A DNA stretch of 64,000 nt, taken from an uncultured Solirubrobacteraceae bacterium (lineage in GTDB: Bacteria; Actinomycetota; Thermoleophilia; Solirubrobacterales; Solirubrobacteraceae). The notes beneath the pieces were generated by a model. That model was not told where the DNA came from, did no database searches, and saw only the letters and a program-made list of their open reading frames with translations. Positions 1-64,000 of this stretch are shown here, piece after piece (the first letter of the stretch is position 1; the number at the start of each line of letters is the position of its first letter). Made by a program: the position numbers and the translations under genes. The DNA lies in the NCBI GenBank assembly GCA_963710665.1, contig CAVQBC010000005.1, forward strand, positions 158,370 through 222,369. Direction: 5' to 3'.

Positions 1-103
1 TCCCGGCGGTCCCGACCGGCACGAGGCCCGGCTCGGAGCGCAGCAGCAGGCTGAGCCCCGCGCGGGCGGCGGGCTGGCTGTCGACGACGATGATCCTGGT
101 CAC
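1..103 (-). CDS. response regulator, N-terminal receiver fragment (gene continues past the window start)
   Basis: Reverse strand from GTG at 101-103 reads VTRIIVVDSQPAARAGLSLLLRSEPGLVPVGTAG, a typical start for a NarL/LuxR-class receiver domain. It runs off the window edge, so it is absent from the ORF track. Confidence 0.5.
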   Translation of the reverse strand, partial: MTRIIVVDSQPAARAGLSLLLRSEPGLVPVGTAG

Positions 104-159
104 GGGGGCCACGTTCCCATCGGGGTCTTAGCCATGGGTAAACCTCCTGTGAGAGGCGC

Positions 160-939
160 ATGAGAGCGCCCGCTACCGTGCCTGCGGTGGCATTTCGCAA
201 CGGATCGACCGTCCCGCCGGCGCTCGCGCTCGAGGGCCTGACCAAGCGCTACGACGACGGGCTGCTCGCGCTCGACCGCGTCGACATGGTCGTGCCCGAC
301 GGCGAGTTCTTCGGCCTGCTGGGCCCCAACGGGGCGGGCAAGACCACGCTGATCTCGGCCGTGTGCAACCTGATCCGCGCGACCGCCGGCACCGCCCGCG
401 TGTTCGGCCATCCGCACGACTCGCTCGAGGCGCGCCGGCTGGTCGGCCTCGCCGAGCAGGACGTCAACCTCGACCGCTTCCTCGACGTCTCCGAGACGCT
501 GCTCTACCACGGCGGCTACTACGGCATGAGCCGCGCGCAGGCCCGCCGCCGGGCGCACGAGATGATGGACGTCTTCGACCTGCGGGGGAAGGCCGAGACG
601 CGCGCGCCGCGGCTGTCGGGCGGCATGCGCCGGCGCCTGCTCCTCGCCCGCGCGCTGATGCACGAGCCGCGCCTCGTGATCCTCGACGAGCCGACCGCCG
701 GCGTCGACTACGAGCTGCGCCTCGAGCTGTGGCGCTACATCCGCCGGCTGCACGAGACGGGCACGACGATCCTGCTCACCACGCACTACCTCGAGGAGGC
801 CGAGGAGCTGTGCGAGGAGATCGCGCTCATCCGCGACGGGCGGATCATCGCGCGCGACTCGGCGCACGGGCTGCGCGCCGCCTACGCGGCCGACTCGCTC
901 GCCGCCGTCTACGTCAAGGCGATGGCGCCCGCGCCCTGA
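160..939 (+). CDS. ABC transporter ATP-binding protein (ABC-2/DrrA-like exporter type)
   Basis: Walker A GPNGAGKTT, signature LSGGMRRRL and Walker B LVILDEPT are present. GAGAGG lies upstream of the ATG. Confidence 0.9.
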   Translation: MRAPATVPAVAFRNGSTVPPALALEGLTKRYDDGLLALDRVDMVVPDGEFFGLLGPNGAGKTTLISAVCNLIRATAGTARVFGHPHDSLEARRLVGLAEQDVNLDRFLDVSETLLYHGGYYGMSRAQARRRAHEMMDVFDLRGKAETRAPRLSGGMRRRLLLARALMHEPRLVILDEPTAGVDYELRLELWRYIRRLHETGTTILLTTHYLEEAEELCEEIALIRDGRIIARDSAHGLRAAYAADSLAAVYVKAMAPAP

Positions 940-946
940 GGCGCCG

Positions 947-1849
947 ATGACCGCGACCGCGGCCTCAGGCGCCGAGCGCCGGGGCGGCACGCCCGCCGCC
1001 GTCGCGATGGTGCTCGCCGCGGTCGGCTCGCTGCAGTTCGGCGCGGCGTTCGCCGCGACGCTGTTCGACGAGCTCGGCCCGGGCGGCGCCGCCTTCCTGC
1101 GCCTCGCGCTCGCGGCGGTGATCCTGATGGCGCTGTGGCGTCCCCGCCTGCGCGGCCGCTCCGCCGCCGACCTGCGCGTGGCGGTGGCCTTCGGCCTCGT
1201 GCTCGGCGGGATGAACTGGGCGATCTACGAGTCGTTCTCGCGCATCCCGCTCGGGATCGCGGTCACGATCGAGTTCGTGGGGCCGCTGGGCGTGGCCGTG
1301 GCGGGCTCGCGGCGCGCGCTCGACCTGCTGTGGGTCGTGCTCGCGGCGGCCGGCATCCTGCTGCTCGCCGACCGGGGCGGGGGCGGCGGCCTCGACCCGC
1401 TCGGCATCGTGCTCGCGCTCGTGGCGGGGTGCTGCTGGGCCGCCTACATCCTGCTCAGCGCCCGCACCGGCCGCCGCTTCCCGGGCGGCCACGGCCTCGC
1501 CCTGGCGATGGTGGTGGGCGCCCTGCTGACGCTCCCCGCCGGCGTCGTCCAGGCCGGCGACGCGCTGCTCGACCCGCGGCTCCTCGCGGGCGGGCTCGTG
1601 GTGGCGATCGCCTCCTCGGTGCTGCCGTACTCGCTCGAGCTCGAGGCGCTGCGGCGGCTGCGGGCCGCGGTGTTCGGCGTGCTGATGTCGCTCGAGCCCG
1701 CGATCGCCGCGCTCGCCGGCCTGGTCGTCCTCGGCCAGGCGCTGGGCGCCGGCGAGCTCGTCGCGATCGCGCTGGTGCTGGCCGCCAGCGCCGGGGCGAC
1801 GCTGACCCCGCGGCGCCCGGACGCCGGCGCCGCGGAACCCGTCGTCTAG
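947..1849 (+). CDS. rhtA: EamA/DMT family transporter, RhtA-like (threonine/homoserine exporter type)
   Basis: About 10 predicted TM segments. The segment LGIAVTIEFVGPLGVAVAGSRRALDLLWVVLAAAGILLL closely parallels E. coli RhtA as I recall it ([36 protein letters not shown]). Confidence 0.75.
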   Translation: MTATAASGAERRGGTPAAVAMVLAAVGSLQFGAAFAATLFDELGPGGAAFLRLALAAVILMALWRPRLRGRSAADLRVAVAFGLVLGGMNWAIYESFSRIPLGIAVTIEFVGPLGVAVAGSRRALDLLWVVLAAAGILLLADRGGGGGLDPLGIVLALVAGCCWAAYILLSARTGRRFPGGHGLALAMVVGALLTLPAGVVQAGDALLDPRLLAGGLVVAIASSVLPYSLELEALRRLRAAVFGVLMSLEPAIAALAGLVVLGQALGAGELVAIALVLAASAGATLTPRRPDAGAAEPVV

Positions 1850-1861
1850 CCTGGCTGGCCG

Positions 1862-2638
1862 ATGTCGTCCCTGATCGCCGCCCACCGCGGGCTGATCGCC
1901 CTCTCCTCGCGCGAGGTCGCGCGCGTCCTCAAGCTGTGGACGCAGACGGTCGCCGCGCCGATCATCTCCAGCGCGCTGTTCATCCTCGTGTTCGGCCTGT
2001 CGCTCGGCGGGCGCATCCGCGAGGTCCACGGGGTGCCCTACGAGCAGTTCATCGTGCCTGGGCTGATCGCGATGGGCATGGCCCAGGCGGCCTACGCGAA
2101 CAACTCCTCGAGCGTCTTCCAGGCCCGCTTCGACCGCTACCTCAACGACGTGCTCGCCGCGCCGATGCGCGGCTGGGAGGTCAACCTCGGCCTCAACCTC
2201 GGGGGCGTGGTGCGCGCGCTGCTGATCGGCGGCGGGCTGTTCGCGGTCGCGGTGCCGCTCACCGGCGTGCCGGTGCGCGAGCCCCTCGTGCTCGTCCTCT
2301 CCATCGTGCTGCTGCTGGCGCTGTTCTGCTCGTTCGGCGTCGTGGTCGGGGTGTACGCCGAGTCGTGGGACCAGTCGGCGTTCGTGACCAACCTCGTGAT
2401 CCTGCCGCTGTCGTTCCTGGGCGGCGTCTTCTACTCGATCGACTCGCTGCCCTCGCCGTGGCAGGAGATCTCGCACGCCAACCCGATCTTCTATCTGATC
2501 AACGCGGTGCGGGCCGGCTTCTTGGGGACGGCGGACGTGTCGGTCGCCCTCTCGCTGGCGGTGACCGCGGTGATCGCGGCCGCGTCCGTCGCCTGGAGCG
2601 TGTGGCTGTTCGCCACCGGGCGGCGGCTGAAGCCCTAG
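1862..2638 (+). CDS. ABC-2 type transporter permease
   Basis: 258 aa with six hydrophobic segments and a typical ABC-2 N-terminus (SREVARVLKLWTQTVAAPIISSALFILVFG). Probable partner of the ATPase at 160-939. Confidence 0.85.
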   Translation: MSSLIAAHRGLIALSSREVARVLKLWTQTVAAPIISSALFILVFGLSLGGRIREVHGVPYEQFIVPGLIAMGMAQAAYANNSSSVFQARFDRYLNDVLAAPMRGWEVNLGLNLGGVVRALLIGGGLFAVAVPLTGVPVREPLVLVLSIVLLLALFCSFGVVVGVYAESWDQSAFVTNLVILPLSFLGGVFYSIDSLPSPWQEISHANPIFYLINAVRAGFLGTADVSVALSLAVTAVIAAASVAWSVWLFATGRRLKP

Positions 2639-3494
2639 GCGGTCCCAGGTCGGCGAGCGCGGCGATGATCCGCCCGGCGGTGGCGGCCATCCGCCCGCCG
2701 GCGTCGGCAGCGGGCTCGTAGGCCGTGACGGCGGCCGCGGCGACCTCGAAGCGGTCGCCGACGGCGGCGAGCGCATCGAGCACCTGGCCGGCGCTCAGCC
2801 CGCCGGGCGCCGCGTAGCGGTTGGCGATCCCCTCCGCGGGGTCGAGCGCGTCGAGGTCGACGTGCAGGTAGACCCGGCCGACCCGGCCGCGCAGGTCGTC
2901 GAGCGCGGCGGCGAGGCCCGCGGCCGAGCACGCGCCGGCGGGCAGCGCCGCGATCCCCGAGCCGCCGAGGCGCTCGCGCTCGTGCGGCTCGAGGTCGCGG
3001 ACGGCCGCGAGCACGACGTCGCGCTCGGGGACCGGCGCGAGGCCGGGCACCGTGGCGCGCAGCGCCGGCCATCCGCGGCCGGTGAGCAGGGCGAGGCCCA
3101 TGGCGTCGAGCGACCCCGAGCGCGAGTCCTCCGGCGTGTCGAGGTCGGCGTGGGCGTCGAGCCAGACGATCCCGAGCCCGTCGGCCCCGACGCCCGCGAC
3201 CGTCCCGAGGCAGCTGTTGCAGTCGCCGGCGAGCACGAGCGGGAACGCGGCCTCGGCGACCGCGTCCCGCACGAGGCCGGCGATCGCGCGCGCGACCGCG
3301 AAGACCCGCGCCGCCTCGGGCGCGCCGGCGTCGGCGGGGCCGGCGACGCGCAGCGACGCCGGGCGCCCGGGGCGGGCGAGCGCGTCCGGGAGCCCGCCCG
3401 CCTCGAGCAGCCGCCCCGGGCCGCGCCCGCGGTCGACCCCGGCCAGCCCGTCGTGGTGCGGCGAGGCGATCAGCCGCAGCTCCCGGCGCCCCAT
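2499..3494 (-). CDS. arginase/agmatinase/formimidoylglutamase family hydrolase (3' end uncertain)
   Basis: Ureohydrolase metal-binding motifs are present: WLDAHADLDTPE, GSLDAMGLA and YLHVDLDALDP. The last ~45 aa are Arg-rich and overlap the convergent permease gene by 140 nt. Confidence 0.75.
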   Translation of the reverse strand: MGRRELRLIASPHHDGLAGVDRGRGPGRLLEAGGLPDALARPGRPASLRVAGPADAGAPEAARVFAVARAIAGLVRDAVAEAAFPLVLAGDCNSCLGTVAGVGADGLGIVWLDAHADLDTPEDSRSGSLDAMGLALLTGRGWPALRATVPGLAPVPERDVVLAAVRDLEPHERERLGGSGIAALPAGACSAAGLAAALDDLRGRVGRVYLHVDLDALDPAEGIANRYAAPGGLSAGQVLDALAAVGDRFEVAAAAVTAYEPAADAGGRMAATAGRIIAALADLGPPRASAAARWRTATRSRRRTRPRSPRSPPARGRPTRPPSPRSRPAPR

Positions 3495-3545
3495 CGGCGG
3501 ATTGTGCCCGGCGCCGGGCGGCTCGCGGCTAGGGCGGCGGCGTGC

Positions 3546-4553
3546 CTACTCCCGCCCGTCGAGCCACTCGCGCATGGAGATCGGGCGCTCCGAGTACTCG
3601 CCGGTCTCGAGCTCCCGCCGCAGCTCGTCGAGCATCCCGAAGCGCTCGGCGACGACGTTGTGCTGGTGGATCGTCTCGAGGTTCTCCTGGCGGGCGGAGA
3701 CGAAGTGGCGGTCGGTGAGATGCCCGAAGGCCTCGACCACGCCGCGCACCATCTCGCGCACGCAGTCCTCGACGAAGCGCGGGCGCCGGTGGGCCTTCTC
3801 GACCACCAGGCCCTCGTCGGAGCGCTTCATGAGCTCGTAGATCTCCGACGACATCGAGGACTCGACGATCTCGAGCAGCGTGAGCGCGTTGATGTCCGTC
3901 TCGCAGTTCTCGGGGCAGCCGATGTACAGCGTGCCGAGCCCGCGCTGGTTGTGGGTCGCCACGGGGACCGCGGCGAGGATGCGGCCGATCTCCTCCTCGG
4001 AGAAGCCGTCCTCGAGCAGCCGCTCGCGCGAGCGCGCCGCGACGAGCGTCTGCGCGCACGGGCACGCCGTCATCCCCTGCGCGGTCACGCCGCTCAGCCG
4101 GCGCGTGCCGGCGGCCGACGCGACGGCGACGCCGTGCAGCGAGTAGATCTCCTGGGTGAGGATGCCCGACTCGGGCGCCGGCTTGTGCTCCGGGTAGCGC
4201 GCCTCGATGCGCACCTCCGCCCGGCGGGCGCCCTGCCGGTCGCGGACCTTCTCGGCGATGTGCTGCGCGAGCGTCTCGGCGCGGAAGCTCGACTCTCCGA
4301 GCACCACCTCGCCGATCGCGTCGTTGATGACCTCCTCGAACCGCGACATATGGGCCCCCTTCTGCTGGGGCCCGAGGTCGACGAAGCAGTCCAGGCGCGC
4401 CGAATAGAGCTGCTCGGTGCCGTTCTCGGAGATGCGGATGACCTTCTCGACATCGGTGACGCCGACCCGCGAGAGCGAGACCTGGAGGGTCGGCAGCTGG
4501 GACTGGACGTCCTCGACGGCGAAGGTGGTGGGGGTTCGGTCGGACGTTGGCAT
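3546..4553 (-). CDS. folE2: GTP cyclohydrolase FolE2/MptA family (type IB)
   Basis: Only the C-terminal 335 aa of the 570-aa ORF look real, starting at ATG 4551-4553 (MPTSDRT). Family motifs present: EDVQS...VGV, GMTACPCAQ and ATHNQRG. Confidence 0.85.
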   Translation of the reverse strand: MPTSDRTPTTFAVEDVQSQLPTLQVSLSRVGVTDVEKVIRISENGTEQLYSARLDCFVDLGPQQKGAHMSRFEEVINDAIGEVVLGESSFRAETLAQHIAEKVRDRQGARRAEVRIEARYPEHKPAPESGILTQEIYSLHGVAVASAAGTRRLSGVTAQGMTACPCAQTLVAARSRERLLEDGFSEEEIGRILAAVPVATHNQRGLGTLYIGCPENCETDINALTLLEIVESSMSSEIYELMKRSDEGLVVEKAHRRPRFVEDCVREMVRGVVEAFGHLTDRHFVSARQENLETIHQHNVVAERFGMLDELRRELETGEYSERPISMREWLDGRE

Positions 4554-4755
4554 GACGAATGGAGAGTAGCCAGACGGGTGAAAATGGGGTCGCTCTTGCG
4601 CGACAAGGCGGGAATCTTGTGCTATACGAGTTCGTTCAGAGGCGGAACGCCACCCTGGGCGACCACCCGGCGGACAGACGGCTAGCCCATCGCGACCGGT
4701 GTCGCGGCTCGCAGCGAAGCACTGCAAGACATAGCTCAAGGACAGGAGCGACCCC

Positions 4756-5946
<1,191 letters not shown>

Positions 5947-5967
5947 CGCCGGCGGCGCAAACGCCGT

Positions 5968-6007
5968 CCAGACGCCCCGACCGGCCCACGCCGGCCGGGG
6001 CGTCTGG
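5968..6007. terminator. bidirectional hairpin between the convergent sigma and GAF-regulator genes
   Basis: Perfect 12-bp inverted repeat, CCAGACGCCCCG (5968-5979) and CGGGGCGTCTGG (5996-6007), with a 16-nt loop. Confidence 0.55.
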
Positions 6008-6025
6008 CCGTCAGTCCCGGGTCGC

Positions 6026-7393
6026 TCAGGCTTCGACCGGCGGGCGCAGCCGGTTCTCGATGCGCTCGCGCGCCTCGATGATCAGCGGCGCCTTGGAGCG
6101 CTCGAGGAGGGGACCCGGGTGGAGCTCGGCGGCGGCCTCCTCCTCGCCCTCGTCGAGCAGGCGCTCGACGTCGAGGAAGTCCGCCTCGACGTCGGCGACG
6201 AGCCGGTACGGGTCCGCCATGAGCAGGCAGCCGAGCAGCTTGCGCAGGCGCGACATCTCGGCGCGGACGGACACGCTCTTGGCGTTGGAGCCGTAGATCT
6301 GCGTCGCCAGGTCCTTGCCGCTCATCCCCTCGGGATTCAGCGCGAGCAGCGTGAGGATCTCGCTGTGGCGCGGGCTCAGCTCGACGGTGCCGCCGCCCTG
6401 CGAGAGCGTGGCGCGCCGGCGGCCGAGCCCCTCCAGCCGGAGGGCGGCCTTGGGCGGCTCGCTCGAGCTGCCGACCTTCCACACGATCGAGGCCTGGCCG
6501 CTGTCGAGCGGCTCGGCGACCGCGCCGACGCCGGAGGACAGCGTGAAGCGTCCGCCCTCGGGTGGGACGTCGATGTGGTCTCCGAGCCAGCCCGGCGGGC
6601 TCGAGACCACCACGCGCCCGGACTTGTCGACCAGCCCGCTCGCCTGCTTGGAGCCGCGGGTCACGAGCGCGAGGTAGCGGGCGCGGTGATGCTCGTCCTC
6701 GCGCGCGGCCTCGAGCGCCAGGTGGCTCTCGGCGGCGCGCGCGATCGCGGTGATCAGCGAGAGGCTGTGAGGGTGGGCGGTCCGGAAGCTGCCCGACAGG
6801 TTGACCGCGCCGAGGAGCCTGCCGGTGGCCGGATCGTGGATCGGCGCCGCGGCGCACGTCCAGCCGTGGAGCATGCTGCAGAAGTGCTCGGCGGAGAACA
6901 CCTGCACGGGGTGGTCGAGCACCAGCGTGGTGCCCACGGCATTGGTCCCGGCGGCGACCTCGCTGCACAGCCCGCCCGGGAGGAAGTGGGCGATGGCGGC
7001 CGCCTCGAGCATCTTGGGATGCCCGTCGGCCCAGAGCAGGAGGCCGCTGGCGTCGCTGAGCACGACCAGGTGCCGTGCGTCATCGGCGACGTCGCCGAGC
7101 ATGCTCTGCAGCAGCGGCAGGACCCGGGAGAGCGGATGCGTCGCGAACCGGTCCGCCGCCTCTGACTCGCTGAGCATCCGCGGCACCGGCCGCGCCGGGT
7201 CGACACCGGCGCTCGCGCATCGCATCCAGGAGTCGAGGACGACCTCGCGCACGATGGCGCGGCCGTCCTGCGACTCGGCGAGCATCTCGGCCGTCACCTG
7301 GCCGCTCAGGACGAGGTCCTGGACCTTGCGGAGCAGCCGGGCCCGCTTCAGCGGGTCACCGTCTATGGGAGCGCCAAGCCACTGGCCGGCCAC
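6026..7393 (-). CDS. GAF-domain transcriptional regulator with C-terminal DNA-binding (winged-helix-like) domain
   Basis: The real gene is the C-terminal 455 aa of the 688-aa ORF. GTG at 7393 is preceded by AAGGAGAG. GAF-like core: HLVVLSDASGLLLW...AAGTNAVGTTL...CAAAPIHD. C-terminal segment: LSPRHSEILTLLALNPEGMSGKDLA...RAEMSRLRKLLG. Confidence 0.7.
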   Translation of the reverse strand: MAGQWLGAPIDGDPLKRARLLRKVQDLVLSGQVTAEMLAESQDGRAIVREVVLDSWMRCASAGVDPARPVPRMLSESEAADRFATHPLSRVLPLLQSMLGDVADDARHLVVLSDASGLLLWADGHPKMLEAAAIAHFLPGGLCSEVAAGTNAVGTTLVLDHPVQVFSAEHFCSMLHGWTCAAAPIHDPATGRLLGAVNLSGSFRTAHPHSLSLITAIARAAESHLALEAAREDEHHRARYLALVTRGSKQASGLVDKSGRVVVSSPPGWLGDHIDVPPEGGRFTLSSGVGAVAEPLDSGQASIVWKVGSSSEPPKAALRLEGLGRRRATLSQGGGTVELSPRHSEILTLLALNPEGMSGKDLATQIYGSNAKSVSVRAEMSRLRKLLGCLLMADPYRLVADVEADFLDVERLLDEGEEEAAAELHPGPLLERSKAPLIIEARERIENRLRPPVEA

Positions 7394-7545
7394 GGATCGT
7401 CTCTCCTTGTGCTGCGCTGCACGTCTCCTCCGTCCTCGCCTATTTTCCAGGCACTCGCGCGCAGCAAACCGGATCCGCACGCGGCATCGACCGGAAACAT
7501 GACCGCTGCGCTCCCACGCCCCGCGGCGGTCGCGTCGGGCTGCGC

Positions 7546-8058
7546 CTAGGCCTCGACACCGCCGGCGAACGGGTGCCTTGCGGCGGGTTCCTCCGCCACC
7601 ACGGTGTCCGCGCTCGGCTCGTTCGCGAGCGCGCGGGCGATCGACTCCTTGGTGGCGGCGTAGTTGTAGTCGAAGATCTTCTTGTCGTCCGTCGCCTCCC
7701 AGTGGATGAAGATCCCCACGATCAAGCAGAGGTCGTCGGCGTCCTGCGCGCTGAGGACGCCCTCGCGGACCGAGTCGACCACGGCGCGCGCCACCGCGGC
7801 CTGGGCGGGGCCGAACATCTGCAGGGCCTGCTTCTCGCCCTTGATCGTGACCTTGTTGGAGATCACCGTGTCGGGCTTGCACGGAAGGTTGGGGGCCACC
7901 ACCGCGAGGAGGTTCGTGTGCCCCTCCTTCTGGTTGACCAGCGAGCTCGCGAACGCGTGACCGGCGGGCCCGTCCTTCGGCCCGATCAGCAGGTCGACGT
8001 GGGCGACCTCGGCGCCGTCTCCGACGAGTGACTCTCCGACCAGCAGTGACCTCGGCAT
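7546..8058 (-). CDS. fae: formaldehyde-activating enzyme (5,6,7,8-tetrahydromethanopterin hydro-lyase family)
   Basis: 170 aa from ATG 8058 with GGAGGG upstream. [28 protein letters not shown]...[13 protein letters not shown]...[10 protein letters not shown]...VGIFIHWEA...HPFA matches the Methylobacterium Fae sequence as I recall it, along its whole length. Confidence 0.85.
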
Positions 8059-8193
8059 TCGCTGACCCTCCTGCTCGGGCGATGCCCTCCACATCCCACG
8101 CAACCGCGACCCACGCGGCGCGAGGGGTCGGCCGACCCTACCCACTGGTTGCGCCACTGGCAAGGGATTCGCGCAATTTGCCAGGTTCCGGCC

Positions 8194-9657
8194 CTAGCCC
8201 ACCCGCCGCGCCGGCCTGAGCACGGTGAGCCTGCCGGCGCCGCCCCCGCCGGCCCCGGCCGCGCCGGAGACCACGGCCAGGTAATCCACGCCGCCGATCG
8301 TGTAGACGATCGGCGCCGACGCGTAGCCGGTGTCGAACCGCCGCCGCCAGGCGATCCGGCCGTCGCCGGCGTCGAAGGCGTACAGCGTGCCCGCGGTGTC
8401 GCCCGCGAACACCAGGCCACCCGCGGTGGCGGTCGCGCCGCCGAGCATCGGGGCGTCGACGCACTGCCGCCAGCGCACGCGGCCGCGCTCGAGGTCGATC
8501 GCCGCGAACGTGCCGGCGGGCCGCTCCGCGCCGGTGGCGCCCGTCCCGCCTGGGACCGGCGGGGGCCCGGACACGTACGCCGCGCCGGACCTCGGGCTCA
8601 AGGCCACGGGGGCGGCCGACGACCCCGCGGGGACGCCGGGACAGCGCCGTGCCCGGTCCTCGGGGGTGGGCACCGGGCGGTAGAGCGGGCGCCCCGAGCG
8701 CGCGCTGAGGGCGAGGAAGCGGCCGCCCAGGCCGGCCTGGCCGACCGCGCGCACGCGGCGGCCGTTGGCCTTCGTCTCGAAGATCACCACCGCCGAGCCG
8801 GCGCCGTGGTCCCACGGCTCGTGGTGCAGCCAGTCGACCTCGCCCGTGCGCGCGCGCAGCGCGAGCAGCCCGGCCGGCGAGCGCCCCGCGCGGCGCGGGC
8901 CGGGCGCAGCCCCGCTGGGCGGGCCGCCGGTGCCGGCGTAGAGGATGCCGCGGGTCGTGTCGATCGTCGGCGGTGCCCACACGCCGCCGGTGCGCCGCCG
9001 CCACTCCTCCTCGCCGGTCTCTCCGTCGAACGCGGCCACGAACCCGCGCGCGCCGTCGTCGTCGCGCGTACCGGCCGCGAACGCGACGCCGTCCCACACG
9101 GTCGGCGCGGCCGTGCAGCGGGCGCCGGCGTCCGCGACCCGCGTCCGCCACAGCCGGTGCCCGGTCGCCTCGTCGAGGGCGTGCAGCCGGCAGTCCAGGG
9201 TGAGCGCGTAGACCTTGCCGTCGGCGACCGCCACGGCGCGGTCGGCCGGGAGCGGCACGCCCTGCTCCCCGCGGCGCGACGGGCGGGCGACGTGTCGCCA
9301 GACCAGTCGCCCGGTGGCGGCGTCGAGCGCCAGGACCTCGTCGGCGGGGGTCGTCACGTACATCCGCCGGCCGACCACCACCGGGTGGGTCGCGCGGCCC
9401 GGCGCCCCGCGTCCGGGCCCGCGCCGCCACGCGACCTCGAGTCCGGCCACGGTCGAGGCGCGGATCCGGTCGGCGGGGCTGAAGCGCGTGTTGTCGGCGG
9501 TCTTGCCGAACAGCGGCCAGTCCCCGCCGGAGTGCGAGCCTCCGCGCGCGCCCACGACCGCGACGACGGCGCCGGCCACCACCAGGGTGCCGACGGCGAT
9601 CAGGGCGATCAGGCGGCTGCTCATCGCGCCCCACCGGCCGGGAGCGCGACTGGTCAC
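8194..9657 (-). CDS. PQQ-dependent dehydrogenase-like beta-propeller protein with N-terminal membrane anchor
   Basis: N-terminal TM MSSRLIALIAVGTLVVAGAVVAVVG, then DWPLFGKTADNTRFSP and repeated A.D..TG...W propeller motifs, as in quinoprotein alcohol dehydrogenases. Short (~475-487 aa) and lacks the vicinal Cys-Cys. GTG 9657 overlaps the pqqE stop (GTGA); an alternative ATG is at 9624. Confidence 0.7.
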   Translation of the reverse strand: MTSRAPGRWGAMSSRLIALIAVGTLVVAGAVVAVVGARGGSHSGGDWPLFGKTADNTRFSPADRIRASTVAGLEVAWRRGPGRGAPGRATHPVVVGRRMYVTTPADEVLALDAATGRLVWRHVARPSRRGEQGVPLPADRAVAVADGKVYALTLDCRLHALDEATGHRLWRTRVADAGARCTAAPTVWDGVAFAAGTRDDDGARGFVAAFDGETGEEEWRRRTGGVWAPPTIDTTRGILYAGTGGPPSGAAPGPRRAGRSPAGLLALRARTGEVDWLHHEPWDHGAGSAVVIFETKANGRRVRAVGQAGLGGRFLALSARSGRPLYRPVPTPEDRARRCPGVPAGSSAAPVALSPRSGAAYVSGPPPVPGGTGATGAERPAGTFAAIDLERGRVRWRQCVDAPMLGGATATAGGLVFAGDTAGTLYAFDAGDGRIAWRRRFDTGYASAPIVYTIGGVDYLAVVSGAAGAGGGGAGRLTVLRPARRVG

Positions 9658-10775
9658 CGCGGGCCGGGTACTCCGTCCGGCCGCAGCGTGCGATAGACGA
9701 GCGGCGTGTCGCCGTTGCCGGCGGAGTCACGCTCGCGCGCGTCGACGATCATGTCGTGGTGCGGCGACAGCCGGCACACCGGGTCCGCGTTGGTCGGGTC
9801 GCCGGTGAGCAGCATCGCCTGGCAGCGGCAGCCGCCGTAGTCGACCTCCTGGCGGCCGAGCGGGCAGCTCGCGCACGGCTCCTTCATCCACCCGGTGCCG
9901 CGGAAGGCGTTGAACGCACCCGACTCCTCCCAGATCCACTCGAGGGAGCGCTCGCGCACGTTGTCGAACTCGAGGCCGGGGATCACCGTGGCCGCGTGGC
10001 ATGGCATCGCGTCGCCGCTCGGCGCCACCACGATCGCGTGGCGCCCCCAGCCGCCGCTGCACGTCTTCGGCAGGTCCTCGTAGTAGTCGGGGAGGACGTA
10101 GAGGATCTCCATCCGCGGGCCCAGCCGCTGCCGGAACTCCTCGACGACCCGCTCGGCGCGCTCGAGCTGCTCGCGGGTCGGCATGAGCGCCGCGCGGTTG
10201 GGCATCGCCCAGCCGTAGTACTGCGTGTTGGCGAGCTCGACCCGCTCGGCGCCGAGCTCCTCCGACAGCGCGAGGATCTCGTCGATGCGGTCGAGGTTCT
10301 GGCGATGCATGACGAAGTTCATCGTGAGCGGGAACCCGAGCTCGCGCGCGAGGCGCGCCGCCTCGAGCTTGCGCTCGAACGAGCGCGTCCCCGCCATGCG
10401 GTCCGACTCCTCCGCGCGGCTGTCCTGGAGCGAGACCTGCACGTGGTCGAGCCCGGCCTCGCGCAGCGCCTCCGCCCGCGCGCGCGTGAACGAGAGCGCC
10501 GCCGTGACGAGCGTCGAGTACAGCCCCGCCGACCGCGCGGCCGCCGTCAGCTCGACGATGTCGGGGCGGGCCATCGGCTCGCCGCCCGTGAGCCCGAGCT
10601 GCATCACGCCGAGCGCCCGCGCCTCGCGGAACACGCGCGTCCAGTCCTCGGTGGAGAGCTCGTCCTTGTAGTGGGCGTCCCCGATCGTCAGCGGGTTCGA
10701 GCAGTACGGGCAGTGCAGCGGGCAGCGGTAGGTCAGCTCCGCGACGAGCGTGAAGGGCTTCTCAGAGAACGTCAC
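9654..10775 (-). CDS. pqqE: PQQ biosynthesis radical SAM protein PqqE
   Basis: Radical SAM motif CPLHCPYC and C-terminal SPASM cysteines (CSGGWG...CHA...CASCP...CRCQ). I prefer GTG 10775, which overlaps the pqqD stop by 14 nt; the ORF-track ATG at 10832 is an alternative. Confidence 0.9.
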   Translation of the reverse strand: MTFSEKPFTLVAELTYRCPLHCPYCSNPLTIGDAHYKDELSTEDWTRVFREARALGVMQLGLTGGEPMARPDIVELTAAARSAGLYSTLVTAALSFTRARAEALREAGLDHVQVSLQDSRAEESDRMAGTRSFERKLEAARLARELGFPLTMNFVMHRQNLDRIDEILALSEELGAERVELANTQYYGWAMPNRAALMPTREQLERAERVVEEFRQRLGPRMEILYVLPDYYEDLPKTCSGGWGRHAIVVAPSGDAMPCHAATVIPGLEFDNVRERSLEWIWEESGAFNAFRGTGWMKEPCASCPLGRQEVDYGGCRCQAMLLTGDPTNADPVCRLSPHHDMIVDARERDSAGNGDTPLVYRTLRPDGVPGPR

Positions 10776-11046
10776 GGACGAGCCCCCTCTCGGCGAGCGC
10801 CACCAGCAGCTCGCGTACGTCGTCGCCGACATCTGCCCCGCCGTAGCGCTCGCCGAGCTCCGCCACGATCGTGCCGACCGTCCGCTCGCCGTCGCAGAGC
10901 TCCAGCACGGCGCTCGCGGTGTCGTTGAGCGCGACCGCCCCTTCGGGGACGAGCAGCACGCGGCGCTCGCGCACGTCGTCGTAGTCGAGGCGCGTGCCGC
11001 GCGCGAGGTGCGGCCGGGCGTCGTCGGAGACCGGGGCCGAGCTCAC
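10762..11046 (-). CDS. pqqD: PQQ biosynthesis peptide chaperone PqqD
   Basis: 94 aa from GTG 11046, overlapping the pqqC stop (GTGA). Sequence LLVPEGAVALNDTASAVLELCDGERTVGTIVAEL; size and position are typical of PqqD. Confidence 0.85.
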   Translation of the reverse strand: MSSAPVSDDARPHLARGTRLDYDDVRERRVLLVPEGAVALNDTASAVLELCDGERTVGTIVAELGERYGGADVGDDVRELLVALAERGLVRDVL

Positions 11047-11771
11047 GGTCGTGCGGCCGGTGGGCGCGTCTCGCCCCGCTCGATCGCGTCGAGCTGGGCC
11101 CACAGCAGGTCGCACTTGAACGTCAGCGCCTCGATCGCCCGCTCCTGGTCGGCCCGGGTGGTGCAGTAGGTCGTGACGAGGTCGAGCGCGTGGCCGGCGT
11201 CGCGCGGCGCCTGCTGCAGCCGATGGCGGAAGTAGTCGAAGCCGGCCGGGTCGATCCACGGGTAGTGCTCCTCGAGCGCCGCGAGCCGGGCGCGCATCGC
11301 GTCGGGGCCGAAGAGCTCGGTGAGCGACGACGCGACGGCCTCGATCCACGGCTTCTGCCGGCAGAAGTTGACGTAGGCGTCGACCGCGAAGCGCACGCCG
11401 GGGAGCAGCCGGCGCAGGGAGACGACCTCCTCGCGCTCGAGCCCGACCGCCTCGGCGAGCCGCAGCCAGGCCTCGGTCCCGCCCGGGTCGTCCCCGGCGC
11501 CGTCGTGATCGGTGATGCGCCGGATCCACTGCCGCCGGACGTCCTGGTGCGGGCAGTTGGAGAGCACCGCGGCGTCCTTGAGCGGGATCGCGAGCTGGTA
11601 GTAGAAGCGGTTCGCCGCCCACCGCTGGAGCTCCTCGCGCGAGAGCTCGCCCGCGTTCATGCGCCGGTGGAAGGGGTGGAGGTGGTGGTAGCGCTCGCCT
11701 TGCGCGCGCAGCTCCGCGGCCAGCTCCTCCGCCGTCCACAGGGTCGTTCCTGGTTCCGCCACCTGCGCCAC
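11043..11771 (-). CDS. pqqC: pyrroloquinoline-quinone synthase PqqC
   Basis: YHHLHPFHRRMNAGELSREELQRWAANRFYYQ...LKDAAVLSNCP; 242 aa, which is the PqqC size. Confidence 0.9.
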   Translation of the reverse strand: MAQVAEPGTTLWTAEELAAELRAQGERYHHLHPFHRRMNAGELSREELQRWAANRFYYQLAIPLKDAAVLSNCPHQDVRRQWIRRITDHDGAGDDPGGTEAWLRLAEAVGLEREEVVSLRRLLPGVRFAVDAYVNFCRQKPWIEAVASSLTELFGPDAMRARLAALEEHYPWIDPAGFDYFRHRLQQAPRDAGHALDLVTTYCTTRADQERAIEALTFKCDLLWAQLDAIERGETRPPAARP

Positions 11772-11780
11772 CCGGGCCTC

Positions 11781-12695
11781 CTAGAGCTCGACGAGCATCC
11801 CGTCGTAGGCGATCTCGATCCCTGCGGATTCCACGGCGCGTCGCTCCGCGGAGTCCTCCAGGAGGATCGGGTTCGTGTTGTTGATATGTACCAGAATCGT
11901 CCTGGGGCCCTTGAGCCGTGCGAGCCGCTCGAGGCTGCCGTCCGGCCCGGAGAGCGGCATGTGGCCCATCTCGAGCGCCGTGCGCCCGCCGATCCCCGCC
12001 GCCGCGAGCTCGTCGTCGCGCCAGAACGTGCCGTCCACGAGGATGCAGTCGCAGGCCTCGAGCCGGCTCATCATGGCGTCGTCGAGGCGCTCGATCACGG
12101 GTACGTACATCGCCCGGCCGCCGGTCGCGGGGTCGCGCAGCGCGAGCGCCACGGCGTCCTCCCCGGAGGCCGCGGAGTCGCGCACGAAGCGCGGCGGGTC
12201 GCCGCCGACCGCGAGCGGCACGACCTCGAGCGGCGCGGACGGCCCGCCGGCGCCGAGCGAGAGGCCGCGGCCGGGCTCGAGCGGGTGCCAGCTCACGCCG
12301 CTGTAGCCGTCGAGGACCCGCAGGAGGGGGTTGTCGGTCGTGAGCGCGCGCCGGACCGCCTCGGTGCTCCAGAGCTGCAGCGGCTCGGCGCCCTCGCGCA
12401 GGATCAGCAGGCCGGTCGTGTGGTCGATCTCGGCGTCGGTCAGCACCACGCCGGCGATCGGGCTCGAGCGGACGCCGTCCGCGGGCGCCTCGCGCAGCAG
12501 CTCGAGCTGCTGGCGGACGTCAGGCGAGGCGTTGACGAGGAACCACGGCCCGTCGCTCGCCCGCACGGCGAGCGAGGACTGGGAGCGCGGGACGGCCGGG
12601 GCGCCCCCCTCGCGCACGGCCCGGCAGGTCGGGCAGGAGCAGTTCCACTGCGGGAATCCTCCGCCCGCGGCCGACCCCAGGACGCGGATGATCAT
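11781..12695 (-). CDS. pqqB: PQQ biosynthesis protein PqqB (metallo-beta-lactamase fold)
   Basis: MIIRVLGSAAGGGFPQWNCSCPTCR is the characteristic PqqB N-terminus; 304 aa. Confidence 0.9.
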   Translation of the reverse strand: MIIRVLGSAAGGGFPQWNCSCPTCRAVREGGAPAVPRSQSSLAVRASDGPWFLVNASPDVRQQLELLREAPADGVRSSPIAGVVLTDAEIDHTTGLLILREGAEPLQLWSTEAVRRALTTDNPLLRVLDGYSGVSWHPLEPGRGLSLGAGGPSAPLEVVPLAVGGDPPRFVRDSAASGEDAVALALRDPATGGRAMYVPVIERLDDAMMSRLEACDCILVDGTFWRDDELAAAGIGGRTALEMGHMPLSGPDGSLERLARLKGPRTILVHINNTNPILLEDSAERRAVESAGIEIAYDGMLVEL

Positions 12696-12708
12696 CGTCC
12701 GTACCGAT

Positions 12709-12739
12709 GAGAAAGGGCCCGCCGGCGGCGGGCCCTCTC
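12709..12739 (-). terminator. intercistronic hairpin (attenuator/partial terminator) between pqqA and pqqB
   Basis: Perfect 9-bp GC stem, GGGCCCGCC (12715-12723) and GGCGGGCCC (12727-12735), with a 3-nt loop. On the transcribed minus strand it is followed by TTTCTC. Confidence 0.5.
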
Positions 12740-12764
12740 GAAGAAGATCTTGGCCAGCGCTGCC

Positions 12765-12839
12765 TTAGCGCCGGGCGACGTACAGGGTGACCTCGAGGGA
12801 CCCCTCGATGATCTCGAACTCAGGCTTGAACCAGGTCAT
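12765..12839 (-). CDS. pqqA: PQQ precursor peptide PqqA (24 aa)
   Basis: Minus strand, ATG 12839 to TAA 12765, encodes MTWFKPEFEIIEGSLEVTLYVARR with the conserved E-x3-Y (EVTLY). AGGTGA Shine-Dalgarno sits upstream. Too short to appear in the ORF track. Confidence 0.85.
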   Translation of the reverse strand: MTWFKPEFEIIEGSLEVTLYVARR

Positions 12840-12949
12840 TCATCACCTTCCCGTCGATGGCACAACGTTCCCGTCAGGCGCACAACATGCCAAAACCGGA
12901 CGGCATGACGCGGATCGCCCCGGGGGCTGCACGAGGGTAGCATCGCGCG

Positions 12950-14461
12950 ATGCGCGTGGAGGTGGTGGGAGGCCCGCCGGAGGCGATCGAAGCCGACGTC
13001 CTGGGCGTCGGCGTCGTCGAGCCCGCCACGGAGCCCGGCGGGGCGGTCGCCGCGATCGACCGGCCCCTCGGCGGCCGGCTCGCCGACCTGGCGCGCGAGG
13101 GCGAGCTCACGGCGACGGGCGGCTCGGTGCTCCTGCTGCACGTCGATGGGGGCCCGCCGCCACCCCTCGCGGCCTCGCGGGTGGCGGCGGCCGGCCTCGG
13201 CGCCGCCGAGCGCCTCGACGCCGACGCGATCCGCACCGCGGCGGCCGCTGCCGCGCGCACGGCGGCGCGCTTCGGCGGGTCGCTCGCGTGGGTCGTCGAC
13301 GAGGCGCTGCCGCTGCCGGCGGCCGAGCAGGCGCGCGCCGCCGTCGACGGGGCGTCGCTGGGGACCTATGACCCCGGGCGCTGGAAGAGCGGGCGCTCGG
13401 CCGGCAAGGACCTGCGGCGGCTCGTGATCGCGGGCGGCGGCCTCGACGGCGTCGCCGAGGCGGCCACCCGCGCGGGCGTCGTGGCGCGCTGGACCACGCG
13501 CGCGCGTGACTTCGTGAACGCGCCGGCCAACGAGATGACGCCGACTGCGCTCGGAGAGCGGGCCGAGGAGATCGCGCGCGAGGTGCCCGCGCTCACGGTC
13601 GAGGCGCTCGGCCCGGAGGCGATCGAACGACTGGGCCTGACGGCGTTCGCCGCCGTCGCGCGGGGCAGCGACGAGCCGGCCCGGCTCCTCGTCGCGCGCT
13701 ACGACCCGCCGGCCCCCGCGCGCGACGACCTCGTCCTCGGCCTCGTCGGCAAGGCGATCACGTTCGACTCCGGCGGCCTCTCGCTCAAGAGCCCGGAGCG
13801 GATGACGTGGATGAAGGTCGACATGGCCGGCGGGGCCGCCGTCGTGTGCGGCCTCGGCGCGATCGCCGAGCTCGGCCTGCCGGTGCGGGCGCTCGGCGTG
13901 GTCGCGGCGTGCGAGAACATGCCCGGCCCGCGCTCCTACCGCCCCGGCGACATCATCCGGACGTTCAACGGCACGACGGTCGAGGTCACGAACACCGACG
14001 CCGAGGGCCGCATCGTGCTCGCGGACGCGCTCGCGCACGCGCGCGCGCTCGGGGCCACCCACCTCGTCGATCTCGCCACGCTGACCGGCGGCGCCCTCGG
14101 CGACGTCTACGCCGGGCTGTTCGCGCGCGGCGACGACTGGCGCGACGAGCTGCTCGCGGCCGCCGACGCCAGCGGCGACCACGCCTGGCCATGGCCACTG
14201 CATCGCCGCTTCCGCCGCCTGCTGGACTCGGACGTCGCGGACCTCAAGAACTCCGCCTCAGGCCGGGCGGCCACCGCCGCGGCGGCAGCGTTCCTGTCCG
14301 AGTTCGCGGGCGACGGGCCGTGGGCGCACGTCGACATCGGCGGTACGGCCTTCCTCGAGCGCAGCCGGGGCGACTACCTGAGCCAGCGCGGGGGCACCGG
14401 CGCGGGCGTGCGGCTCGTGGCCGAGCTGGGGAGGCGGCTGGCGTCAGCCCCGCCGGGCTGA
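12950..14461 (+). CDS. pepA: leucyl aminopeptidase (M17 family)
   Basis: M17 motifs VGKAITFDSGGLSLK, MKVDMAGGAAV and NTDAEGRIVLADAL. Confidence 0.9.
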   Translation: MRVEVVGGPPEAIEADVLGVGVVEPATEPGGAVAAIDRPLGGRLADLAREGELTATGGSVLLLHVDGGPPPPLAASRVAAAGLGAAERLDADAIRTAAAAAARTAARFGGSLAWVVDEALPLPAAEQARAAVDGASLGTYDPGRWKSGRSAGKDLRRLVIAGGGLDGVAEAATRAGVVARWTTRARDFVNAPANEMTPTALGERAEEIAREVPALTVEALGPEAIERLGLTAFAAVARGSDEPARLLVARYDPPAPARDDLVLGLVGKAITFDSGGLSLKSPERMTWMKVDMAGGAAVVCGLGAIAELGLPVRALGVVAACENMPGPRSYRPGDIIRTFNGTTVEVTNTDAEGRIVLADALAHARALGATHLVDLATLTGGALGDVYAGLFARGDDWRDELLAAADASGDHAWPWPLHRRFRRLLDSDVADLKNSASGRAATAAAAAFLSEFAGDGPWAHVDIGGTAFLERSRGDYLSQRGGTGAGVRLVAELGRRLASAPPG

Positions 14462-15133
14462 GCGGCGGTGCAGCGGGGCCCGCCCGCGGCGGCCGGCCGG
14501 CTCGAGCACTTCGAGCGCGAGCAGGCAGGCCGCGGCGCGCTGGGCGAGGCGCAGCGGGGCGCCCATCGCGCCCGCCAGGTCGCGCGTGGTGAACGGCTCG
14601 CCGTCCAGCGCCGCGGGGAGCAGCTTTGCGACGTCGTCGGGGCCCGCCAGCACCACGCGGTCGAGCACCTCGACGAGCCGGCGCTCGCCGGGGTCGCGCA
14701 GGTACCGCCGGCCGCGCACCGGCGCCGGCGCGCGCACGTGGTCCTCGCGGCACAGCAGCACCTCGATCGTCAGGTGCGGATGGCCGAGCAGCGTCGGGAA
14801 CGACACCAGCCCGTCGAAGATCGCGGTCGCGCCGTCGCGCTTCGGAGACCGCCGCGCCGAGAGCAGCTCGCCGCCCTCGCCGACGCGGACGATCCGCCGC
14901 TCGGCGGCCACCGGGTGGACGATCCGCATCCGGTGGCGGTCGAGCAGCGCGTCGAGCTTCGCGCGCAGCGGCGAGAACCCGCCGGTCTGCAGCTCGACAA
15001 GCTCGCCGTCCGCCCGCACGACGTCGATCACGTAGCCGTCCACCGCGGTCTCGAGCACGTCGCCGGGCCGCGCGAGCCACGCCTTCAGCGCCGCGTGCAG
15101 CGGTCCCTCGCGCAGCACGCCGATCCCCGACAC
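14444..15133 (-). CDS. conserved hypothetical protein, PD-(D/E)xK nuclease-like N-terminus plus C-terminal wHTH-like region
   Basis: 229 aa. GPLHAALKAWLARPGD...VDGYVIDVVRADGELVELQTGGF resembles a widespread uncharacterised family with a D...E-x-Q/K nuclease-like core. The assignment is from memory of that family. Confidence 0.55.
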   Translation of the reverse strand: MSGIGVLREGPLHAALKAWLARPGDVLETAVDGYVIDVVRADGELVELQTGGFSPLRAKLDALLDRHRMRIVHPVAAERRIVRVGEGGELLSARRSPKRDGATAIFDGLVSFPTLLGHPHLTIEVLLCREDHVRAPAPVRGRRYLRDPGERRLVEVLDRVVLAGPDDVAKLLPAALDGEPFTTRDLAGAMGAPLRLAQRAAACLLALEVLEPAGRRGRAPLHRRSARRG

Positions 15134-15182
15134 GCCCCGGCACGCTACCGCGACGGGGGGACGGGGACCCGTGGTGCGCCGC

Positions 15183-15188
15183 TAGAAT
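15183..15188 (+). promoter_or_regulatory. candidate -10 hexamer for the tRNA-Tyr promoter
   Basis: TAGAAT lies 12 nt upstream of the tRNA 5' end. No convincing -35 element. Confidence 0.3.
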
Positions 15189-15200
15189 CCGCGCGTCCCC

Positions 15201-15282
15201 GGTGGGGTTCCCGAGCGGTCAAAGGGGACGGGCTGTAAACCCGTTGGCTCTGCCTTCGCAGGTTCGAATCCTGCCCCCACCA
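15201..15282 (+). tRNA. tRNA-Tyr: tRNA-Tyr (anticodon GTA), class II with long variable arm
   Basis: Cloverleaf read by hand: acceptor GGTGGGG/CCCCACC, anticodon stem ACGGG/CCCGT, loop CTGTAAA, T-arm GCAGG-TTCGAAT-CCTGC. Very close to E. coli tRNA-Tyr as I recall it. CCA is not encoded. Confidence 0.9.
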
Positions 15283-15606
15283 TCGCGGTGCACCGGATAG
15301 TTGAGCGTGGCCTGTGTCCCGAGCGTGCCCCGAGAGGCCGTTGGGAGCATCGGGCTGCGGGGGTTGGGGACTCTGTCTCAAGTCAGCGCTCGGTTGGGCG
15401 CGGCGGGAGTGAGCGTGGTCATACGGAGATCGTCGAGCATCAAGCGCTGATGTACTCGTTTTCGGACCGCCTCCTCCGGCCTCGTTGTGGGCGACGGCGC
15501 ATTTGCGCCGTACTGATTGGCGGACTGGGATTCGGGAAGAACCCTGCGCGGCGCATACGAAAGCGCGCCTGGCATTCGACCTCCAAGCCAAGCAGGGGAG
15601 AGCCTC

Positions 15607-15678
15607 ATGAATATCTACACAATCGGCGCCATCTGCGGGATCGTCGCTCTGGTCCTCGTAGTCATCTTCGTGCTCTAG
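15607..15678 (+). CDS. candidate small hydrophobic membrane peptide (23 aa)
   Basis: Encodes MNIYTIGAICGIVALVLVVIFVL. GGGGAGAG Shine-Dalgarno sits 6 nt upstream of the ATG. Third codon positions are mostly C/G, as in host genes. Hairpins follow the ORF. Confidence 0.3.
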   Translation: MNIYTIGAICGIVALVLVVIFVL

Positions 15679-15781
15679 CCAGCTCTGGATCTCGCGAAGA
15701 CTCCGTACCGCTTCAGTCGAGCCGGCGCGCGAGAAACGCAGCGCGTCGCGCCGGCTGAAGCGGTCCTGAGGGGATCCATTG

Positions 15782-15807
15782 CGGGGCGGCGCTCGTCAAC
15801 CGCCCCG
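15782..15807 (+). terminator. terminator-like hairpin downstream of the small ORF
   Basis: CGGGGCGG (15782-15789) pairs with CCGCCCCG (15800-15807) across a 10-nt loop, followed by TTGCTTCT. Confidence 0.3.
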
Positions 15808-15920
15808 TTGCTTCTCGTCAGGCTTTCTTGCTGCGCGAGAGCGCGACAGCGTTGCCGGTCTCGCAACTGGCCTGCGTCGGTGCGCTTGCATTCGGCGAGC
15901 GTGAGTACGCTGAATGGGTC

Positions 15921-16542
15921 ATGCCGCGCAGTGTTCGCCGGGCTGCCGAGGTTCTCGACCTGTTCTCCGTCGAGCGACCGTACTGGGGTCCGAGCGAGGT
16001 CGCGGTCCAGCTGGGGATCGCGAAGTCAACGCGCGCACGCGCTGCTGGGCGAGCTGGCGCGTGCCGGGCTGACCGAGCGCTTGCCGTGCGGGCGCCACCG
16101 GCTCGGCTGGCGGCTGGCGGGGCTGGCGCGGACGATGTTGCAGACCAATGGGTATCGCGAGACGGTTGCGCCGGCGGCGCGGGCACTCGCCGCGCATTTC
16201 GGCGAGACCGTGCACGTTGCCGCGCTCGAGCGCGAGAACGTTGTGTACGTCGGCAGCGAGCGCCCGACTGGCGGCGTCGCCGCGCCGCCGGCCCCGGTCG
16301 CGGCCGAGCTCACGCCGCTGGGACAGGTGCTGCTCGCCCAGCACCCCGGCGTCATCGTCGGCCCGCAGCGCGCGTTGGACGGCGTGGAGTGCGTCGCCGC
16401 CGGGCTGCGCACGAGCGCCGCGCCGCCGGCGGCGGCAATCGGACTATGCGCGCCGAGCGAGCGCTTCGCGTCGCGGCGCGACGTCTACGCGCGGGCGCTC
16501 GCCGCGACGAGCGAGCGCGTGTCCCGCGCCGTTCGGCTCTAG
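15921..16542 (+). pseudogene. IclR-family regulator, frameshifted and internally shortened
   Basis: The HTH part MPRSVRRAAEVLDLFSVERPYWGPSEVAVQLGIAKST is in one frame and continues as AHALLGELARAGL... in the +1 frame, with an extra nucleotide near 16032. The effector domain lacks ~45 aa compared with typical IclR proteins. Confidence 0.6.
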
Positions 16543-16746
16543 CGAACGCTGCTGGCCGCGCAAGCCGCGGCGCGGCACGCTGAGCGCATGTCCTTCAGCG
16601 CCGCACACTCCACGGTCTACGCCGAACCGACCTGAGCAGCGACGCATCGCATGCGCGACTTCAATGCCGCGCCGCCAGATCGTCGACCCGGTGACCCAAC
16701 CCACCGTTTCGCCTGACAAGCCACATCCTCGCCCCTCGGAGGAACG

Positions 16747-17238
16747 ATGACCACCACACGCACCACCGACGACGGACAGCTGCTGCACCGGCCCAGCGGC
16801 AGCGGGCTGGCCTTCTGGGGGCCCGGCGACTTCTACCGCTTCCTGATAACGGGCGCCGAGTCCGGCGGCGCGTACTTCGCGATGGAGGCGATCGTGCCGG
16901 CGGGCGGCGGTCCGCCGCCGCACATCCACCGCAACGAGGACGAAACCTTCTACGTGCTCGAGGGCGAGGTGGAGTTCCTGCTCGGCGACCGGCTCGTCAA
17001 GGGGACGGCGGGCGACTTCGTCAACGTCCCGCGCGGCACCGTACACCGCTTCCACAACGCCAGCGCGGCGCGCGCCCGCCTGATCCTCACGTTCACGCCG
17101 GCGGGCATCGAGAAGTTCTTCGAAGAGACGCTCGAGCGCGTCAAGGACCCCGACCAGCCGCCGCCGGACAACATCCAGGAGGTCGCCGCCCGCTACGCCG
17201 AAGCGGCGCCACGCTACGGCATCGAGTTCCTGGGATAG
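16747..17238 (+). CDS. cupin domain protein
   Basis: Cupin motifs GGGPPPHIHRNEDETFYVLEGE and GDFVNVPRGTVHRFHN. Confidence 0.85.
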   Translation: MTTTRTTDDGQLLHRPSGSGLAFWGPGDFYRFLITGAESGGAYFAMEAIVPAGGGPPPHIHRNEDETFYVLEGEVEFLLGDRLVKGTAGDFVNVPRGTVHRFHNASAARARLILTFTPAGIEKFFEETLERVKDPDQPPPDNIQEVAARYAEAAPRYGIEFLG

Positions 17239-17408
17239 CCGACCGCTGTCGGGCGTTGGTAGATCAGCGGCGTGGTCCGCCTGGCACCCGAGTTGCGCCC
17301 GGTGGTGGTGAGCAGCAACACCGTGGTGCCCTGCCGGTCGTGGCCTTCCTCGCCGTCGGTTTCGCGGTATCTGTCGACGTGCTCCTGACCGAACAATGGG
17401 ACACCCAT
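17214..17408 (-). pseudogene. N-terminal remnant of a deazaflavin (F420)-dependent nitroreductase-family (DDN/DUF385) oxidoreductase
   Basis: FGQEHVDRYRETDGEEGHDRQGTTVLLLTTTGRNSGARRTTPLIY matches the family N-terminus. Similarity then stops, and the ORF ends inside the 3' end of the convergent cupin gene. Confidence 0.55.
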
Positions 17409-17845
17409 CAGCCGATCTTCTGTGCCAGCTCGACGATGATCCCCGCCGGGCCGCGCACGTAGCAGAGCCAGTAGCTGTTCTCGTAGTTCTCCAGCTCGCC
17501 GACCAGCTCGCCGCCATGCGCTCGCAGGCCGGCGAGGGATGCCTCGATGTCGTCGACGACGAAGAGGATGTGGCGGATGCCCGGGGCGTTGGCCGGCGCC
17601 GGCCCGTCGTCGCCCTCGTATGAGGGCGAGCGGTACTTGGCCAGCTCGACCTTGCCGTTGCCATCCGGGGTCCGCAGGATCACGACATCCGCCCGGACGC
17701 CCTCGAGCCCGTTTATGCGGTCCACCGAGCCGCCCTCGACGGACGCCTCGCCCTCCAATTCGAGCCCGAGTGCGGCGAAGAACGCGGTCGCCGCCGCGAG
17801 GTCGTCGACGACGATGCCGATGTGCTCCAGGCGCTGGACGGTCAT
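17408..17845 (-). CDS. VOC/glyoxalase family protein
   Basis: From ATG 17845: MTVQRLEHIGIVVDDLAAATAFFAALGLELEG...IRHILFVVDDIEA. Its stop overlaps the start of the downstream remnant (ATGA). Confidence 0.85.
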   Translation of the reverse strand: MTVQRLEHIGIVVDDLAAATAFFAALGLELEGEASVEGGSVDRINGLEGVRADVVILRTPDGNGKVELAKYRSPSYEGDDGPAPANAPGIRHILFVVDDIEASLAGLRAHGGELVGELENYENSYWLCYVRGPAGIIVELAQKIG

Positions 17846-18045
17846 GAACGGCCTCCGGCCAGCTGCTGCGGCGTGTACTCGTCGTGCCTGCGTACCCACG
17901 CGCCGGTCCGATCCTGCGGCTGTTCGGTGATCTCTTGCGGGTCCATGACCTTCCTCTCTTTGGAGTCGGTGGAGCTACGGTGGTGGTCCTCGGGTGCCGC
18001 TGTCCGGGCGGAGGACGCGTAGTGAGACGACCTTCCTACAGCTCG

Positions 18046-18207
18046 GCCGGCCCGAGCGCGGGCGGCCCGGCGGACCAGGTGGTCGCGCTCGGCGACGTTC
18101 GTGCCGCGGCGGGCGGCCTCGGCGTATGCCGTGGCGGCGGCGGGCAGGTCGCGTCGAGCTCGTGCAGGCGCCCGCGCACGGCGCTGGAGCAGCAGATACT
18201 TCGGCAT
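18046..18207 (-). pseudogene. possible C-terminal remnant of an ECF-type sigma factor (DUF6596-like tail)
   Basis: AATAYAEAARRGTNVAERDHLVRRAARA resembles the C-terminal AYxxAxxLTxNxAERxxLxRR tail of that family. No upstream sigma regions are present. Confidence 0.25.
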
Positions 18208-18501
18208 CGTGGTCTCCTGGTGTCGTCGGGCCGCGCCGCTCGCGGCCCTTCACCTGATGAGCGGAGCCGGTTGGCGCTTCTCGACACGCAACTGCTGCCG
18301 ACGCGATCGCGGCCGCGCTGCCGAAGTCCACCGTGCCCGCTGAGAATCACGACGCTCCCGAGTCATCCGCGGTGATGCGGCGTGAGCGCTCGGCGTAACA
18401 CACGCCAGCACACACGCGCCCCGCGCGGTGGCGCCACGCGGTCGTTCACGCCCCTATTCCCACCATCGTGAGGCGCGAGCGCCGCGGACGGTCGGCGTCG
18501 G

Positions 18502-18918
18502 TCATCCGTCCCGCGCTATCTGCGGGCCGACCTCGATGACCTCGGGGGCCGGCTGCAGCGCCCAGTCCGGTGGCTCCACCCCCTGCGAGGCGGCGGCGAT
18601 CCGCGCGAAGAGGCGCTCGAGCCCGCCCGGCGTGCAGACCAGCAGATAGCGCGCGTCGGCGTCGCTGTGGTTGGCGAGCGCGTGGGCGACGTTGCGCGGG
18701 GCGAACGCGAGCTCGCCCGCGCGCCTGGTGAACAGCTCGTCGGCGACCTGGAAGATCAGCTCGCCTTCGAGCATGAAGAACGCCTCGTCGAAGTCGTGCC
18801 TGTGCAGGGGCGGGCCGGCGCTGTGCGCGGCGACCACGTTGTCCATGATCGAGACGTGACCGCCGGACTGCTCGCTGCGCAGCAGGACGTCGGAACGGAG
18901 GTCCGGTGCGGAGGCCAT
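18502..18918 (-). CDS. cupin domain protein
   Basis: 138 aa from ATG 18918 with AAAGGAG upstream. Motifs GPPLHRHDFDEAFFMLEGE and ELAFAPRNVAHALAN. Confidence 0.8.
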   Translation of the reverse strand: MASAPDLRSDVLLRSEQSGGHVSIMDNVVAAHSAGPPLHRHDFDEAFFMLEGELIFQVADELFTRRAGELAFAPRNVAHALANHSDADARYLLVCTPGGLERLFARIAAASQGVEPPDWALQPAPEVIEVGPQIARDG

Positions 18919-18951
18919 CGGCAGGCTCCTTTCGCGGTTCACCCCAGGACA

Positions 18952-18975
18952 ATACATCAAGCGGGTTTGATGTAT
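18952..18975. promoter_or_regulatory. AT-rich perfect palindrome in the cupin / HD-LuxR divergent promoter region
   Basis: ATACATCAA-gcgggt-TTGATGTAT: 9-bp arms with a 6-nt spacer. Confidence 0.4.
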
Positions 18976-19006
18976 AGGCGAGGCGGACGGCGAGTAGTGT
19001 CGCGGC

Positions 19007-20602
19007 GTGTCGGCCGCAGCGTCGCAGCGCGGCGAGCAGGTCCGGAGCGCGGAGCTGGTGGCGGCCCTGTGCCTGGCCACTGACCTCGGCATGGGGTTCC
19101 CGTTCGAGCACGGGCTCCATACGACGCTGATCGCGATGCGGCTCGCCGACCGCCTGGGCCTCGACCGCGCGGGCGCCGCGCAGACCTACTACGCGTCGCT
19201 GCTCTTCCACTCGGGCTGCACCACGGACGCTCACGTCACCCCGCAGCTCTTCGGGGACTCGCTCACGACCCATCTGAACCCCGTCATCTTCGGGTCCGGA
19301 CGCGAGGTCCTGACCGGGATCGTCCGCGCGCTGCCCGATCCCGGGCGCGCCGGGCCGGTGCGGGCGGTCCAGGTGATCCGCCGGCTGCCGGGCGCGGCGC
19401 GTGAGCAGCGACCGCATCTCACCGCCAGCTGCGAGGTGGCAGGGATGCTCGCCGGTGAGCTCGGGCTCGCCGAGCTGGTGGGCGACCACCTCCCCTACCT
19501 GTTCGAGCGCTGGGACGGCCACGGGCCGCTCGGCCGTGCGAAGCACGAGGAGATCCCGCTGCCGCTGCGGATCGTCCACGTCGCCGTGGACGCCGCCCTC
19601 CAGCGTGTGCTCGGCGGCGAGGAGCGCGTCGTGCGCCTGGTCCGCGAGCGCGCCGGGCACGCGTTCGACCCGGAGGTGGCCGGCTGCCTCACCGGCGATC
19701 CGGGACCCATCCTCGCGCTCGGCGCGGAGGGGTCGGTGTGGGAGGAGGCGCTGGCGTGCGAGCCGCGTCCGCCGCTGCTGCTCGGGGGCGACGACGTCGA
19801 CCGGGCGCTCGCCGCGATGGGCAACTTCGCCGACCTGATGTCGCCGTACCTCGCGGGGCACTCGACGGGCGTGGCGGAGCTGGCCGCGGCGGCGGGCAGG
19901 CGGTGCCGGATCGACGAGGCCGGCGTCGTCGCGCTGCGCCGCGCCGCGCACGTCCACGACCTCGGGCGCGTCGCGGTCCACCCGCGGATCTGGGAGAAGC
20001 CCGGGCGGCTGAGCGCGGACGAGCTCGAGCAGGTCCGGCTGCATCCCTACCACTCCGAGCGGGTGCTCGCGCGGTCCGCGTTCCTGGCGGCGCTCGCGCC
20101 GACGGCGGGCACGCACCACGAGCGCCTCGACGGCTCGGGCTACCACCGCGCCGTCGGCGGCGCGGACCTCCCGCTCCCCGCGCGCCTGCTCGCGGCCGCC
20201 GACACATACCACGCGATGACCGAGCCCCGCCCGTACCGGCAGGCGATCCCGCCCGCCCGGGCCGCCCAGGTGCTGGGCGAGCAGGCCGCTGCCGGGCGGC
20301 TCGACGCCGACGCGGTGACCGCCGTCGTCGAGGCGGCGGGCCGGCGGGCGCCGCGGGTCGAGCGCCCGGCGGGCCTGACCGGGCGGGAGGCCGAGGTCGT
20401 CCGCATGCTCGCCCGCGGCCTGCAGACCAAGCAGATCGCCCGCGCGCTCGGGATCTCCGCCAAGACCGCCGATCACCACATCCAGAACGCGTACCGCAAG
20501 CTCGGCGTCTCGACCCGGGCGGGCGCGACGCTGTTCGCGATGGAGCACGGGCTCATGGCCTGGGGAGAACTCCCGATTCCCCGGCCGCCGGACCGGCCGT
20601 AG
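19007..20602 (+). CDS. HD/HD-GYP-type phosphohydrolase domains fused to a LuxR-type HTH
   Basis: HDLGRVAV...HPYHSERVL...HHERLDGSGYH (HD-GYP-like) and C-terminal LTGREAEVVRMLARGLQTKQIARALGISAKTADHHIQNAYRKLGV. Confidence 0.85.
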   Translation: MSAAASQRGEQVRSAELVAALCLATDLGMGFPFEHGLHTTLIAMRLADRLGLDRAGAAQTYYASLLFHSGCTTDAHVTPQLFGDSLTTHLNPVIFGSGREVLTGIVRALPDPGRAGPVRAVQVIRRLPGAAREQRPHLTASCEVAGMLAGELGLAELVGDHLPYLFERWDGHGPLGRAKHEEIPLPLRIVHVAVDAALQRVLGGEERVVRLVRERAGHAFDPEVAGCLTGDPGPILALGAEGSVWEEALACEPRPPLLLGGDDVDRALAAMGNFADLMSPYLAGHSTGVAELAAAAGRRCRIDEAGVVALRRAAHVHDLGRVAVHPRIWEKPGRLSADELEQVRLHPYHSERVLARSAFLAALAPTAGTHHERLDGSGYHRAVGGADLPLPARLLAAADTYHAMTEPRPYRQAIPPARAAQVLGEQAAAGRLDADAVTAVVEAAGRRAPRVERPAGLTGREAEVVRMLARGLQTKQIARALGISAKTADHHIQNAYRKLGVSTRAGATLFAMEHGLMAWGELPIPRPPDRP

Positions 20603-20636
20603 CGTCCTCGAAGGCTCGACCACCAAGGAGGACGGG

Positions 20637-21485
20637 ATGACCACCGAGGCGACGGACAGCGCCCGAAGGGAGCTCTACGAGATCGCGGAGGCGATCGCGC
20701 CGACCTGGGAGCGCCGCCGCGCCGAGGTCGAGGAAGCCTCGGCTTCCGTGCGCGAGTGGATGGTGCGCGAGCTCGCCCCGCGGGCGGGCGACACGGTGCT
20801 CGAGCTCGCCGCCGGCGTCGGGGAGACCGGCTTCGACGCGGCCGACGCGGTCGGCGAGCGGTGCCGCCTCCTCTCCACCGACCTCGCGCCTGCGATGGTC
20901 GAGGCCGCGCGCCGGCGTGGTGCGGAGCGCGGGCTGGGCAACGTGGAGTACCGCGTGATGGACGCCGAGCGGATCGAGCTCGACGCCGACTCGGTCGACG
21001 GCGTGCTGTGCCGGTTCGGCTACATGCTCATGGTCGACCCGGCCGCCGCGTTCGCCGAGACCCGCCGCGTCCTGCGTCCCGGCGGCCGCCTCGCCCTGGC
21101 GGTCTGGGGCGCGATGGAGCGCAACCCGTTCTTCACGGCTGCCGCGATGAGCCTCGTCCAGCACGGCCACCTGCCGCCGCCGGAGCCCCCGGGCCCGCCC
21201 GCCTTCGCCATGGCGAGCGCAGAGCGCACCACGGCGCTGCTCGAGCGCGCCGGGTTCTCGACCGTGCGAACCGAGGAGGTCCCGGTCCGCTTCGAGGCTC
21301 CCGACGCAGACGGGTACGTGAGCCTGGTCGCCGACACGGCCGGGCCGCTCGGCCTGGCGCTCCAGCGGCTCTCACCGCGAGACCGTGAGGTGGTCGCGTC
21401 CGACGCGGCCGCGGGGCTCGCGCGCTTCGCGACCGCGCGCGGCTACGTGGTCCCGGGCGTCGCGCTGTGCGCCGTCGCCGCTTGA
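20637..21485 (+). CDS. class I SAM-dependent methyltransferase
   Basis: Motif I VLELAAGVGETG and post-I/II RVLRPGGRLALAVWG. Confidence 0.85.
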   Translation: MTTEATDSARRELYEIAEAIAPTWERRRAEVEEASASVREWMVRELAPRAGDTVLELAAGVGETGFDAADAVGERCRLLSTDLAPAMVEAARRRGAERGLGNVEYRVMDAERIELDADSVDGVLCRFGYMLMVDPAAAFAETRRVLRPGGRLALAVWGAMERNPFFTAAAMSLVQHGHLPPPEPPGPPAFAMASAERTTALLERAGFSTVRTEEVPVRFEAPDADGYVSLVADTAGPLGLALQRLSPRDREVVASDAAAGLARFATARGYVVPGVALCAVAA

Positions 21486-21550
21486 ATCACGAACGAAGAC
21501 GCCAGACCGCCCGCGCGGGCTTCGGGTAGGGTTCGAAGCTCCCACAGGAG

Positions 21551-21841
21551 GTGGCGATTGTGATCGGAGCGATCCTGCTGGGCTTGGTGGCCGGCTGTAT
21601 CGGGCGGTTCCTGGTGCCGGACATGTGGAGCGAGCTGAGCGGTCCGAAGTCGTGGCTGTTCTCGCTTCTGCTGGGCCTCTCGGGCGCCCTTCTCGGCTAC
21701 CTCATCTTCACCGTCGGGCTAGGGATCGGGGACGCGGCGATCTTCGACTTCGGCGGGATCTTCGGCGCCATCATCGGCGTGATCATCCTGCTGCCGTTCG
21801 TCGGCATCTTCACGCGCTTCGGCCGGCGGCACCGGACCTAG
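21551..21841 (+). CDS. GlsB/YeaQ/YmgE (transglycosylase-associated) family small membrane protein
   Basis: Three glycine-rich TM segments in ~93-96 aa. An in-frame GTG at 21560 is better spaced from the AGGAGG. Confidence 0.8.
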   Translation: MAIVIGAILLGLVAGCIGRFLVPDMWSELSGPKSWLFSLLLGLSGALLGYLIFTVGLGIGDAAIFDFGGIFGAIIGVIILLPFVGIFTRFGRRHRT

Positions 21842-21869
21842 AGAGGCGGTCGACCCAAGGAGCGCGCCG

Positions 21870-22835
21870 ATGGCCGGTTCGGACGCACACCCCGCCGGAG
21901 CCGAGACCGCCGAGGGGCTCACCGATCTCTCCGCCGGCTCGTGGACGGACGCGCTCAAGCGCACCGGCAAGGCGTTCAAGGCGCAGAAGCTCGGCGAGTG
22001 GGCGGCGGCGCTGACGTACTTCGGCATCCTCGCGATCTTCCCCGCGCTGCTGGTGGTGGTCTCGGTCCTCGGCCTGATCGGCCAGTCCGCCACGGACGCG
22101 CTGCTCAACAACCTCGAGGACGTGGCACCGGGGCCGGCGCAGGAGATCGTCTCCAACGCCATCAGGAACCTGCAGGGCGCCGGCAGCGCGTCGGGGATCG
22201 CGTTCGTGATCGGCCTCGTGGGCGCGATCTGGGCATCGTCGGGCTACGTCAACGGCTTCATGAGCGCGTCGAACTCGATCTACGAGGTCGAGGAGGGCCG
22301 CCCGATCACGAAGACGCTCCCGCTGCGCGTCGGGCTCACGCTCGTGCTGATGGTGTTCGCCGCCGTGATCGCGTTCGCGGTGACGCTGACGGGCGGCATC
22401 GCGAAAGAGCTCGGCGGCCTGGTCGGCGTCGGCGACACCGCCGTCGACGTCTGGGGGATCGCGAAGTGGCCGGTGCTCCTGCTGTTCGTGAGCGTCCTCT
22501 TCGCCGTCCTCTACTGGGGCGCCCCGAACGTGAAGCTGCCCTTCCGCATCATCTCGCCCGGCGGCCTGCTGGCGGTGGTGGGGTGGGTCGTCGCGTCGCT
22601 GCTGTTCGCGTTCTACGTCTCGAACTTCAGCTCCTACAACAAGACCTACGGCACGCTGGCCGGGCCGATCGTGTTCCTGCTGTGGCTCTGGATCACGAAC
22701 ATCTTCATCCTGCTCGGGCTCGTCTTCAACCTGGAGATCGAGCGCAGCCGCGCGCTCGCGTCGGGCGAGATCGCCAGCGAGGACGAGGACTTCGTCGAGA
22801 TGCGCGACACCGAGAAGCTCGAGGACGAGGGCTAG
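21870..22835 (+). CDS. YihY/BrkB (virulence factor BrkB) family membrane protein
   Basis: KAFKAQKLGEWAAALTYFGILAIFPALLVV is the family hallmark; six TM segments. Confidence 0.85.
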   Translation: MAGSDAHPAGAETAEGLTDLSAGSWTDALKRTGKAFKAQKLGEWAAALTYFGILAIFPALLVVVSVLGLIGQSATDALLNNLEDVAPGPAQEIVSNAIRNLQGAGSASGIAFVIGLVGAIWASSGYVNGFMSASNSIYEVEEGRPITKTLPLRVGLTLVLMVFAAVIAFAVTLTGGIAKELGGLVGVGDTAVDVWGIAKWPVLLLFVSVLFAVLYWGAPNVKLPFRIISPGGLLAVVGWVVASLLFAFYVSNFSSYNKTYGTLAGPIVFLLWLWITNIFILLGLVFNLEIERSRALASGEIASEDEDFVEMRDTEKLEDEG

Positions 22836-22839
22836 CGGC

Positions 22840-23736
22840 CTACGCCCGCGCGGCGCCCGGCAGGAGGGCGTCGGCGACCGCGACGCCGCGGGGGATCAGG
22901 CCGTGGGCGGCCAGCAGGTCCGCGACGCGCTGCTGCTCGGCCACGAACGCGGCGGAGATCGGCTCGAGCCCGGGCCGGCGGTGCGCCAGGCGGCGGCGCC
23001 AGTGCGCGCCCGGCGTGGCGCCCGGGACGTGCTCGGCGAACAACGCCGCCGCGTCGTCGAGATGCGCGCCGATCCAGGCGTCGGCCTCGCGCAGCGCGGC
23101 CTGGATCACGTCGATCGCGTCCGGCCGGCGCTCCGCGAGGCGGCGCGTCGCGAACCAGACCGCGCGGTGGCCGATCACGCGGCTCGTGCCGCGGAGCACC
23201 TCCGTCGCGCCGGGGCCGACCGCCGGCTCGGCGGCGACCCACGCGTCCACGGCCCCGCGGGCCAGCGCCGCGTACCCCGCCTGCCGGGCGAGGTTCACGC
23301 GCGCGACGTCGCCGATGCGCAGCCCCGAGTCCGCGAGGGCGCCCGCCAGGACGAGCTCGTCCGACGAGCCCTCCGACAGCGCGATCCGGCGCCCGGCGAG
23401 GTCCGTGACCCGGCCGAGGCCGGCGTCCCGGCGCGTGAGGATCGAGGCGCGCTCCTCGCGGGGCGGCGAGTGCGCGACGTAGACGAGATCCGCGCCGGCG
23501 GCCTGCGCGTGGATCGGCGCGAGGACGCCGGCGCCGCCGAAGTCGATCTCGTCGTCGGCCAGCAGCCCGGCGGTCTGGCGGCGGTCGGCGCTCTCCACCC
23601 ACGTCACGCGCAGTCCGACGTTCGCGAGCATGCGGTCGAGCAGGCCTCGCCGGCTGAGCACGAGCAACGCCGTGCTGGACGGGTCGACCGCGATGCGGAG
23701 TCGCGGGTCCGGTGGCATCGCGGGAGCATATAACAA
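22840..23736 (-). CDS. NMT1/SsuA-like substrate-binding protein with no obvious signal peptide
   Basis: Type 2 periplasmic-binding-fold pattern (RIAV...DFGGAG..PI...GRRIALSEGSS...) similar to sulfonate/nitrate-type SBPs. An alternative start is at 23718. Confidence 0.65.
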   Translation of the reverse strand: MLYAPAMPPDPRLRIAVDPSSTALLVLSRRGLLDRMLANVGLRVTWVESADRRQTAGLLADDEIDFGGAGVLAPIHAQAAGADLVYVAHSPPREERASILTRRDAGLGRVTDLAGRRIALSEGSSDELVLAGALADSGLRIGDVARVNLARQAGYAALARGAVDAWVAAEPAVGPGATEVLRGTSRVIGHRAVWFATRRLAERRPDAIDVIQAALREADAWIGAHLDDAAALFAEHVPGATPGAHWRRRLAHRRPGLEPISAAFVAEQQRVADLLAAHGLIPRGVAVADALLPGAARA

Positions 23737-23795
23737 CCCTAAAGTCGCTCGGCTTTACAGGGTTTCGGCGTGGTCGGGCCACTACCATCCACGCG

Positions 23796-25286
23796 GTGAG
23801 CCAGACGACGACGACAGCGCCCGATTTCACCCTCGCCCCCGGGCTGAGCGAGGCGCGCATGCTGATCGGCGGCGAGTGGGTCGACGCCGCCGAAGGCGGC
23901 CGGATCGAGGTCGAGAACCCCTCGCGGCGGACGGTGCTCGCCACGGTGCCCCGCGGCGGCGCGCCCGACGTCGACCGCGCGGTGGCCGCGGCGGCCGGCG
24001 CCTTCGGCGCGTGGCGGGGGCTCCCCGCGCGCGAGCGCGGCACGCTGCTGACCCGGGTCGCGGACGTCCTCGCCGCCCGCGGCGAGGAGCTCGCGCGCAC
24101 GATCGCGGCCGAGACCGGCAACGCGATCCGCACCCAGGCGCGCGGGGAGGCGGCGATGGCCGCCGACGTCCTGCGCTACTTCGGCGGCGTGGCGAGCGAG
24201 CAGAAGGGCGAGGTGCTGCCCATGGGCGACGGGATGCTGAGCTACAGCGTCCGCGAGCCGCTCGGGGTGGTCGCGGGGATCATCCCCTGGAACGCCCCGG
24301 TCCTGCTCGGCTCGCTGAAGATCGCGATGGCCCTGTGCACCGGCAACACGCTCGTGCTCAAGGCCGCCGAGGACGCCCCGCTCGGCGTGCTCACGATGGC
24401 GCAGGCCTGCGACGAGGTCCTGCCCGACGGCGTGCTCAACGTGCTCACGGGAACCGGCGAGGAGTGCGGCGCGCCGCTCCTGAACCACCCTGGCATCGCG
24501 AAGATCTCCTTCACGGGCTCGACCGAGGTGGGGCACATCGCGATGCGGGCGGCGGCCGAGCGGATCCTGCCGGTCTCGCTCGAGCTCGGCGGCAAGGCCC
24601 CGTCGATCGTCTTCCCCGATTCCGGCGACGACACCACCGCCGACGGGGTCATCGCCGCGATGCGCTTCGCGCGCCAGGGCCAGTCGTGCACCGCCGGCTC
24701 GCGCCTCTACGTCCACGAGCGGATCTTCGACGCCTTCCTCGAGCGACTGGCCGGCCGCCTGGGCGAGATGGTGGTGGGCGACGCGCTCGACGAGCGCTCG
24801 GACATGGGCGCGGTCGTCTCCGGCGCCCAGGACACGCGCGTGTGCGGGTTCGTCGAGGAGGCGATGGACCGCGGCGCGCGCGCCGTCATCGGCGGGGCGC
24901 CCGACGACGGGCGGCCGGGCTACCAGCACCGCCCGACGGTGCTGACCGGCATCGACCACGACTGGCGCGTCGCGCGCGAGGAGGTCTTCGGCCCGGTGCT
25001 CGTCGCGTTCCCGTGGTCGGACGAGGACGAGGTGGTGCGCTGGGCGAACGACTCCCACTACGGGCTCGCCGCCTTCGTGTGGTCGCACGACCTCGACGCC
25101 GCGCTGCGCACCGCCCACCGCGTCGAGGCGGGCTGGGTGCAGGTCAACCGCGGCGGCGGCCAGCTGCCGGGGATGAGCTACGGCGGCAAGAAGGAGAGCG
25201 GGCTCGGGGCGGAGTACTCGATCGAGGGCGCGCTGGAGGGCTTCACCCAGCGCAAGAGCATCACGGTCGGGATCGCGCCGGCGTAG
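23796..25286 (+). CDS. NAD(P)-dependent aldehyde dehydrogenase
   Basis: ALDH motifs FTGSTEVG, LELGGKAP and EEVFGPV, with catalytic QSCTAGSR. I prefer GTG 23796, giving 496 aa; the ORF-track ATG 23712 would overlap the divergent gene. Confidence 0.9.
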   Translation: MSQTTTTAPDFTLAPGLSEARMLIGGEWVDAAEGGRIEVENPSRRTVLATVPRGGAPDVDRAVAAAAGAFGAWRGLPARERGTLLTRVADVLAARGEELARTIAAETGNAIRTQARGEAAMAADVLRYFGGVASEQKGEVLPMGDGMLSYSVREPLGVVAGIIPWNAPVLLGSLKIAMALCTGNTLVLKAAEDAPLGVLTMAQACDEVLPDGVLNVLTGTGEECGAPLLNHPGIAKISFTGSTEVGHIAMRAAAERILPVSLELGGKAPSIVFPDSGDDTTADGVIAAMRFARQGQSCTAGSRLYVHERIFDAFLERLAGRLGEMVVGDALDERSDMGAVVSGAQDTRVCGFVEEAMDRGARAVIGGAPDDGRPGYQHRPTVLTGIDHDWRVAREEVFGPVLVAFPWSDEDEVVRWANDSHYGLAAFVWSHDLDAALRTAHRVEAGWVQVNRGGGQLPGMSYGGKKESGLGAEYSIEGALEGFTQRKSITVGIAPA

Positions 25287-26124
25287 CCGGGGCGTTCCGG
25301 ATCACCCGCGGCCGGCCGGCGCCGCCGATCGGCTCCGGCCACAGCGAGTCGCTCAGCAGGCCCGAGACGCCGCGCGCCGTGCGCAGGACGAGCTCGACGA
25401 GCTCGGACTGGCGCTTGCGCAGCTCCGGCGGGCTGACCAGCAGGGTCAGCGAGGCCACGACCTCGTCGGTGGCCCCGAAGACCGGCGCGGCCACCGACGC
25501 CGAGAACAGGCGCACGTCGCGGTCGGTGACCGCGTACCCGCGCGCGCGGACCTCGGCGAAGCGGTCCCGCAGGACGGCGGGGTCGACGATCGTCATCGGC
25601 GTGAGCGCCTCGAGCGGCCGGTCGAGGTAGTCGTCGACGAAGGCGGGATCGGCGTAGGCGAGGAGGACGTGGCCCTTCGACCCGCAGTGCAGCGGGTAGT
25701 TGCAGCCGATCGTCGCCTCCGGAATGTGGTGGCGGGGCGCCTCCGCGACGCTCAGGATCACCGAGCGCCGGTGATCGCGCTTGACCAGCTGCGCGGTGGC
25801 GCGCGACACGGTCGCGGCCGCCTCGAGGTAGGGGTGCGAGACGTGGTGAAGCGGCAGGCGCGCGAGGTAGGACGAGCCGAGCGCGTACGCGCGCACGCCG
25901 ACCGAGTACCGGCGGTCCGCGGCGTCCCGCTCGAGATAGCCGCGCTCCGTCAGGTACGTCAGCAGCCGGTGGGTCGTCGCCCAGGGGAGGCCGAGGTTGC
26001 GCGCGATGTCCGACGCGCGCATCGGGCGGTCCCCGACCTGCTCCAGGACCGCGAAGGCGCGCCCGACGCCCTGGAGGTCCCGGCCCGACCGCGGCTCCGC
26101 CGACGGATGGACATCGTCGGTCAT
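25261..26124 (-). CDS. IclR family transcriptional regulator
   Basis: GVGRAFAVLEQVGDRPMRASDIARNLGLPWATTHRLLTYLTERGYLERD plus an IclR effector domain. Confidence 0.9.
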   Translation of the reverse strand: MTDDVHPSAEPRSGRDLQGVGRAFAVLEQVGDRPMRASDIARNLGLPWATTHRLLTYLTERGYLERDAADRRYSVGVRAYALGSSYLARLPLHHVSHPYLEAAATVSRATAQLVKRDHRRSVILSVAEAPRHHIPEATIGCNYPLHCGSKGHVLLAYADPAFVDDYLDRPLEALTPMTIVDPAVLRDRFAEVRARGYAVTDRDVRLFSASVAAPVFGATDEVVASLTLLVSPPELRKRQSELVELVLRTARGVSGLLSDSLWPEPIGGAGRPRVIRNAPATPARSRP

Positions 26125-26135
26125 CGGCGCACTCT

Positions 26136-26154
26136 ATATCCGCCAGGCGGATAT
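26136..26154. promoter_or_regulatory. perfect 19-bp palindrome 12 nt upstream of the IclR start codon
   Basis: ATATCCGCC-a-GGCGGATAT, with AT-rich ends in a GC-rich context. Confidence 0.4.
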
Positions 26155-26253
26155 CTGGGTTGACGATCGGGGGTGCCCCCTATCGAATCGGCCTCCGGTC
26201 CGGTCGGCCGGCCACCCCGTTGTGCCCGCTTGCATGCCCAGGCTCCATTTCTT

Positions 26254-26278
26254 GTTCCGCCAGCGAACACGCTATTCG
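26254..26278. promoter_or_regulatory. operator-like motif, site A (IclR / ABC-hyu operon intergenic region)
   Basis: GTTCC-GCCAG-CGAAC-ACGCT-ATTCG, followed by ACAAGCGG. One of four related sites. Confidence 0.6.
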
Positions 26279-26424
26279 ACAAGCGGTACAAGCCGTGCCA
26301 CCGTGAGCTGTGACGACGGGCCATTGGCGACGGAGGAGGCGGCCGACAAGCTGCCGCTCGAGATCGGCAACGGACCTGAGGTGATCGAGGCCCATCGCCG
26401 GCATGTTTGAGGAGAGGAGTCCAC

Positions 26425-27585
26425 TTGCCTGACGACCACCCCCACGTCTGGGAGATCGACACCGACACGATGGAGTGGGTCGAGCGGCCGAGGTCCCGGA
26501 GGCACTTCCTGATGGGGGTCGGCGGCACGGTGCTCGGCGCCGGCCTGCTCGGGACGCTGGCGGGCTGCGGCGGCAGCGACGACGAGGGCAGCGCGTCGGC
26601 CGAGGGCGGCAAGCCGGGCGAGGGCAAGACGCTCGCCCTCTCGCTCAACGGGTTCAACACCTACGACCAGGACACCGCCGAGGGGTTCCTGAAGGCGCTG
26701 CAGGGCACGGGCTACCGCCTGATCGGCGCCGAGGCCGCGTTCGACGCGACGAAGGAGCTCGACAACATCCGCCAGCTCGTCGCGCGCCAGCCGGACGGGC
26801 TCGCCGTCCTCGCCGCCAGCGCCGAGGGCGCGGCGCGCGGCGCCGCGGAGGCGAAGCGCAAGGGCATCCCCACCGTCGCCCAGATCTGGTTCCCGGTCTC
26901 CAAGGAAGTGGACTCCGCGGCCTGGGACGCCGCGCTGCAGCTCGACACCGACGAGGGCGGCAAGCTCACGATCGACTTCATCGCCAAGACCCAGGGCGTC
27001 ACCGAGGGCAAGATCCTCGAGATCACCGGCCTCGACGCGCAGCCGTTCAGCGAGGGGTACAAGCAGGGGCTGCGCAAGGCGCTCAAGCAGTACCCCGGGC
27101 TGCGGGTGGTGGCCTCCCAGCAGGGCTTCTACACCGCGGACGGCGCGCTGAAGGTGCTGCGCCCGATGCTCTCGGCCCACCCCGACGCGAAGGTGATCAT
27201 CGACTATGCGGCCGAGATGGGCAACGCGATCGCCCAGGAGCTCAAGCGCCGCAACAAGACGAACATCGTCCACGTCACCTCCGACGGCAACGACGCGATG
27301 ATCCCGCTGCTCAAGGAGGAGGACGGCGCCTACATGAAGGGCGACCGCTGGTTCTCGCCCGGCGACCAGGGCGTCGTCTCGGTCAAGGTCCTGCGCGCGC
27401 GCATCGAGAACGACGAGGATCCGACGAACGAGAACATCGGCGTCGAGGGCTTCACGATCGTGCCGGGGACCAAGGACCCGATCGTGATCAAGACGCGCCA
27501 GGAGCTCGCGACGGCGGAGAACATCGACTCGCTGCCGCCGTTCGGCTACAACGAGCTCGCGAGCAAGATCCCGTTCGGCGGCTGA
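26425..27585 (+). CDS. ABC transporter substrate-binding lipoprotein (CUT2 / periplasmic-binding-protein type, Tat-like signal)
   Basis: RSRRHFLMGVGGTVLGAGLLGTLAGCGG (twin-arginine plus lipobox), then a LacI/RbsB-like binding fold. TTG 26425 lies 5 nt after GAGGAGAGGAG; the ORF-track start at 26407 and ATG 26470 are alternatives. Confidence 0.85.
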   Translation: MPDDHPHVWEIDTDTMEWVERPRSRRHFLMGVGGTVLGAGLLGTLAGCGGSDDEGSASAEGGKPGEGKTLALSLNGFNTYDQDTAEGFLKALQGTGYRLIGAEAAFDATKELDNIRQLVARQPDGLAVLAASAEGAARGAAEAKRKGIPTVAQIWFPVSKEVDSAAWDAALQLDTDEGGKLTIDFIAKTQGVTEGKILEITGLDAQPFSEGYKQGLRKALKQYPGLRVVASQQGFYTADGALKVLRPMLSAHPDAKVIIDYAAEMGNAIAQELKRRNKTNIVHVTSDGNDAMIPLLKEEDGAYMKGDRWFSPGDQGVVSVKVLRARIENDEDPTNENIGVEGFTIVPGTKDPIVIKTRQELATAENIDSLPPFGYNELASKIPFGG

Positions 27586-29117
27586 TGGGGATCGAGTCCG
27601 ATGCCGGCGCCCGCCTGATCGCCCTCCGGGGGCTCGGGAAGGAGTACCCGGGCGTGCGGGCGCTGGACGACGTCTCGTTCGACATCGCGCCCGGGTCGGT
27701 CCACGCCCTCGTGGGGGAGAACGGCGCCGGCAAGTCGACGCTGATCAAGCTGATCGCCGGCGCGATGCGCCCGTCCGCCGGCGAGATCGAGATCGACGGC
27801 CGGCCCCACGCCGCGCTGACCCCGCGCTCCGCCCGCGCGCTCGGGATCCGCCTCGTCGCCCAGGAGCGCCAGTCCTGCGGGGACCTGACGGTCACCGAGA
27901 ACGTGCTGCTCGGGCGCATCCCGACGCGCGGCGGCGCGTACGGGCCCGTGTCCTACGGCCGCGCGCACAGCGAGGCGCGCGAGCGGCTGGAGGAGATCGG
28001 GCTCGACGTGGATCCCCGCCGCCGGATGCGCGAGCTGTCGGTTGCGCAGGTCCAGCTCGTGGAGATCGCGCGGGCGCTGTCGGCGAGCGCCCGCCTGGTG
28101 ATCATGGACGAGCCCACGGCGGCGATGAGCGGCGCCGACGTGCGCGTGCTGTTCGGGGTGATCGCCAAGCTGCGGGCGCGGGGCGTGAGCTTCCTCTACG
28201 TCTCGCACCACCTCGAGGAGATCTTCGAGCTCGCGGACACCGTGACGGTCCTGCGCGACGGCCGCCACGTGACCACGCAGCCGCTCGAGGGCCTCGACAT
28301 GGACCGGCTCGTCGAGCTGCTGCTCGGCCACAAGCCGGAGACCCTCGACGTGGCCCAGCGGGAGAGCCGGCCGTCGGAGACGATCCTCGAGGTCGTCGAC
28401 GCCCACAAGAAGCCGGGGCTGCGCGGCGTCGGCCTGCGCGTGCGCGCCGGCGAGGTCCTCGCCGTCACGGGCGGCATCGGCTCCGGGCGCCGCGAGCTCG
28501 CCCGCTGCGTCGCGGGCATCGAGCAGCCCGAGGCGGGCGAGGTGCGGCTGGCGGGCGGAGCGCGCCTGCGCAACCCCCGCCAGGCCATCCGCCACGGGAT
28601 CGCCTTCCTGCCCGAGGACCGCAAGTACGAGGGCGTGCTGGCCGACCTCGACGTGGTCGACAACGTGGGGATCGGGCGGCGGGCCGCGCAGCGCTCGATG
28701 CTCGACCTGCCCGGCCGCCGCCGCCGCGACGCCGCCGAGATGGTCGCGCGCCTGCGCGTCAAGACCCCGAGCCTGCGCCAGGCGGTGCGGCTGCTGTCGG
28801 GCGGCAACCAGCAGAAGATGCTGCTCGGCCGCTGGCTGAACGTCGGGATCCGGGTGCTCGTGCTCGACGCTCCCACGGAGGGCGTCGACATCGGCAGCCG
28901 GCTCGAGATCTACGGCTTCCTGCGCGACCTCTCCGACGCCGGCGTGGCGGTGGTCATCTTCTCTTCCGACTTCGAGGAGGTCCGGCTGGTGGCGGATCGT
29001 GCGGTGGTGCTCCGGCGCGGGAGGGTCGCGGGCGAGCTGAGCTCCGGCGAGATCACCGAGGAGCGCCTGTACACGCTCGAGTACGGGACCCCGCCCGAGG
29101 GGGTGAAGGCGGCATGA
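27585..29117 (+). CDS. sugar-type (CUT2) ABC transporter ATP-binding protein with duplicated ABC domains
   Basis: From ATG 27585 (TGATG overlap with the SBP stop). First domain: GENGAGKSTL and VIMDEPTAAM. Second domain: LSGGNQQK and LVLDAPTEGVD. Confidence 0.9.
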   Translation: MGIESDAGARLIALRGLGKEYPGVRALDDVSFDIAPGSVHALVGENGAGKSTLIKLIAGAMRPSAGEIEIDGRPHAALTPRSARALGIRLVAQERQSCGDLTVTENVLLGRIPTRGGAYGPVSYGRAHSEARERLEEIGLDVDPRRRMRELSVAQVQLVEIARALSASARLVIMDEPTAAMSGADVRVLFGVIAKLRARGVSFLYVSHHLEEIFELADTVTVLRDGRHVTTQPLEGLDMDRLVELLLGHKPETLDVAQRESRPSETILEVVDAHKKPGLRGVGLRVRAGEVLAVTGGIGSGRRELARCVAGIEQPEAGEVRLAGGARLRNPRQAIRHGIAFLPEDRKYEGVLADLDVVDNVGIGRRAAQRSMLDLPGRRRRDAAEMVARLRVKTPSLRQAVRLLSGGNQQKMLLGRWLNVGIRVLVLDAPTEGVDIGSRLEIYGFLRDLSDAGVAVVIFSSDFEEVRLVADRAVVLRRGRVAGELSSGEITEERLYTLEYGTPPEGVKAA

Positions 29118-30211
29118 GCACGACCGAGCGGGCTCCGGCCACGACCCGCGAGCGCGCCGGCGCGCGCCAGGCCGCCGGCGGGCTGCGCGAGCGCCTGCGC
29201 TACTCGGAGAACCTGCGCACCTACATCCCGCTGCTGGTGGCCATCATCGGCCTGAGCCTCTACGCCGCCGCCAACTCGGACCTCTACCTCACGCTCGACA
29301 ACATCCAGGTCCTGCTGTCGAGCGTCGCGGTGCTCGGCCTCATCACGGTCGGGATGACGCTGATCATGATCGCCGGGCAGCTCGACCTGTCGGTCGGGGC
29401 GGCCGCGACGCTCTCGAGCGTCATCGGCGCGCAGATGATCTCGGGCGGCAGCAGCACGGTGGTCGCCGTCCTCGTGATGCTCCTGCTGCCGATGGCGATC
29501 GGCTGCCTGGTGGGCATCCTCGTGGTGAGCACGGGCGTGCAGCCGTTCATCGTGACCCTCGGGCTGCTGAGCGTGCTGCAGTCGATCTCGCTGATCCAGA
29601 CCGGCCAGCGCCCGATCTCCATCGGCTTCAACCTGTCCGAGATCGACACGACGATCGTCCTCGGGATCCCGCTCCCGTTCTGGATGTTCGTGATCGCGCT
29701 GCTGGTCGGGAGCCTGATCCTGCACTTCTCCCGGCTCGGGCGCAACGCCTTCGCGGTGGGGTCCAACGAGGAGGCGGCGTTCCTGTCGGGCGTCGCGGTC
29801 GGTCGCGTGAAGATCATCCTGTTCTCGCTCAACGGGCTGCTGGTCGGCCTCGGCGGCCTGCTGCTCCTCTCGCGCCTGGGGGCCGGCGACGCGGCGTCCG
29901 GCCAGGGCCTCGAGCTCGACGCCATCGCGGCGGCCGTCATCGGCGGCGCCTCGCTGCTCGGCGGCCGCGGCTCGATGTTCGGGACGTTCCTCGGCGTGAT
30001 GCTGCTCGGCGTGATCGCCAACAGCCTGACCCTGCTCGACGTGTCGTCCTTCTACCAGCGTCTCGTCCTCGGGCTGCTCCTCATGTTCGCGGTGACGGCG
30101 ACCGCGATCGCGGAGAAGCGCAGGGGGTCGGCGGAGTCCGTCGCCGACGTCCTGCGGCGCGTCACCACTGGTCGCCGAACCATGCCCTCGGGCGGAAAGG
30201 AGCCCAGCTGA
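29114..30211 (+). CDS. ABC transporter permease (RbsC/branched-type, CUT2)
   Basis: About 10 TM segments. The start overlaps the ATPase stop (ATGA). Confidence 0.9.
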   Translation: MSTTERAPATTRERAGARQAAGGLRERLRYSENLRTYIPLLVAIIGLSLYAAANSDLYLTLDNIQVLLSSVAVLGLITVGMTLIMIAGQLDLSVGAAATLSSVIGAQMISGGSSTVVAVLVMLLLPMAIGCLVGILVVSTGVQPFIVTLGLLSVLQSISLIQTGQRPISIGFNLSEIDTTIVLGIPLPFWMFVIALLVGSLILHFSRLGRNAFAVGSNEEAAFLSGVAVGRVKIILFSLNGLLVGLGGLLLLSRLGAGDAASGQGLELDAIAAAVIGGASLLGGRGSMFGTFLGVMLLGVIANSLTLLDVSSFYQRLVLGLLLMFAVTATAIAEKRRGSAESVADVLRRVTTGRRTMPSGGKEPS

Positions 30212-32283
30212 TGCGCGTGGGTATCGATGTCGGAGGGACCTTCACGGACCTCTTCGCCTACGACGAGGCCAGCGGCGAGACCCACTCCGCGAAGGTCCTC
30301 ACGACGCTCGACAACCAGGCGCGCGGGGTCAGCCAGAGCGTGCGCGCCGCCGGGATCGACCTCGCCGGGGTCGCGTTCCTCGCGCACGGCACGACCACCG
30401 GCACGAACGCGCTGATCGAGCGCAAGGGGTCGCGCTGCGGGCTGCTCACGACCGAGGGGTTCCGCGACGTCCTCGAGATCATGCGGACGGACCGCGAGTT
30501 CGGCTACGACCTGTCGTGGGAGAAGCCGCGCGCGCTCGTCCCGCGGCGCCTGCGCTTCGAGGTGCCCGAGCGCGTGCTCATCGACGGCTCCATCGAGACG
30601 CCGCTGGACGAGGACGCCGCCCGCGCCACGATCGCGGCGCTGCTCGCGACCGGTGTCGAGGCGATCGCCGTCGCCCTTCTGCACTCCTACGCGAACCCGG
30701 TGCACGAGCAACGGCTGCGCGAGCTGATCGCGGAGGCCGACCCCGGGGTCGCGGTGTCGATCTCGAGCGACGTCAACGCCGAGTACCGCGAGTACGAGCG
30801 CACGAACACGACGGTGGTCGACGCCTACGTCAAGCCGGTGATGGTGCGCTACATCGAGCGCCTCGTCTCAGAGCTGCAGACCGGCGGCCTCGAGCCGCGC
30901 CCGTTCATCATGCAGGGCAGCGGCGGGATGGTGACCGCCGAGCGCGCGACCGAGCGCCCGATCGGCACGCTCTCCTCCGGTCCCGCGGCGGGCGCCATCG
31001 CCGCGGCCAAGATCGCCCAGAGCGCCGGCTTCGCCGACATCGTCACCTTCGACGTCGGCGGGACGAGCACGGACGTCGCGCTGATCTCCGGCGGCCGGCC
31101 GGACCTGAGCCTGCTCAAGCAGGTCGAGTGGGGGCTCCCGGCGCGCGTGCCGATGCTCGACGTCGAGTCGGTCGGCGCCGGCGGCGGCAGCATCGGGTGG
31201 ATCGACCAGGGCGGCGCCCTGAAGATGGGCCCGCAGTCGGCGGGCTCGGACCCCGGTCCCATCTGCTACGGCGGTGGCGGCACCGAGCCCGCGCTGTCGG
31301 ACGCGCTGCTGCTGCGCGGCGTGCTCGGCGAGCAGCTCGCCGGAGGCAGCCTGCACCTCGACCGCGAGGCGGCCAGGGCGGGCGTGCTGGCCCGGCTGGC
31401 GGAGCCGCTCGGGCTCACGCTCGAGCGCGTCGTGAGCGGGATGGTCGAGATCGCCCAGGCCAACATGGCCAACGCGGTGCGGTCGGTATCGATCTGGAAG
31501 GGGCTCGATCCGCGCGACCTCACGCTCGTCGCCTTCGGCGGCGCCGGGGGGATGGTCGCCGGCGAGGTCGCCCGCACCCTCGGGATCCCGCGCGTGCTGA
31601 TCCCGCCCGTGCCCGGCAACTCGTGCGCGATGGGCCTGCTGATGACGGACTTCCAGGAGGACGAGTCGGTCGCGTTCCTGTCACGCGCGCGCGACGCGGA
31701 CCTCGACGTGCTCAACGAGCGGCTCGGCGCCCTGCAGGACGCCACGATCACCACCCTCCAGCGCCAGGGCGTCGCGGAACGCGACATCGTGGTGTCGCAC
31801 GTCGCGGACATCCGCTACCACGGCCAGATCCACGAGCTGCAGGTCCCGTTCGAGGCCTTCCCGGTCACCCCGGAGGTGCTCGAGCGGGCCATCGCGTCCT
31901 TCGAGGACACCTACGAGGACGTCTACACGATCCGCCTGCAGGGCGGGGTCCCCGAGATGGTCAGCCTGCGGGTCATCGCCTCGGGCGCCCTGCCGCAGTA
32001 CGAGCCGGCCGGGTTCACCGACGGCGCGCACGGCGCCGCACCGACCGGGTCGCGCGACGTGCTCGAGGGCGACCGCTGGGGCGCGGTCGACGTCTACCGC
32101 CGCTACGACCTCGGCTCCGGGACCTCGCTGCGGGGCCCCGTGATCCTCGAGGAGGAGGGGTCGACCATCTGGGTCGCGTCCGACATGAGCGCGGACATCG
32201 ACGCGCGGGGCAACCTGCTCATCACCACGAACGCGGAGCGCGGGACGGCCGAGACCCGGCCGCTCGCGGAGGAGGTGGCCTGA
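30211..32283 (+). CDS. hydantoinase/oxoprolinase family protein, A subunit (HyuA-like)
   Basis: MRVGIDVGGTFTDLF...HGTTTGTNALIERKG; 690 aa. The start overlaps the permease stop. Confidence 0.9.
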   Translation: MRVGIDVGGTFTDLFAYDEASGETHSAKVLTTLDNQARGVSQSVRAAGIDLAGVAFLAHGTTTGTNALIERKGSRCGLLTTEGFRDVLEIMRTDREFGYDLSWEKPRALVPRRLRFEVPERVLIDGSIETPLDEDAARATIAALLATGVEAIAVALLHSYANPVHEQRLRELIAEADPGVAVSISSDVNAEYREYERTNTTVVDAYVKPVMVRYIERLVSELQTGGLEPRPFIMQGSGGMVTAERATERPIGTLSSGPAAGAIAAAKIAQSAGFADIVTFDVGGTSTDVALISGGRPDLSLLKQVEWGLPARVPMLDVESVGAGGGSIGWIDQGGALKMGPQSAGSDPGPICYGGGGTEPALSDALLLRGVLGEQLAGGSLHLDREAARAGVLARLAEPLGLTLERVVSGMVEIAQANMANAVRSVSIWKGLDPRDLTLVAFGGAGGMVAGEVARTLGIPRVLIPPVPGNSCAMGLLMTDFQEDESVAFLSRARDADLDVLNERLGALQDATITTLQRQGVAERDIVVSHVADIRYHGQIHELQVPFEAFPVTPEVLERAIASFEDTYEDVYTIRLQGGVPEMVSLRVIASGALPQYEPAGFTDGAHGAAPTGSRDVLEGDRWGAVDVYRRYDLGSGTSLRGPVILEEEGSTIWVASDMSADIDARGNLLITTNAERGTAETRPLAEEVA

Positions 32284-32284
32284 C

Positions 32285-34127
32285 ATGGCAACCATCGAGA
32301 CGCCCCCCGGGCGGGCGAGCATCGACGCGGTCACGCTCGAGGTCATGCGCAACGGCTTCATCCAGGTGTGCGAAGAGGTCACGATCACGATGCTCAAGAC
32401 CGCGCACTCGGTGATCTTCAACGAGGGCAAGGACCTCTCCACCGGGGTGTTCGACCGCGACGGGCGGCTGATCGCGCAGGACAAGCAGGGCTGCCCGGTG
32501 CACATCGCCGCCATGCCGCAGTCCGTCAAGGCCGGCATCGCCCAGTACGGGATCGAGAACATGAACCCGGGCGACGTCTTCCTGATCAACGACTCCTACA
32601 GCGGCGGGACGCACCTGCCCGACGTCACGATCTTCGCGCCGGTGTTCTGGGAGGACGAGCTCGTCGGCTTCATCGGCAACCGCGGCCACCACACCGACGT
32701 CGGCGGCATGGCCGCCGGCTCGATGCCCGGCGACGCCACGGAGATGTACCAGGAGGGCCTGATCCTGCCCGCGGTGCGCATCTTCACGGCCGGCGAGCGC
32801 AACCGGGACGTGTGGAACATCATGCTCGCCAACGTCCGCCTGCCCGGGAACACCGAGGGCGACATCGCGGCGCAGATGGCCGGGGTCCAGACCGGGATGC
32901 GGCGCTTCCACTCGATGCTCGAGCGCTACGGCACGGAGGCGCTCCAGGCCGGGATCGACGAGATCATCGCCTACTCCGAGCGCCACATGCGCAGGGAGAT
33001 CGCGAAGATGCCGGACGGGACCTACCACTTCGCCGACTACATGGACACCGACGGCGTCACCGGCACGCCGGTGCGCATCGAGGTCACCGCGCGCAAGTCC
33101 GGGAGCGACATCGAGTTCGACTTCACCGGCACCGACCCGCAGGTCGGCGGCGCCGTGAACTGCGTCTTCAGCGTCACGCTCGCCTCCGTGTGGATCGGGA
33201 TGCTGATGGTCACCGACCCGGCGATCCATCCCAGCGAGGGGGCCTTCGCGCCGGTCACCGTGACCGCGCCCCTGGGCACCGTCGTGAACCCGCGCAAGCC
33301 GGCCTCGACCGTGAGCGGGCTGACCGAGACCTGCAACCGCATCATCGACATCGTCATCGGGGCGCTCTCCCCGGGCGTCCCCGACCGTGCGGTCGCCGGC
33401 GAGCTCGGCAGCTGCAACGTCTACACGCTGGGTGGCCGGGGCGCCGGCGACGACGGGCGAGCAGTGGGTCGCGATCCTCAACCCCAAGGGCGGCTGGGGC
33501 GGCATGGAGGCCAAGGACGGGTGGACCTGCATCCAGGACCCGCTCTCGAACTGCCGCTGCCAGCCGGCCGAGGCGCTCGAGAACGCCTTCCCGGTGCGCG
33601 TGCGCCAGTTCGCCCTGCGGACGGGCCCGGAGGGCGCCGGGCGCCATCGCGGCGGCTTCGGGATCGTGCGCGACATCGAGGTCACCGCGGACTGCGTGGT
33701 CTCCACCTGCCTGGACCGCAGCGTGATCGCGCCGTTCGGGCTCTTCGGCGGCGGCGACGGCGCGCCGAACCTGATGTACCTGCGCCGCAACGGCACCGAG
33801 ACCTGGGAGCCGCTCAACTCGCGGCAGTCGAACATGCCGCTCAAGACGGGCGACGTCGTGCGGATCGAGACCGCCATCGGCGGCGGGTTCGGCGACCCCC
33901 TCGAGCGACGCCCGGAGGACGTGGCGGACGACGTGGCCGACGAATACATCAGCCGCGAGGACGGGGAGACGGTCTACGGGGTCGTGCTCGACGACGCCCT
34001 CGGCGTCGACGAGGGCGCGACGGCCGCGTGCCGGGAAGAGCTGCGCTCCAACGGCGGCTCGCCCGAGCTGTCCCGGCCGCCGGCGGGCGTCGAGCCGCGC
34101 CGACCCGTCTTCGAGGCCGCCTCATGA
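32285..34127 (+). pseudogene. hydantoinase B/oxoprolinase family protein (HyuB-like) interrupted by a +1 frameshift
   Basis: The N-terminal part (DAVTLEVMRNGF...NDSYSGGTHLPD) is in the 32285 frame. The C-terminal part (EQWVAILNPKGGWGG...GGFGDPLERRPEDV) is in the 33387 frame. The junction is at GAC GAC GGG C GAG (33455-33458); removing one G restores DDGEQW. Confidence 0.8.
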
Positions 34128-35311
34128 GCGCCGGCCTCGCCTCCGGCGACCGCGCGCTCTCGGCGGAGTTCCTCACCGAGGTCCTCGGCGACCTGGTGCG
34201 CACGCCGAGCGTCAACCCCGGCATCTTCGAGGAGGCGATGGCCGAGCGCGTCCAGGCGTGGCTCGAGCCGACCGGCGCCGAGGTCACCACGGTCGAGATG
34301 GCCCCCGGCCGTCCCTCGGTGGCGGCCGTCCTGGGCAACCGGGACGGCGCGACCCGCCTGGTGCTCAACGGCCACATGGACACGGTGCCGATCGACGACG
34401 CGGCCGGGTGGGACTTCGACCCGTTCGGCGCCGAGATCTCCGACGGCTACCTCTTCGGGCGCGGCGCGTGCGACATGAAGGCCGGCCTCGCCACCCAGAT
34501 CGGGGTCGCCCACCGCCTGGCCGCGCACGCGGACGAGCTCGACGGCGCGCTCATCCTGCACTTCGCCGCGGGGGAGGAGTGCGCCGAGCCCGGCTCGCTG
34601 TCGCTGGTCCAGGCCGGGTTCACGGGCGACGTCGGGATCGTCACCGAGCCGACCCAGCTCGGCGTCGCGGTCGCCGAGCGGGGCCTCGCCTACTACCGCA
34701 TCCGGATCAAGGGGCGGTCGATCCACGCGAGCAAGGCGCACCTCGGGCTCAACCCCGTGCGGCGCCTCGCCCCCGTCCTCGACGCGCTCGCCGACTACCA
34801 CGACGAGATCACGCAGCGCACGCATCCGCTGCTGCCCGGGGGCTCGTGCACCCCGACGGTGGTCCAGGGCGGGGTCAAGGAGAACGCGGTCGCCGACTAC
34901 TGCGAGCTGCTGCTCGACCGCCGGCTGCTGCCGGGCGAGACGGTGGAGGGCGAGCTCGACGCGATGTCCGCCCGGCTGAAGGGCATCCAGCGCGACGATC
35001 CCGAGTTCCAGTTCGAGATCGAGCCGTTCGAGCATGCGTTCGCGCCCGCCGAGATCTCCGTGGACTCGCCGTTCGCCGGCCGCGTCGTCGAGGCGGTCGA
35101 GCAGATCACCGGGGTGCGCCCCGAGATCTCCGGCACGCCGTACGCCAGCGACGTGCGCACGCTCGTCAACGACGCCGCGATGGAGGCGGTCACCTTCGGC
35201 CCCGGCAACGTCGCGGAGTGCCACTGCGCGAACGAGCGCGTGTCGCTCGCCGAGGTGGAGCAGGCCGCGCGCGTGATCGACCGGGTCGCCCGCTCGCTGC
35301 TGCTGCCGTGA
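34124..35311 (+). CDS. M20 family metallohydrolase (ArgE/DapE/carbamoyl-amino-acid amidohydrolase type)
   Basis: LNGHMDTVP, GRGACDMKAG and AAGEECAEPGS. The ATG overlaps the hyuB stop (ATGA). Confidence 0.85.
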   Translation: MSAGLASGDRALSAEFLTEVLGDLVRTPSVNPGIFEEAMAERVQAWLEPTGAEVTTVEMAPGRPSVAAVLGNRDGATRLVLNGHMDTVPIDDAAGWDFDPFGAEISDGYLFGRGACDMKAGLATQIGVAHRLAAHADELDGALILHFAAGEECAEPGSLSLVQAGFTGDVGIVTEPTQLGVAVAERGLAYYRIRIKGRSIHASKAHLGLNPVRRLAPVLDALADYHDEITQRTHPLLPGGSCTPTVVQGGVKENAVADYCELLLDRRLLPGETVEGELDAMSARLKGIQRDDPEFQFEIEPFEHAFAPAEISVDSPFAGRVVEAVEQITGVRPEISGTPYASDVRTLVNDAAMEAVTFGPGNVAECHCANERVSLAEVEQAARVIDRVARSLLLP

Positions 35312-35330
35312 GCGGTGAGCGGTGGTTTGT

Positions 35331-35355
35331 ATTCGGACAGCGAACATGACGTTCG
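35331..35355. promoter_or_regulatory. operator-like motif, site B (upstream of the Mo-hydroxylase operon)
   Basis: ATTCG-GACAG-CGAAC-ATGAC-GTTCG, followed by ACAAGCGG; 33 nt upstream of GTG 35389. Confidence 0.6.
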
Positions 35356-35388
35356 ACAAGCGGAAATGCCTGGAGTAGGGTCGCCGCC

Positions 35389-36261
35389 GTGAAGCCCGGG
35401 CGGTTCGAGTACCACCGGCCCGCGTCGGTCGCCGAGGCCGTCGAGCTCAAGGCGAGCTACGACGGCGAGGCCGCGATCCTCGCCGGTGGGCAGAGCCTCG
35501 TGCCGATGCTCAACTTCCGTCTCGCGCGCCCGCGCGCGGTCGTGGACATCAACGGGATCGGCGAGCTGGCCGGCGTCGAGGTCGGCGACGGGGTCGTGCG
35601 GGTCCGGGCGATGACCCGCCAGCGCGCGCTCGAGCGCCATGCCCCCGCGATCGCGGCGTGCCCGGTGCTGGCGCCCGCGCTCGCCCGGGTGGCGCACCAG
35701 GTCGTCCGCAACCGCGGCACGGTCGGCGGGAGCATCGCCCATGCCGACGCGGCCGCCGAGCTGCCCGCGGCGCTGCTCGCGGTCGACGGCCGCGTCCGCG
35801 TCCGGGGGCAGGGCGGCGAGCGGGTGATCGACGTGGGCGACCTCCTCGAGTTCCACATGTCGACCACGCTCGAGTCCGACGAGGTGCTGGTCGAGGTGGA
35901 GTTCCCGGCGCTCCCGGCGCGCACCGGCGCGGCGTGCCTCGAGGTCGCCCGCCGCCACGGCGACTACGCCCTCGCCGGCGTGTGCGCCGCGCTGACCGTG
36001 GACGACGACGGCCGCGTCGCCGGCGCCCGGCTCGCGTGCTTCGGCGTCGCGCCCACCGCGGTGCGGGCGACGGCGGCCGAGGAGCTCCTGGACGGCGAGA
36101 CCGCGGGCGCCGCGGCATTCGCCGCCGCCGGCCGCGCCGCGCGGGAGGTCGTCGACGCCGTCGACGAGGAGCAGGCGAGCCTCGCCTACCGGACCCGCCT
36201 CGTCGAGGTGCTGACCCGGCGGGCGCTCGCCGAGGCCCACGCCCAGGTGGCGGCGCCATGA
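35389..36261 (+). CDS. FAD-binding subunit of a xanthine dehydrogenase/CO dehydrogenase-family molybdenum hydroxylase (CoxM-like)
   Basis: FEYHRPASVAEAVEL...ILAGGQSLVPMLNFRLARP...GTVGGSIAHADAAAELP. Confidence 0.9.
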   Translation: MKPGRFEYHRPASVAEAVELKASYDGEAAILAGGQSLVPMLNFRLARPRAVVDINGIGELAGVEVGDGVVRVRAMTRQRALERHAPAIAACPVLAPALARVAHQVVRNRGTVGGSIAHADAAAELPAALLAVDGRVRVRGQGGERVIDVGDLLEFHMSTTLESDEVLVEVEFPALPARTGAACLEVARRHGDYALAGVCAALTVDDDGRVAGARLACFGVAPTAVRATAAEELLDGETAGAAAFAAAGRAAREVVDAVDEEQASLAYRTRLVEVLTRRALAEAHAQVAAP

Positions 36262-36785
36262 GCGCGCTGGGAGTCGAGCAGCGGCCGACCGCGGACGAGC
36301 CGTGGGTCACCGTCCATCTCACCGTCAACGGGGTGCCGGTGACCCGCACGACCAGCGCGCGCCGGCTGCTCAGCGACTTCCTGCGCCACGAGCTCGGGCT
36401 GCGGGGCACCCACGTCGGCTGCGAGCACGGCGTGTGCGGGTGCTGCACCGTCATGCTCGACGGCAGCTCGGCGCGCTCCTGCCTGCTGCTCGCCGCCCAG
36501 TGCGACGGCGCCGAGATCACCACCATCGAGGGCCTCTCGCCGGACGACGGCGGCATGAGCGTCGTGCAGCAGGCGTTCCGCGAGAGCCACGCGCTGCAGT
36601 GCGGGTTCTGCACGCCGGGCTTCGTCGTGACCGTCACCGAGTTCCTGCGCGAGCACCCGGGGCGCACCGAGTTCACCGACGACGAGCTGCGCGAGGCGCT
36701 CAGCGGCAACCTCTGCCGCTGCACGGGCTACCAGAACATCGTGGCGGCGGTGCGGCGCGCGGCCGAGCTGCAGGCGGCCGGCTGA
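36258..36785 (+). CDS. (2Fe-2S)-binding small subunit (CoxS-like)
   Basis: GCEHGVCGCCTV and CGFCTPGF...NLCRCTGYQNI. ATGA overlap with the upstream gene. Confidence 0.9.
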   Translation: MSALGVEQRPTADEPWVTVHLTVNGVPVTRTTSARRLLSDFLRHELGLRGTHVGCEHGVCGCCTVMLDGSSARSCLLLAAQCDGAEITTIEGLSPDDGGMSVVQQAFRESHALQCGFCTPGFVVTVTEFLREHPGRTEFTDDELREALSGNLCRCTGYQNIVAAVRRAAELQAAG

Positions 36786-36787
36786 CG

Positions 36788-39213
36788 ATGGCGACGCAGA
36801 CCTTCGGCGAGCGGATCACGCGCAACGAGGACCCGCGGCTGCTGCGGGGCGAGGGCCGCTACCTCGACGACGTCGACGCCCACGGCGCGCTGCATGTCGC
36901 GTTCCTGCGCTCGGCGGTCGCCCACGCGCGGATCGCCAGGCTCGACGTCTCCGCGGCGCGCGCCCACCCCGGCGTCGTGCGCGTCTACACCGCGGAGGAC
37001 CTCGGGCGGCTCGACCAGCCGTCCCCGCTGCTGATCCCCCATCCCGCGATGACCCACCCGCGCACGCAGCGCCCGCTGGCGAGCGACGAGGTCACCTACG
37101 TCGGTCAGACGGTGGCCTGCGTGGTGGCCGTCGACCGCTACGTCGCCGAGGACGCGATCGAGCTGATCGAGGTCGCCTACGACCCGCTGCCGGTGCTCGT
37201 CGACCTCGAGGAGGCGGCCGCGGAGGGCGCGCCGCTGGTCCACGCCGACGTCCCGGGCAACCTCGCCTGCCACCACGTGCAGACCAACGGCGATCCCGAC
37301 CGGGCGTTCGCGGAGGCCGAGGTGACGGTGTCCGAGACGTTCACGATCGATCGCAGCGCCGGGATGCCGCTCGAGGCGCGCGGCGTGCTCGCGATCCCGG
37401 ACACCCGCTCCGGCGAGCTCACGGTCTACGACTCGACGCAGGCGCCGATCTCGATCCGCGGCGGGCTCGCCTCGCTCTTCCGCCTGCCCGAGAACAAGGT
37501 GCGCGTGATCGCCCCCGATACGGGCGGCGGGTTCGGCACCAAGGTGATGATGTTCTACCCCGAGGAGATCGTGGTGCCGTTCGCGGCGCTCGACCTCGGC
37601 CGGCCGGTCAAGTGGGTCGAGGACCGCACCGAGCACTTCATCGGCTCGAACCACGAGCGCCGGCAGATCCACACGATCGAGCTGGCGGCGCGCCGCGACG
37701 GCACGGTCCTCGGGCTGCGCGACACCTTCCTCCACGACACCGGCGCCTTCATCCCCTACGGCATCGCCGTGGCGCAGGTCGCGGCCGCCCAGATCGCCGG
37801 CCCGTACAAGATCGAGCACATCGACGTCGGCTTCCGGGCGATCTACACCAACACCGTGCCGGTGAGCCCCTACCGCGGCTGCGGGCGCCCGCAGGCGTGC
37901 CTGACCATCGAGCTCGCGATGGACAAGCTGGCCGCCGAGCTCGGGATCGACCGCATGGAGCTGCGGCGGCGCAACTTCATCGCCCCCGACGACTTCCCCC
38001 ACACCCGCGAGGGCCTGATCTTCGCCGACGGCAAGCCGGTCGTGCTCGACTCCGGCGACTACCCCGGCGCGCTCGCCGACGTGCTCTCAGAGCTCGACTA
38101 CGAGGGCTTCCTGCGCGAGCAGGCCGCCGCGCGCGAGCAGGGCCGCTACCTCGGGCTCGGGCTGGCGTGCTACATCGAGGGGACCGGCCTCGGCCCGTAC
38201 GAGGGCGCGCGCGTCCAGGTCCGCCCGACCGACGGCAGGGTGTTCGTCGCGACCGGGCTCACCAGCCAGGGGCAGGCCCACCAGACGACGTTCGCCCAGA
38301 TCGTCGCCGACCGGCTGGGCGTCGACCCGTCCGAGGTGGAGGTCACGACCGGGGACACGGGCGAGTTCCCCTACGGCGTGGCCACCTTCGCGAGCCGCGC
38401 CGCCGTCGTGAGCGGCACGGCGATCCACCGGGCCGCGCAGGGGCGGTGCGCGAGCGGGCGATCGAGCTCGCGGCCAACATGCTCGAGGCCGACCCCGAGG
38501 ACCTCGTGCTCGAGGAGGGCATGGTGCGCGTGAAGGGCTCGCCGGGCCACGGCGTGCCGCTCAAGCAGATCGCGGTGGCGTCGAACCCGCTGCGCTACGC
38601 CTTCGACGAGGACGCGCAGGCGGCCACGCAGTTCGCGCCCGCGCATCCCCCCGACGCGAACAAGCCGCTGCCCGAGGGCGAGCACCCCGGCCTCGAGGCC
38701 ACCGCGTGGTACAGCCCGGAGCTCTCGACGTGGGCGAGCGGGACGCACGCGGCCGTCGTCGAGGTCGACCCCGAGACGTGCGAGGTGCGCTTCCTGCGCT
38801 ACGTGTGCTCGCACGACTGCGGGAAGATGATCAACCCCCAGGTGGTCGAGGGGCAGGTCCTCGGCGGGGTCGCCCAGGGGGTCGGCGGGGCCTACTACGA
38901 GCGCATGTCCTACGACGAGGACGGCCAGCTCACCAACGCGTCGCTGATGGAGTTCCTCATGCCCTACGCGACCGAGGTGCCGGCGGTGACGGTCCTGCAC
39001 CGCGAGACCCCGTCGCCGCTCAACGAGCTCGGCGTCAAGGGCGTGGGGGAGGCGGGCGCGATCCCGGTGCCGGCCCTGTTCGCCGCCGCCGTCCAGGACG
39101 CGCTGCAGCCGCTCGGCGTCCGCGTCACCCAGGTGCCGCTCAGCCCGAACCGCATCCACGAGCTGATCGAGGCCGCGGGTAACGGCGACCGGAGCGCTCA
39201 GTGGCCGGGGTGA
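36788..39213 (+). pseudogene. molybdopterin-binding large subunit (CoxL/XdhA-like) interrupted by a -1 frameshift
   Basis: The N-terminal ~550 aa (RNEDPRLLRGEGRYLDD...YRGCGRP) are in the 36788 frame. The C-terminus (AVRERAIELAANMLE...GVKGVGEAGAIP) is in the 37612 frame. The junction is a G-run at 38440-38443; adding one G restores AAQGAVRER. Confidence 0.8.
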
Positions 39214-40046
39214 CCCGGACGCCAGCCGATCGCCAGCGAGAGCGACGCGGCGGCCTCGGACACGGCGCCCACGAGCCGCTCGAGGTAGGCGTCGTCGTTC
39301 ATCCGCGCGCTGCGGGCGATCAGCGTGGTGCAGGCGACGACGTCCCCGCCCGCGTCGCGCACGGGACTCGCGACCGAGCCGACGCCCAGCTGGAGGTCGT
39401 CGCGGGTCACGGCGTAGCCGGCCGCCCGGACCTCCTCGATGCGCTCCCGCAGCTGCTCGGGGTCGGTGATCGTCAGCGCCGTGAACGGGCGCAGCGACCC
39501 CTCGAGCACGCGCTCGCGCACGACCTTCGGCGCGTAGGCGAGCAGCAGGTGGCCCTTGGAGGCGACGTTGAGCGGCCACGAGAAGCCGGGCTGGGTCTTG
39601 GCGATGCTCGTCGGGGCGTCGACGTACATCAGCGTGATGACGCGCAGGCCCTGGCGCTCGTTGAGCTGCGCGGCGCAGCGCATCTCCTCGCCGGCCGGCT
39701 TGAGGTGCGGCGGCGCGGCCTGCACGAGCGGGTGGCTGTTCAGGTAGGCCGAGCCGAGCCGGTAGAGGTGCGACCCCACGGAGTACACGCCGGTGGCGGA
39801 GTCGACCCGCAGGTACCCGTGCTCCTCGAGGTAGGCGAGCGTCCGGTAGGCCGTGGTCCACTTGAGGCCGAGCCGGCTCGCGAGCTCCTTGGCGCGCATC
39901 GGGCGCTCGGCGACCGCCTCGATGATCGTCATCGCGCGGCCGACGCCCTGCAGCGCGGCGTAGCGGCCGGGGCTCGAGCGCGGGCCCGCACCCGCCTCGC
40001 CGGTGAGCGCTTCGACGTCCGCGAGATCGGCTGACCGGCGAGCCAT
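39198..40046 (-). CDS. IclR family transcriptional regulator
   Basis: From ATG 40046: GVGRAMTIIEAVAERPMRAKELASRLGLKWTTAYRTLAYLEEHGYLRVD plus an effector domain. Confidence 0.85.
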   Translation of the reverse strand: MARRSADLADVEALTGEAGAGPRSSPGRYAALQGVGRAMTIIEAVAERPMRAKELASRLGLKWTTAYRTLAYLEEHGYLRVDSATGVYSVGSHLYRLGSAYLNSHPLVQAAPPHLKPAGEEMRCAAQLNERQGLRVITLMYVDAPTSIAKTQPGFSWPLNVASKGHLLLAYAPKVVRERVLEGSLRPFTALTITDPEQLRERIEEVRAAGYAVTRDDLQLGVGSVASPVRDAGGDVVACTTLIARSARMNDDAYLERLVGAVSEAAASLSLAIGWRPGHPGH

Positions 40047-40069
40047 GGCGCGACGGCATCCTAACGCCG

Positions 40070-40094
40070 GTCCGGACAGCGAACACGGTATTCG
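40070..40094. promoter_or_regulatory. operator-like motif, site C (IclR / hyuA2 divergent region)
   Basis: GTCCG-GACAG-CGAAC-ACGGT-ATTCG; 24 nt from the IclR ATG. Confidence 0.6.
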
Positions 40095-40125
40095 CGAGGC
40101 GGACGTCAGCGCGGGAACACCGGGC

Positions 40126-42175
40126 CTGCGCGTCGCGGTCGACACCGGCGGCACGTTCACCGACGTCGTCGCGATCGACGAGGCGGCGGGGCGGACCTAC
40201 GTGACCAAGACGCCGTCGACCCCGCGCGAGCCGTGGGTCGCGCTGATGGACGGGCCTGCGCAAGATCGCGGCCGAGGCGGGCGGCGAGCTCGGCGGCGTC
40301 TCGACGCTCATCCACGGCACCACCACCGCGACCAACGCGCTGCTCGAGGGCCGCTTCGACCGGCTGGGGCTGATCGTCACGCGCGGCTTCCGCCACCTGC
40401 TCGAGATCGCGCGCCAGTCGGTCCCCGACGGCTACGGCAACTCCTACTTCTGGGTCAAGCCGCCGCGCATCGTCGCGCTCGAGCGCGTGGAGGAGGTCGG
40501 CGGGCGCATGGACCACCACGGGGCGGAGCTCACCGCGCTCGACTCCGACGACGTGCGCGCCGCCGGCGAGCGCTTCGCCCGGCTCGGCGTGGACTGCGTC
40601 GCGGTCTGCCTGCTGCACGCCTACGCCAACCCCGCCCACGAGCTGCGCGCGCGCGAGCTGCTGACCGAGTCGCTGCCGGACGCGTTCGTGTCGCTGTCCT
40701 GCGAGGTCCTGCCCGAGTACCGCGAGTACGAGCGCGCGATGACCACCACGATCGACGTGATGGTCAAGCCACACACGCGCGACTACCTCATGCGCGGCCG
40801 GCGCGAGCTCGACGCGGCGACCGGCGGCGTGCCGTTCCTGATCATGCAGAGCAACGGCGGTGTCGTCGGCGTCGAGCGCGCAGCGGAGAAGCCGATCACC
40901 ACGCTGCTCTCCGGCCCGGCCGCGGGCGTGCTCGGGGCGAGCTTCGTCGCCGAGCGCGCGGGCTACCGCGACCTGCTCACGCTCGACGCCGGCGGGACCT
41001 CCACCGACGTCGCGCTCGTCGAGGACCTGCGGCCGCTCTACACGACCGAGGGCCGCTTCGACCGCTTCCCGATCAAGACCCCGATGGTCGACGTCGTGGC
41101 GGTCGGGACCGGCGGCGGGTCGATCGCCTGGATCGGCCCGCAGCGGGCGCTCAAGGTCGGGCCGCGCAGCGCGGGGGCCGACCCCGGGCCGATCTGCTAC
41201 CTGCGCGGCGGGACCGAGCCGACGGTGACCGACGCCAACCTCGTGCTGGGGCGGATCCCGCCGCGGCTCGCGTGGGGCCAGGTGCCGCTCGACGTCGACG
41301 CCGCGCGCGAGGGGGTCGCGCGCCTGGGCGCGGAGCTCGGGCTCGGGCTCGAGGACACCGCGCTCGGCATCCTCGAGATCGCGGCGTGGAACCAGTCCAA
41401 CGGGATCCGCCGCGTGTCGATCGAGCGCGGCCGCGAGCCGAGCGACTACTGCCTGGTCGCCTTCGGCGGGTCCGGCGGCATGCTCGCCCATCACGTCGCG
41501 GGGCTGCTCGGGATCCGGACCGTGCTCGTGCCCGAGAACCCGGGGAACCTCTCGGCGTTCGGCCTGCAGGTGACCGACATCAAGCGCGACTACGTCCGCA
41601 CGCTGGTGCGCGACGAGACGCGCGCGAGCGCCGCGGAGCTCGAACGGGCCTGGACCGAGCTCGAGCGGCGCGGGCGCGACGACCTGCTGGGCGAGGGCGT
41701 CCCCGCCGAGGCGATCGTCCTGCGGCGCTCGGCCGACATGCGCTACGTCGGCGAGGCGCACGAGGTGCAGGTGCCGGCGGCCGAGGGGCCGCTCACCGAC
41801 GCGACGCTGCCGGCGCTGTTCGGCGCCTTCCACGGGGTGCACGAGCGGACGTTCGGCTACGCCTACGAGGGCCTCCAGCACGGCGAGATCGTCAACCTCC
41901 GGGTGGAGGCGGTCGGGTCCGTGCGCCGCCCGCGGCTGCAGGCCGACGAGGCCGCCCCGGCGGCGAGCGAGGCCGAGCCCGTCGAGCACCGGGACGTCGT
42001 CTTCGACGGCCTCGGCGCGGTCGCGTGCCCGATCCACCTGCGCGAGCGTCTCGCCCCGGGCGCGCGGCTGGACGGCCCCGCGGTCGTCGAGGAGTCGGGG
42101 TCCACCGTGGTGGTCTACGACGGCTGGACCGCGCGCGTGGACCGGTACCGCAACCTGATCACCGAGCGAGGTTGA
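40126..42175 (+). pseudogene. second hydantoinase/oxoprolinase A-type subunit (HyuA2) with a +1 frameshift; start codon uncertain
   Basis: (L/M)RVAVDTGGTFTDVVAIDE...VALMDG is in the 40003 frame. It continues as LRKIAAEAGGELGGVSTLIHGTTTATNALLE in the 40487 frame. The junction is at GAC GGG C CTG (40252-40255). CTG 40126 aligns with the MRVGIDVGGTFTD start of HyuA1; the in-frame ATG at 40045 would cover operator C. Confidence 0.75.
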
Positions 42176-42176
42176 C

Positions 42177-44087
42177 ATGGCGACCCAGTCACGCGAGCGC
42201 GCGGCGTCCGGCCGGCTGAACCCCGTCACGCTCGAGGTCATCGAGGGCTCGGTCCGCTCCGCGGAGCTCGAGATCGAGGCGGCGGTCGAGCGCACCGCCC
42301 GCTCGCCGATGATCCGCGACCAGCACGACTACCGCGTGGCGCTGTTCGACCGTCGTGGGCGCAAGCTCACCGGCCGCTCGTACTCGGCCCTGGTCGAGCC
42401 CGTGCTCGAGCGCTTCGACGTCGACGACATGCAGCCCGGCGACGTCTTCTTCTTCAACGACCCCTACCAGTCGGCGGGCGGGATCGGGCACGTGCCCGAC
42501 CTGTGCACGACCGTCCCGATCTTCGCCGACGGCCGCGTGATCGCCTTCGCCCAGGTCTTCGGCCACCATGACGACGTCGGCGGGATGGTGCCGGGCTCGC
42601 TGCCTACCAACGCCACCTCGATCTACCAGGAGGGGCTGCTCGTCCCGCCGCTCAAGCTCTACGACGCGGGGCGGCCGAACGAGGGCGCGCTGGCGATGAT
42701 CGAGCGCAACTCCCGGCTCCCCGACCACCTGCGGGGCGACATCGACGCCGAGATCGGCGCCTGCCTGGTGGGCTCGCGGCGCATCGTCGCGCTCGCCGAG
42801 CGCTACGGGGCCGGCGTCGTGGAGGAGGCGTTCGACGAGCTGATCGCCAAGTGCACGCGCGTGGTGCGCGAGGAGCTGCTCCCGAAGATCGCCGACGGCG
42901 TCTACCACTGGGAGGACTACGTCGAGAACGACGGCGTCGGCGAGCCGCGGCTGCACGCGCTGCGGATGACGATGACCAAGACCGCCGACAAGCTGGTCCT
43001 CGACTTCAACGGCACCGATCCGCAGGCCCGCGGGCCCATCAACTGGGCCACGAACTTCAACGACGGGCGGTTCGCCAAGAAGTGGATCGGCCCGATCCTG
43101 CGCAACCTTGCCGACACGCCCGAGCGCGCGGCCGAGATCGACATCAACGAGGGCATCTGCGACGTGATCGACATCGTCTTCCCGCCCCCGGGGACGCTCG
43201 TCTCGCCGCGCTTCCCCGCCCCGGTCGGAATGCGCTTCTTCACGTTCCTGCGCGTGCTGGGGATCTTCGCGGGGTGCCTCGCCAAGGCGACCGGCGGGCG
43301 CATGCCGGCCGACCAGGAGACGATCCGCATCTGGGGGATCCACGGCTCCGACGAGGAGCGCTTCTTCCTCTTCCGCGAGGTGCTCGGCGGCGGCTCGGGC
43401 GGCCGCTGGTACGCGGACGGCTCGGACGTCATCCACATCGTCCCGAACTCGCGCAACCTCCCGGCCGAGTTCTCGGAGACCCGCTTCCCGATCCTCGTCG
43501 AGCAGCTCGGGCTCAAGCAGGACTCCGGCGGCCCCGGCGAGCGCCGCGGCGGGCTCGGGTACGACAAGCGGATCCGCGCCCTGCGCGACGTCAAGCTGCT
43601 CTCCAACGCCGACCGCTCCATCCTCAACACCTACGGGCTGGCGGGCGGGCGCGCCGGCGGGCGCTACGCGGTGTCCGTCCAGCGCCCGGACGCGGACGCC
43701 GCGGAGCCCGTGCCGGGGCTGGCCGACGACGTCGACGTGCCCGCGGGCTCGGTCATCCGCATCGTGACCACGGGCGGCGGAGGCTGGGGGGACCCGCTGC
43801 GCCGCGACCCCGAGGAGCTGCGCCTCGACGTGTGGCGCGGCGTCGTGTCGCCCGAGAGCGCCGAGCGGGACTACGGCGTGGTCCTCACCCCGGGCGATCC
43901 GCCGCGGCTCGACCTCGAGGCGACGGCGGCGCGGCGCGCCGAGCTCGCCGCCGCGCGCGCCGCGCCGCGGATGTTCGACCGCGGGGCCGGCTACGAGGAG
44001 ATGCTCGAGCGCGCGGGGCCGGTGCGGCGCCCGCCGGGCTGGGACGATCCGGACGCCGTCGACGCCGACGGTGAGCCCACCGCCTAG
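42177..44087 (+). CDS. second hydantoinase B/oxoprolinase-family subunit (HyuB2; acetone-carboxylase/caprolactamase-like clade possible)
   Basis: NPVTLEVIEGSVRSAELEIEAAV...NDPYQSAGGIGHVPD...GGGGWGDPLRRDPEEL; 636 aa. Confidence 0.9.
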   Translation: MATQSRERAASGRLNPVTLEVIEGSVRSAELEIEAAVERTARSPMIRDQHDYRVALFDRRGRKLTGRSYSALVEPVLERFDVDDMQPGDVFFFNDPYQSAGGIGHVPDLCTTVPIFADGRVIAFAQVFGHHDDVGGMVPGSLPTNATSIYQEGLLVPPLKLYDAGRPNEGALAMIERNSRLPDHLRGDIDAEIGACLVGSRRIVALAERYGAGVVEEAFDELIAKCTRVVREELLPKIADGVYHWEDYVENDGVGEPRLHALRMTMTKTADKLVLDFNGTDPQARGPINWATNFNDGRFAKKWIGPILRNLADTPERAAEIDINEGICDVIDIVFPPPGTLVSPRFPAPVGMRFFTFLRVLGIFAGCLAKATGGRMPADQETIRIWGIHGSDEERFFLFREVLGGGSGGRWYADGSDVIHIVPNSRNLPAEFSETRFPILVEQLGLKQDSGGPGERRGGLGYDKRIRALRDVKLLSNADRSILNTYGLAGGRAGGRYAVSVQRPDADAAEPVPGLADDVDVPAGSVIRIVTTGGGGWGDPLRRDPEELRLDVWRGVVSPESAERDYGVVLTPGDPPRLDLEATAARRAELAAARAAPRMFDRGAGYEEMLERAGPVRRPPGWDDPDAVDADGEPTA

Positions 44088-44878
44088 CCCGCCTTGCGCT
44101 CGGCGTAGGTGCCGCCCTCGCGGGCGAGCTGCTCGACCAGCCGCTCGAGGCCGTCGATGATCGCGGCGAGGAAGCGCTCGCCGGACTCCGCCGAGGCGGT
44201 CTGCGGCGCGCCGAAGATCGCCGGATGACCGGCCGCGGCCGTGGGGAACGGCGCGTACGTGCGGGCCGGCTCGACCGGCGCCACCAGGTCCCACGCGACG
44301 AGCGGCGCGTGCACGCCGTCGAGGCGCTCCATGTGCACGAGGTGCGGGCGGGTCGCGAGCTGGAACGACGTCTCGAGCTCGCACGCGTGCCCCATGCCGC
44401 CCACGGGGGAGCGGCGGAGCGCGTGCAGCTCGGCGGCCGCCGGCTCCCAGTAGCTCAGGGCGCTGATCTGTACGGGGGCAGCGCCGGCGGCGTCCACGAT
44501 CCGGCGCGCGGCGACGTCGACCGCCGTGCCGTTGGGCCGGTGCCCGTTGAGCAGCCAGATGCGGCGGAAGCCCTGGCGCACGAGGCTCCCGCCGATCTCG
44601 ACGAGGACCTGCTGGAAGGTCTCGGGCGACAGCGTGATCGTGCCGGGGAAGCCCATCCACATCTCGGCGTAGCCGTAGGGCAGCGCGGGCGCGACGACGC
44701 CGCCGACGCGCTCGGCCAGCAGCCGCGCGACCTCGCCCGCCTGGTGGGTGTCCGTGTCGAGCGGCATGTGCGGGCCGTGCGCCTCGGTCGACCCGATGGG
44801 CACGATGACCAGCCGGTCCGCCGCGGCGAGCTCGCCCGCCTCCGGCCAGGTGTGATCTCCGAGCAGGACGCTTGCCAT
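44084..44878 (-). CDS. creatininase (creatinine amidohydrolase/ArfB/MftE) family amidohydrolase
   Basis: The real gene is the C-terminal 264 aa of the 954-aa ORF, from ATG 44878 with AGGAG upstream. Motifs: VIVPIGSTEAHGPHMPLDTD, LLNGHRPN and GHACELETS. Confidence 0.85.
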   Translation of the reverse strand: MASVLLGDHTWPEAGELAAADRLVIVPIGSTEAHGPHMPLDTDTHQAGEVARLLAERVGGVVAPALPYGYAEMWMGFPGTITLSPETFQQVLVEIGGSLVRQGFRRIWLLNGHRPNGTAVDVAARRIVDAAGAAPVQISALSYWEPAAAELHALRRSPVGGMGHACELETSFQLATRPHLVHMERLDGVHAPLVAWDLVAPVEPARTYAPFPTAAAGHPAIFGAPQTASAESGERFLAAIIDGLERLVEQLAREGGTYAERKAG

Positions 44879-44887
44879 GCCGCTCCT

Positions 44888-44912
44888 ATTCGCTGGACGA
44901 ACACGATGTTCG
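44888..44912. promoter_or_regulatory. operator-like motif, site D (directly upstream of the creatininase-family gene)
   Basis: ATTCG-CTGGA-CGAAC-ACGAT-GTTCG. Begins 10 nt from the start codon, abutting the Shine-Dalgarno. Confidence 0.6.
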
Positions 44913-44961
44913 TTCAGACACGCTACGGGCGTCCGGCGACCGCCGCAACCCGCCCCCGGGG

Positions 44962-47157
44962 TCAGGCGCGCGCCGGCTCGTCCGGGTCGGCGCGGCGCTC
45001 CTCGGCGGCGGCCGCGTCCTCGAGCGCGACCGCCCAGTCGTGCCCGCCGACCGGCAGGACGGTCGCCCCGCGCGTGACCTCGTGGCGCTGCTCGGCGCCG
45101 CCGCCGCGCAGCGTCAGTGCCAGCACCGGCGGGAACACGTCGCCCGGCAGCGCCGGGTCGAGCCAGACCTCGAGGTCGGCGGCGGGCGGCGGCTCGAGCG
45201 GGCGGAGGGAGAGCGAGCGCAGGCGCCCCACGGCCGGGACCGCGACGTCGTCCCCGCGCGCGCGGCCCTCGCCCGCGCTGCCCGCCGCGTCGAGCTCGAG
45301 CGCGGCCGCTCGCCCGCCCACCGTCAGCCGGAGGTCGCCGGGCGGGGTGAGCGCGAGGACCGCCCGCGGCCGGAACGCGCCGTCGCGACGGGTCCGCCAC
45401 AGCACCGCCGCCAGCACGAGAGCGGCGGCGCCGGCCGCGACGCGCTCGGCGGCGGTGTCGAAGAGGACCACCGAGAACGCCACGAGCAGCACCGCGTAGA
45501 CCGCGGTGGCCGCGGCCACGACGGCGGGCGTGCCGAGGACCCCGATGGTGCTCGCCGGCCGCAGCTCGCCGCGCCGCCGGGCGCCGAGCACGAGCAGCAT
45601 CGGGACGGCCCCCGAGACGACGATGTTCGAGATGACGCCTGCGAGCCCCATGACGTTGCTGAACGACACGTCCCCGAGCGCGAGCAGCACCTCGCCGATC
45701 GCGCACACGCCGAGCGCCGGCACGGCGCAGGCGAGCGTCCGCGCGGAGAGCCGCCTGCGTCGCCCGGTCGCTCCGAACCCGTCCGGCAGCCGCTCGTCCG
45801 TGAAGCGCACCAGCGCCACCGCGGTGCGCTCGAGACCGAGGCCGAGCAGCAGCAGCGTCGCGAGCGTGCCCAGGACGCCGACCACGGGGCCGGTGACGTC
45901 GCTGAGCGGGCCGAGCGCGGTGCCGCGCTCGCCGGCCAGGTCGGCCGCCGGCACGGCCGCCGTGACGGGGACGAGCCAGACCGCGCCGAGCACGACCATG
46001 GCGACCATCCCGAGCACGGTGCCGCGCAGCGACACGCTGCCGCCCGGATCGTGGGGCAGCATGCGCTTCGCGACGCCGATCACGTACACGTTGCCGATGT
46101 AGAACAGCAGCGCGAGCGCGATCAGCGGGCCGAGCGCTGCGGCCACCGAGCCCTCGCCGCCGAGCAGCGGCACGTCGGCCCGCAGGAGCGCGTCGCCGTC
46201 GATGTGCGCGACCGCGATCGCGGCGATCACCAGCAGCAGCACGCTGCTCACGAGCCCCACGAACGCCCCGGCGCCCACGGTGATGCGGATCCCACCGCGC
46301 AGCAGCAGGAGCGCGAGCGCGGCGAACGTCGCCACCGAGAAGACCGAGCGGGGGAGGCCGGTCAGCGACGCGAGCGAGAGCGCCAGGCCGATGTAGGCGG
46401 CCAGCGCCGACAACGCCGTGCGCGCGGCGGCCACGGGCGTCGTGATCGCGGACGCGCGGGTCCCGAGGAACTGGTCGGACAGCCGCCCGAGGAACGCGGC
46501 GCCCGACCGGAACGGGCCGCTGCGCGCCATGCTCTCCGTCTCGGCCGCCAGCGCCACCGTCAGCAGCGCCCCGATCACCGCGAGCACGGCGACCGCCGGG
46601 AGCGGACCGGCCGTCGCGGCGACGATCGGCAGACCGAGGATCGCCTGCGGCAGGCAGATGCCGACCACGAGCGCGGCGAAGACCAGCACCGGGGGCAGGG
46701 TGTCGACGCTCCGGCCCAGGCCGGCTACGGCGAGCCGCAGGCGCGTGACGGGCCCGGCGGCGTGCGCGAGCAGCCGGTGCAGCGGCTCGCCGTAGAGCGC
46801 GTCGTGCGCACGCCGGACCTCGCCGTCGTCGACCCCGAGCGCGCCGCGGGCGCCGTCCGCGGCGGCGAGCCCGCGCGGATGACGGTCCGCGACGAGCCGC
46901 GCGAGCGCCGCTCGGGCATGCGGGTCTCTTGGCACCGCGTCGCGCCACGCCCGGATGTGGCGCTCGAGGTCCGAGATGCGCAGCGGGCGCTCCTCACGAG
47001 CCGGTCGCCCGTGCTCGTGCAGCGCGGCGCTGAGCTCGTGCTCCAGGCGGTGGGCGTCGACGCGCTCGCGCACGCGGTCCTCGATCGCCGCGAGGGCCTC
47101 GCGGCCCTCCCGCTCGGCGGCGAGGCGCCGCTCGGACCGCGGTCCTCCGTCCCTCAC
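44962..47157 (-). CDS. large polytopic membrane protein of unknown function (transporter-like core with extra N- and C-terminal soluble domains)
   Basis: 731 aa: ~140-aa charged helical N-terminal region, ~11-12 hydrophobic segments, then a ~130-aa beta-rich C-terminal region. I recognise no diagnostic motif. Confidence 0.6.
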   Translation of the reverse strand: MRDGGPRSERRLAAEREGREALAAIEDRVRERVDAHRLEHELSAALHEHGRPAREERPLRISDLERHIRAWRDAVPRDPHARAALARLVADRHPRGLAAADGARGALGVDDGEVRRAHDALYGEPLHRLLAHAAGPVTRLRLAVAGLGRSVDTLPPVLVFAALVVGICLPQAILGLPIVAATAGPLPAVAVLAVIGALLTVALAAETESMARSGPFRSGAAFLGRLSDQFLGTRASAITTPVAAARTALSALAAYIGLALSLASLTGLPRSVFSVATFAALALLLLRGGIRITVGAGAFVGLVSSVLLLVIAAIAVAHIDGDALLRADVPLLGGEGSVAAALGPLIALALLFYIGNVYVIGVAKRMLPHDPGGSVSLRGTVLGMVAMVVLGAVWLVPVTAAVPAADLAGERGTALGPLSDVTGPVVGVLGTLATLLLLGLGLERTAVALVRFTDERLPDGFGATGRRRRLSARTLACAVPALGVCAIGEVLLALGDVSFSNVMGLAGVISNIVVSGAVPMLLVLGARRRGELRPASTIGVLGTPAVVAAATAVYAVLLVAFSVVLFDTAAERVAAGAAALVLAAVLWRTRRDGAFRPRAVLALTPPGDLRLTVGGRAAALELDAAGSAGEGRARGDDVAVPAVGRLRSLSLRPLEPPPAADLEVWLDPALPGDVFPPVLALTLRGGGAEQRHEVTRGATVLPVGGHDWAVALEDAAAAEERRADPDEPARA

Positions 47158-47224
47158 GGCCCGAGCATAGTCGGGCCGTCACGGGCACCTAAAGGCTCCG
47201 GTTCCCGATCCGACTACCTGGGTC

Positions 47225-48550
47225 ATGAGTCTCCAGGCCCGCCTCTCTACGACCCGCGTACCGAACTTCGCCCCGCCCGCCCCCACGCCCGCGAAGCGGC
47301 CGTGGGTCGACCACTGGCTTGAGACCTGCCGCGATCTGACCGAGCTCAAGCAGGCCCACCCGATGATGGACGCCGTCATCGAGGAGATCGACGGCCGCAT
47401 GATCCGCGTCGGCGACCACTGGCTCGCGGACTTCGCCTCCTGCAACTACCTCGGCTTCGACCTCGACCGCGAGATCATCGACGCGGTCCCGGCCTACCTC
47501 GAGGCGTGGGGGACCCACCCGAGCTGGTCGCGCCTGCTCGGCAGCCCCGTCCTCTACGAGGAGATCGAGGAGCGCCTCACCGCGCTGCTCGGCAGCGAGG
47601 ACTCGCTGCTGCTGCCGACGATCACCCACATCCACATGTCGGTGATCCCGCTGCTCGCCGCCTCGGGCACGATCTTCATGGACTCGCGGGCGCACAAGAC
47701 GATCTACGACGGCTGCCAGGTCGCCCGCTCCCGCGGCGCCGCGGTGCGCCGCTTCCGCTTCGAGGATCCCGGCCACCTGGACGAGCTGCTGCGCGCCGAG
47801 CGCGACCCCACGCGCCTGGTGTGCATGGACGGCGTCAACAGCATGACGGGCAACGCGCCGGACATCCGCGCGTTCGCCGCCGTGTGCCGCGAGCACGGCG
47901 CGCTGCTCTACGTCGACGACGCCCACGGCTTCGGCGTCATCGGCGAGCGCTCCCCGCACGAGACCAGCGTCTACGGCACGCGCGGCAACAGCGTCGTGCG
48001 CCACTTCGACGAGACCTACGACAACGTCGTGCTCGTCGGCGGCTTCTCGAAGGCGTACTCGTCGCTGCTGGCCTTCATCGCCTGCCCGACCGACGTCAAG
48101 GACCTGCTCAAGGTCGCCGCGACCCCCTACCTGTACTCCGGCCCCTCGCCGGTGGCGTCGCTCGCCACGGTGCTGGCCGGCATGGACGTCAACGAGACCC
48201 GCGGCGACGAGCTGCGCCGCGTCCTCGCCGACCGCACCCGCCGCGTGCTCGACTGCCTCGACCGCCTCGGCGTCGCGACGCCCAACCGCTCGGGCTTCCC
48301 GATCGTCGAGATCCCGGTCCGCGACCACCGCCGCATCGCCGCCGTCGGCCAGATGCTGTGGGACCGCGGCGTCTACGTCACGCTCGCCGCCTTCCCGCTC
48401 GTGCCCAAGGCCGAGGTCGGGTTCCGCGTCCAGCTCACGGCGGCCAACACCGACGCCGAGGTCGACACGCTGATCGCGGCCATCGAGGAGCTCGCCGAGG
48501 CCGGCGAGCTCACCTCCTCCGATCCGGACGCGCTCGAGCGCGCCGCCTGA
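47225..48550 (+). CDS. alpha-oxoamine synthase family PLP enzyme (BioF/Kbl/SPT/CqsA superfamily)
   Basis: FASCNYLGF, YVDDAHGFGVIG and the GGFSKAY lysine motif; 441 aa. Confidence 0.85.
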   Translation: MSLQARLSTTRVPNFAPPAPTPAKRPWVDHWLETCRDLTELKQAHPMMDAVIEEIDGRMIRVGDHWLADFASCNYLGFDLDREIIDAVPAYLEAWGTHPSWSRLLGSPVLYEEIEERLTALLGSEDSLLLPTITHIHMSVIPLLAASGTIFMDSRAHKTIYDGCQVARSRGAAVRRFRFEDPGHLDELLRAERDPTRLVCMDGVNSMTGNAPDIRAFAAVCREHGALLYVDDAHGFGVIGERSPHETSVYGTRGNSVVRHFDETYDNVVLVGGFSKAYSSLLAFIACPTDVKDLLKVAATPYLYSGPSPVASLATVLAGMDVNETRGDELRRVLADRTRRVLDCLDRLGVATPNRSGFPIVEIPVRDHRRIAAVGQMLWDRGVYVTLAAFPLVPKAEVGFRVQLTAANTDAEVDTLIAAIEELAEAGELTSSDPDALERAA

Positions 48551-48551
48551 C

Positions 48552-51500
48552 ATGAGCCTCGCGGCCCTGCGCCGGCCCCAGCTGTGGCAGGCCTACCTCG
48601 CGGTGGGCACGCTGCTGTGCGCGCTCTACGCGCTCGTGCCGCCCTTCGCCGGCAGCGGCCCCGTGATGAACCTGCTGGGGCTCTCGCCCGTCGTCGCGAT
48701 CCTCGTCGGCCTCCGGCTCTACCAGCCGAAGTCGCCCGGCCCGTGGTGGTGCTTCGCGATCGGCTTCACGCTGTTCTGGTGCGGGGATCTGTACACGTAC
48801 AGCTACCCGCGCCTGTTCGGCGCCGACGTGCCGTTCCCGTCGCCCGGCGACGCGGCCTACGTGGCGGTCTACCCGGCGCTGATGGCGGGCCTGCTGCTCC
48901 TGGTCCGCCGCCGCAACCCGGAGTCCGACCGCCCGGGGGTCATCGACTCGCTGATCATGACCCTCGGCCTGGCGCTCCTCTCGTGGGTCGGCCTCATCGC
49001 CCCCTACCTCGAGGACGGCCAGCTCACGATCGTCGCGAAGCTCGTCTCGATCGCCTACCCGCTCGGGGACATCCTGCTCCTCGCGGCCGCCATCCGCCTC
49101 GCGGTCGACACCGGCAAGCGCCAGCCCGCCTTCTACCTGCTGACGCTGAGCATCGTCGCGCTGCTCGTGACCGACTTCGTCTACGGGCTCATGACCCTCA
49201 ACGGGTCCTACGACGGCCAGGTCCTGCTCGACGTCGGCTGGATCAGCTTCTACCTGCTGTGGGGCGCCGCCGCCCTGCACCCGTCGATGCGCGGGCTGGA
49301 GGAGGCCGAGGCCGACCGCGAGCCGCGGCTCACCGGCTTCCGCCTCGCGCTGCTGACCGCCGCGTCGCTGATCGCCCCGGGCGTGGAGCTCGTGCAGGAG
49401 CTCAAGCGCGGGGACGTCGACCTGATCGTGATCATCGCGGCGTCGGTCATCCTCTTCGGGCTCGTCGTCCTGCGCATGGCCGGGCTCGTCCGCCAGCACG
49501 AGCGCTCGGTCGCCCGCGAGCGGATCCTCAGCGCGGCCGGCGCCCAGCTCGTCGCCGCCACGAGCCGCCAGGAGATCTACGACGCCGCCCTGGGCGCGGC
49601 GCGCGAGCTCGCCGGCCCGCTGGCCGACGCCCGCCTGTGCCTGGTCGAGGGCGGCCGCGTGACCGTCGTCGCGCTCGAGGGCGGCGCCCGCGAGGGCGGC
49701 GCCGGCGTGGAGGTCTCCGAGGCGACGGCCGCCGCGCTGCACAAGGCCGCCGCGGCCGGGGTCACGACGCTCGGCCCGGAGGCCCGCGCCGAGCTGCGCC
49801 TCGAGCCCGTCCACGCGCGCGCCGTGGTGCGCGAGCTCTCGCTGCGCGGGGAGACCCGCGGCCTGCTGGTCGTGGCCGGCGACACGCCGACCTCCCGCTC
49901 GCTGCGCGTCAGCCTCCGCGGGCTCGCGACCCAGGTCTCGCTGGCGCTCGAGAGCGCGGCGCTGACCGAGGAGGTCCACCAGCGCACCTTCGGCTCGCTG
50001 GTCCAGCACGCGAGCGACCTCATCACCGTGCTCGACTCCGACGCGACGATCGTCTACCAGAGCCCCTCGATCGAGCGCGTGCTCGGGTGGTCGCCCGACG
50101 AGGTCACCGGCACCCGCTTCGACCACCTGCTCGACCCGGCCGAGCACAGCCGGCTGTTGCACCTGCTCGCCGACGGCACGTCGTACACGGGCAACCAGAC
50201 CGAGGTCTTCGAGTGCACGCTGCGCCACGCCGACGGCGGCACGCGCCAGTTCGAGATCCTCCACACGAACCTCCTGCACGACGAGCACGTGCGCGGGATC
50301 GTGCTCAACGGCCGCGACGTCTCCGAGCGCAAGGCGTTCGAGGAGCAGCTCGCCCACCAGGCCTTCCACGACCCCGTCACCGGCCTCGCCAACCGCGCGC
50401 TGTTCGGCGAGCGGGTCCGCCACGCCGTCGCCCGCGCCCGGCGCGAGAACGACGGGCTCGCGGTCATCTTCCTCGACCTGGACGACTTCAAGACCGTCAA
50501 CGACAGCCTCGGCCACGCGGCCGGCGACCAGGTCCTGATGGAGGTCGCCAAGCGCCTCGCCATCAGCGTGCGCTCGGCCGACACCGCCGCGCGCTTCGGC
50601 GGCGACGAGTTCGCGGTCCTGCTCGAGGGCGTCGAGAGCGCGCAGGCGGCGGCCGAGGCCGCGAGCCGGATCCTCGAGTCCCTGGCCGAGCCGCTGCGGA
50701 TCGACCAGAAGGAGATCCCCATCCGCGCCAGCCTCGGGATCTCCGTGGTCGAGGACGACGGCGTCACCGACGCCGACGAGCTGATCCGCAACGCCGACGC
50801 CGCGATGTACATCGCCAAGCGCGACGGCAAGGGCGGCTACCGCCTGTTCGAGCCGGAGATGCACGAAGGGGTGCTCGCCCGCCTCGAGCTGCGCGCCGAC
50901 CTCCAGCGGGCCATGACCACCGACCAGCTCGAGCTGCACTACCAGCCGGTCGTGCGCCTCGAGGACGGGCGCGTCTCGGGCGTCGAGGCGCTGCTGCGCT
51001 GGCGCCACCCGGAGCGCGGCCTGATCGCGCCCGACCAGTTCATCCCGTTCGCCGAGGAGACCGGCCTGATCGTCCCCATCGGCCGCTGGGTCCTGCGCGA
51101 AGGCTGCCGCCAGGCCAAGGCGATCCAGGACACGCTGCCCGCCGACCCGCCGCTGTCGATGGCCGTCAACCTCTCGGTCAAGCAGCTCCAGCACTCGGAC
51201 ATCGTGGCCGACGTCCGCGACGCCCTCGCCGACTCCGGCCTCGACGCGGGCAGCCTCACGCTCGAGATCACCGAGACCGTGATGATGGCCGACGCCGACC
51301 TCGCGGTGCAGCGGCTCGAGGAGCTCAAGCGCCTCGGCGTCCGGCTCGCGATGGACGACTTCGGCACCGGCTACTCGTCGCTGAGCTACCTCAGCCGGTT
51401 CCCGGTCGACATCCTCAAGATGGACCGCTCGTTCCTGGGCGCCGGCGCCTCGCCGACGGCCTCGGACCTCGCGACCGCGGTCGTCGCGCTGGGCGAGACG

Positions 51501-51692
51501 CTCGAGCTCGAGGTGGTCGCCGAGGGCATCGAGTACGCCGAGCAGTGGGCGACGCTGCGCGAGCTCGGCTGCGAGCTCGGCCAGGGCTTCCTGTTCGCCA
51601 GGCCGATGGACGCGGACGCGTCGCTCGAGTACCTGCGCTCCTACCGCAACGCGCCCGCGGCGCCGGACGCCTCCGTCGCCGATGCACCATAG
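48552..51692 (+). CDS. membrane-integral sensor with PAS-GGDEF-EAL domains (c-di-GMP turnover)
   Basis: ~300-aa multi-TM N-terminus, PAS (ITVLDSDATIVYQSPSIERVLGW), RFGGDEFAVLLEG, and the EAL block VEALLRWRHP...DDFGTGYSSLSYL. Confidence 0.9.
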   Translation: MSLAALRRPQLWQAYLAVGTLLCALYALVPPFAGSGPVMNLLGLSPVVAILVGLRLYQPKSPGPWWCFAIGFTLFWCGDLYTYSYPRLFGADVPFPSPGDAAYVAVYPALMAGLLLLVRRRNPESDRPGVIDSLIMTLGLALLSWVGLIAPYLEDGQLTIVAKLVSIAYPLGDILLLAAAIRLAVDTGKRQPAFYLLTLSIVALLVTDFVYGLMTLNGSYDGQVLLDVGWISFYLLWGAAALHPSMRGLEEAEADREPRLTGFRLALLTAASLIAPGVELVQELKRGDVDLIVIIAASVILFGLVVLRMAGLVRQHERSVARERILSAAGAQLVAATSRQEIYDAALGAARELAGPLADARLCLVEGGRVTVVALEGGAREGGAGVEVSEATAAALHKAAAAGVTTLGPEARAELRLEPVHARAVVRELSLRGETRGLLVVAGDTPTSRSLRVSLRGLATQVSLALESAALTEEVHQRTFGSLVQHASDLITVLDSDATIVYQSPSIERVLGWSPDEVTGTRFDHLLDPAEHSRLLHLLADGTSYTGNQTEVFECTLRHADGGTRQFEILHTNLLHDEHVRGIVLNGRDVSERKAFEEQLAHQAFHDPVTGLANRALFGERVRHAVARARRENDGLAVIFLDLDDFKTVNDSLGHAAGDQVLMEVAKRLAISVRSADTAARFGGDEFAVLLEGVESAQAAAEAASRILESLAEPLRIDQKEIPIRASLGISVVEDDGVTDADELIRNADAAMYIAKRDGKGGYRLFEPEMHEGVLARLELRADLQRAMTTDQLELHYQPVVRLEDGRVSGVEALLRWRHPERGLIAPDQFIPFAEETGLIVPIGRWVLREGCRQAKAIQDTLPADPPLSMAVNLSVKQLQHSDIVADVRDALADSGLDAGSLTLEITETVMMADADLAVQRLEELKRLGVRLAMDDFGTGYSSLSYLSRFPVDILKMDRSFLGAGASPTASDLATAVVALGETLELEVVAEGIEYAEQWATLRELGCELGQGFLFARPMDADASLEYLRSYRNAPAAPDASVADAP

Positions 51693-52998
51693 CTACGAGG
51701 GGCTCGACCGGACCGGCGGCTTCAGCCGGGTCCGGCTCCTGACGCCGCTGCGCCACCGCGACTTCCGCCTGCTGTGGAGCGGCCTGTGCGTCTCGCTGCT
51801 CGGCGACGGCGTGTTCATGGTCGCGATGGCGTGGCAGGTCTACGCGCTCTCCAACGCGCCCACCGCGCTCTCGCTCGTCGGCATCGCGATGACGGTGCCG
51901 ACGATCGTGTTCCTGCTGGTCGGCGGCGTGGTCTCCGACCGCTTCGACCGCCGCCGGGTGATGCTCGCGGCCGACCTCACGCGCGGGGTCGCGGTCGGCC
52001 TGCTCGCGGTGCTGTCGCTGACCGGCGCGCTCGAGCTCTGGCACGTGATCGCGCTCGTCGCCGTCTACGGCGCCGGCGCGGCGTTCTTCGGCCCGTCCTT
52101 CGACGCGATCGTCCCGGACATCCTGCCCGGCGACCAGCTCGCGCAGGCGAACTCGCTCGACCAGTTCGTCCGCCCGATCGCGCTGCGGCTGGCCGGCCCG
52201 GCGCTGGGCGGGGTGCTGATCGAGGTGGTGGGCGTCGGCGCGGCGTTCGCGCTCGACGCGGCCACCTTCTTCGTCTCCGCCGCGGTGCTGCTCGCCATGC
52301 GGACCTACCCCCGCGGCGCCGCCGTCTCCAGCGGCTCGATGGGCGGCGACATCCGCGAGGGCTTCGCCTACATCCGCGGGCACGTCTGGCTGTGGGCCAC
52401 GTTCGTCACCGCGGCGGTCGCCTACCTGCTGTTCATGGGCCCGGCCGAGGTGCTGCTGCCCTTCGTGGTCAAGAACGACCTCGGCGGCAGCGCGGCGGAC
52501 CTCGGGCTGGTGTTCGCGGCCGGCGGCATCGGCTCGGTCGGCTGCGCGGTGCTGCTCGGCCAGCGCGGGCTGCCGCGCCGCGACATCACGTTCATGTACC
52601 TCGCGTGGACGGCGGCCACGCTGGCGGTCGCCGGCTACGGCCTGGCGAGCACCGTGTGGCAGCTCATGCTCGCGAGCCTCGCCTTCAACGCGCTCGAGAC
52701 CGCGGGCACCATCGTGTGGTCGACGGCCAAGCAGCGCCACGTGCCCCCGTCGCTGCTGGGCCGTGTGTCGAGCCTCGACTGGCTGATCTCCATCGGCCTG
52801 CTGCCCGTGTCCTTCGCGCTCACCGGTCCGGTGAGCGGTGCGATCGGCGCGCAGGCCACGCTCATCGGCGCCGGGCTGCTCGGCGGCGTCATCACGTTCG
52901 GCGCGCTGCTGCTCCCCGGGATGCGCGACATCGAGGGCCGTGCGGATCCGGCGCCGCGGCGGGCGGCAGGCGCGCTCGGCGAGGCACCCGTAGGCTGA
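51682..52998 (+). CDS. MFS transporter (EntS/MFS_3-like)
   Basis: FRLLWSGLCVSLLGDGVFMVAMAWQV...VSDRFDRRRVML; 12 TM segments. Overlaps the upstream gene by 11 nt. Confidence 0.85.
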   Translation: MHHSYEGLDRTGGFSRVRLLTPLRHRDFRLLWSGLCVSLLGDGVFMVAMAWQVYALSNAPTALSLVGIAMTVPTIVFLLVGGVVSDRFDRRRVMLAADLTRGVAVGLLAVLSLTGALELWHVIALVAVYGAGAAFFGPSFDAIVPDILPGDQLAQANSLDQFVRPIALRLAGPALGGVLIEVVGVGAAFALDAATFFVSAAVLLAMRTYPRGAAVSSGSMGGDIREGFAYIRGHVWLWATFVTAAVAYLLFMGPAEVLLPFVVKNDLGGSAADLGLVFAAGGIGSVGCAVLLGQRGLPRRDITFMYLAWTAATLAVAGYGLASTVWQLMLASLAFNALETAGTIVWSTAKQRHVPPSLLGRVSSLDWLISIGLLPVSFALTGPVSGAIGAQATLIGAGLLGGVITFGALLLPGMRDIEGRADPAPRRAAGALGEAPVG

Positions 52999-53038
52999 GC
53001 GGTATCTCTCGACGAGGCTCCGGGTAGGCCGAATCCAC

Positions 53039-54056
53039 GTGCTCGAATACCGCGCTCCACGGTCGCAGCCGGATGCGCGCGTGGTCGCCGACCGCGCGCT
53101 GCGGATCGTCGCGTTCGGCGGGGGCACCGGCCTGCCGGTCCTGCTGCGCGGCCTGCGCGACGCGCGCGCCGACGGCGTCACCGCCGTCGTGACGGTCGCC
53201 GACGACGGCGGCTCGAGCGGCCGGCTGCGCCAGGAGCTCGGCATCTCGCCGCCGGGCGACGTCCGCCGCTGCCTGATCGCCCTCGCCAGCCGCAAGCGCC
53301 TGGCCGAGGTGTTCGACTACCGCTTCGACGCGGGCGAGAACCTGCGCGACCACACGGTCGGCAACCTCATCATCGCCGCGCTCGTGGACATGTCCGGCGG
53401 GTTCGCCGAGGGCGTCGAGCGGGCGGCGCGCTTCCTGCGGGCCCGGGGCCGCGTGCTCCCCGCGGCCGTCGAGCCGCTCACGCTCGTCGTCCGCTACGCC
53501 GACGGCACCGAGAGCGTCGGCGAGTCGACGGTGCGCGAGGCCGGGCGCGTGGTGGAGCGCGTGCGGGTGGAGCCCGCCGGCGCCGCCGCGCCCGCTCCCG
53601 TGCTCGAGGCGATCGCGGGGGCCGACGTCGTCGTGCTCAGCCCCGGCAGCCTGTTCACCAGCACGATCCCCGCGCTCCTGGGCGCCGGGCGTGCCGGACG
53701 CGCTCGCCCGCTTCGCCGGTCCCGTCGTCTACTGCGGGAACCTCATGACCCAGCCGGGGGAGACCGCGGGCTTCACGCTGTCCGACCACCTGAAGGCGAT
53801 CGCCTCGCACGTCGGGCCGGTGGTCACCGACGTCGTCGTGCACGGCGCGGCGCTGCCCGCTGCCGTGCTCGAGGCCTACGGGGCGGAGGGCGCCGGGCCG
53901 CTGACGATCGACGCCGCCGAGGTCGAGCGGATGGGGCTGCGCCTGCACGAGGCCGTGCTGACGGCGGACACGCCCGGGTCCGAGGCGCGGCACGACCCGG
54001 CCCGGCTCGCGCGGGCCGTCCAGGCGCTCGCGCGCGACGCCGCCGCGTCGCGGTAG
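53039..54056 (+). pseudogene. YvcK/CofD-like (UPF0052, gluconeogenesis factor) protein with a +1 frameshift
   Basis: IVAFGGGTGLPVLLRGL...VADDGGSSGRLR...VVLSPGSLFTSTIPALLGAG, then VPDALARFAGPVVYCGNLMTQPGET in the next frame. The junction is at GCC GGG C GTG (53687-53690). Confidence 0.75.
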
Positions 54057-54105
54057 ACCGGCGCCGCCACTCGACCCCCGCCCGCGGGCGGGCGAGAATG
54101 GCCCC

Positions 54106-55754
54106 ATGGCGACGAAGCGGCTGGCCGGCGGCGGCTGGGCCGAGCTCGCCGCGGGCCGGTGGGCCGCGGCGCGGACAGCGTTCGCGGAGGCCGTGGCGGC
54201 CGAGGAGACGGCGCGAGGGCTACGAGGGGCTGAGCTGGGCCGCGTGGTGGCTCGACGACGCCGCCCTGGTGTTCTCCGCGCGAGCGCGCGCGTACCGCCT
54301 CTACCGGCGGGCGGGCGACGCCGGCGGGGCGGCCCGGATGGCGACCTGGCTGGCCTGCGACGAGCTCGACTTCCACGGCGCGGGCACGGTGGCGGGCGGG
54401 TGGCTGGCGCGCGCCCACCGGCTCCTCGACCCGCTCGAGCCGTCCTCCGACCACGGCTGGCTCGCCTTCCTCGAGGGCTACATGGCGCACGCCGGCGGGG
54501 ACAGCGCGACGGCCGCGCGGCTCGCCGGCGTCGCCGCCGGCCTGGGTCGCCGCTTGGGCGTGGTCGACCTCGAGATGCTGGGGCTCGCGCTCGAGGGCGC
54601 GACGCACGTGGCGTGTGCCCGCGTCCCCGAGGGCATGCGCTGCCTCGACGAGGCCACGGCCGCGGCGCTGGAGGGCGACGCGGAGATCCCCATCGCGGGC
54701 GCGTGGGTCTTCTGCTTCCTGGTGAGCGCATGCACGGCGGTACGCGACTACGAGCGCGCCTTCGCGTGGTGCGACCGGATCGCCGAGTTCGCCGAGCACT
54801 ACGGCAGCCGCTACATGCTCGCCTTCTGCCGCGCCGAGTACGGGGCGGTGCACCTGTGGCGCGGCCGCTGGGAGCAGGCCGAGGAGGTGCTCGCGGCCTC
54901 GGTGGAGGACTTCGCGCAGTCACGCCCGGCGTGGTCGCCGCTGCCGGTCGTCGGCCTCGCCGAGCTGCGCCGCCGTCAGGGGCGCGACGCGGAGGCGCTG
55001 GCGCTGCTCGACGGGGTCGGGCCGTCCGCCTCGGCGCAGCTCTGCCGCGGGCGGCTCGCGCTCGACGCCGGCGACCGCGCAGGCGGCGCTCGACCTCGCC
55101 GAGCGGGTGCTGCGCCAGACGCCTGACGAGCGCACGCTCGACCGGGCGCCCGCCCTGGAGCTGCTGGTGCGCGCGCACGTCGCGCGCGGCGCGCTCGCCG
55201 AGGCGCGCGACGCCGCCGGCCGGCTGCGGGCGCTGGAGCAGCGGGTGGGGACGCCGGCGCTGCGTGCGGGCGCGGACCTGGCGGAGGGGACCGTGGCCGC
55301 CGCCGACGCCGACCACGAGGGCGCACGTCCGCTGCTCGAGGATGCCGTGGACCGCTTCGAGCGCAGTGGCGGGCCGTACGACGCCGCCCACGCGCGGATC
55401 GCGCTTGCCACGTGCCTCGGCGCCCTCGGCCGCACCGCCGAGGCCGAGCGCGAGGCGGCCGTCGCGCTGGCGCGGCTGACCGAGCTGGGCGCGGCGGCGG
55501 ACGCCGAGCGGGCGCGGCGGGTCCTCCGTGCCGCCGCGGGCGAGGCGGTCGTGCGCGAGCCGACGCTCACCCCACGCGAGCGCGACGTCCTCGGCCTGCT
55601 CGCCGAGGGGCTCACCAACCGCGAGATCGCCGCGCGGCTGGTCGTCAGCGAGCACACCGTGCACCGCCACGTGACGAACATCCTGCGCAAGCTCGACCTG
55701 TCCTCGCGGACCGCGGCGGCCGCCTACGCCGTCCGCGCCGGCGTGCTCGAGTAG
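54106..55754 (+). pseudogene. large LuxR-family regulator (TPR-like N-domain plus C-terminal HTH) with two +1 frameshifts
   Basis: Three consecutive frames read MATKRLAGGGWAELAAGRW..., then ...EGYEGLSWAAWWLDD...[10 protein letters not shown], then ...[14 protein letters not shown]...[43 protein letters not shown]. Junctions are near 54214 and 55076. Confidence 0.7.
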
Positions 55755-55838
55755 CCCGTCGTGGCCATCCGCCCGCGGCCGCGAAGATGGCCAGAACGGG
55801 CGAAGCGGCGGGGGGCCGGGCCGGCGTACGGTCGGGGC

Positions 55839-56705
55839 ATGGAACGACTGGAGGCATCGGCCCGAGCGATGGCGGAGGCCCCGTCCGGCCCCAAGCAGGC
55901 GGCGCGGGCGATGTGGGCGCTCGGCGACTACCACCGCTTCGCGACCGCGACGGTCTGGGGCCTCGGGGCCGAGCTCGTCGCGGCCTGCCGCATCGGCGCG
56001 GGGGACCGCGTGCTCGACGTCGCCGCCGGCACCGGCAACGTCGCCCTGCGGGCGGCCGAGCGGGGCGCGCGCGTCGTCGCCTCTGACCTGACCCCGGAGA
56101 ACTTCGTCGCCGGCCAAGGCGAGGCGCGGACGATGGGCGTGGAGCTCGAGTGGGCGGAGGCGGACGCCGAGGCGCTGCCGTTCGCCGACGGCGCCTTCGA
56201 CGTGGTCACGTCATGCCTCGGCGCGATCTTCGCCCCCGACCAGCGCGCGGTGGCCGGCGAGATGCTCCGCGTGTGCCGGCCGGGCGGCACGATCGGGATG
56301 ATCAACTTCGTCCCCGACGGCACCGCCGGCGCGTTCTTCGACCTGGTCGCGCGCCACGCCCCGCCGCCGCCCGCCGGCGCGCAGCCGCCGACCCTGTGGG
56401 GCAGCGAGGCGCACGTGCGCGAGCTGTTCGGTGACCGCGTGTCGTCTCTCGAGATGACGCGCCGCAGCTACGTCGAGCACAGCCCCGGCGCCGGGCGGGC
56501 CGTCGACTACCGCGAGCTGTTCAAGGCGACGTTCGGGCCGCTGGTCGGGCTCTACGCGAGCCTGGCCGGGCAGCCCGCGCGGGCGGCCGCGCTCGACCGC
56601 GACTTCCTGGACTTCGCCGAGCGCGAGAACGTCGCCCCGCCCGGCAGCCCCGCCGAGTACGAGTACGGGTACCTGCTCGTGGTCGCCCGCAAGCGCCGCG
56701 CCTAG
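55839..56705 (+). CDS. class I SAM-dependent methyltransferase
   Basis: From ATG 55839: VLDVAAGTGNVALRAA, FDVVTSCLGAIF and RPGGTIGMINF. Confidence 0.8.
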   Translation: MERLEASARAMAEAPSGPKQAARAMWALGDYHRFATATVWGLGAELVAACRIGAGDRVLDVAAGTGNVALRAAERGARVVASDLTPENFVAGQGEARTMGVELEWAEADAEALPFADGAFDVVTSCLGAIFAPDQRAVAGEMLRVCRPGGTIGMINFVPDGTAGAFFDLVARHAPPPPAGAQPPTLWGSEAHVRELFGDRVSSLEMTRRSYVEHSPGAGRAVDYRELFKATFGPLVGLYASLAGQPARAAALDRDFLDFAERENVAPPGSPAEYEYGYLLVVARKRRA

Positions 56706-56941
56706 CGCGACGTGCTGCGTTGGCGCGTCCCGTCCTCGAGCATGTCGACGAGCGCCTCCGCCGCCTCGAGGGCCTGGGCGTCGTCGATCAGATCGATCGG
56801 GTCGGTGCCGGGCTGGTGGCGGGTGGCGTCGAACGCCTCCCGGCGCGCTCGCAGGGCTTCGATCGCCCGTTCGCGCGTGTGCTCGTGCGGTGTGGACGTG
56901 CGCTGCCTCGGGTGGGCGCGGAGGTGCGATGGCGCGAACAT
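56702..56941 (-). CDS. small hypothetical protein (weak call)
   Basis: 79 aa from ATG 56941, with an acidic helical C-terminus (DPIDLIDDAQALEAAEALVDMLEDG). No recognised family. Confidence 0.2.
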   Translation of the reverse strand: MFAPSHLRAHPRQRTSTPHEHTRERAIEALRARREAFDATRHQPGTDPIDLIDDAQALEAAEALVDMLEDGTRQRSTSR

Positions 56942-57118
56942 GGAGAACAGGATGACGCGTGAGGTCCGCCGGTGCGACTGACAACCGGTCGGAGTTGTGA
57001 CCTTCGACGCATCGACCATTGGTCCAGGCGCCCTCGGGCTCGCCCAACCCTGGTAAACGGTCGATCGATCATCCGAATTTCAATCGGTTGACAAGGTGGG
57101 GCGCGGGATACTCGTGGC

Positions 57119-58294
57119 GTGCGGCATCGCTCGCCTCTGGCTCGGAGGGCAGGAGCGTGCCTCGGCGTGGCCGGCGTGCTGGCCGCGCTGGGCGCCTGCC
57201 CATCGGCATCGCTCGCTTCTGGACTCGCAGACGTCCCCGCGGCGCCGGTCGCGGCTGACGTGCCGGCGCCGGTCGCGGCCGACGTACCGGCGCCCGCCGC
57301 GACCGTGGCGGACGTCGTGCAGACGGCGACCACGGCCGCCCCCGCCCAGCCCGCCTCGCCGGCCCCGGTCCAGCGCGCCGCCGCCTCGTCGCCGGTCACG
57401 AGGCCCGCGACCGCCGCCGCATCGCCGGCGAGGGACGCCACCCCCGTTCGGCGGGCGATCGCGCCGGCGCGGGACGCCGCCGCCACGCCGGTTCGGCGCG
57501 CCGCGGACCCGGCCGCGCCGGCGCGGCACGTCGCCGCCCCGGCGAGGAACGCCGTCCGGCGCGCCGCCGGCGCAGCCGCTCCGGTGAAGGACGTCGCGGC
57601 CCCGGTCGTCCGGCGCGCCGCCGAGACGGTCGCGCCGCTCGTCGAGGACGCCACCGACGCGACCCGTCCGGTGACGAGCATCGCGACGGGCCTGGTCGAC
57701 CGCGTGGCCGGCTCGCTCCCGGGCTCCGCGCGGAGCCTCCTTCCCGGGGTGACCGGCGCGTTCGCCCCGATCGCCGACCCGGCCTTCGCTCCGGCGTCGC
57801 CGCTCGCCGCCCCGACCGTCGCCGCGGCGACGCCCGCCGACGGTGGCGCCGTGCTCGGCACGCGCGCCGAGTCGGTCGCGGGCGGGCGGAACGCGCGCGC
57901 CGTACCGCCGCCGACGTCGGCGGCGGTCTCGGCGCGGCCCGGCACCTCCGCCTCCGCGGCCACTGACCGCGGTCACGGCCACACCCGCCGGAGCGTGCCC
58001 CGGCGCGGGCCTCCGCCGCGCCCACGCCTCCACCGGAACGGGCGCCCACCACGGGCCCGGGGCCGATCCCGGCCGGCGGCACCGGATCCGTCACGGTCTT
58101 CTTCCTCTTCCTCGCGCTGGCCGCCGGCCTCGCGACCCGCCGGGCGCCCGCCACCGCGTGGCGCCTGCGGGTCCCGCCGGCCCTCTTCCGGCCTGCGCTC
58201 TTCGTGCTGGTGCCAGAACGGCCCGGCTAGCCCCTTCGGGGTCAGCCACAGGCCGCGCCGGGGGCCCCTTCCCGGCATCAGACACCAACACTGA
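57119..58294 (+). CDS. secreted Ala/Pro-rich repeat protein (C-terminal third uncertain)
   Basis: Signal peptide RRAGACLGVAGVLAALGACPSASLA, then ADVPA(A)PVA repeats and A-x-PVRRA repeats. After ~57950 the frame becomes Arg-rich and unconvincing. Confidence 0.5.
   Translation: MRHRSPLARRAGACLGVAGVLAALGACPSASLASGLADVPAAPVAADVPAPVAADVPAPAATVADVVQTATTAAPAQPASPAPVQRAAASSPVTRPATAAASPARDATPVRRAIAPARDAAATPVRRAADPAAPARHVAAPARNAVRRAAGAAAPVKDVAAPVVRRAAETVAPLVEDATDATRPVTSIATGLVDRVAGSLPGSARSLLPGVTGAFAPIADPAFAPASPLAAPTVAAATPADGGAVLGTRAESVAGGRNARAVPPPTSAAVSARPGTSASAATDRGHGHTRRSVPRRGPPPRPRLHRNGRPPRARGRSRPAAPDPSRSSSSSSRWPPASRPAGRPPPRGACGSRRPSSGLRSSCWCQNGPASPFGVSHRPRRGPLPGIRHQH
57227..57318 (+). repeat. approximate 24-27-nt tandem repeats encoding ADVPAPVA units
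   Basis: gcagacgtccccgcggcgccggtcgcg / gctgacgtgccggcgccggtcgcg / gccgacgtaccggcgcccgccgcg. Boundaries are approximate. Confidence 0.5.
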
Positions 58295-58310
58295 AGACAA
58301 GGAGCAACTC

Positions 58311-59378
58311 GTGAGACGACATCGCCTCGCACTGCTTGCGAGCGTCGTCGCCCTCGGCGCCTGCGCGAGCCCGGCCTCGGCCGCGGACGTCCCCGGCGTC
58401 ATCGGAGGAGCGACCGACCAGATCGTGCAGCAGGGCAACACCGCCAACGGCGGCAACGGCGGCGACCACACCACCGGTGGCGCCGGCGGACCGGCCATCA
58501 CCGGCAACCAGCAGGTGCTCGACGGCAACGCGGTCGGGATCGCGCTGCCGGGCGGCGGCGCCGGCGCCCAGGGCGGCGACACCTCCGCCACCAGCGGGGA
58601 CGCGACCGGCGGCGACGGCGGCGGCGCAAGCGCCGACGGCGGCGACGGCGGCGCGGCGTCCAACTCCGCCCGGACCCGCCCGTCCGGCGGCGCGTCGGTC
58701 GGCCAGGGCGGCAACTCCGCCGACGGCGGGGACGGCGGCGACCACACCACCGGCGGCGACGGCGGGCCCGCGAGCACCGGCAACGTCCAGGCGCTCAACG
58801 GCAACGCGGTCTCCGTCGGCGGCAAGGCCCGCGGCGGCGACACCCGCGCCAAGAGCGGCGACGCCAAGGGCGGCGACGGCGGCAAGGCCCGCGCCGACGG
58901 CGGCGACGGGGGCAAGGCCTCCAACGACGCCGAGGTCGACCGCAGCCATCGGAAGGGTCACCGCGGCAAGGACCACGGCGACCGCGGCAAGGACCACGGC
59001 GACCGCGGCAAGGACCACGGCCACCGACCCAAGGGCCACGACACGCCCCGCCACTGGAGCGGCCTGCCCGCCCCGGCCGCCACCCTCATCGAGCAGGGCG
59101 GCAACACCGCCGACGGCGGCGACGGCGGCGACTTCGCCACCGGCGGCAAGGGCGGCGACGCCTGGACGGGCAACCACCAGGTCGCGAACGGCAACGCGCT
59201 CGCCCTCGGCGGCGGCGCGAAGGACCGCTGCTCGCACTGCGACCACACCAGCGCCGCCGGCGGCGACACGCACGCCAAGAGCGGCGACGCCGACGGCGGC
59301 GACGGCGGTGACGCCGGCGCCGACGGCGGCGACGGAGGCAAGGCCTCCAACGACGCCGAGGTCGGCGACCACCACTGA
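58311..59378 (+). CDS. secreted Gly/Asp/Asn-rich protein with three ~75-aa modules and a His/Lys/Asp heptad tract
   Basis: GTG 58311 follows AAGGAG. Signal RRHRLALLASVVALGACASPASA. Modules read QGGN(T/S)A(N/D)GG(N/D)GGD..TGG.GG.A.TGN.Q...GNA...GGDT.A.SGDA.GGDGG...ADGGDGG.ASN.AEV, three times. Confidence 0.7.
   Translation: MRRHRLALLASVVALGACASPASAADVPGVIGGATDQIVQQGNTANGGNGGDHTTGGAGGPAITGNQQVLDGNAVGIALPGGGAGAQGGDTSATSGDATGGDGGGASADGGDGGAASNSARTRPSGGASVGQGGNSADGGDGGDHTTGGDGGPASTGNVQALNGNAVSVGGKARGGDTRAKSGDAKGGDGGKARADGGDGGKASNDAEVDRSHRKGHRGKDHGDRGKDHGDRGKDHGHRPKGHDTPRHWSGLPAPAATLIEQGGNTADGGDGGDFATGGKGGDAWTGNHQVANGNALALGGGAKDRCSHCDHTSAAGGDTHAKSGDADGGDGGDAGADGGDGGKASNDAEVGDHH
58959..59042 (+). 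repeat. 21-bp tandem repeat (3 near-perfect copies plus 1 degenerate) encoding (H/D)RGKDHG heptads
   Basis: The unit gaccgcggcaaggaccacggc occurs at 58980 and 59001, with one mismatch in the copy at 58959 and a degenerate fourth copy. Confidence 0.8.
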
Positions 59379-59398
59379 ACACGACGAACGATCCGGCT

Positions 59399-59424
59399 GT
59401 CCGGGGGCGTCCGCGCCCCCGGAC
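59399..59424. terminator. bidirectional hairpin between convergent genes
   Basis: Perfect 11-bp stem, GTCCGGGGGCG (59399-59409) and CGCCCCCGGAC (59414-59424), with a 4-nt loop. Confidence 0.55.
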
Positions 59425-59437
59425 GGCGGCCGGAGCC

Positions 59438-60223
59438 TCAGGCCTTCGCGACCAGCCGGCCCTCGAGCAGCGCGTCGCGGTCGACGTCGTCCAGCGACGT
59501 GACGAGCAGGTCGGGCTCGGCGCCGGCCAGCAACTCCTCGTCGTCGGCACGCGACAGCCCGAGCGCCGCCATCCCGCCCGCCTTGGCGGCCTGGAGCCCG
59601 TAGTAGGCGTCCTCGACCACGAAGCAGCCCGCCGGCTCGACCCCGAGCTCGGAGGCCGCGGTCAGGAAGATCTCGGGATGCGGCTTGCCCTGGGCGAAGT
59701 CGCGCCCCGAGATGTCGGCGTCGAAGAGCCCGAGCAGCGTCATGCCCTCGCGCAGGAAGTCGTAGGAGAGACCCTGCTCGGCCGCGAACGTGTCGAGCCG
59801 GATCTGCTCGAGGAAGCGCACGGCGTTCTTGGACGACGACGCGGCGGCGACCACGATCCCCGCGCCCTTGATCCCGAGCACGAAGCGCAGCGCGTCGGCG
59901 TAGGCCGTGAACTGCCCCTGCTCGATCAGCGGGATCACGACGTCCTGCTTGCGCTGGGCATAGGCCTCCACGCGCGACGCGGCGTCGGGGACCCCGAAGT
60001 AGTCCAGCGCCGCGCGGGCGCCGCTCATCCGCGGCTTGCCGGACATCACCTGCTGGTAGACCTGCGGCGTGAAGCGCTCCGGCGCCCACGTGGTCTGCCC
60101 GCGGATGTCGCTCCACTCGTCCTCCATGAGCTCGCGCAGCCCCTCGCGCCACGCCTGCTCGTGCGGCGAGTCGACCAGCACGCCGTCGACGTCGAAGATC
60201 GCGCCGCGGAACCCGTTCTGCAC
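59438..60223 (-). CDS. pgmB: beta-phosphoglucomutase-like HAD-IA hydrolase
   Basis: AIFDVDGVLVDS (DxDG nucleophile motif), SSSKN, and GKPHPEIFL...VVEDAYYGLQAAKAGGM. Sits next to a GH65 phosphorylase. Confidence 0.8.
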   Translation of the reverse strand: MQNGFRGAIFDVDGVLVDSPHEQAWREGLRELMEDEWSDIRGQTTWAPERFTPQVYQQVMSGKPRMSGARAALDYFGVPDAASRVEAYAQRKQDVVIPLIEQGQFTAYADALRFVLGIKGAGIVVAAASSSKNAVRFLEQIRLDTFAAEQGLSYDFLREGMTLLGLFDADISGRDFAQGKPHPEIFLTAASELGVEPAGCFVVEDAYYGLQAAKAGGMAALGLSRADDEELLAGAEPDLLVTSLDDVDRDALLEGRLVAKA

Positions 60224-60233
60224 GGCGCTCAGC

Positions 60234-62654
60234 TCAGCTCAGCGAGAACGCGCAGCGCCCCTTCGCGCCGAGCTCGAGTACGTGATCGCCCACGCCGATC
60301 TTGATCGGGCGGCTGAAGCCCTCGATGTGCGCGTCGACGGTCAGCTCGCCCCCGGAGAGCGCGACCTTGATCGGCGTCCCCCGGAACTGCATCGAGAACG
60401 TCAGGCCGTCGAGCCGATCCGTGAGGCGCGGGTTGAAGTACAGGACGTCGTCGCGGATCACGCTGCCCATGAAGCCGCGCTGGACGAGGTCGAGCGTCCC
60501 GGCCATCACGCCCATGTGGATGCCCTCCTTCGTCGTGCCGCCCTGCACGTCGCCGACGTCGGACTCGAGCGCAACGATGAACCGCTCCCACGCGCTCTCG
60601 GGATCCAGCGCCGCCAGCACCGCGGCGTGGGTGATGAAGCTGAGCGTCGACCCGTGCGAGGTCCGCTTGTCGTAGTAGTCGACGGTCTTGCGGGCCGTGT
60701 CGGACGTGTACTCGTAGCCGAGGCGCTCGAAGATGGCGCGCAGCTCGTCCTCGGGGAAGAGGAAGAACAGCATCACCGTGTCGGCCTGCTTGGCGAGCTG
60801 GTAGTGGTCCGGGTCGTCGCCCTCGGCGCGCAGGATCCGGTCGAGGCGCTGGATGTTGCCGTACTTCGCCCGGTAGGCCTCCCAGTCGAGCTCCTTGAGG
60901 TCCTCGTAGCCCTCGAACTGGCTGATGATCCCGTCGCCGTGGAACGGGATGAACATCTTGCGGCTCATCTCCTGCCAGGTCTGGATCTCCTCGTCGGTGA
61001 GGCCGATCCGGGCGGTCAGCGCCTCGCAGCGGCTCTCGGGCAGGAGCGTGAGCACCTGCTCCGCGGTCTCGGCGATCCACGCCGCCATCACGTTCGTGTA
61101 GGCGTTGTTGTGCAGGCCGCCCTCGTCGGCGTCCGGGTACTTCTCGTGGAACTCGTCCGGACCCATGACGCCGTGGATCTCGTAGCGGTCGCGCTCGGCG
61201 TTGTAGTGCGCGATCGACGCCCAGAAGCGCGCGATCTCGAGCATCATCTCGGCGCCCTTGTCGCGCAGGAACTCGACGTCCTCGGTCGCCTGGTAGTAGT
61301 GCCAGACGTTGTAGAAGATCGCCGCGTTGACGTGGCGCTGGTTGTGGCTGAGGTCGGGCTCCCACGTCCCCGACAGCGGGTTGAGGTGGACGACCTGCGT
61401 CTCCTCGGAGCCGTCGCTGCCGCTCTGCCACGGGTACATCGCGCCCTTGTAGCCCGCCTGCCGGGCCGCCGCCCGGGCCTCGCCGAGACGCCGGTAGCGG
61501 TACATGAGCAGCTCGCGCGTGATCTCGGGCAGGCGGAAGTTCAGGAACGGATACACGTAGAGCTCGTCCCAGAACACGTGGCCGCGGTACGCCTCGCCGT
61601 TGAGCCCGCGGGCGGGGACGCCGGCGTCCTGGTCGGCGGTATGCCGCGAGCAGACCTGCAGCAGGTGGGAGATGTGCAGCCGCAGGAGCAGCTGCACCCG
61701 CTCGTCGCTGGGGAGGACGAGGTCGCAGGAGCGCCACAGCTCCTCCCAGGCGCCGGTATGGGACTTGAGCGCCTCGGGGAAGCTCGGGTAGCGCACGGCG
61801 GACTTGCCGGCGTTGGTCAGCGGCTCGTTGATCGCCCGGTCGTGCGACGTGTAGAACGCCACCAGCTTCTCGGCCCGCACGGGGACGCCCTGCTGCGCGT
61901 CCACCGCGAGCACCTGCTGGATGTAGTCCTCCATCTGGTAGAGGCTGCGGTCGGGCGTGGCGCGCTGCCCGTCGACGTAGAGGTCGGTGCGGGCGGCCTC
62001 GGCGATGTAGAGGCCCGACTGGCGCGTGCGGACCTTCACCGCGATCACCTCGGGCCCGAACGTGCGCGGGGAGACGGGGTCGAGGTGGCGGCCCTCGAGC
62101 TGGCGGTAGCGCGCGACGTTGCGGTTGGTCACCCGCCCGTCGAGGGCGGAGACGATCTCGAGGCGCCCCGACCAGTTCTCCGGCGTGACCGTGAACTCGA
62201 TCGCGGCCTGGTGGACGTGGGCCATGCTGACGAAGCGGCGGCTGCGCAGCGTCGTCTCGCGGCCGGCCCGGTCGCGGACGCGCAGCGCGCGCGTCACCAG
62301 CGCATAGCGCACGTCGAGCTCGTGGCGGTAGTCGAGCAGCTCGCAGTTGTCGAGCTCGAGCGCCTCCTCGCCGTCGATGCGCACCTTGAGGACGAGCCAG
62401 TTCGGGAGGTTGACGAGGTCCTCGTTGAGGACCGGCCGCCCGCCCAGGATCGTCGTCTCGCGGTTGTAGCCGCCGTGCGCGTAGGTGCCGGGGTAGTGGA
62501 CGTCGCTCGCGTCCTCCCACTCCATCGTCCCGCGCGTGCAGAAGTAGCCGTTCCCGGTCGAGGCCAGCGCCTCGCGCAGCCCCTCCTCCTTGGGCTCGAA
62601 GCTGTCGTAGGCGAGCGTGAATCCGACGGCTGGAGCGTCTTCTGTCGCGGTCAT
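60234..62654 (-). CDS. glycoside hydrolase family 65 phosphorylase (trehalose/kojibiose/maltose phosphorylase type)
   Basis: 806 aa from ATG 62654: NGYFCTRG, GLNGEAYRGHVFWDELYVYPF, MYPWQSGSDGSEET, HNNAYTN and KQADTVML. Confidence 0.9.
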   Translation of the reverse strand: MTATEDAPAVGFTLAYDSFEPKEEGLREALASTGNGYFCTRGTMEWEDASDVHYPGTYAHGGYNRETTILGGRPVLNEDLVNLPNWLVLKVRIDGEEALELDNCELLDYRHELDVRYALVTRALRVRDRAGRETTLRSRRFVSMAHVHQAAIEFTVTPENWSGRLEIVSALDGRVTNRNVARYRQLEGRHLDPVSPRTFGPEVIAVKVRTRQSGLYIAEAARTDLYVDGQRATPDRSLYQMEDYIQQVLAVDAQQGVPVRAEKLVAFYTSHDRAINEPLTNAGKSAVRYPSFPEALKSHTGAWEELWRSCDLVLPSDERVQLLLRLHISHLLQVCSRHTADQDAGVPARGLNGEAYRGHVFWDELYVYPFLNFRLPEITRELLMYRYRRLGEARAAARQAGYKGAMYPWQSGSDGSEETQVVHLNPLSGTWEPDLSHNQRHVNAAIFYNVWHYYQATEDVEFLRDKGAEMMLEIARFWASIAHYNAERDRYEIHGVMGPDEFHEKYPDADEGGLHNNAYTNVMAAWIAETAEQVLTLLPESRCEALTARIGLTDEEIQTWQEMSRKMFIPFHGDGIISQFEGYEDLKELDWEAYRAKYGNIQRLDRILRAEGDDPDHYQLAKQADTVMLFFLFPEDELRAIFERLGYEYTSDTARKTVDYYDKRTSHGSTLSFITHAAVLAALDPESAWERFIVALESDVGDVQGGTTKEGIHMGVMAGTLDLVQRGFMGSVIRDDVLYFNPRLTDRLDGLTFSMQFRGTPIKVALSGGELTVDAHIEGFSRPIKIGVGDHVLELGAKGRCAFSLS

Positions 62655-62659
62655 GCCGC

Positions 62660-63490
62660 TCAGCGTGCCAGCTTGTCCAGACACCGCTCCACCTCTTCGA
62701 TCGAGTTGAGGACGAAATCGGCCGCCGTCGCACGGCCCGCGACCTCGGGATCGTCGGGATCGCCGACGAAGATTCCGATACCCCGGTCGCTGAGCGCGGC
62801 GAACGCGTCCTCGTCGGTGATGTCGTCCCCGAAGAACAGCGGCGTGACATCGTCGCGGTCGAGCCCCAGCGCCCGCACCAGGTACAGCACGGCCTTCCCC
62901 TTGTCCCAGTCGAGCTTGGGCTGCAGCTCGAAGACCATCTTGCCCGGCGTGACCTTGAGGTCGTCGGGGTGCTCGGCGAGCAGCTGGTCCACCACCTCCT
63001 TGACCGCCGGCCGCTGGTCCTCTGCCACGAGCCGGTAATGGGCCGCGACCGAGACCTTCTTCTCCTCGACCAGCGTCCCCGGGATCCCGTCGAGCGCCTC
63101 GTGCAGCCGCCCGGTCACCTCCCGGATCAGCTCCTCGCTGCCCTGGCCGGCGTCGTGCTCGAGCGTCCCCTCGGACGGGCTCCAGATGTCGAATCCATGG
63201 CTGCCCGCCACCACGAGGTCGTCGACGCCCATCAGCTCCTGGACGACCTTGCGGTCGCGGCCGCTGACCACGCAGACCGTGCAGCGCTTGGCGAGATCGC
63301 GCACGACCCGGCGCATGCTCTCGGAGATGACGGCGTCCTCGGGGCGGTCGACGATCGGCGTCAGCGTGCCGTCGTAGTCCAGGAAGACGGCCGGTTCCCG
63401 ACGGTCCAGCCGGCGTTCGAGCTCTCCGAAGTCGGCCAGCGCGTTGGGCAGCTCGCGGATGCTCGTCGCCGCCATGTGCGCCCGCAGCAT
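62660..63490 (-). CDS. otsB: trehalose-phosphatase
   Basis: FLDYDGTLTPIV, VSGRD and FFGDDITDEDAF (HAD-IIB OtsB motifs). Confidence 0.9.
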   Translation of the reverse strand: MLRAHMAATSIRELPNALADFGELERRLDRREPAVFLDYDGTLTPIVDRPEDAVISESMRRVVRDLAKRCTVCVVSGRDRKVVQELMGVDDLVVAGSHGFDIWSPSEGTLEHDAGQGSEELIREVTGRLHEALDGIPGTLVEEKKVSVAAHYRLVAEDQRPAVKEVVDQLLAEHPDDLKVTPGKMVFELQPKLDWDKGKAVLYLVRALGLDRDDVTPLFFGDDITDEDAFAALSDRGIGIFVGDPDDPEVAGRATAADFVLNSIEEVERCLDKLAR

Positions 63491-63549
63491 CGCCAGATCC
63501 GCGGCGGGAAGTCAAGGGACCCCCCGCGCCCGATAAAACACTTCCGGCG

Positions 63550-64000
63550 ATGCCGCCCGACGACCGCCTCGCCGCGCTGGTCGCGCTCTCGCTCGAGCTC
63601 GGCGACCCGGCGCGCGACTACGTGATCCTGTCGGAGGGCAACACCTCGGCCCGCATCGACGAGCGCTCCTTCTGGGTGTCGGCCAGCGGCGTGCGCCTGG
63701 CGGAGGCCGACCGGGAGGGCGCCTTCGTGACGGTGGAGTCCGCGCCGCTGATGGCGGCCATGCGCGGCGACGCCGACGACGACGCCCGCCGCATCCTGCG
63801 CGACGCGATGGTGGGCGGCCCCGACGACGCCGGGCCGTCGATCGAGAGCTTCGTGCATGCGATCTGCTTCGAGCTGGGCGGCGCCGCGTTCGTCGGCCAC
63901 ACGCACCCCACGCCGGTCAATGCGCTGCTGTCCTCGCGCGCCGCCGAGGCCGCCTACACCGGCACGCTCTCGGCGGAGGAGGCCGCGCGCCTCGGCCCGG
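63550..64000 (+). CDS. class II aldolase/adducin-domain protein, 5' partial (continues beyond the window)
   Basis: My own translation from ATG 63550: MPPDDRLAALVALSLELGDPARDYVILSEGNTSARI...PSIESFVHAICFE...FVGHTHPTPVNALL. No stop codon before the window end. Confidence 0.7.
   Translation, partial: MPPDDRLAALVALSLELGDPARDYVILSEGNTSARIDERSFWVSASGVRLAEADREGAFVTVESAPLMAAMRGDADDDARRILRDAMVGGPDDAGPSIESFVHAICFELGGAAFVGHTHPTPVNALLSSRAAEAAYTGTLSAEEAARLGP

Follow-up and report, generated by a model that had tools for sequence, protein, structure and literature searches.

Can a gene cluster that groups PQQ biosynthesis, a propeller protein and the formaldehyde-activating enzyme Fae in an actinobacterium be read as a working oxidation pathway? 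The locus that raises this question occupies positions 6026-12839 of a 64,000-nt stretch (the window) of contig CAVQBC010000005.1, assembly GCA_963710665.1, from an uncultured soil bacterium of the Solirubrobacteraceae (Solirubrobacterales, Thermoleophilia, Actinomycetota). A first-pass annotation had proposed an extracytoplasmic role for the propeller, as an active PQQ alcohol or C1 dehydrogenase wired to Fae. Here, we review the evidence from gene content, relatives, active-site residues and substitution rates. Taken as a whole, the explanation that we prefer, and that seems somewhat better than even, is an accessory block with a working PQQ operon and a true fae, in which the propeller is not a canonical dehydrogenase.

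The pqq operon and its accessory block

The gene order read earlier on the minus strand (pqqA, hairpin, pqqBCDE, propeller, fae, GAF regulator) holds base for base, and so do the overlaps between pqqC and pqqD (4 nt) and between pqqD and pqqE (14 nt) and the gaps between propeller and fae (135 nt) and between fae and regulator (152 nt). The same order is kept in independent metagenome contigs (L001, L002, L086-L088). The genome had been called Gram-positive in type, which agrees with its primary sigma factor: the counterparts in Ca. Solirubrobacter pratensis and in a Solirubrobacteraceae MAG share 87-88% identity with it. The block 6026-15133 (about 9-9.2 kb) is accessory, since close relatives (L095, L097) lack it between their sigma-70 and tRNA-Tyr genes; there, a 98-99% identical tRNA-Tyr lies ~0.5 kb past sigma-70. 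The aminopeptidase and DUF8091 genes are likewise absent from the equivalent position in L095, and the aminopeptidase also adjoins pqq in the L002 lineage. The MptA/FolE2-type gene stands beside sigma-70 in L095 (80% amino acid identity), where the block is missing; it is a backbone gene and lies outside the module.

Features of the locus and its flanks (positions in the window; dN/dS against L002)
Feature	Position	Strand	Basis
MptA/FolE2-type GTP cyclohydrolase	3546..4553	-	TIGR00294 286 bits, cut-off 220
Primary (RpoD/HrdB-type) sigma factor	4756..5946	+	left backbone anchor; 93% identical in L095
MimR_N + GAF + C-terminal winged-helix-like transcription regulator	6026..7393	-	Pfam GAF, weak Trans_reg_C
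fae, formaldehyde-activating enzyme	7546..8058	-	TIGR03126 242 bits, cut-off 118; dN/dS 0.16
Promoter-like element upstream of fae, TTGCCA-N17-TAGGGT	8135..8163	-	read from sequence; TAAGGT in L002
8-bladed PQQ-ADH-type propeller	8194..9624 (alternative GTG start 9657)	-	PF01011 163 bits
pqqE, radical SAM/SPASM enzyme	9654..10775	-	TIGR02109 520 bits, cut-off 381; dN/dS 0.20
pqqD	10762..11046	-	TIGR03859 83 bits, cut-off 46; dN/dS 0.04; GTGA overlap with pqqC
pqqC	11043..11771	-	TIGR02111 329 bits, cut-off 240; dN/dS 0.20
pqqB	11781..12695	-	TIGR02108 378 bits, cut-off 245; dN/dS 0.15
GC-rich hairpin, 13-bp stem, 3-nt loop, then UUUCUC	12711..12739	-	between pqqA and pqqB
pqqA, 24-aa PQQ precursor peptide MTWFKPEFEIIEGSLEVTLYVARR	12765..12839	-	ORF with E-x3-Y motif
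M17 leucyl aminopeptidase	12950..14461	+	Pfam + NCBIfam; divergent from pqqA, within accessory block
DUF8091 protein	14444..15133	-	precomputed PF26351 in L001 and a JGI contig; last gene of accessory block
tRNA-Tyr	15201..15282	+	ARAGORN + Rfam; right backbone anchor of block

PqqB, PqqC, PqqD and PqqE, as well as Fae, all score above the NCBI equivalog cut-offs, and PqqE carries the motif CPLHCPYC. The precursor peptide in L002 reads MTWRKPEFEIVEGSLEVTLYVARR, with an AAGGTGA Shine-Dalgarno site. Family scores and substitution rates show pqqABCDE to be a complete operon for PQQ biosynthesis that is subject to purifying selection. The 75-nt stretch that holds the hairpin folds at -33.8 kcal/mol with a z-score of only -1.5, and in L002 the stem is kept while the loop varies; by analogy with known pqqA-pqqB hairpins, it is probably an attenuator or a transcript-stabilising element.

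fae, its regulator and the H4MPT context

Fae matches the characterised Methylorubrum extorquens enzyme (1Y5Y) at E 1e-61 across 162 residues. By this likeness the gene is truly orthologous to that of the H4MPT-dependent formaldehyde-activating enzyme, and its substitution rate places it under purifying selection. The regulator has DhaR N-terminal similarity, with MimR_N and GAF domains in the precomputed annotation, and is, on sequence comparison, the orthologue (64% identity) of the regulator that adjoins fae in a Conexibacter MAG, within its H4MPT cluster (L092). The earlier picture of an actinobacterial genome, here of the Solirubrobacterales, in which a complete, selectively constrained PQQ pathway is grouped with a true Fae orthologue and a GAF regulator therefore stands. 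Co-transcription of fae with pqq is not implied, because fae has its own GGAGGG Shine-Dalgarno site and a promoter-like element that is conserved in L002 and L087. This element, the predicted fae promoter, was not picked up by a consensus scan, the consensus of which is of the E. coli type.

Neither the window nor the adjoining 10 kb on its left contains an H4MPT gene. Fae might serve merely in formaldehyde detoxification, or be a remnant of a mobile block in a genome without H4MPT, so that its adjacency to pqq would be functionally meaningless. The accessory nature of the block fits such a reading, as does the finding that the MptA-like gene belongs to the backbone, and 12 MAGs have been reported that carry Fae yet no other methylotrophy genes (Macey et al. 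2024, PMC10994693). Against it stand the low omega of fae (0.16) and its strong likeness to a characterised enzyme. Moreover, MAGs of Solirubrobacterales and Conexibacter encode 80-82% identical Fae proteins within full H4MPT clusters, accompanied by a regulator of this family, and the clusters of related Thermoleophilia MAGs combine fae with mch, fhcA, fhcC, fhcD and FhcB-like and MtdB-like genes. Since same-class relatives hold full clusters for H4MPT-linked formaldehyde oxidation, the presence of Fae in this lineage is unsurprising. To our knowledge, formaldehyde and H4MPT are the sole substrate pair of Fae, and we regard a mere detoxification gene or remnant as improbable.

The propeller: fold, active site and constraint

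The propeller has the fold of PQQ alcohol dehydrogenases: its structure model (pLDDT 80, pTM 0.85) has eight blades, and Foldseek places it at TMq 0.72-0.79 to quinohemoprotein alcohol dehydrogenase, PedH and XoxF. The best matches in sequence and structure are 7o6z, 1kv9, 1yiq, 6zcv and 6dam, and BamB is also among the matches of both searches. The blades are modelled confidently, and the low-confidence loops include those of the Cys-Cys and N261 sites. The NCBIfam scores all remain below cut-off (TIGR03075, 206 against 480; TIGR03074, the mGDH family, 116 bits against 833); the second-best match, TIGR04528, reaches 159 bits, so far under its cut-off of 650 that the propeller is not a member. 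The protein begins with MSSR, 22 hydrophobic residues and VGA/R, which amounts to an export or anchor signal and fits a signal anchor and a cleavable signal peptide alike. Of the claimed 4-nt overlap with pqqE, the GTGA at the pqqE stop is real, but ATG 9624 is the start chosen by gene callers and used in the orthologue P0003; either start is possible because the GTGA overlap is present in both the window and L002.

The vicinal Cys-Cys is absent, as had been claimed. This protein is not peculiar in that respect: a whole actinobacterial/Chloroflexota family with an otherwise intact, lanthanide-type active site lacks the pair. In an alignment of the propeller, its two closest orthologues and 36 other relatives, E55, R109, E/D177, W/Y243, N261, D303, D305 and K331 are near-universal in the 36, with scattered single exceptions, and the intact relatives closest to the propeller have the W-D-x-D signature of lanthanide enzymes. 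On this alignment, the propeller is a descendant of Cys-Cys-less PQQ alcohol dehydrogenases with a lanthanide-type D-x-D motif from these phyla. At the same eight positions, it has A, R, D, W, G, D, G and L, and P0003 has E, R, a deletion, S, G, E, N and R. Asn261, the lanthanide Asp305, Lys331 and the Asn394-Trp/Tyr pair are lost in all three members of the clade, Glu55 is lost in the window protein, and two loops of the ancestral family are missing as well. The PQQ-binding residues, on whose presence the first-pass annotation had let its proposal depend, are thus largely lacking.

Rates were estimated between the window and L002, the only orthologous locus with DNA at a useful divergence. 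The propeller (65% amino acid identity, dN 0.233, dS 0.337) has a dN/dS of 0.69, against 0.04-0.20 in six neighbour genes that are 88-98% identical. As a control, three propellers of intact relatives (L004 against L093) gave omega 0.20-0.29, like their neighbours there. Estimated in this way, the relaxation of constraint is strong and specific to the propeller gene. Its composition has also drifted (GC 79.8%, GC2 0.65), with Gly, Ala, Arg and Pro (GARP) at 51.5% of residues compared to 29-39% in neighbour proteins; P0004-P0009, the intact relatives closest to it, have 39-41%. The reading frame is intact in most strains, although strain L088 carries a 1-nt deletion that shifts it. All eight indels against L002 are multiples of three, which argues that the protein is still maintained.

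The proposal of an active, novel extracytoplasmic dehydrogenase, with an unconventional site and with Fae capturing the formaldehyde, draws on the pqqE-propeller-fae order conserved across several contigs, the export signal and fold, the frame-preserving indels, and the Arg109, Trp243, Asp303 and acidic residue at 177 that the window lineage retains. Intact Cys-Cys-less relatives with the DxD motif adjoin MoxR/DUF58/VWA genes, at locus L005 together with a cytochrome c, which shows that the family at large consists of working enzymes. However, the three clade members differ among themselves at the lost ligand sites, and the low TIGR03075 score, the compositional drift, the frameshift and the separate promoter apparently used by fae all speak against activity. 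As stated earlier, the window holds no cytochrome c or XoxJ partner (zero CxxCH motifs in all predicted proteins), nor a MoxR gene. With most cofactor and metal residues lost and evolution near neutral, a methanol or alcohol dehydrogenase is unlikely.

Alternatively, the propeller may have been repurposed as a non-catalytic surface protein such as a PQQ or metal sensor or holder, or a BamB-like scaffold, in which case its fast evolution would stem from altered or diversifying selection and not from decay. The frame that survives eight indels, the confident blades with variable loops and the precedents of BamB and the NCBIfam 'acido-empty-quinoprotein' are consistent with this. So are the retention of the gene in the operon in two lineages ~0.3 dS apart and the single residue state shared by all 10 full-length members listed from a 14-member 90% cluster. 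Yet dN/dS is raised evenly along the entire gene and nowhere clearly above 1, mutation pressure alone would yield such a GARP-rich drift, and there is neither a partner nor a signalling domain. We consider repurposing of this kind quite doubtful.

In the preferred explanation of a working PQQ operon beside a non-canonical propeller, the cell would make PQQ, probably for quinoproteins encoded elsewhere, while cytoplasmic Fae, controlled by the GAF regulator, would join formaldehyde to H4MPT. In this picture, the exported propeller would have ceased to be a canonical metal-PQQ alcohol or methanol dehydrogenase; it would be a non-catalytic relic under weak constraint, or else a protein whose role has changed.

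Some observations count against this explanation. The propeller directly follows pqqE, possibly with GTGA-coupled translation, as expected of a PQQ user. The mostly intact frame, the in-frame indels and the retained Arg109, Trp243 and Asp303 point the same way, and the active site may be a rebuilt, non-canonical one. Among near-identical strains, the propeller dN/dS of 0.27, based on few substitutions, is indistinguishable from that of its neighbours.

Comparison with known systems

The propeller resembles XoxF, PedH, ExaF and type II quinohemoprotein alcohol dehydrogenases in its 8-bladed fold, predicted export and equivalents of Arg109, Trp243 and Asp303. Unlike them, it is ~100 residues shorter, lacks the Cys-Cys, carries Asn261->Gly, Asp305->Gly, Glu55->Ala and Lys331->Leu, falls below the family cut-off with a dN/dS of 0.69, and has no cytochrome c, XoxJ or MoxR partner at its locus. 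With mGDH and quinate dehydrogenase (TIGR03074), it shares the lack of a vicinal disulfide and an N-terminal tether to the cytoplasmic membrane, but that family has five helices where the propeller has one hydrophobic segment, and its sequence is clearly closer to the alcohol-dehydrogenase branch. BamB, a lipoprotein of diderm bacteria that acts in outer-membrane assembly, and the members of TIGR04528 (acido-empty-quinoprotein group A) are likewise PQQ-type propellers, thought or known to be non-catalytic for PQQ. Genomes with TIGR04528 members lack pqq genes, whereas the propeller of the window sits inside a pqq operon.

The Fae/H4MPT oxidation of M. extorquens and other Proteobacteria shares the Fae orthologue (E 1e-61, 1Y5Y). 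In contrast to those systems, the present one has an actinobacterial host and a MimR_N/GAF-type regulator, and within the window its fae lies apart from any H4MPT gene, beside pqq on an accessory block. Canonical pqqABCDE(F) operons, as in Klebsiella, Methylorubrum and Pseudomonas, agree with the locus in the A-B-C-D-E order, the C/D and D/E overlaps and the hairpin after pqqA. They differ in that the window has no pqqF/G (M16) protease, and that its lineage conserves a divergent M17 aminopeptidase upstream of pqqA.

Gene content and genomic setting of the pqq-fae locus

The minus-strand locus consists of pqqA, a hairpin, pqqBCDE, a gene for a PQQ-dependent alcohol dehydrogenase-type propeller, fae and a regulator gene, and this order, as read in the first-pass annotation, is borne out by profile searches, by a listing of the ORFs and by reading the sequence directly. 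Its spacings proved exact as well, with overlaps of 4 nt between pqqC and pqqD and 14 nt between pqqD and pqqE, and gaps of 135 nt before fae and 152 nt before the regulator gene. The same annotation named GTG 9657 as one option for the propeller start, a less probable alternative that gives a GTGA overlap with the pqqE stop in the window and in the diverged orthologous locus L002; gene calls and P0003, one of the two closest orthologues, use ATG 9624, which is probably the actual start. The identical gene order was found again in independent metagenome contigs, and proteins identical to those of the window are encoded on a 236-kb NCBI/ENA contig and near-identical ones on a 3.89-Mb ENA contig. 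The G+C content of the window is ~74%. The assignment to a Gram-positive-type genome also holds: the primary sigma factor encoded in the window shares 87-88% identity with its counterparts in Candidatus Solirubrobacter pratensis and in a MAG of the Solirubrobacteraceae, and the nearest named Fae sequences come from Solirubrobacterales and Conexibacter MAGs, which places the window in an uncultured member of the Solirubrobacterales (class Thermoleophilia, Actinomycetota), a Gram-positive lineage.

Features of the locus and of the remainder of the window (bits are profile scores)
Feature	Position	Strand	Evidence or content
Arginase-family gene	2499-3494	-	
GTP cyclohydrolase gene	3546-4553	-	MptA TIGR00294, 286 bits (cut-off 220); FolE2, 149 bits (cut-off 215)
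Sigma-70 factor gene	4756-5946		
Accessory block	6026-15133		
Regulator gene	6026-7393	-	GAF and weak winged helix; MimR_N and GAF in precomputed annotation
fae	7546-8058	-	TIGR03126, 242 bits (cut-off 118)
Promoter-like element	8135-8163	-	TTGCCA-N17-TA(G/A)GGT
PQQ-type propeller gene	8194-9624	-	Pfam PF01011, 163 bits (cut-off 26.7)
pqqE	9654-10775	-	520 bits (cut-off 381)
pqqD	10762-11046	-	83 bits (cut-off 46)
pqqC	11043-11771	-	329 bits (cut-off 240)
pqqB	11781-12695	-	TIGR02108, 378 bits (cut-off 245)
Hairpin	12711-12739	-	GC stem of 13 bp, UUUCUC after it
pqqA	12765-12839	-	MTWFKPEFEIIEGSLEVTLYVARR, Glu-x3-Tyr pair (ORF listing, direct reading)
M17 leucyl aminopeptidase gene	12950-14461	+	
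tRNA-Tyr	15201-15282		98-99% identical to that of L095/L097
Hydantoinase region	30211-44087		
First hydantoinase B unit	32285-35311		M20 peptidase fusion (ORF call)
Creatininase gene	44084-44878		
ORF, 731 aa	44962-47157	-	No Pfam match; GC3 0.96
ORF, 681 aa	53081-55126	+	CofD/YvcK-type domain
ORF, 344 aa	57260-58294	+	No Pfam match
ORF, 355 aa	58311-59378	+	No Pfam match

The pqq genes stand in operon order, with PqqB, PqqC, PqqD and PqqE all above the NCBI equivalog cut-offs and the Glu-x3-Tyr pair in PqqA. PqqB to PqqE are 92-98% identical between the window and L002 at dN/dS values of 0.04-0.20, indicating purifying selection. pqqA and the hairpin stem are kept in L002, while the hairpin energy is unexceptional for its composition (z = -1.5 against shuffles), so that the support for this element comes from conservation and not from energy. 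No M16 peptidase, and thus no PqqF/G-type protease, is encoded in the window. A divergent M17 leucyl aminopeptidase gene lies 110 nt from pqqA and accompanies pqq both in the block and in the L002 lineage; because of this co-travel and the missing pqqF-type protease, its product is a speculative candidate for the PqqA-processing peptidase.

The Fae protein matches the crystallised Methylorubrum extorquens enzyme (1Y5Y) over 162 of 170 residues (5-166; E 1e-61), the AH-x-D segment with the His22 and Asp24 equivalents is conserved, and fae evolves at a dN/dS of 0.16 relative to L002. Judged by sequence, it is a true Fae and no distant (Fae2 or Fae3) paralogue, since it scores above the TIGR03126 equivalog cut-off and closely matches the characterised enzyme. 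A consensus scan of 5900-13000, with an E. coli-type consensus, returned no promoters or terminators. fae has a strong ribosome-binding site (GGAGGG) and probably its own promoter, as suggested by the conservation in L002 of an upstream promoter-like element and by its match to the actinobacterial TANNNT -10 pattern.

In two related contigs, L095 (3.23 Mb) and L097, whose sigma factor is 93% identical to that of the window, the chromosomal backbone runs through an ABC-2 permease gene, three more genes, an MptA/FolE2-like gene, the sigma-70 gene, a DUF1801 gene and tRNA-Tyr, the latter ~0.5 kb past sigma-70. In the window, the regulator gene, fae, the propeller gene, pqqEDCBA, the M17 aminopeptidase gene and a DUF8091 gene lie between sigma-70 and tRNA-Tyr, and because this block is absent at the same place in L095 and L097 it is regarded as accessory. 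Signatures of mobility were not detected: there is no integrase, no flanking direct repeats were found, and the repeat matches are GC-rich chance matches. The MptA-type cyclohydrolase gene, which by profile score is of the archaeal MptA type and not FolE2, was considered as support within the window for the H4MPT pathway and rejected; it is a backbone gene that adjoins sigma-70 in L095, where the block is lacking, and its adjacency to fae is therefore incidental.

Several other features of this genomic neighbourhood deserve mention. The arginase-family gene, between the ABC-2 permease and cyclohydrolase genes, is absent or truncated in the near-identical strains L086, L087 and L088, which makes this stretch a small strain-variable segment. 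Some 8 kb upstream of sigma-70, L095 and L097 (both 1-1893) encode a 981-aa protein with PF07995, the PQQ-dependent glucose/sorbosone dehydrogenase family, and PKD domains, a hint that this clade uses PQQ-type enzymes with a different fold. Farther along the window lie two hydantoinase/oxoprolinase A and B gene pairs, a three-subunit molybdopterin enzyme (CoxMSL/xanthine dehydrogenase type) and regulators of the IclR family, and a creatininase gene directly past this stretch. The region has the look of a catabolic locus for N-heterocycles or cyclic amides, unconnected to pqq and fae; its first hydantoinase B unit reads as a fusion with an M20 peptidase. In the 681-aa ORF only the first 200 residues match a family, the CofD/YvcK-type 2-phospho-L-lactate transferase domain, so that the ORF is a fusion or was called too long. 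Of the three ORFs with no Pfam match, that of 731 aa has a strong coding signature, and those of 344 and 355 aa were called by a GC3-based score alone, which is lower.

Fold, active site and evolution of the propeller

The propeller belongs by fold to the PQQ alcohol dehydrogenases. Its best sequence matches in the PDB are XoxF1-type methanol dehydrogenase and quinohemoprotein alcohol dehydrogenases (E 4e-36 to 1e-33), and an AlphaFold model built with 39 homologues (pLDDT 80.3, pTM 0.85) predicts an eight-bladed beta-propeller with confidently modelled blades. The best 30 Foldseek matches are all PQQ alcohol or methanol dehydrogenases (E down to 3e-34, TMq 0.72-0.79), with quinohemoprotein alcohol dehydrogenase, PedH, XoxF and MxaF as neighbours. 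The protein falls below the cut-offs of TIGR03075, the methanol/ethanol family of MxaF, XoxF, ExaA and PedH (206 bits, cut-off 480), and of TIGR04528, acido-empty-quinoprotein group A (159 bits, cut-off 650).

The classical active-site positions can be read unambiguously, in MxaF numbering, from an alignment with 38 homologues. From known MxaF and XoxF structures, we take Glu55, Arg109, Trp243, Lys/Arg331 and the Asn394-Trp pair to be PQQ contacts, Glu177 and Asn261 to be metal ligands, joined by Asp305 in lanthanide enzymes, and Asp303 to be the catalytic base. The vicinal Cys-Cys is missing, as had been noticed, and the aligned segment GVPLPADRAV is free of cysteine; this absence is common to the whole actinobacterial and Chloroflexota family, and canonical proteobacterial-type members keep all classical sites including Cys-Cys. 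About 25 Cys-Cys-less relatives (P0004 to P0082, 36-57% identical), which stem from metagenomes and MAGs of Actinomycetota and Chloroflexota, retain, with scattered single exceptions, Glu55, Arg109, Glu/Asp177, Trp/Tyr243, Asn261, Asp303, Asp305 and Lys331, Asp305 being part of a W-D-x-D lanthanide signature. No description of this family was found in the searchable literature.

Residues at classical active-site positions (MxaF numbering) in intact relatives and in the window clade
Site	Intact relatives	Window and its 90% cluster	P0002	P0003
55	Glu	Ala	Ala	Glu
109	Arg	Arg	Arg	Arg
177	Glu/Asp	Asp	Glu	Deleted
243	Trp/Tyr	Trp	Trp	Ser
261	Asn	Gly	Ala	Gly
303	Asp	Asp	Asp	Glu
305	Asp	Gly	Gly	Asn
331	Lys	Leu	Leu	Arg

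The window protein has thus lost Asn261 and Asp305 of the metal-ligand set, while among the 36 other aligned relatives Glu/Asp177 and Asn261 are present in nearly all and Asp305 in every one. Its PQQ contacts are reduced to Arg109 and Trp243, with Glu55 and Lys331 replaced and the Asn394-Trp/Tyr pair changed to Ser-Ala, and two loops of ~17 and 20-35 residues are deleted. The members of the window clade, among them P0002 with an 86-89% identical propeller, differ among themselves at precisely the lost positions. The proposal that the propeller is an active alcohol or C1 dehydrogenase agrees with its fold; at position 303, that of the catalytic base, the window protein and P0002 have Asp and P0003 has Glu. 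With most of the PQQ- and metal-ligand sites apparently gone from the alignment, we consider it unlikely, and the "dehydrogenase" of the window is probably not a dehydrogenase. Partner proteins are also missing, as had been observed: no predicted protein in the window carries the CxxCH motif of a cytochrome c, and a scan of 40 of the 53 predicted genes detected no XoxJ, MoxR or further C1 genes.

The evolutionary rate sets the propeller apart from its operon. Between the window and L002, dS is alike in all genes (0.20-0.39), whereas the propeller has an amino-acid identity of 65%, a dN of 0.233 and a dN/dS of 0.69, against 88-98%, 0.015-0.064 and 0.04-0.20 in six neighbouring genes. The raised ratio spans the entire gene (0.5-1.1 in 60-codon windows); in the control comparison of L004 with L093, both intact relatives, three paralogous propellers gave values of 0.20-0.29, similar to their neighbours. 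The G+C content of the gene is 79.8% with a GC2 of 0.65, and Gly, Ala, Arg and Pro make up 51.5% of the protein, compared to 29-39% in the neighbours and 39-41% in the nearest intact relatives (P0004-P0009), a composition that is the drift expected where GC-biased mutation meets weak opposition. In the near-identical strain L088 (L088:6654-8080; ENA ERZ27257244 k141_815533; Illumina-assembled), a 1-nt deletion at nucleotide 992 splits the gene, a 3-nt deletion lies at 1378, and ORFs of 136 and 341 aa are called, with all neighbours intact.

Three observations nevertheless speak against complete decay: the eight indels that separate the gene from its L002 counterpart all span a multiple of three nucleotides (~1.5e-4 by chance), the model shows the blades with confidence, and dN/dS among near-identical strains (>98% identity) is 0.27, although these substitutions are too few to discriminate. 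In our reading, the propeller is probably still made and held in frame, and the constraints of a metal-PQQ dehydrogenase appear to be gone. The same in-frame indels and modelled blades would suit a propeller repurposed as a non-catalytic surface protein; given the relaxed rate along the whole gene, we regard such a new role as improbable and prefer to see the propeller as a relic.

C1 metabolism in relatives and a probable role of the block

Genes for MtdB, Mch, Fhc or other H4MPT functions occur neither in the window nor in its 10-kb left flank, and Macey et al. (2024; PMC10994693) note MAGs in which Fae is not accompanied by any other methylotrophy gene. A Fae in a genome devoid of any H4MPT pathway, an explanation that overlaps with the others, nonetheless seems to us rather improbable in view of the relatives. 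Fae proteins 80-82% identical to that of the window are encoded within H4MPT clusters of two MAGs, one from the Solirubrobacterales (L090) and one from Conexibacter (L092). The cluster of L090 (284-15195) comprises Mch (391 bits, cut-off 229), FhcC (266, cut-off 131), FhcD (418, cut-off 293) and FhcA (665, cut-off 393), together with FhcB-like, MtdB-like Mpt_N and dihydropteroate-synthase-like proteins and other pterin-cluster genes. L092 (1-12816) has a similar set by Pfam annotation, with no MtdB-like gene in the stretch read, and both clusters also hold ATP-grasp, pterin and CitG-like genes. Four genes from fae, L092 encodes a regulator that shares 64% identity with that of the window.

Intact propellers of the family cluster with MoxR, DUF58 and VWA proteins and MimR_N regulators (L004, L005, L093, L094); the L005 cluster is without the MimR_N regulator and includes a small cytochrome c and a quinohemoprotein. 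Several intact propellers have lipoprotein signals, such as LAAC or LTAC followed by GG. From these propeller clusters and the H4MPT clusters of L090 and L092, Thermoleophilia appear to hold both an H4MPT route of formaldehyde oxidation and a Gram-positive-style, possibly lanthanide-dependent PQQ alcohol dehydrogenase system. No description of PQQ, XoxF or H4MPT in Thermoleophilia was found in the searchable open literature; "Actinomycetes" are listed in one line among carriers of H4MPT genes (Chistoserdova, 2016; PMC5020050), Voutsinos et al. (2024; PMC10875860) state that one does not expect XoxF in MAGs of Gram-positive bacteria, and Solirubrobacteraceae and Thermoleophilia MAGs were obtained from 13C-methanol-labelled soil (Macey et al., 2024; PMC10994693).

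We favour, with some reserve, a model in which the accessory block supplies PQQ and Fae. Fae, under control of the GAF regulator, would act in the cytoplasm on formaldehyde with H4MPT presumably made elsewhere in the genome; PQQ would serve quinoproteins encoded outside the window, and the propeller would be a weakly constrained relic of a former pqq-linked dehydrogenase. A further-reaching proposal, to which we give little credence as a whole, is that Solirubrobacterales and related Gram-positive Actinomycetota have their own lanthanide/PQQ-dependent C1 or alcohol oxidation, with lipoprotein- or anchor-tethered Cys-Cys-less D-x-D propellers, MoxR/DUF58/VWA maturation genes, cytochrome c, complete H4MPT/Fhc sets and MimR_N/GAF regulators, and that the propeller of the window, once an enzyme, has become a protein without catalytic function that handles PQQ or metal, or serves as a sensor, and still operates alongside PQQ synthesis and Fae.

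For surveys, the locus is a caution that a gene in a pqq operon, to which public pipelines give the label alcohol, ethanol or glucose dehydrogenase, can be eroded and probably non-catalytic, and the propeller provides a clean natural case of one gene that decays or switches role within an otherwise constrained operon. Taken with its relatives, the locus shows that soil Thermoleophilia carry PQQ synthesis genes, a true Fae in full H4MPT clusters, and disulfide-less propellers with the lanthanide-type motif, and the part of this abundant class in the turnover of C1 compounds and alcohols in soil may therefore be underestimated. All parts of the locus belong to known families; new are their arrangement and the eroded propeller embedded in the operon. 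Textbook methylotrophy assigns PQQ dehydrogenases and the Fae/H4MPT route to Gram-negative bacteria, and the occurrence of PQQ, lanthanide-type propellers and H4MPT in the Gram-positive Thermoleophilia would surprise specialists.

Follow-up and report, generated by a model that had tools for sequence, protein, structure and literature searches.

Ribosomally made peptides of the PqqA family, the precursors of the redox cofactor PQQ, have been described in Klebsiella pneumoniae, Pseudomonas spp. and Methylorubrum extorquens. The peptide presented here shares with them a length within the range of 23-29 residues, an N-terminal W-x-K-P motif and a C-proximal Glu-x3-Tyr pair (EVTLY). The gene order of the characterised PQQ producers is also shared: pqqA comes first, directly before pqqB, and pqqCDE follow. 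PqqE, acting with PqqD, cross-links two conserved residues of PqqA, a Glu and a Tyr (PMC5715301; PMC12997753). Orphan extra copies of pqqA are known in methylotrophs, for example pqqA2 and pqqA3 of M. extorquens and the five copies of Methylovorus sp. MP688 (PMC11317620). In the actinobacterium Mycobacterium smegmatis, the PQQ synthesis genes are clustered with the gene of a client dehydrogenase, the PQQ alcohol dehydrogenase MSMEG_3726 (PMC3023750). A similar logic is found in the mycofactocin system, which is common in Actinobacteria (PMC3023750). There the tiny peptide MftA, the PqqD-type chaperone MftB and the PqqE-like radical SAM/SPASM enzyme MftC lead to a redox cofactor, but the conserved C-terminus of the peptide and the product are different.

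The locus analysed in this work lies in a stretch of 64,000 nucleotides, called the window below, from the genome of an uncultured Solirubrobacteraceae bacterium. It differs from the loci of the characterised producers in three respects: the host is a Solirubrobacterales-type actinomycete and not a proteobacterium, the PqqA peptide scores below the Pfam threshold, and pqqF and pqqG are absent. Comparison of the sequences indicates that a 24-codon reading frame of the window is, with high probability, pqqA, encoding the ribosomally made PQQ precursor as the first gene of a pqqABCDE operon.

Results

The features of the locus are collected in Table 1. Re-translation of the window confirmed the 75-nt minus-strand frame described in the original prediction, which reads ATG ACC TGG ... 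CGC TAA. Two in-frame TGA codons lie directly 5' of the ATG at 12839, so only one start is possible. The TAA stop (12765-12767) is located 69 nt upstream of the ATG of pqqB at 12695; the ORF thus occupies the canonical place before pqqB, as had been claimed. The sequence AGGTGA, noted earlier upstream of the ATG, was found at 12843-12848 inside a longer Shine-Dalgarno-like sequence, and GGGAGG or GGAGG is present at an equal distance from the pqqA ATG in relatives. The Glu-x3-Tyr pair of cross-link residues was likewise found where it was expected, as Glu16-Val-Thr-Leu-Tyr20. The description of the gene as unlisted holds in part. The ORF is missing from the ORF track, but a public collection (JGI/IMG) already contains exactly this peptide as the product of a called gene; its absence from the track is due to the length cut-off and not to a gap in knowledge.

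Table 1. Features of the pqq locus and of related loci. Positions without a prefix are those of the window; G000 is the genome of the window and G001 a congener.
Feature	Location	Strand	Evidence or remark
pqqA, 24-aa PQQ precursor peptide MTWFKPEFEIIEGSLEVTLYVARR	12765..12839	-	translation, TIGR02107, orthologous 24-codon ORFs
Shine-Dalgarno-like GGGAAGGTGA	12843..12852	-	3-6 nt before pqqA ATG
13-bp stem-loop, core GGGCCCGCC / GGCGGGCCC, loop GCC, then UUUCUCAU	12711..12739	-	folding, MFE -33 kcal/mol
pqqB (304 aa)	11781..12695	-	TIGR02108 378 bits, cut-off 245
pqqC (242 aa)	11043..11771	-	TIGR02111 329 bits, cut-off 240
pqqD (94 aa)	10762..11046	-	TIGR03859 82 bits, cut-off 46; PF05402; GTG start overlaps pqqC stop (GTGA)
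pqqE, radical SAM/SPASM enzyme	9654..10775	-	TIGR02109 520 bits, cut-off 381
Atypical short PQQ beta-propeller dehydrogenase (487 aa)	8194..9657	-	PF01011 163 bits; TIGR03075 206 bits, cut-off 480
fae, formaldehyde-activating enzyme	7546..8163	-	PF08714 228 bits; TIGR03126 241 bits
M17 leucyl-aminopeptidase paralogue	12950..14461	+	PF00883 337 bits; divergent from pqqA, 110-nt gap
Linked M17 copies, related loci	L007-L083 at ~890-2050	-	
Linked M17 copies, genomes	G001:C1:349177-350088; G042:C4:429465-430523; G125:C13:32155-33417; G180:C1:194333-195583; G174:C107:713-1981		
Second pqqA, MTWTKPEFEVVDLCLEVTSYVYRR	G000 contig C3 873714-873788 = L001:1495-1569 = L094:9715-9789	+	24 codons
R2-like ligand-binding-oxidase-like (R2lox-like) gene	L094:8566-9687	-	beside second pqqA
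MSMEG_3727-family PQQ-associated protein	L094:7776-8399	-	TIGR04339 252 bits; PF23509
Canonical methanol/ethanol-family PQQ alcohol dehydrogenase (563 aa)	L094:6048-7739	-	TIGR03075 598 bits, cut-off 480
R2lox-like genes, related loci	L008-L084 at ~5480-5890; L092, L093		L092 and L093 fetched using the R2lox-like protein
Congener pqqA, pqqC, pqqD, pqqE	L004, G001:C1:345412-348468		pqqC directly after pqqA
Congener pqqB	G001:C1:350609-351496		beyond M17 peptidase gene

Of the two PqqA models by which the original prediction had proposed to check the ORF, one recognises it and the other does not. With the NCBIfam PqqA equivalog TIGR02107 (curated cut-off 20 bits), the peptide scores 27.1 bits (E 2.7e-6), and model positions 1-20 of 21 are aligned. 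In a six-frame search of the whole 5.4-Mb genome its score is 24.8 bits. At E<=10 this search finds three places, namely the window ORF, a second 24-codon pqqA-like ORF and one 12-bit match; the first two are above the cut-off. None of 14 control genomes reaches the TIGR02107 cut-off. The window ORF therefore stands far above chance. With Pfam PF08042 the window peptide scores 13.1 bits, below the gathering threshold of 21.1 bits, which is an operational limit of a second model for the PqqA family and not a biochemical feature. Clade-typical PqqA peptides and the second copy of this genome score 24.7-28.7 bits with the same model, and the nearest relative (locus L113, PqqB 92% identical) scores 16.6 bits. 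The shortfall of the window peptide arises because Gly13-Ser14 stands in place of Leu/Met-Cys.

A sample of 201 genomes of the order contains pqqC in 14, and TIGR02107 at E<=0.01 per genome matches 7 of those 14. PqqA is systematically under-called by profile searches in this lineage, and Pfam misses the window variant. A search of PDB sequences with the window peptide matched no PqqA chain; the only matches were Strep-tag II / Factor Xa tags (WSHPQFEK-IEGR), which were rejected as an accidental likeness to WFKPEFEIIEGS.

The second pqqA, on contig C3, scores 27.8 bits with TIGR02107 and 28.6 bits with PF08042, and GAGAGGAGAGGG precedes the ORF. The exact peptide was not in the public protein collection searched. 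This copy lies away from pqqBCDE. Three minus-strand genes stand next to it in divergent orientation, for an R2lox-like protein, a member of the MSMEG_3727 family and a PQQ alcohol dehydrogenase; the last of these is 80-86% identical to dehydrogenases encoded upstream of pqqA in relatives. As in the methylotrophs, one pqqA of this genome is thus found apart from pqqBCDE (PMC11317620), but here it is divergent from the operon just described. The genome also resembles M. smegmatis in having a member of the MSMEG_3727 family (TIGR04339/PF23509), but here the cassette accompanies the second pqqA, on a contig other than that of pqqBCDE. A gene for an R2lox-like (ferritin-like di-metal) protein adjoins pqqE, on either strand, in 44 related pqqB loci, while in the genome of the window it is placed beside the second pqqA. 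The idea that the C3 pqqA is a relic of a simple deletion of pqqBCDE beside the R2lox-like gene is not favoured, the gene orientations being at odds with a single deletion.

Eighty related genome loci, mostly from Solirubrobacterales/Thermoleophilia MAGs, were fetched with PqqB (52-62% identity), and in 58 of them a 24-codon pqqA ends about 68 nt before pqqB. One of the eighty, L030, is identical to G005, a genome of the same family, and this puts the organism of the window in that group. The residues W3, P6, F8, E16, T18, Y20 and R24 are invariant across 60 distinct nucleotide sequences of this gene, and the window ORF has all seven. The mean pairwise differences among the 60 sequences are 0.18, 0.09 and 0.33 at codon positions 1, 2 and 3, respectively; variation biased in this way to the third position indicates a coding sequence under purifying selection. 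The consensus of the MAG peptides (24 aa) is MTW-x-KP-x-FEF-x-E-[LM]-C-S-EVTSYLYHR. The window locus has the same peptide length, the same gap with a hairpin before pqqB and, as is often the case in the MAGs, a divergent M17 neighbour. However, its PqqB and M17 proteins are on long basal branches, and the peptide is an outlier of the clade with F4, G13, S14, L15, L19 and A22. In 58 of the 60 relatives, positions 13-14 are Leu/Met-Cys and position 22 is Tyr or His, where the window peptide has Gly13-Ser14 and Ala22. The Cys14 of those 58 peptides is located two residues before the cross-linked Glu, and it is Ser in the window and in two close loci, L112 and L113. Gammaproteobacterial PqqA peptides have Gly at position 14.

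The two close loci were found by a metagenome scan. In L112, where PqqB is 99% identical, the PqqA peptide is identical to that of the window. In L113 the peptide is MTWRKPEFEIVEGSLEVTLYVARR, and its gene differs from the window pqqA by four synonymous changes (Gly13, Thr18, Leu19 and Val21), by a TAG stop in place of TAA, and by two replacements only, at positions 4 and 11, both of which are variable across the clade. The spacer upstream of pqqA is far more diverged between L113 and the window than pqqA itself. Within this spacer, at 12860-12905 of the minus strand, TTTGGCATG ... GTTGTGCCATC are kept in L113 and the bases between them diverge. They contain TGGCA/TGCCA half-sites about 24 nt apart, which could serve for the binding of a regulator or as part of a promoter. 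A promoter scan predicted no sigma-70-type promoter at pqqA.

The 69-nt gap between pqqA and pqqB contains a GC-rich stem-loop. When the 70 nt that follow pqqA are folded, nearly every relative shows a hairpin of comparable strength (median z -2.6 against shuffled sequences), and L113 retains the stem through a compensatory change of a C:G to a U:A pair. A simple terminator scan did not call the stem-loop and found no canonical terminator there, and the Rfam search gave nothing near threshold at E<=1. In Methylobacterium and Klebsiella, pqqA is represented by far more transcript than the downstream genes. Such abundance fits a partial terminator or a transcript stabiliser after pqqA, and this is the likely role of the stem-loop as judged from its fold and conservation.

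A different role for the window ORF has to be weighed at this point. It could be mainly a leader or attenuator whose translation, together with the hairpin, controls read-through into pqqBCDE, the substrate being supplied by the C3 pqqA. The strong hairpin 3' of the ORF is in favour of such a role, as are the outlying, sub-threshold peptide without the Cys14 of the clade and the better scores of the C3 copy with both models. However, a leader ORF would not need the seven invariant residues, and all of them, including Glu16 and Tyr20, are kept in the window and also in the 92% relative, where synonymous sites have changed. Moreover, the arrangement of ORF, hairpin and pqqB is the usual one in 58 loci, in which no other pqqA lies near the operon. 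We consider a leader function very improbable, and the assignment of the ORF as the gene of the PQQ precursor is preferred.

The four genes downstream of pqqA are closely packed or overlapping, and the products of all of them score above the curated TIGR equivalog cut-offs, so that the complete pqqABCDE set of the original prediction is supported. The probable GTG start of pqqE at 10775 gives an overlap of 14 nt with pqqD; the longest ORF extends to 10832. Both pqqC and pqqE are present in a single copy in the 5.4-Mb genome. The genome encodes two PQQ-type dehydrogenases, one after pqqE and one elsewhere, and the quinoprotein encoded after pqqE is a likely user of the PQQ cofactor. The true start of fae is probably within the ORF given in Table 1. 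None of the 80 related pqqB loci showed a fae homologue within its 2.5-kb flanks.

These neighbours are important for a second alternative, in which the peptide is the precursor of another ribosomally made, radical-SAM-modified product and not of PQQ. PqqD-like and PqqE-like proteins do serve other peptide pathways, for example mycofactocin (PMC3023750), and the failure of the window peptide at the Pfam threshold would agree with this. However, PqqB, PqqC, PqqD and PqqE pass models specific for PQQ, including that of the last-step enzyme PqqC, and quinoprotein dehydrogenases are encoded beside the operon and elsewhere in the genome. Membership of the ORF in the MftA family was ruled out, since the radical SAM enzyme of the window scores 520 bits as PqqE and 110 bits as mycofactocin maturase, and the conserved C-terminus is different. 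A product other than PQQ is even less probable than a leader function. Finally, a chance open frame in GC-rich DNA, which the very short length of the ORF and the lack of a predicted promoter might suggest, has a negligible probability, being contradicted by a TIGR02107 score above the curated cut-off at two places only in 5.4 Mb, by conservation of an ORF with third-position-biased variation at the orthologous position in the clade, and by the purifying pattern of substitutions in the close relatives.

No pqqF or pqqG was found in the cluster or in the genome, where only generic M16 peptidases, far under the TIGR02110 cut-off, are present. The gene divergent from pqqA encodes the second of two M17 proteins of the genome, and 42 of the 80 related loci likewise have an M17 gene in this divergent position. 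Two M17 matches occur in only four genomes of the 201-genome order sample (G000, which is that of the window, G042, G125 and G180). All four are pqqC-positive, and the extra M17 copy is located within about 2.5 kb of pqqC in each. An M17 gene lies between pqqACDE and pqqB in the congener G001, and beside pqqA at a contig end in G174.

In a tree of M17 proteins, 46 pqq-linked copies are split from 12 others on one branch with 100% SH-aLRT support, the window copy being basal; this is a quick tree with long branches, adjacency served to define its groups, and the relatives do not count as independent. The catalytic DAEGR sequence is kept. It is preceded by N-P in 45 of the 46 linked copies (N-P-DAEGR), in contrast to the canonical N-T-DAEGR, and the window copy has NTDAEGRI. 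A literature search found, within the library covered, no report linking pqqA with M17 or leucyl aminopeptidase. From its position and phylogeny, the M17 paralogue of the window is a candidate for the peptidase that trims PqqA where pqqF is absent.

A free tree of PqqB pairs the window protein, on a long branch, with two sequences from Gemmatimonadota. Horizontal transfer from Gemmatimonadota was considered and is not favoured: an AU test does not reject the placement of the window PqqB with the Actinomycetota sequences (p 0.33), and among the pqq-linked actinobacterial M17 proteins the linked copy of the window is basal as well. The window PqqB is therefore read as an early and long branch, and the trees do not demonstrate transfer. 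In the congener G001, pqqC comes immediately after pqqA, with pqqD and pqqE next, and pqqB is set apart beyond the M17 gene; a PQQ dehydrogenase gene and the gene of a small membrane protein are located upstream of pqqA. The separate position of pqqB in this genome shows that the operon order has been rearranged within the genus.

Discussion

The window pqqA is an ordinary, sequence-divergent member of its family in the canonical place, and by itself it adds nothing new to the biology of PQQ. The characterised pathway allows us to propose how the locus would work. The N-terminal W-x-K-P-x-F region of the peptide would be bound by the chaperone PqqD, and the radical SAM/SPASM enzyme PqqE would form the bond between the gamma-carbon of Glu16 and the Tyr20 ring. 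The cross-linked pair would then be cut out by peptidases, the divergent M17 paralogue being a candidate in the absence of pqqF, and PqqB and PqqC would complete the oxidation to PQQ. The cofactor would be used by the quinoprotein dehydrogenase encoded after pqqE and by the second one encoded elsewhere in the genome. Between pqqA and pqqB, the GC-rich stem-loop probably serves to terminate, or else to stabilise, a short and abundant transcript of pqqA, which would provide this stoichiometrically consumed peptide in excess over the enzymes. The C3 pqqA probably supplies the same single PqqBCDE set.

A broader proposal can be made only tentatively. The pqq-linked M17 lineage might supply the trimming of PqqA in Actinomycetota, in the role of PqqF/PqqG, and the two pqqA genes, each beside its own quinoprotein dehydrogenase, might feed one PqqBCDE set on demand. 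Taken as a whole, we regard this proposal as possible rather than probable.

With pqqA added, the pqq operon is complete, and the organism may be counted among the likely PQQ producers. The complete operon also supports the view that the neighbouring genes for the quinoprotein and the formaldehyde-activating enzyme work together as a module. Beyond this locus, the pqq-linked M17 paralogue could help with an old question, namely which protease trims PqqA when an organism has no pqqF.

Follow-up and report, generated by a model that had tools for sequence, protein, structure and literature searches.

We found that a cluster of about 15 genes in a Thermoleophilia soil bacterium is conserved and apparently jointly regulated (profile searches, synteny, shared operator). 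It may encode a variant of oxidative pyrimidine degradation (from uracil/thymine via barbiturate and ureidomalonate to malonate plus urea), extended by a second ATP-driven ring opening and then decarbamoylation, a reading that we hold to be possible though somewhat short of probable. Pfam and NCBIfam searches of the window (the whole 64-kb stretch of DNA analysed) recovered every gene, with its coordinates, that a preliminary description of the region had named. That description called the region an island; because its G+C content is flat (0.71–0.745 vs about 0.74 for the window), it is a gene cluster rather than a compositionally distinct island.

Table 1. Genes and putative operators of the cluster (positions in the window)
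Feature	Coordinates	Strand	Evidence
iclR1, IclR-family regulator, divergent from importer operon	25261..26124	-	Pfam HTH_IclR, IclR_C
Putative operator O1 (CGAACACGCTATTCG), iclR1/sbp intergenic region	26264..26278		palindrome match
SBP, substrate-binding lipoprotein of CUT2-type ABC importer	26425..27585	+	Pfam Peripla_BP_4; SRRHFL Tat-like motif; LAGC lipobox
ABC ATPase, two fused ABC_tran domains	27585..29117	+	Pfam; TGATG junction
ABC permease	29114..30211	+	Pfam BPD_transp_2; ATGA junction
hyuA1, ATP-binding subunit, hydantoinase/oxoprolinase-family cyclic amidase 1	30211..32283	+	Pfam Hydant_A_N, Hydantoinase_A, Hydant_A_C
hyuB1, catalytic subunit, cyclic amidase 1	32285..34127	+	Hydantoinase_B profile; frameshifted in assembly
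M20 metallohydrolase, ArgE/DapE deacylase subfamily; proposed decarbamoylase/deacylase	34124..35311	+	TIGR01910
Putative operator O2 (CGAACATGACGTTCG), between M20 and coxM	35341..35355		palindrome match
coxM, FAD subunit, molybdenum hydroxylase	35389..36261	+	Pfam FAD_binding_5, CO_deh_flav_C
coxS, 2x[2Fe-2S] subunit	36258..36785	+	Pfam Fer2, Fer2_2
coxL, molybdopterin subunit	36788..39213	+	MoCoBD_2 (split), NF040766; frameshifted in assembly
iclR2, second IclR-family regulator; candidate starts 40046 or 39932	39198..40046	-	Pfam
hyuA2, ATP-binding subunit, cyclic amidase 2	about 40045..42175	+	Pfam; frameshifted in assembly
Putative operator O3 (CGAACACGGTATTCG), iclR2/hyuA2 divergent region	40080..40094		palindrome match
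hyuB2, catalytic subunit, cyclic amidase 2	42177..44087	+	Hydantoinase_B full length
Creatininase-family (Crea) metal amidohydrolase, not true creatininase; proposed hydrolase of ring-opened ureide	44084..44878	-	PF02633
Putative operator O4 (perfect palindrome ACGAACACGATGTTCGT), 20 nt upstream of Crea gene	44898..44912		palindrome match

Reading the sequence directly bore out the short overlaps and gaps already described. Tight junctions (ATGA, TGATG or 1–2-nt gaps) run across the cluster, with TGATG at SBP/ATPase and permease/hyuA1, ATGA at ATPase/permease, hyuB1/M20 and coxM/coxS, and TGACATG at hyuA1/hyuB1 and hyuA2/hyuB2. The TTG at 26425, six bases 3' of GGAGAGGAG, is a good choice of SBP start; the protein matches ribose-binding proteins only distantly (2ioy, E=6e-16). 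The palindrome CGAACA-N3-YRTTCG, a pattern defined from these same sites, occurs four times in the 64 kb against 0.04 expected, once in each of four promoter regions and before each transcription unit. O1 is matched, with no more than one mismatch, at the orthologous site in the related contigs L001 (6109), L003 (6117) and L008 (6126), O2 at 15104 in all three, and O4 just upstream of the Crea orthologues of L024 (9970), L026 (9902) and L107 (9860); L021 and L109 also carry the palindrome at orthologous intergenic sites. With the hyuA2 ORF called from ATG 40045, O3 falls 35 nt into it. The presence of the motif before each unit and at orthologous sites in relatives points to all units being under one IclR-type regulon. 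L001, L003 and L008 each carry an iclR1 orthologue, 72–76% identical, in this position. iclR2, called as 244 aa in L110, is 45–48% identical to IclR genes of L021 and L024.

The cluster is kept in uncultured Thermoleophilia as two modules, one consisting of the ABC importer, HyuA1B1 and the ArgE/DapE-type M20, the other of the creatininase-like gene, HyuA2B2 and CoxMSL. Synteny of this gene set extends to at least seven independent contigs, and at least 12 further contigs, matched by identical length, occur in two of three homologue lists. L001, L003 and L008 keep the full gene order, with about 82% identity, and L001–L012, L021, L023 and L025 the HyuA1-HyuB1-M20 triad. In L024 and L025, Crea-HyuA2-HyuB2-CoxM-CoxS-CoxL form one co-directional operon, Crea first, that adjoins module 1. 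This conserved synteny, together with the operator common to the promoter regions, supports the earlier proposal that the genes are one functional unit. Alternatively, two independent pathways could lie side by side with only the regulator type in common, module 1 acting on a hydantoin- or lactam-type compound and module 2 on a different heterocycle. Capillimicrobium parvum and L023 have module 1 but not module 2, L107–L109 carry Crea orthologues without HyuAB, and actinomycete clusters have parts of module 2 without module 1. However, one operator motif stands before each of the four units, and the modules adjoin each other in the window, L001, L003, L008, L024, L025 and partly L021, though in rearranged order; we thus consider two separate pathways unlikely.

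Neighbourhoods in cultured actinomycetes suggest a link to pyrimidines, as orthologues of CoxMSL and HyuA2B2 adjoin RutG/uracil-type permeases, a barbiturase orthologue and malonate-handling genes. The NF040766 member of Embleya sp. NBC_00888 (1540 bits, 54% identical) lies in the order PucR, NCS2 permease, CoxMSL, CoxG, and the permease best matches the RutG (368 bits) and uracil permease (286) models vs 169 for xanthine permease. About 8 kb away is a barbiturase orthologue (PDB 5hwe 594 bits vs 324 for cyanuric acid hydrolase; Bar signature H...K, S-V-A) with carbamate kinase, carboxyltransferase and CoA-transferase genes nearby. PucR, NCS2 permease(s), CoxMSL, CoxG and HyuA/HyuB also share one neighbourhood in Nonomuraea gerenzanensis and on pRZP2 of Rhodococcus sp. 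ZPP, where HyuA/HyuB are 47–61% identical to HyuA2/HyuB2 (55–61% for HyuB2) and 31–42% to HyuA1/HyuB1. In a single metagenomic contig, L108, a Crea orthologue (64% identical) overlaps a Bar-signature (barbiturase-type) gene. A malonyl-CoA decarboxylase gene accompanies the orthologues in L024, and a malonyl-CoA-synthase-like ligase and an MdcD-like carboxyltransferase those in L109. The 64-kb window contains no barbiturase, NCS2 permease or malonate genes, and its importer is a sugar-type CUT2 system. Because Embleya and Nonomuraea carry both a barbiturase and a HyuA2B2-like pair, HyuA2B2 is probably not simply a barbiturase substitute. This context favours pyrimidines, which the preliminary description had listed among its growth tests but not among its named candidates (creatinine or hydantoins, lactams, purine or pyridine derivatives).

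A molybdenum hydroxylase could also make a lactam from another N-heteroaromatic, such as a purine (e.g., xanthine) or a pyridine/quinoline/nicotinate-type ring, for the two HyuAB enzymes to open. CoxL resembles 8uem CoxL (511 bits), 1t3q quinoline 2-oxidoreductase (496) and 7dqx 6-hydroxypseudooxynicotine dehydrogenase (480) about equally, purine catabolism too employs PucR-family regulators and NCS2 permeases, and HyuAB-CoxMSL adjacency is seen again in unrelated Rokubacteria-type clusters. Against this, the RutG and uracil-permease models give the permeases about double the score of the xanthine-permease model; barbiturase, with a single known substrate that comes from uracil oxidation, is in the neighbourhood in two genomes and beside a Crea orthologue in a third; and ring-cleaving oxygenase, uricase and allantoin genes are absent. 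A purine or pyridine-type substrate is therefore a minority possibility.

Family names taken at face value (creatininase, N-methylhydantoinase, carbamoylase) would instead indicate creatinine or N-methylhydantoin catabolism, one of the candidates put forward earlier. The Pfam Creatininase match is strong (E=3e-62), the closest solved HyuA/B structure carries the label N-methylhydantoinase (7hk5, 454 bits to HyuA1; caprolactamase 6yra is also among the nearest), and JGI annotation names homologues accordingly. Yet the Crea protein falls below the cut-off of the true creatininase model (TIGR04448, 129 vs 235), and has another residue (NGHRPN) in place of Glu122 of the P. putida enzyme. Creatinase, creatinine deaminase, sarcosine oxidase and isochorismatase-type carbamoylsarcosine amidase genes are absent, a creatinine pathway has no use for a molybdenum hydroxylase, and distant creatininase homologues (35–45% identical) are never beside HyuAB, making this candidate improbable. 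An ATP-dependent two-subunit hydantoinase/oxoprolinase-family enzyme followed by an M20, as in module 1, is known from hydantoin utilisation (hyuA-hyuB-hyuC of Pseudomonas sp. NS671) and the N-methylhydantoinase branch of creatinine degradation (P. putida 77). Unlike those systems, the cluster has no racemase and couples module 1 to a molybdenum hydroxylase, a second HyuAB pair and a creatininase-family gene. Its M20 passes TIGR01910 (225 vs 217.6), with DapE and ArgE as PDB neighbours, and is of the ArgE/DapE deacylase type rather than of the classical carbamoylase/allantoate-amidohydrolase clade. A precedent for decarbamoylation is the ArgE/DapE-like YgeY, which hydrolyses the ureido group after hydantoin opening (bioRxiv 10.1101/2025.04.24.650524).

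Frame plots, split Pfam profiles and tblastn against intact orthologues revealed a frameshift, missed by the preliminary description, in each of hyuB1, coxL and hyuA2. That in hyuB1 lies between 33431 and 33458 (Hydantoinase_B positions 1–371 in one frame, 350–519 in another); the L001 orthologue is intact (614 aa, 87% identical). In coxL, the MoCoBD_2 profile is split (2–126/127–283) near 38438–38445, where the window apparently has two extra bases relative to an intact CoxL, P0241 (804 aa, 99% identical). One extra C at 40251–40255 puts the N-terminal DTGGTFTD motif of hyuA2 in another frame. Three frameshifts inside 19.6 kb could mean a decaying region of true pseudogenes and a pathway non-functional in the organism. 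We regard this as very improbable: cofD (F420 biosynthesis), outside the cluster, is also split, as probably is a LuxR/TPR gene, and the same kind of splits occur in related long-read MAG loci (L003, L011, L012, L026). The independent short-read contig L110 (98.9% identical) has 97 substitutions, yet lacks the hyuA2 indel and encodes 709 aa. Synonymous/non-synonymous changes between the window and L110 number 13/2 in hyuA2, 14/4 in hyuB2 and 13/1 in crea, and this mostly synonymous pattern indicates that the genes are functional. Together with the split cofD and the intact hyuA2 and coxL in near-identical assemblies, it makes assembly errors the most likely source of all three frameshifts.

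A reading of CoxMSL as an aerobic carbon monoxide dehydrogenase with no tie to the hydrolases around it is scarcely credible: CoxL passes NF040766 ("CODH group 5"; 'aerobic carbon-monoxide dehydrogenase large subunit'; 1070 vs 950), but scores 545 vs 991 on the form I model TIGR02416, lacks the CO-dehydrogenase motif (loop PYRGCGR with the GVGE glutamate, not form I AYXCSFR with its copper-binding cysteine context), has no coxDEF accessory genes, and shares the operator of the hydrolase operons and, in L024 and L025, their operon. It resembles the CoxL/Qor/Kdh group (1t3q, 7dqx) in three-subunit L/M/S architecture, form II-type active-site loop and about 480–510-bit similarity, but belongs to another clade (NF040766). 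Its specificity could differ from that of the actinomycete proteins, as it is only 54% identical to them and their loop reads PYRGAGR.

No described pathway with this gene combination was found in the literature searched, in agreement with the preliminary description, and the general logic proposed there (molybdenum hydroxylation, ATP-dependent cyclic amide opening, metal-amidohydrolase trimming) fits all family assignments. Oxidative pyrimidine degradation in Rhodococcus erythropolis, as outlined in Soong et al. 2001/2002 (via PMC3758960), comprises uracil/thymine dehydrogenase (EC 1.17.99.4), barbiturase (EC 3.5.2.1) and ureidomalonase (EC 3.5.1.95). The cluster shares with that outline a Mo-type hydroxylase, hydrolytic ring opening followed by ureide cleavage, and the orthologue neighbourhoods described above. 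It differs in lacking barbiturase, in an ABC importer in place of an NCS2 permease and IclR in place of PucR, and in two ATP-dependent HyuAB, a creatininase-family hydrolase and an M20 that are all outside the pathway as outlined. The 2,8-dioxopurine (anaerobic urate) pathway of gut bacteria (bioRxiv 10.1101/2025.04.24.650524) likewise combines a Mo enzyme, ring opening(s) and ureido removal by YgeY, but is reductive, selenium-linked and anaerobic, and uses the amidohydrolase-superfamily ring openers SsnA and HyuA rather than ATP-dependent HyuAB; the cluster has no carbamoyltransferase. Caprolactamase CapAB (PMC8453981) and 5-oxoprolinase share protein family, subunit architecture and B-subunit metal-binding His/Asp motifs with the HyuAB pairs and are the nearest NCBIfam models. 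However, the cluster scores 533 (HyuA1, caprolactamase) and 293, far short of the equivalog cut-off of 1000, and its gene context differs, with neither an aminotransferase nor an omega-amino-acid route. Cyanuric acid mineralisation (AtzD, AtzE/G, AtzH, AtzF; PMC6219798) also pairs a ring-opening amidase with ureido-carboxylate amidases, and amidases beside orthologous clusters most resemble AtzE and allophanate hydrolase, but the window has no AtzD-type gene and the AtzD-family genes of relatives have the signature of barbiturase rather than that for cyanuric acid.

We infer every substrate and reaction of the cluster from sequence and context. In the pyrimidine reading, HyuA1B1 would open a second cyclic amide or ureide and the M20 would strip the resulting N-carbamoyl or N-acyl group to yield an amino acid, ammonia and CO2; this role of module 1 is the least certain part. 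The lipoprotein SBP and ABC transporter would bring in the substrate, and CoxMSL would add an oxo group beside a ring nitrogen, giving barbiturate or 5-methylbarbiturate from uracil/thymine. HyuA2B2 would then hydrolyse a stable ring amide bond of the oxidised pyrimidine with ATP, and the creatininase-family metalloenzyme would cleave the ring-opened, ureidomalonate-like ureide towards urea and malonate. The organism would thus import and degrade a small polar compound of the cyclic ureide or amide type; a pyrimidine base, either uracil or thymine, together with a related ring compound, is most likely.

Genes were called from third-position G+C and confirmed with Pfam and NCBIfam; at the ~74% G+C of the window, most listed ORFs are spurious. 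All the cluster genes named in a preliminary description made from sequence alone were found with both profile sets, and its tight junctions were borne out when read from the sequence: TGATG at SBP/ATPase and permease/hyuA1, ATGA at ATPase/permease, hyuB1/M20 and coxM/coxS, and 1-base gaps at hyuA1/hyuB1 and hyuA2/hyuB2. Its word "island" fits less well. G+C is flat over the region (0.71-0.745 within the cluster vs ~0.74 outside), so "cluster" is the better term, and signs of a horizontally acquired genomic island were absent (no deviant G+C, no integrase in the flanks, nearest tRNA ~10 kb off). Rfam yielded no riboswitch in the window. As called, iclR2 and hyuA2 start at ATGs (40046 and 40045) inside one CCATGG palindrome; no in-frame ATG, GTG or TTG lies between 40048 and the DTGGTFTD motif of hyuA2, only ATT (40087) and CTG (40126), and the true starts of both genes are uncertain.

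Features of the cluster and its surroundings, in window coordinates
Feature	Position	Strand	Remark
tRNA-Tyr (GTA)	15201-15282		only RNA family match in window
NMT1/THI5-like solute-binding protein gene	22840-23736	-	flanks cluster
aldehyde dehydrogenase (ALDH) gene	23712-25286	+	flanks cluster
iclR1	25261-26124	-	IclR regulator
O1 (candidate operator)	26264		iclR1/sbp
SBP, Peripla_BP_4 lipoprotein	26425-27585		Pfam/NCBIfam
ABC ATPase, fused double	27585-29117		Pfam/NCBIfam
permease BPD_transp_2	29114-30211		Pfam/NCBIfam
hyuA1	30211-32283		Pfam/NCBIfam
hyuB1	32285-34127		Pfam/NCBIfam
M20 gene	34124-35311		Pfam/NCBIfam
O2 (candidate operator)	35341		M20/coxM
coxM	35389-36261		Pfam/NCBIfam
coxS	36258-36785		Pfam/NCBIfam
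coxL	36788-39213		Pfam/NCBIfam
iclR2	39198-40046	-	Pfam/NCBIfam
hyuA2	about 40045-42175		Pfam/NCBIfam
O3 (candidate operator)	40080		iclR2/hyuA2; 35 nt inside hyuA2 ORF as called
hyuB2	42177-44087		Pfam/NCBIfam
creatininase-family gene (crea)	44084-44878	-	convergent; Pfam/NCBIfam
O4 (candidate operator)	44898		20 nt upstream of crea; perfect palindrome ACGAACACGATGTTCGT
731-aa protein gene	44962-47157	-	mostly hydrophobic; directly upstream of crea
inverted repeat	47156-47179		ACGGCCCG-N8-CGGGCCGT, perfect 8-bp arms
aminotransferase gene	47225-48550
cofD	52994-54056		2-phospho-L-lactate transferase, F420 biosynthesis
TPR + GerE (LuxR-type) regulator	54211-55754

Comparison of promoter regions gave a palindrome, CGAACA-N3-YRTTCG, that has exactly four copies in the 64-kb window vs 0.04 expected from shuffles, a post hoc count in that the pattern was derived from the same sites. 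One copy precedes each of the four transcription units (4/4). Related loci give independent support beside this count: in eight of them, copies that differ by no more than one base occupy orthologous intergenic positions, namely at IclR/SBP and M20/coxM (L001, L003 and L008), at IclR/carboxyltransferase (L021), just upstream of the orthologue of Crea, the creatininase-family protein (L024, L026 and L107), and in the SBP/cyclase-Crea intergenic region (L109). The motif is absent from the flank at 22840-25286 and from PucR-regulated actinomycete loci. At the sequence level, this shared palindrome is the strongest argument that the four units belong together, the IclR proteins would be its binding partners, and the region is likely one regulon that handles a small cyclic ureide or amide.

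The ALDH gene and iclR1 share 26 nt at their 3' ends; L109 has an ALDH, 40% identical, close to its Crea orthologue. On the other side, the 731-aa protein has no Pfam or NCBIfam match. Its gene is 99% conserved in the near-identical sister contig L110, absent from all other related loci and under weaker constraint (19 synonymous to 10 non-synonymous differences). It may fall outside the regulon, since O4 separates it from crea. The inverted repeat at its start lies in the divergent region common with the aminotransferase gene.

The nearest relatives come from uncultured Thermoleophilaceae and other Thermoleophilia MAGs. The gene-neighbourhood check that the preliminary description proposed showed kept synteny: the order IclR-SBP-ATPase-permease-HyuA1-HyuB1-M20-CoxMSL-HyuA2-HyuB2 is complete in L001, L003 and L008 at ~82% identity, with every cluster gene intact in L001 and L008, and two modules recur farther off. 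Module 1, the triad HyuA1-HyuB1-M20, is found in L002-L012, L021, L023 and L025 with varying transporters (CUT2, LIV-type or MFS). Module 2, Crea-HyuA2-HyuB2-CoxM-CoxS-CoxL, forms a single co-directional operon adjoining module 1 in L024 and L025. At least 12 further contigs, matched by identical length, recur in two of three homologue lists, which is suggestive only, and an exact-sequence look-up of HyuA1 gave no match. The modular pattern would also suit two juxtaposed pathways, a reading that we consider unlikely given the adjoining modules of L024 and L025 and the palindrome common to all four units.

Other gene pairings were set aside. HyuAB-CoxMSL pairs of Rokubacteria and ANGP1 were not taken as the same system, as their partners differ (SBP_bac_1 ABC, EthD, xylose-isomerase-like barrel, DHDPS, ADH), nor was any evidence drawn from the ACS-like genes that L001, L024 and L025 have close to the cluster, as these are only ~32% identical to each other. 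A second CoxMSL type (~31% identical) recurs with HapK in L023 (3468-7433) and L021 (3694-7625), and its neighbours in L023 also include a short HyuA-like protein, a DUF917/S-Me-THD protein and a luciferase-like monooxygenase. We regard it as a distinct, likewise uncharacterised module near module 1.

Both HyuA/HyuB pairs belong to the hydrolase branch of the hydantoinase/oxoprolinase family. Each HyuA carries PF05378, PF01968, PF19278 and the DxGGTFTD motif beside an adjacent HyuB (PF02538), and the nearest structures are N-methylhydantoinase (7hk5) and caprolactamase (6yra). Scores on the caprolactamase CapA/CapB models NF050156/NF050157 stay under the 1000-bit cut-off (HyuA1 533, HyuB1 293, HyuB2 212), and those on the Apc models reach 117-259 bits vs cut-offs of 1250-1500. 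The HyuB proteins have 613 and 636 aa vs >700 aa for the HyuB-like subunit of acetone/acetophenone carboxylases, and no gene for the small gamma/epsilon subunit of those enzymes was found in the cluster. The M20 protein is of the ArgE/DapE deacylase type, not of the classical carbamoylase clade: it passes TIGR01910 (ArgE/DapE deacylase subfamily; 225.2 bits > 217.6), its PDB neighbours are DapE and ArgE, and its top NCBIfam matches are all ArgE/DapE/YgeY types, with the N-carbamoyl-L-amino-acid/allantoate amidohydrolase clade absent from the best 25 of 48. YgeY, of the ArgE/DapE group, was reported to hydrolyse the ureido group after hydantoin opening (bioRxiv 10.1101/2025.04.24.650524). Among solved structures, the SBP matched only ribose-binding proteins, and these weakly, which offered no clue to its ligand.

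From its domains (Ald_Xan_dh_C + MoCoBD_1/2; FAD_binding_5 + CO_deh_flav_C; Fer2 + Fer2_2), CoxMSL classifies as a xanthine dehydrogenase-family Mo hydroxylase of the L/M/S type. CoxL retains the catalytic Glu (GVGE at residue 752, a G-x-G-E motif) and passes NF040766 'CODH_aero_grp5' with 1070 bits > 950 after frameshift correction; the Embleya orthologue scores 1540.

The oxidative pyrimidine pathway was described in the 1950s, and to our knowledge uracil/thymine dehydrogenase is an orphan enzyme with no assigned gene. The literature searched yielded no uracil/thymine dehydrogenase genes, no ATP-dependent HyuAB in pyrimidine catabolism and no account of this gene combination, in keeping with the preliminary description, which recognised no described pathway in it. 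Loci taken from a plasmid collection (chromosomes or plasmids) of three cultured actinomycetes, Embleya, Nonomuraea and Rhodococcus, encode CoxL proteins 48-54% identical to that of the window; CoxL shares its NCBIfam family, at 54% identity, with Embleya and Nonomuraea proteins that adjoin RutG-like permeases near barbiturase orthologues. The order in Embleya sp. NBC_00888 is XdhC ... PucR - NCS2 permease - CoxM - CoxS - CoxL - CoxG - CN_hydrolase, with an AtzD-family gene, carbamate kinase, carboxyltransferase and CoA-transferase ~8 kb further, and then an NCS1 permease, an amidohydrolase and a HyuB-HyuA pair. Its NCS2 permease scores 368 bits on RutG, 286 on uracil permease and 169 on xanthine permease. 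The AtzD-family protein scores 594 bits on 'Barbiturase' (PDB 5hwe) vs 324 on cyanuric acid hydrolases and bears the Bar signature (His/Lys, Ser-Val-Ala) defined in PMC3758960, features that mark it as a barbiturase orthologue. Nonomuraea gerenzanensis has PucR - two RutG/uracil-like NCS2 permeases - CoxMSL ... CoxG ... HyuA-HyuB, and beyond these CoA-transferase - carboxyltransferase ... and a barbiturase orthologue 77% identical to that of Embleya. Plasmid pRZP2 of Rhodococcus sp. ZPP holds an amidase, CoA-transferase, XdhC, PucR, NCS2 permease, CoxMSL, CoxG and HyuA-HyuB. The actinomycete HyuA/HyuB proteins are 47-61% identical to HyuA2/HyuB2 and only 31-42% to HyuA1/HyuB1. Barbiturase has one known substrate, barbiturate, which arises from uracil oxidation and is broken down to malonate and urea (PMC3758960), and the NF040766-type CoxMSL is the only Mo hydroxylase in these neighbourhoods. 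CoxL matches on Serratia and Variovorax plasmids (45-50% identity) had unrelated contexts and were set aside. On the pRZP2 locus L114, coxL (L114 15001-17395) and hyuA (L114 18277-20350) each give two alignment segments in separate frames, and the finished plasmid record does not list them as protein-coding; they are possibly real pseudogenes in this cultured strain.

Crea orthologues occur in similar company, in three independent settings. In L108 a Bar-signature gene overlaps at its end with one of them (64% identical); in L109, after another (76%), come genes for a malonyl-CoA-synthase-like ligase, an MdcD-like carboxyltransferase and an asparaginase-type amidase; and L024 has a malonyl-CoA decarboxylase between modules 1 and 2 and an AtzE/allophanate-hydrolase-like amidase. 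In L108 (9069-13004) the barbiturase-type gene, as called, lacks ~76 N-terminal profile positions; after it and the Crea orthologue comes a TRZ/ATZ-family hydrolase split over two ORFs, of which the latter also bears a fused cyclase/formamidase domain. This arrangement may represent another route to barbiturate, via a deaminase instead of a Mo hydroxylase.

We tentatively read the cluster as serving N-heterocycle catabolism by a variant of the oxidative pyrimidine route. The ABC system would import the substrate, CoxMSL would hydroxylate uracil or thymine to (5-methyl)barbiturate, and HyuA2B2 would open the stable ring amide at the expense of ATP. The creatininase-family enzyme could then cleave the ureidomalonate-type product towards urea and malonate, while HyuA1B1 would use ATP for a second opening of a ring, after which M20 would act as decarbamoylase or deacylase. 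Our confidence in this variant route falls slightly short of even because the window has no NCS2 permease and no match to barbiturase (PF09663, Bar signature; tblastn of the 64 kb with the L108 barbiturase-family protein), because CoxL is 54% identical to the informative orthologues and has Cys for Ala in the loop, and because module 1 is without a demonstrated pyrimidine link. It is further lowered by the coexistence of barbiturase and a HyuA2B2-like pair in one neighbourhood in both Embleya and Nonomuraea, which implies that HyuA2B2 has a role different from that of barbiturase. We therefore rejected HyuA2B2 as a plain barbiturase replacement; its role may lie in the thymine branch or with another ring. 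A more specific version is doubtful: that NF040766 CoxL is the uracil/thymine dehydrogenase, that Thermoleophilia have an ATP-driven oxidative pyrimidine pathway in which HyuAB and a creatininase-family 'ureidomalonase' extend or replace barbiturase and ureidomalonase, and that the second HyuAB/M20 set handles a further cyclic ureide. Another heteroaromatic substrate, of purine or pyridine type, would agree with CoxL standing at the same distance from a CoxL, quinoline 2-oxidoreductase and 6-hydroxypseudooxynicotine dehydrogenase; set beside the barbiturase neighbourhoods, it seems rather improbable.

Catabolism of creatinine or N-methylhydantoin, suggested earlier among the candidate substrates, is very unlikely. 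Aligned to 1q3k, Crea keeps the E-x-H, D, NGH and H...E-T-S motifs, and apparently most metal ligands, with Pro in place of Glu122 (NGHRPN); the P. putida creatininase has Glu34, His36, Asp45, His120 and Glu122 as binuclear metal ligands and His178 as catalytic residue. Crea scores 129.3 bits < 235 on the true creatininase model TIGR04448, and no creatinase, sarcosine oxidase or creatinine transporter was found in the window or any orthologous locus. Scores for MftE (119.6 < 172) and IolN (83.8 < 245) also fall short. A metagenome scan with Crea returned almost solely distant paralogues (34-46% identical), none beside HyuAB or CoxL, and served only as a negative control; that such distant homologues (35-45% identical) never occur with the cluster genes indicates an association specific to one subfamily. 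The plasmid collection yielded no Crea orthologue, every match being < 40% identical.

Three cluster genes are broken: hyuB1 between 33431 and 33458 (positions 1-371 and 350-519 of the Hydantoinase_B profile fall in different frames), coxL near 38438-38445 (so do 2-126 and 127-283 of MoCoBD_2) and hyuA2 by one extra C at 40251-40255, which leaves the N-terminal DTGGTFTD motif in another frame than the remainder. Although a decaying pseudogene cluster would show such breaks, we judge that assembly errors, or at most changes of very recent date, explain them, because the housekeeping-type gene cofD is broken in the same way near 53680 (Pfam CofD positions 1-195 in one frame, 197-287 in another) and because long-read MAG relatives (L003, L011, L012 and L026) are split likewise. 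L110, an independent short-read contig 98.86% identical to the window over 8.6 kb, shows 97 substitutions against it and just a single indel, which is the additional C of hyuA2; its HyuA2 is intact (709 aa), which argues for an error, as do the mostly synonymous differences (synonymous:non-synonymous 13:2 in hyuA2, 14:4 in hyuB2 and 13:1 in crea). The coxL break is likewise attributed to assembly because an intact 804-aa CoxL, 99% identical, is present in other assemblies (P0241); by comparison the window carries two extra bases. Frame breaks number ~1 per 13 kb over the whole window. The apparent frame change near 55050-55126 in the TPR/GerE regulator is probably a frameshift too, or could mark two adjacent genes. 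Decay of the cluster is thus very unlikely.

There is only a very small chance that CoxMSL is a CO dehydrogenase, as the NF040766 member name 'aerobic carbon-monoxide dehydrogenase large subunit' would have it, since CoxL scores 545 < 991 on the form I CO dehydrogenase model TIGR02416 and its loop, VSPYRGCGRPQ, is form II-type, not form I AYXCSFR. That name is in use in Bradyrhizobium, actinomycete and Thermoleophilia genomes. All inspected NF040766 members (L113 12001-14430, L112 12001-14352 and the window protein) have a PYRG(A/C)GRP form II-type loop and stand in nucleobase or hydrolase gene contexts. The name may be a systematic misannotation that also touches 62-64%-identical Bradyrhizobium proteins.

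Even without the substrate, the conserved candidate operator and the two IclR proteins offer an inducible system that is ready for use and a direct route by which to find the ligand. The finding would matter more if NF040766 proteins are pyrimidine hydroxylases and not CO dehydrogenases, which is directly testable in cultured strains. If the pyrimidine reading is true, uracil/thymine dehydrogenase would gain candidate genes in the cultivable Embleya sp. NBC_00888, Nonomuraea gerenzanensis and Rhodococcus sp. ZPP, and a widespread family that currently bears the CO dehydrogenase name would have to be renamed, with consequences for surveys of atmospheric CO oxidisers in soil. Nucleobase recycling would become a role of ATP-dependent HyuAB enzymes and of a new subgroup of the creatininase family, and a nitrogen-scavenging route would be added for the poorly known, abundant soil Thermoleophilia.
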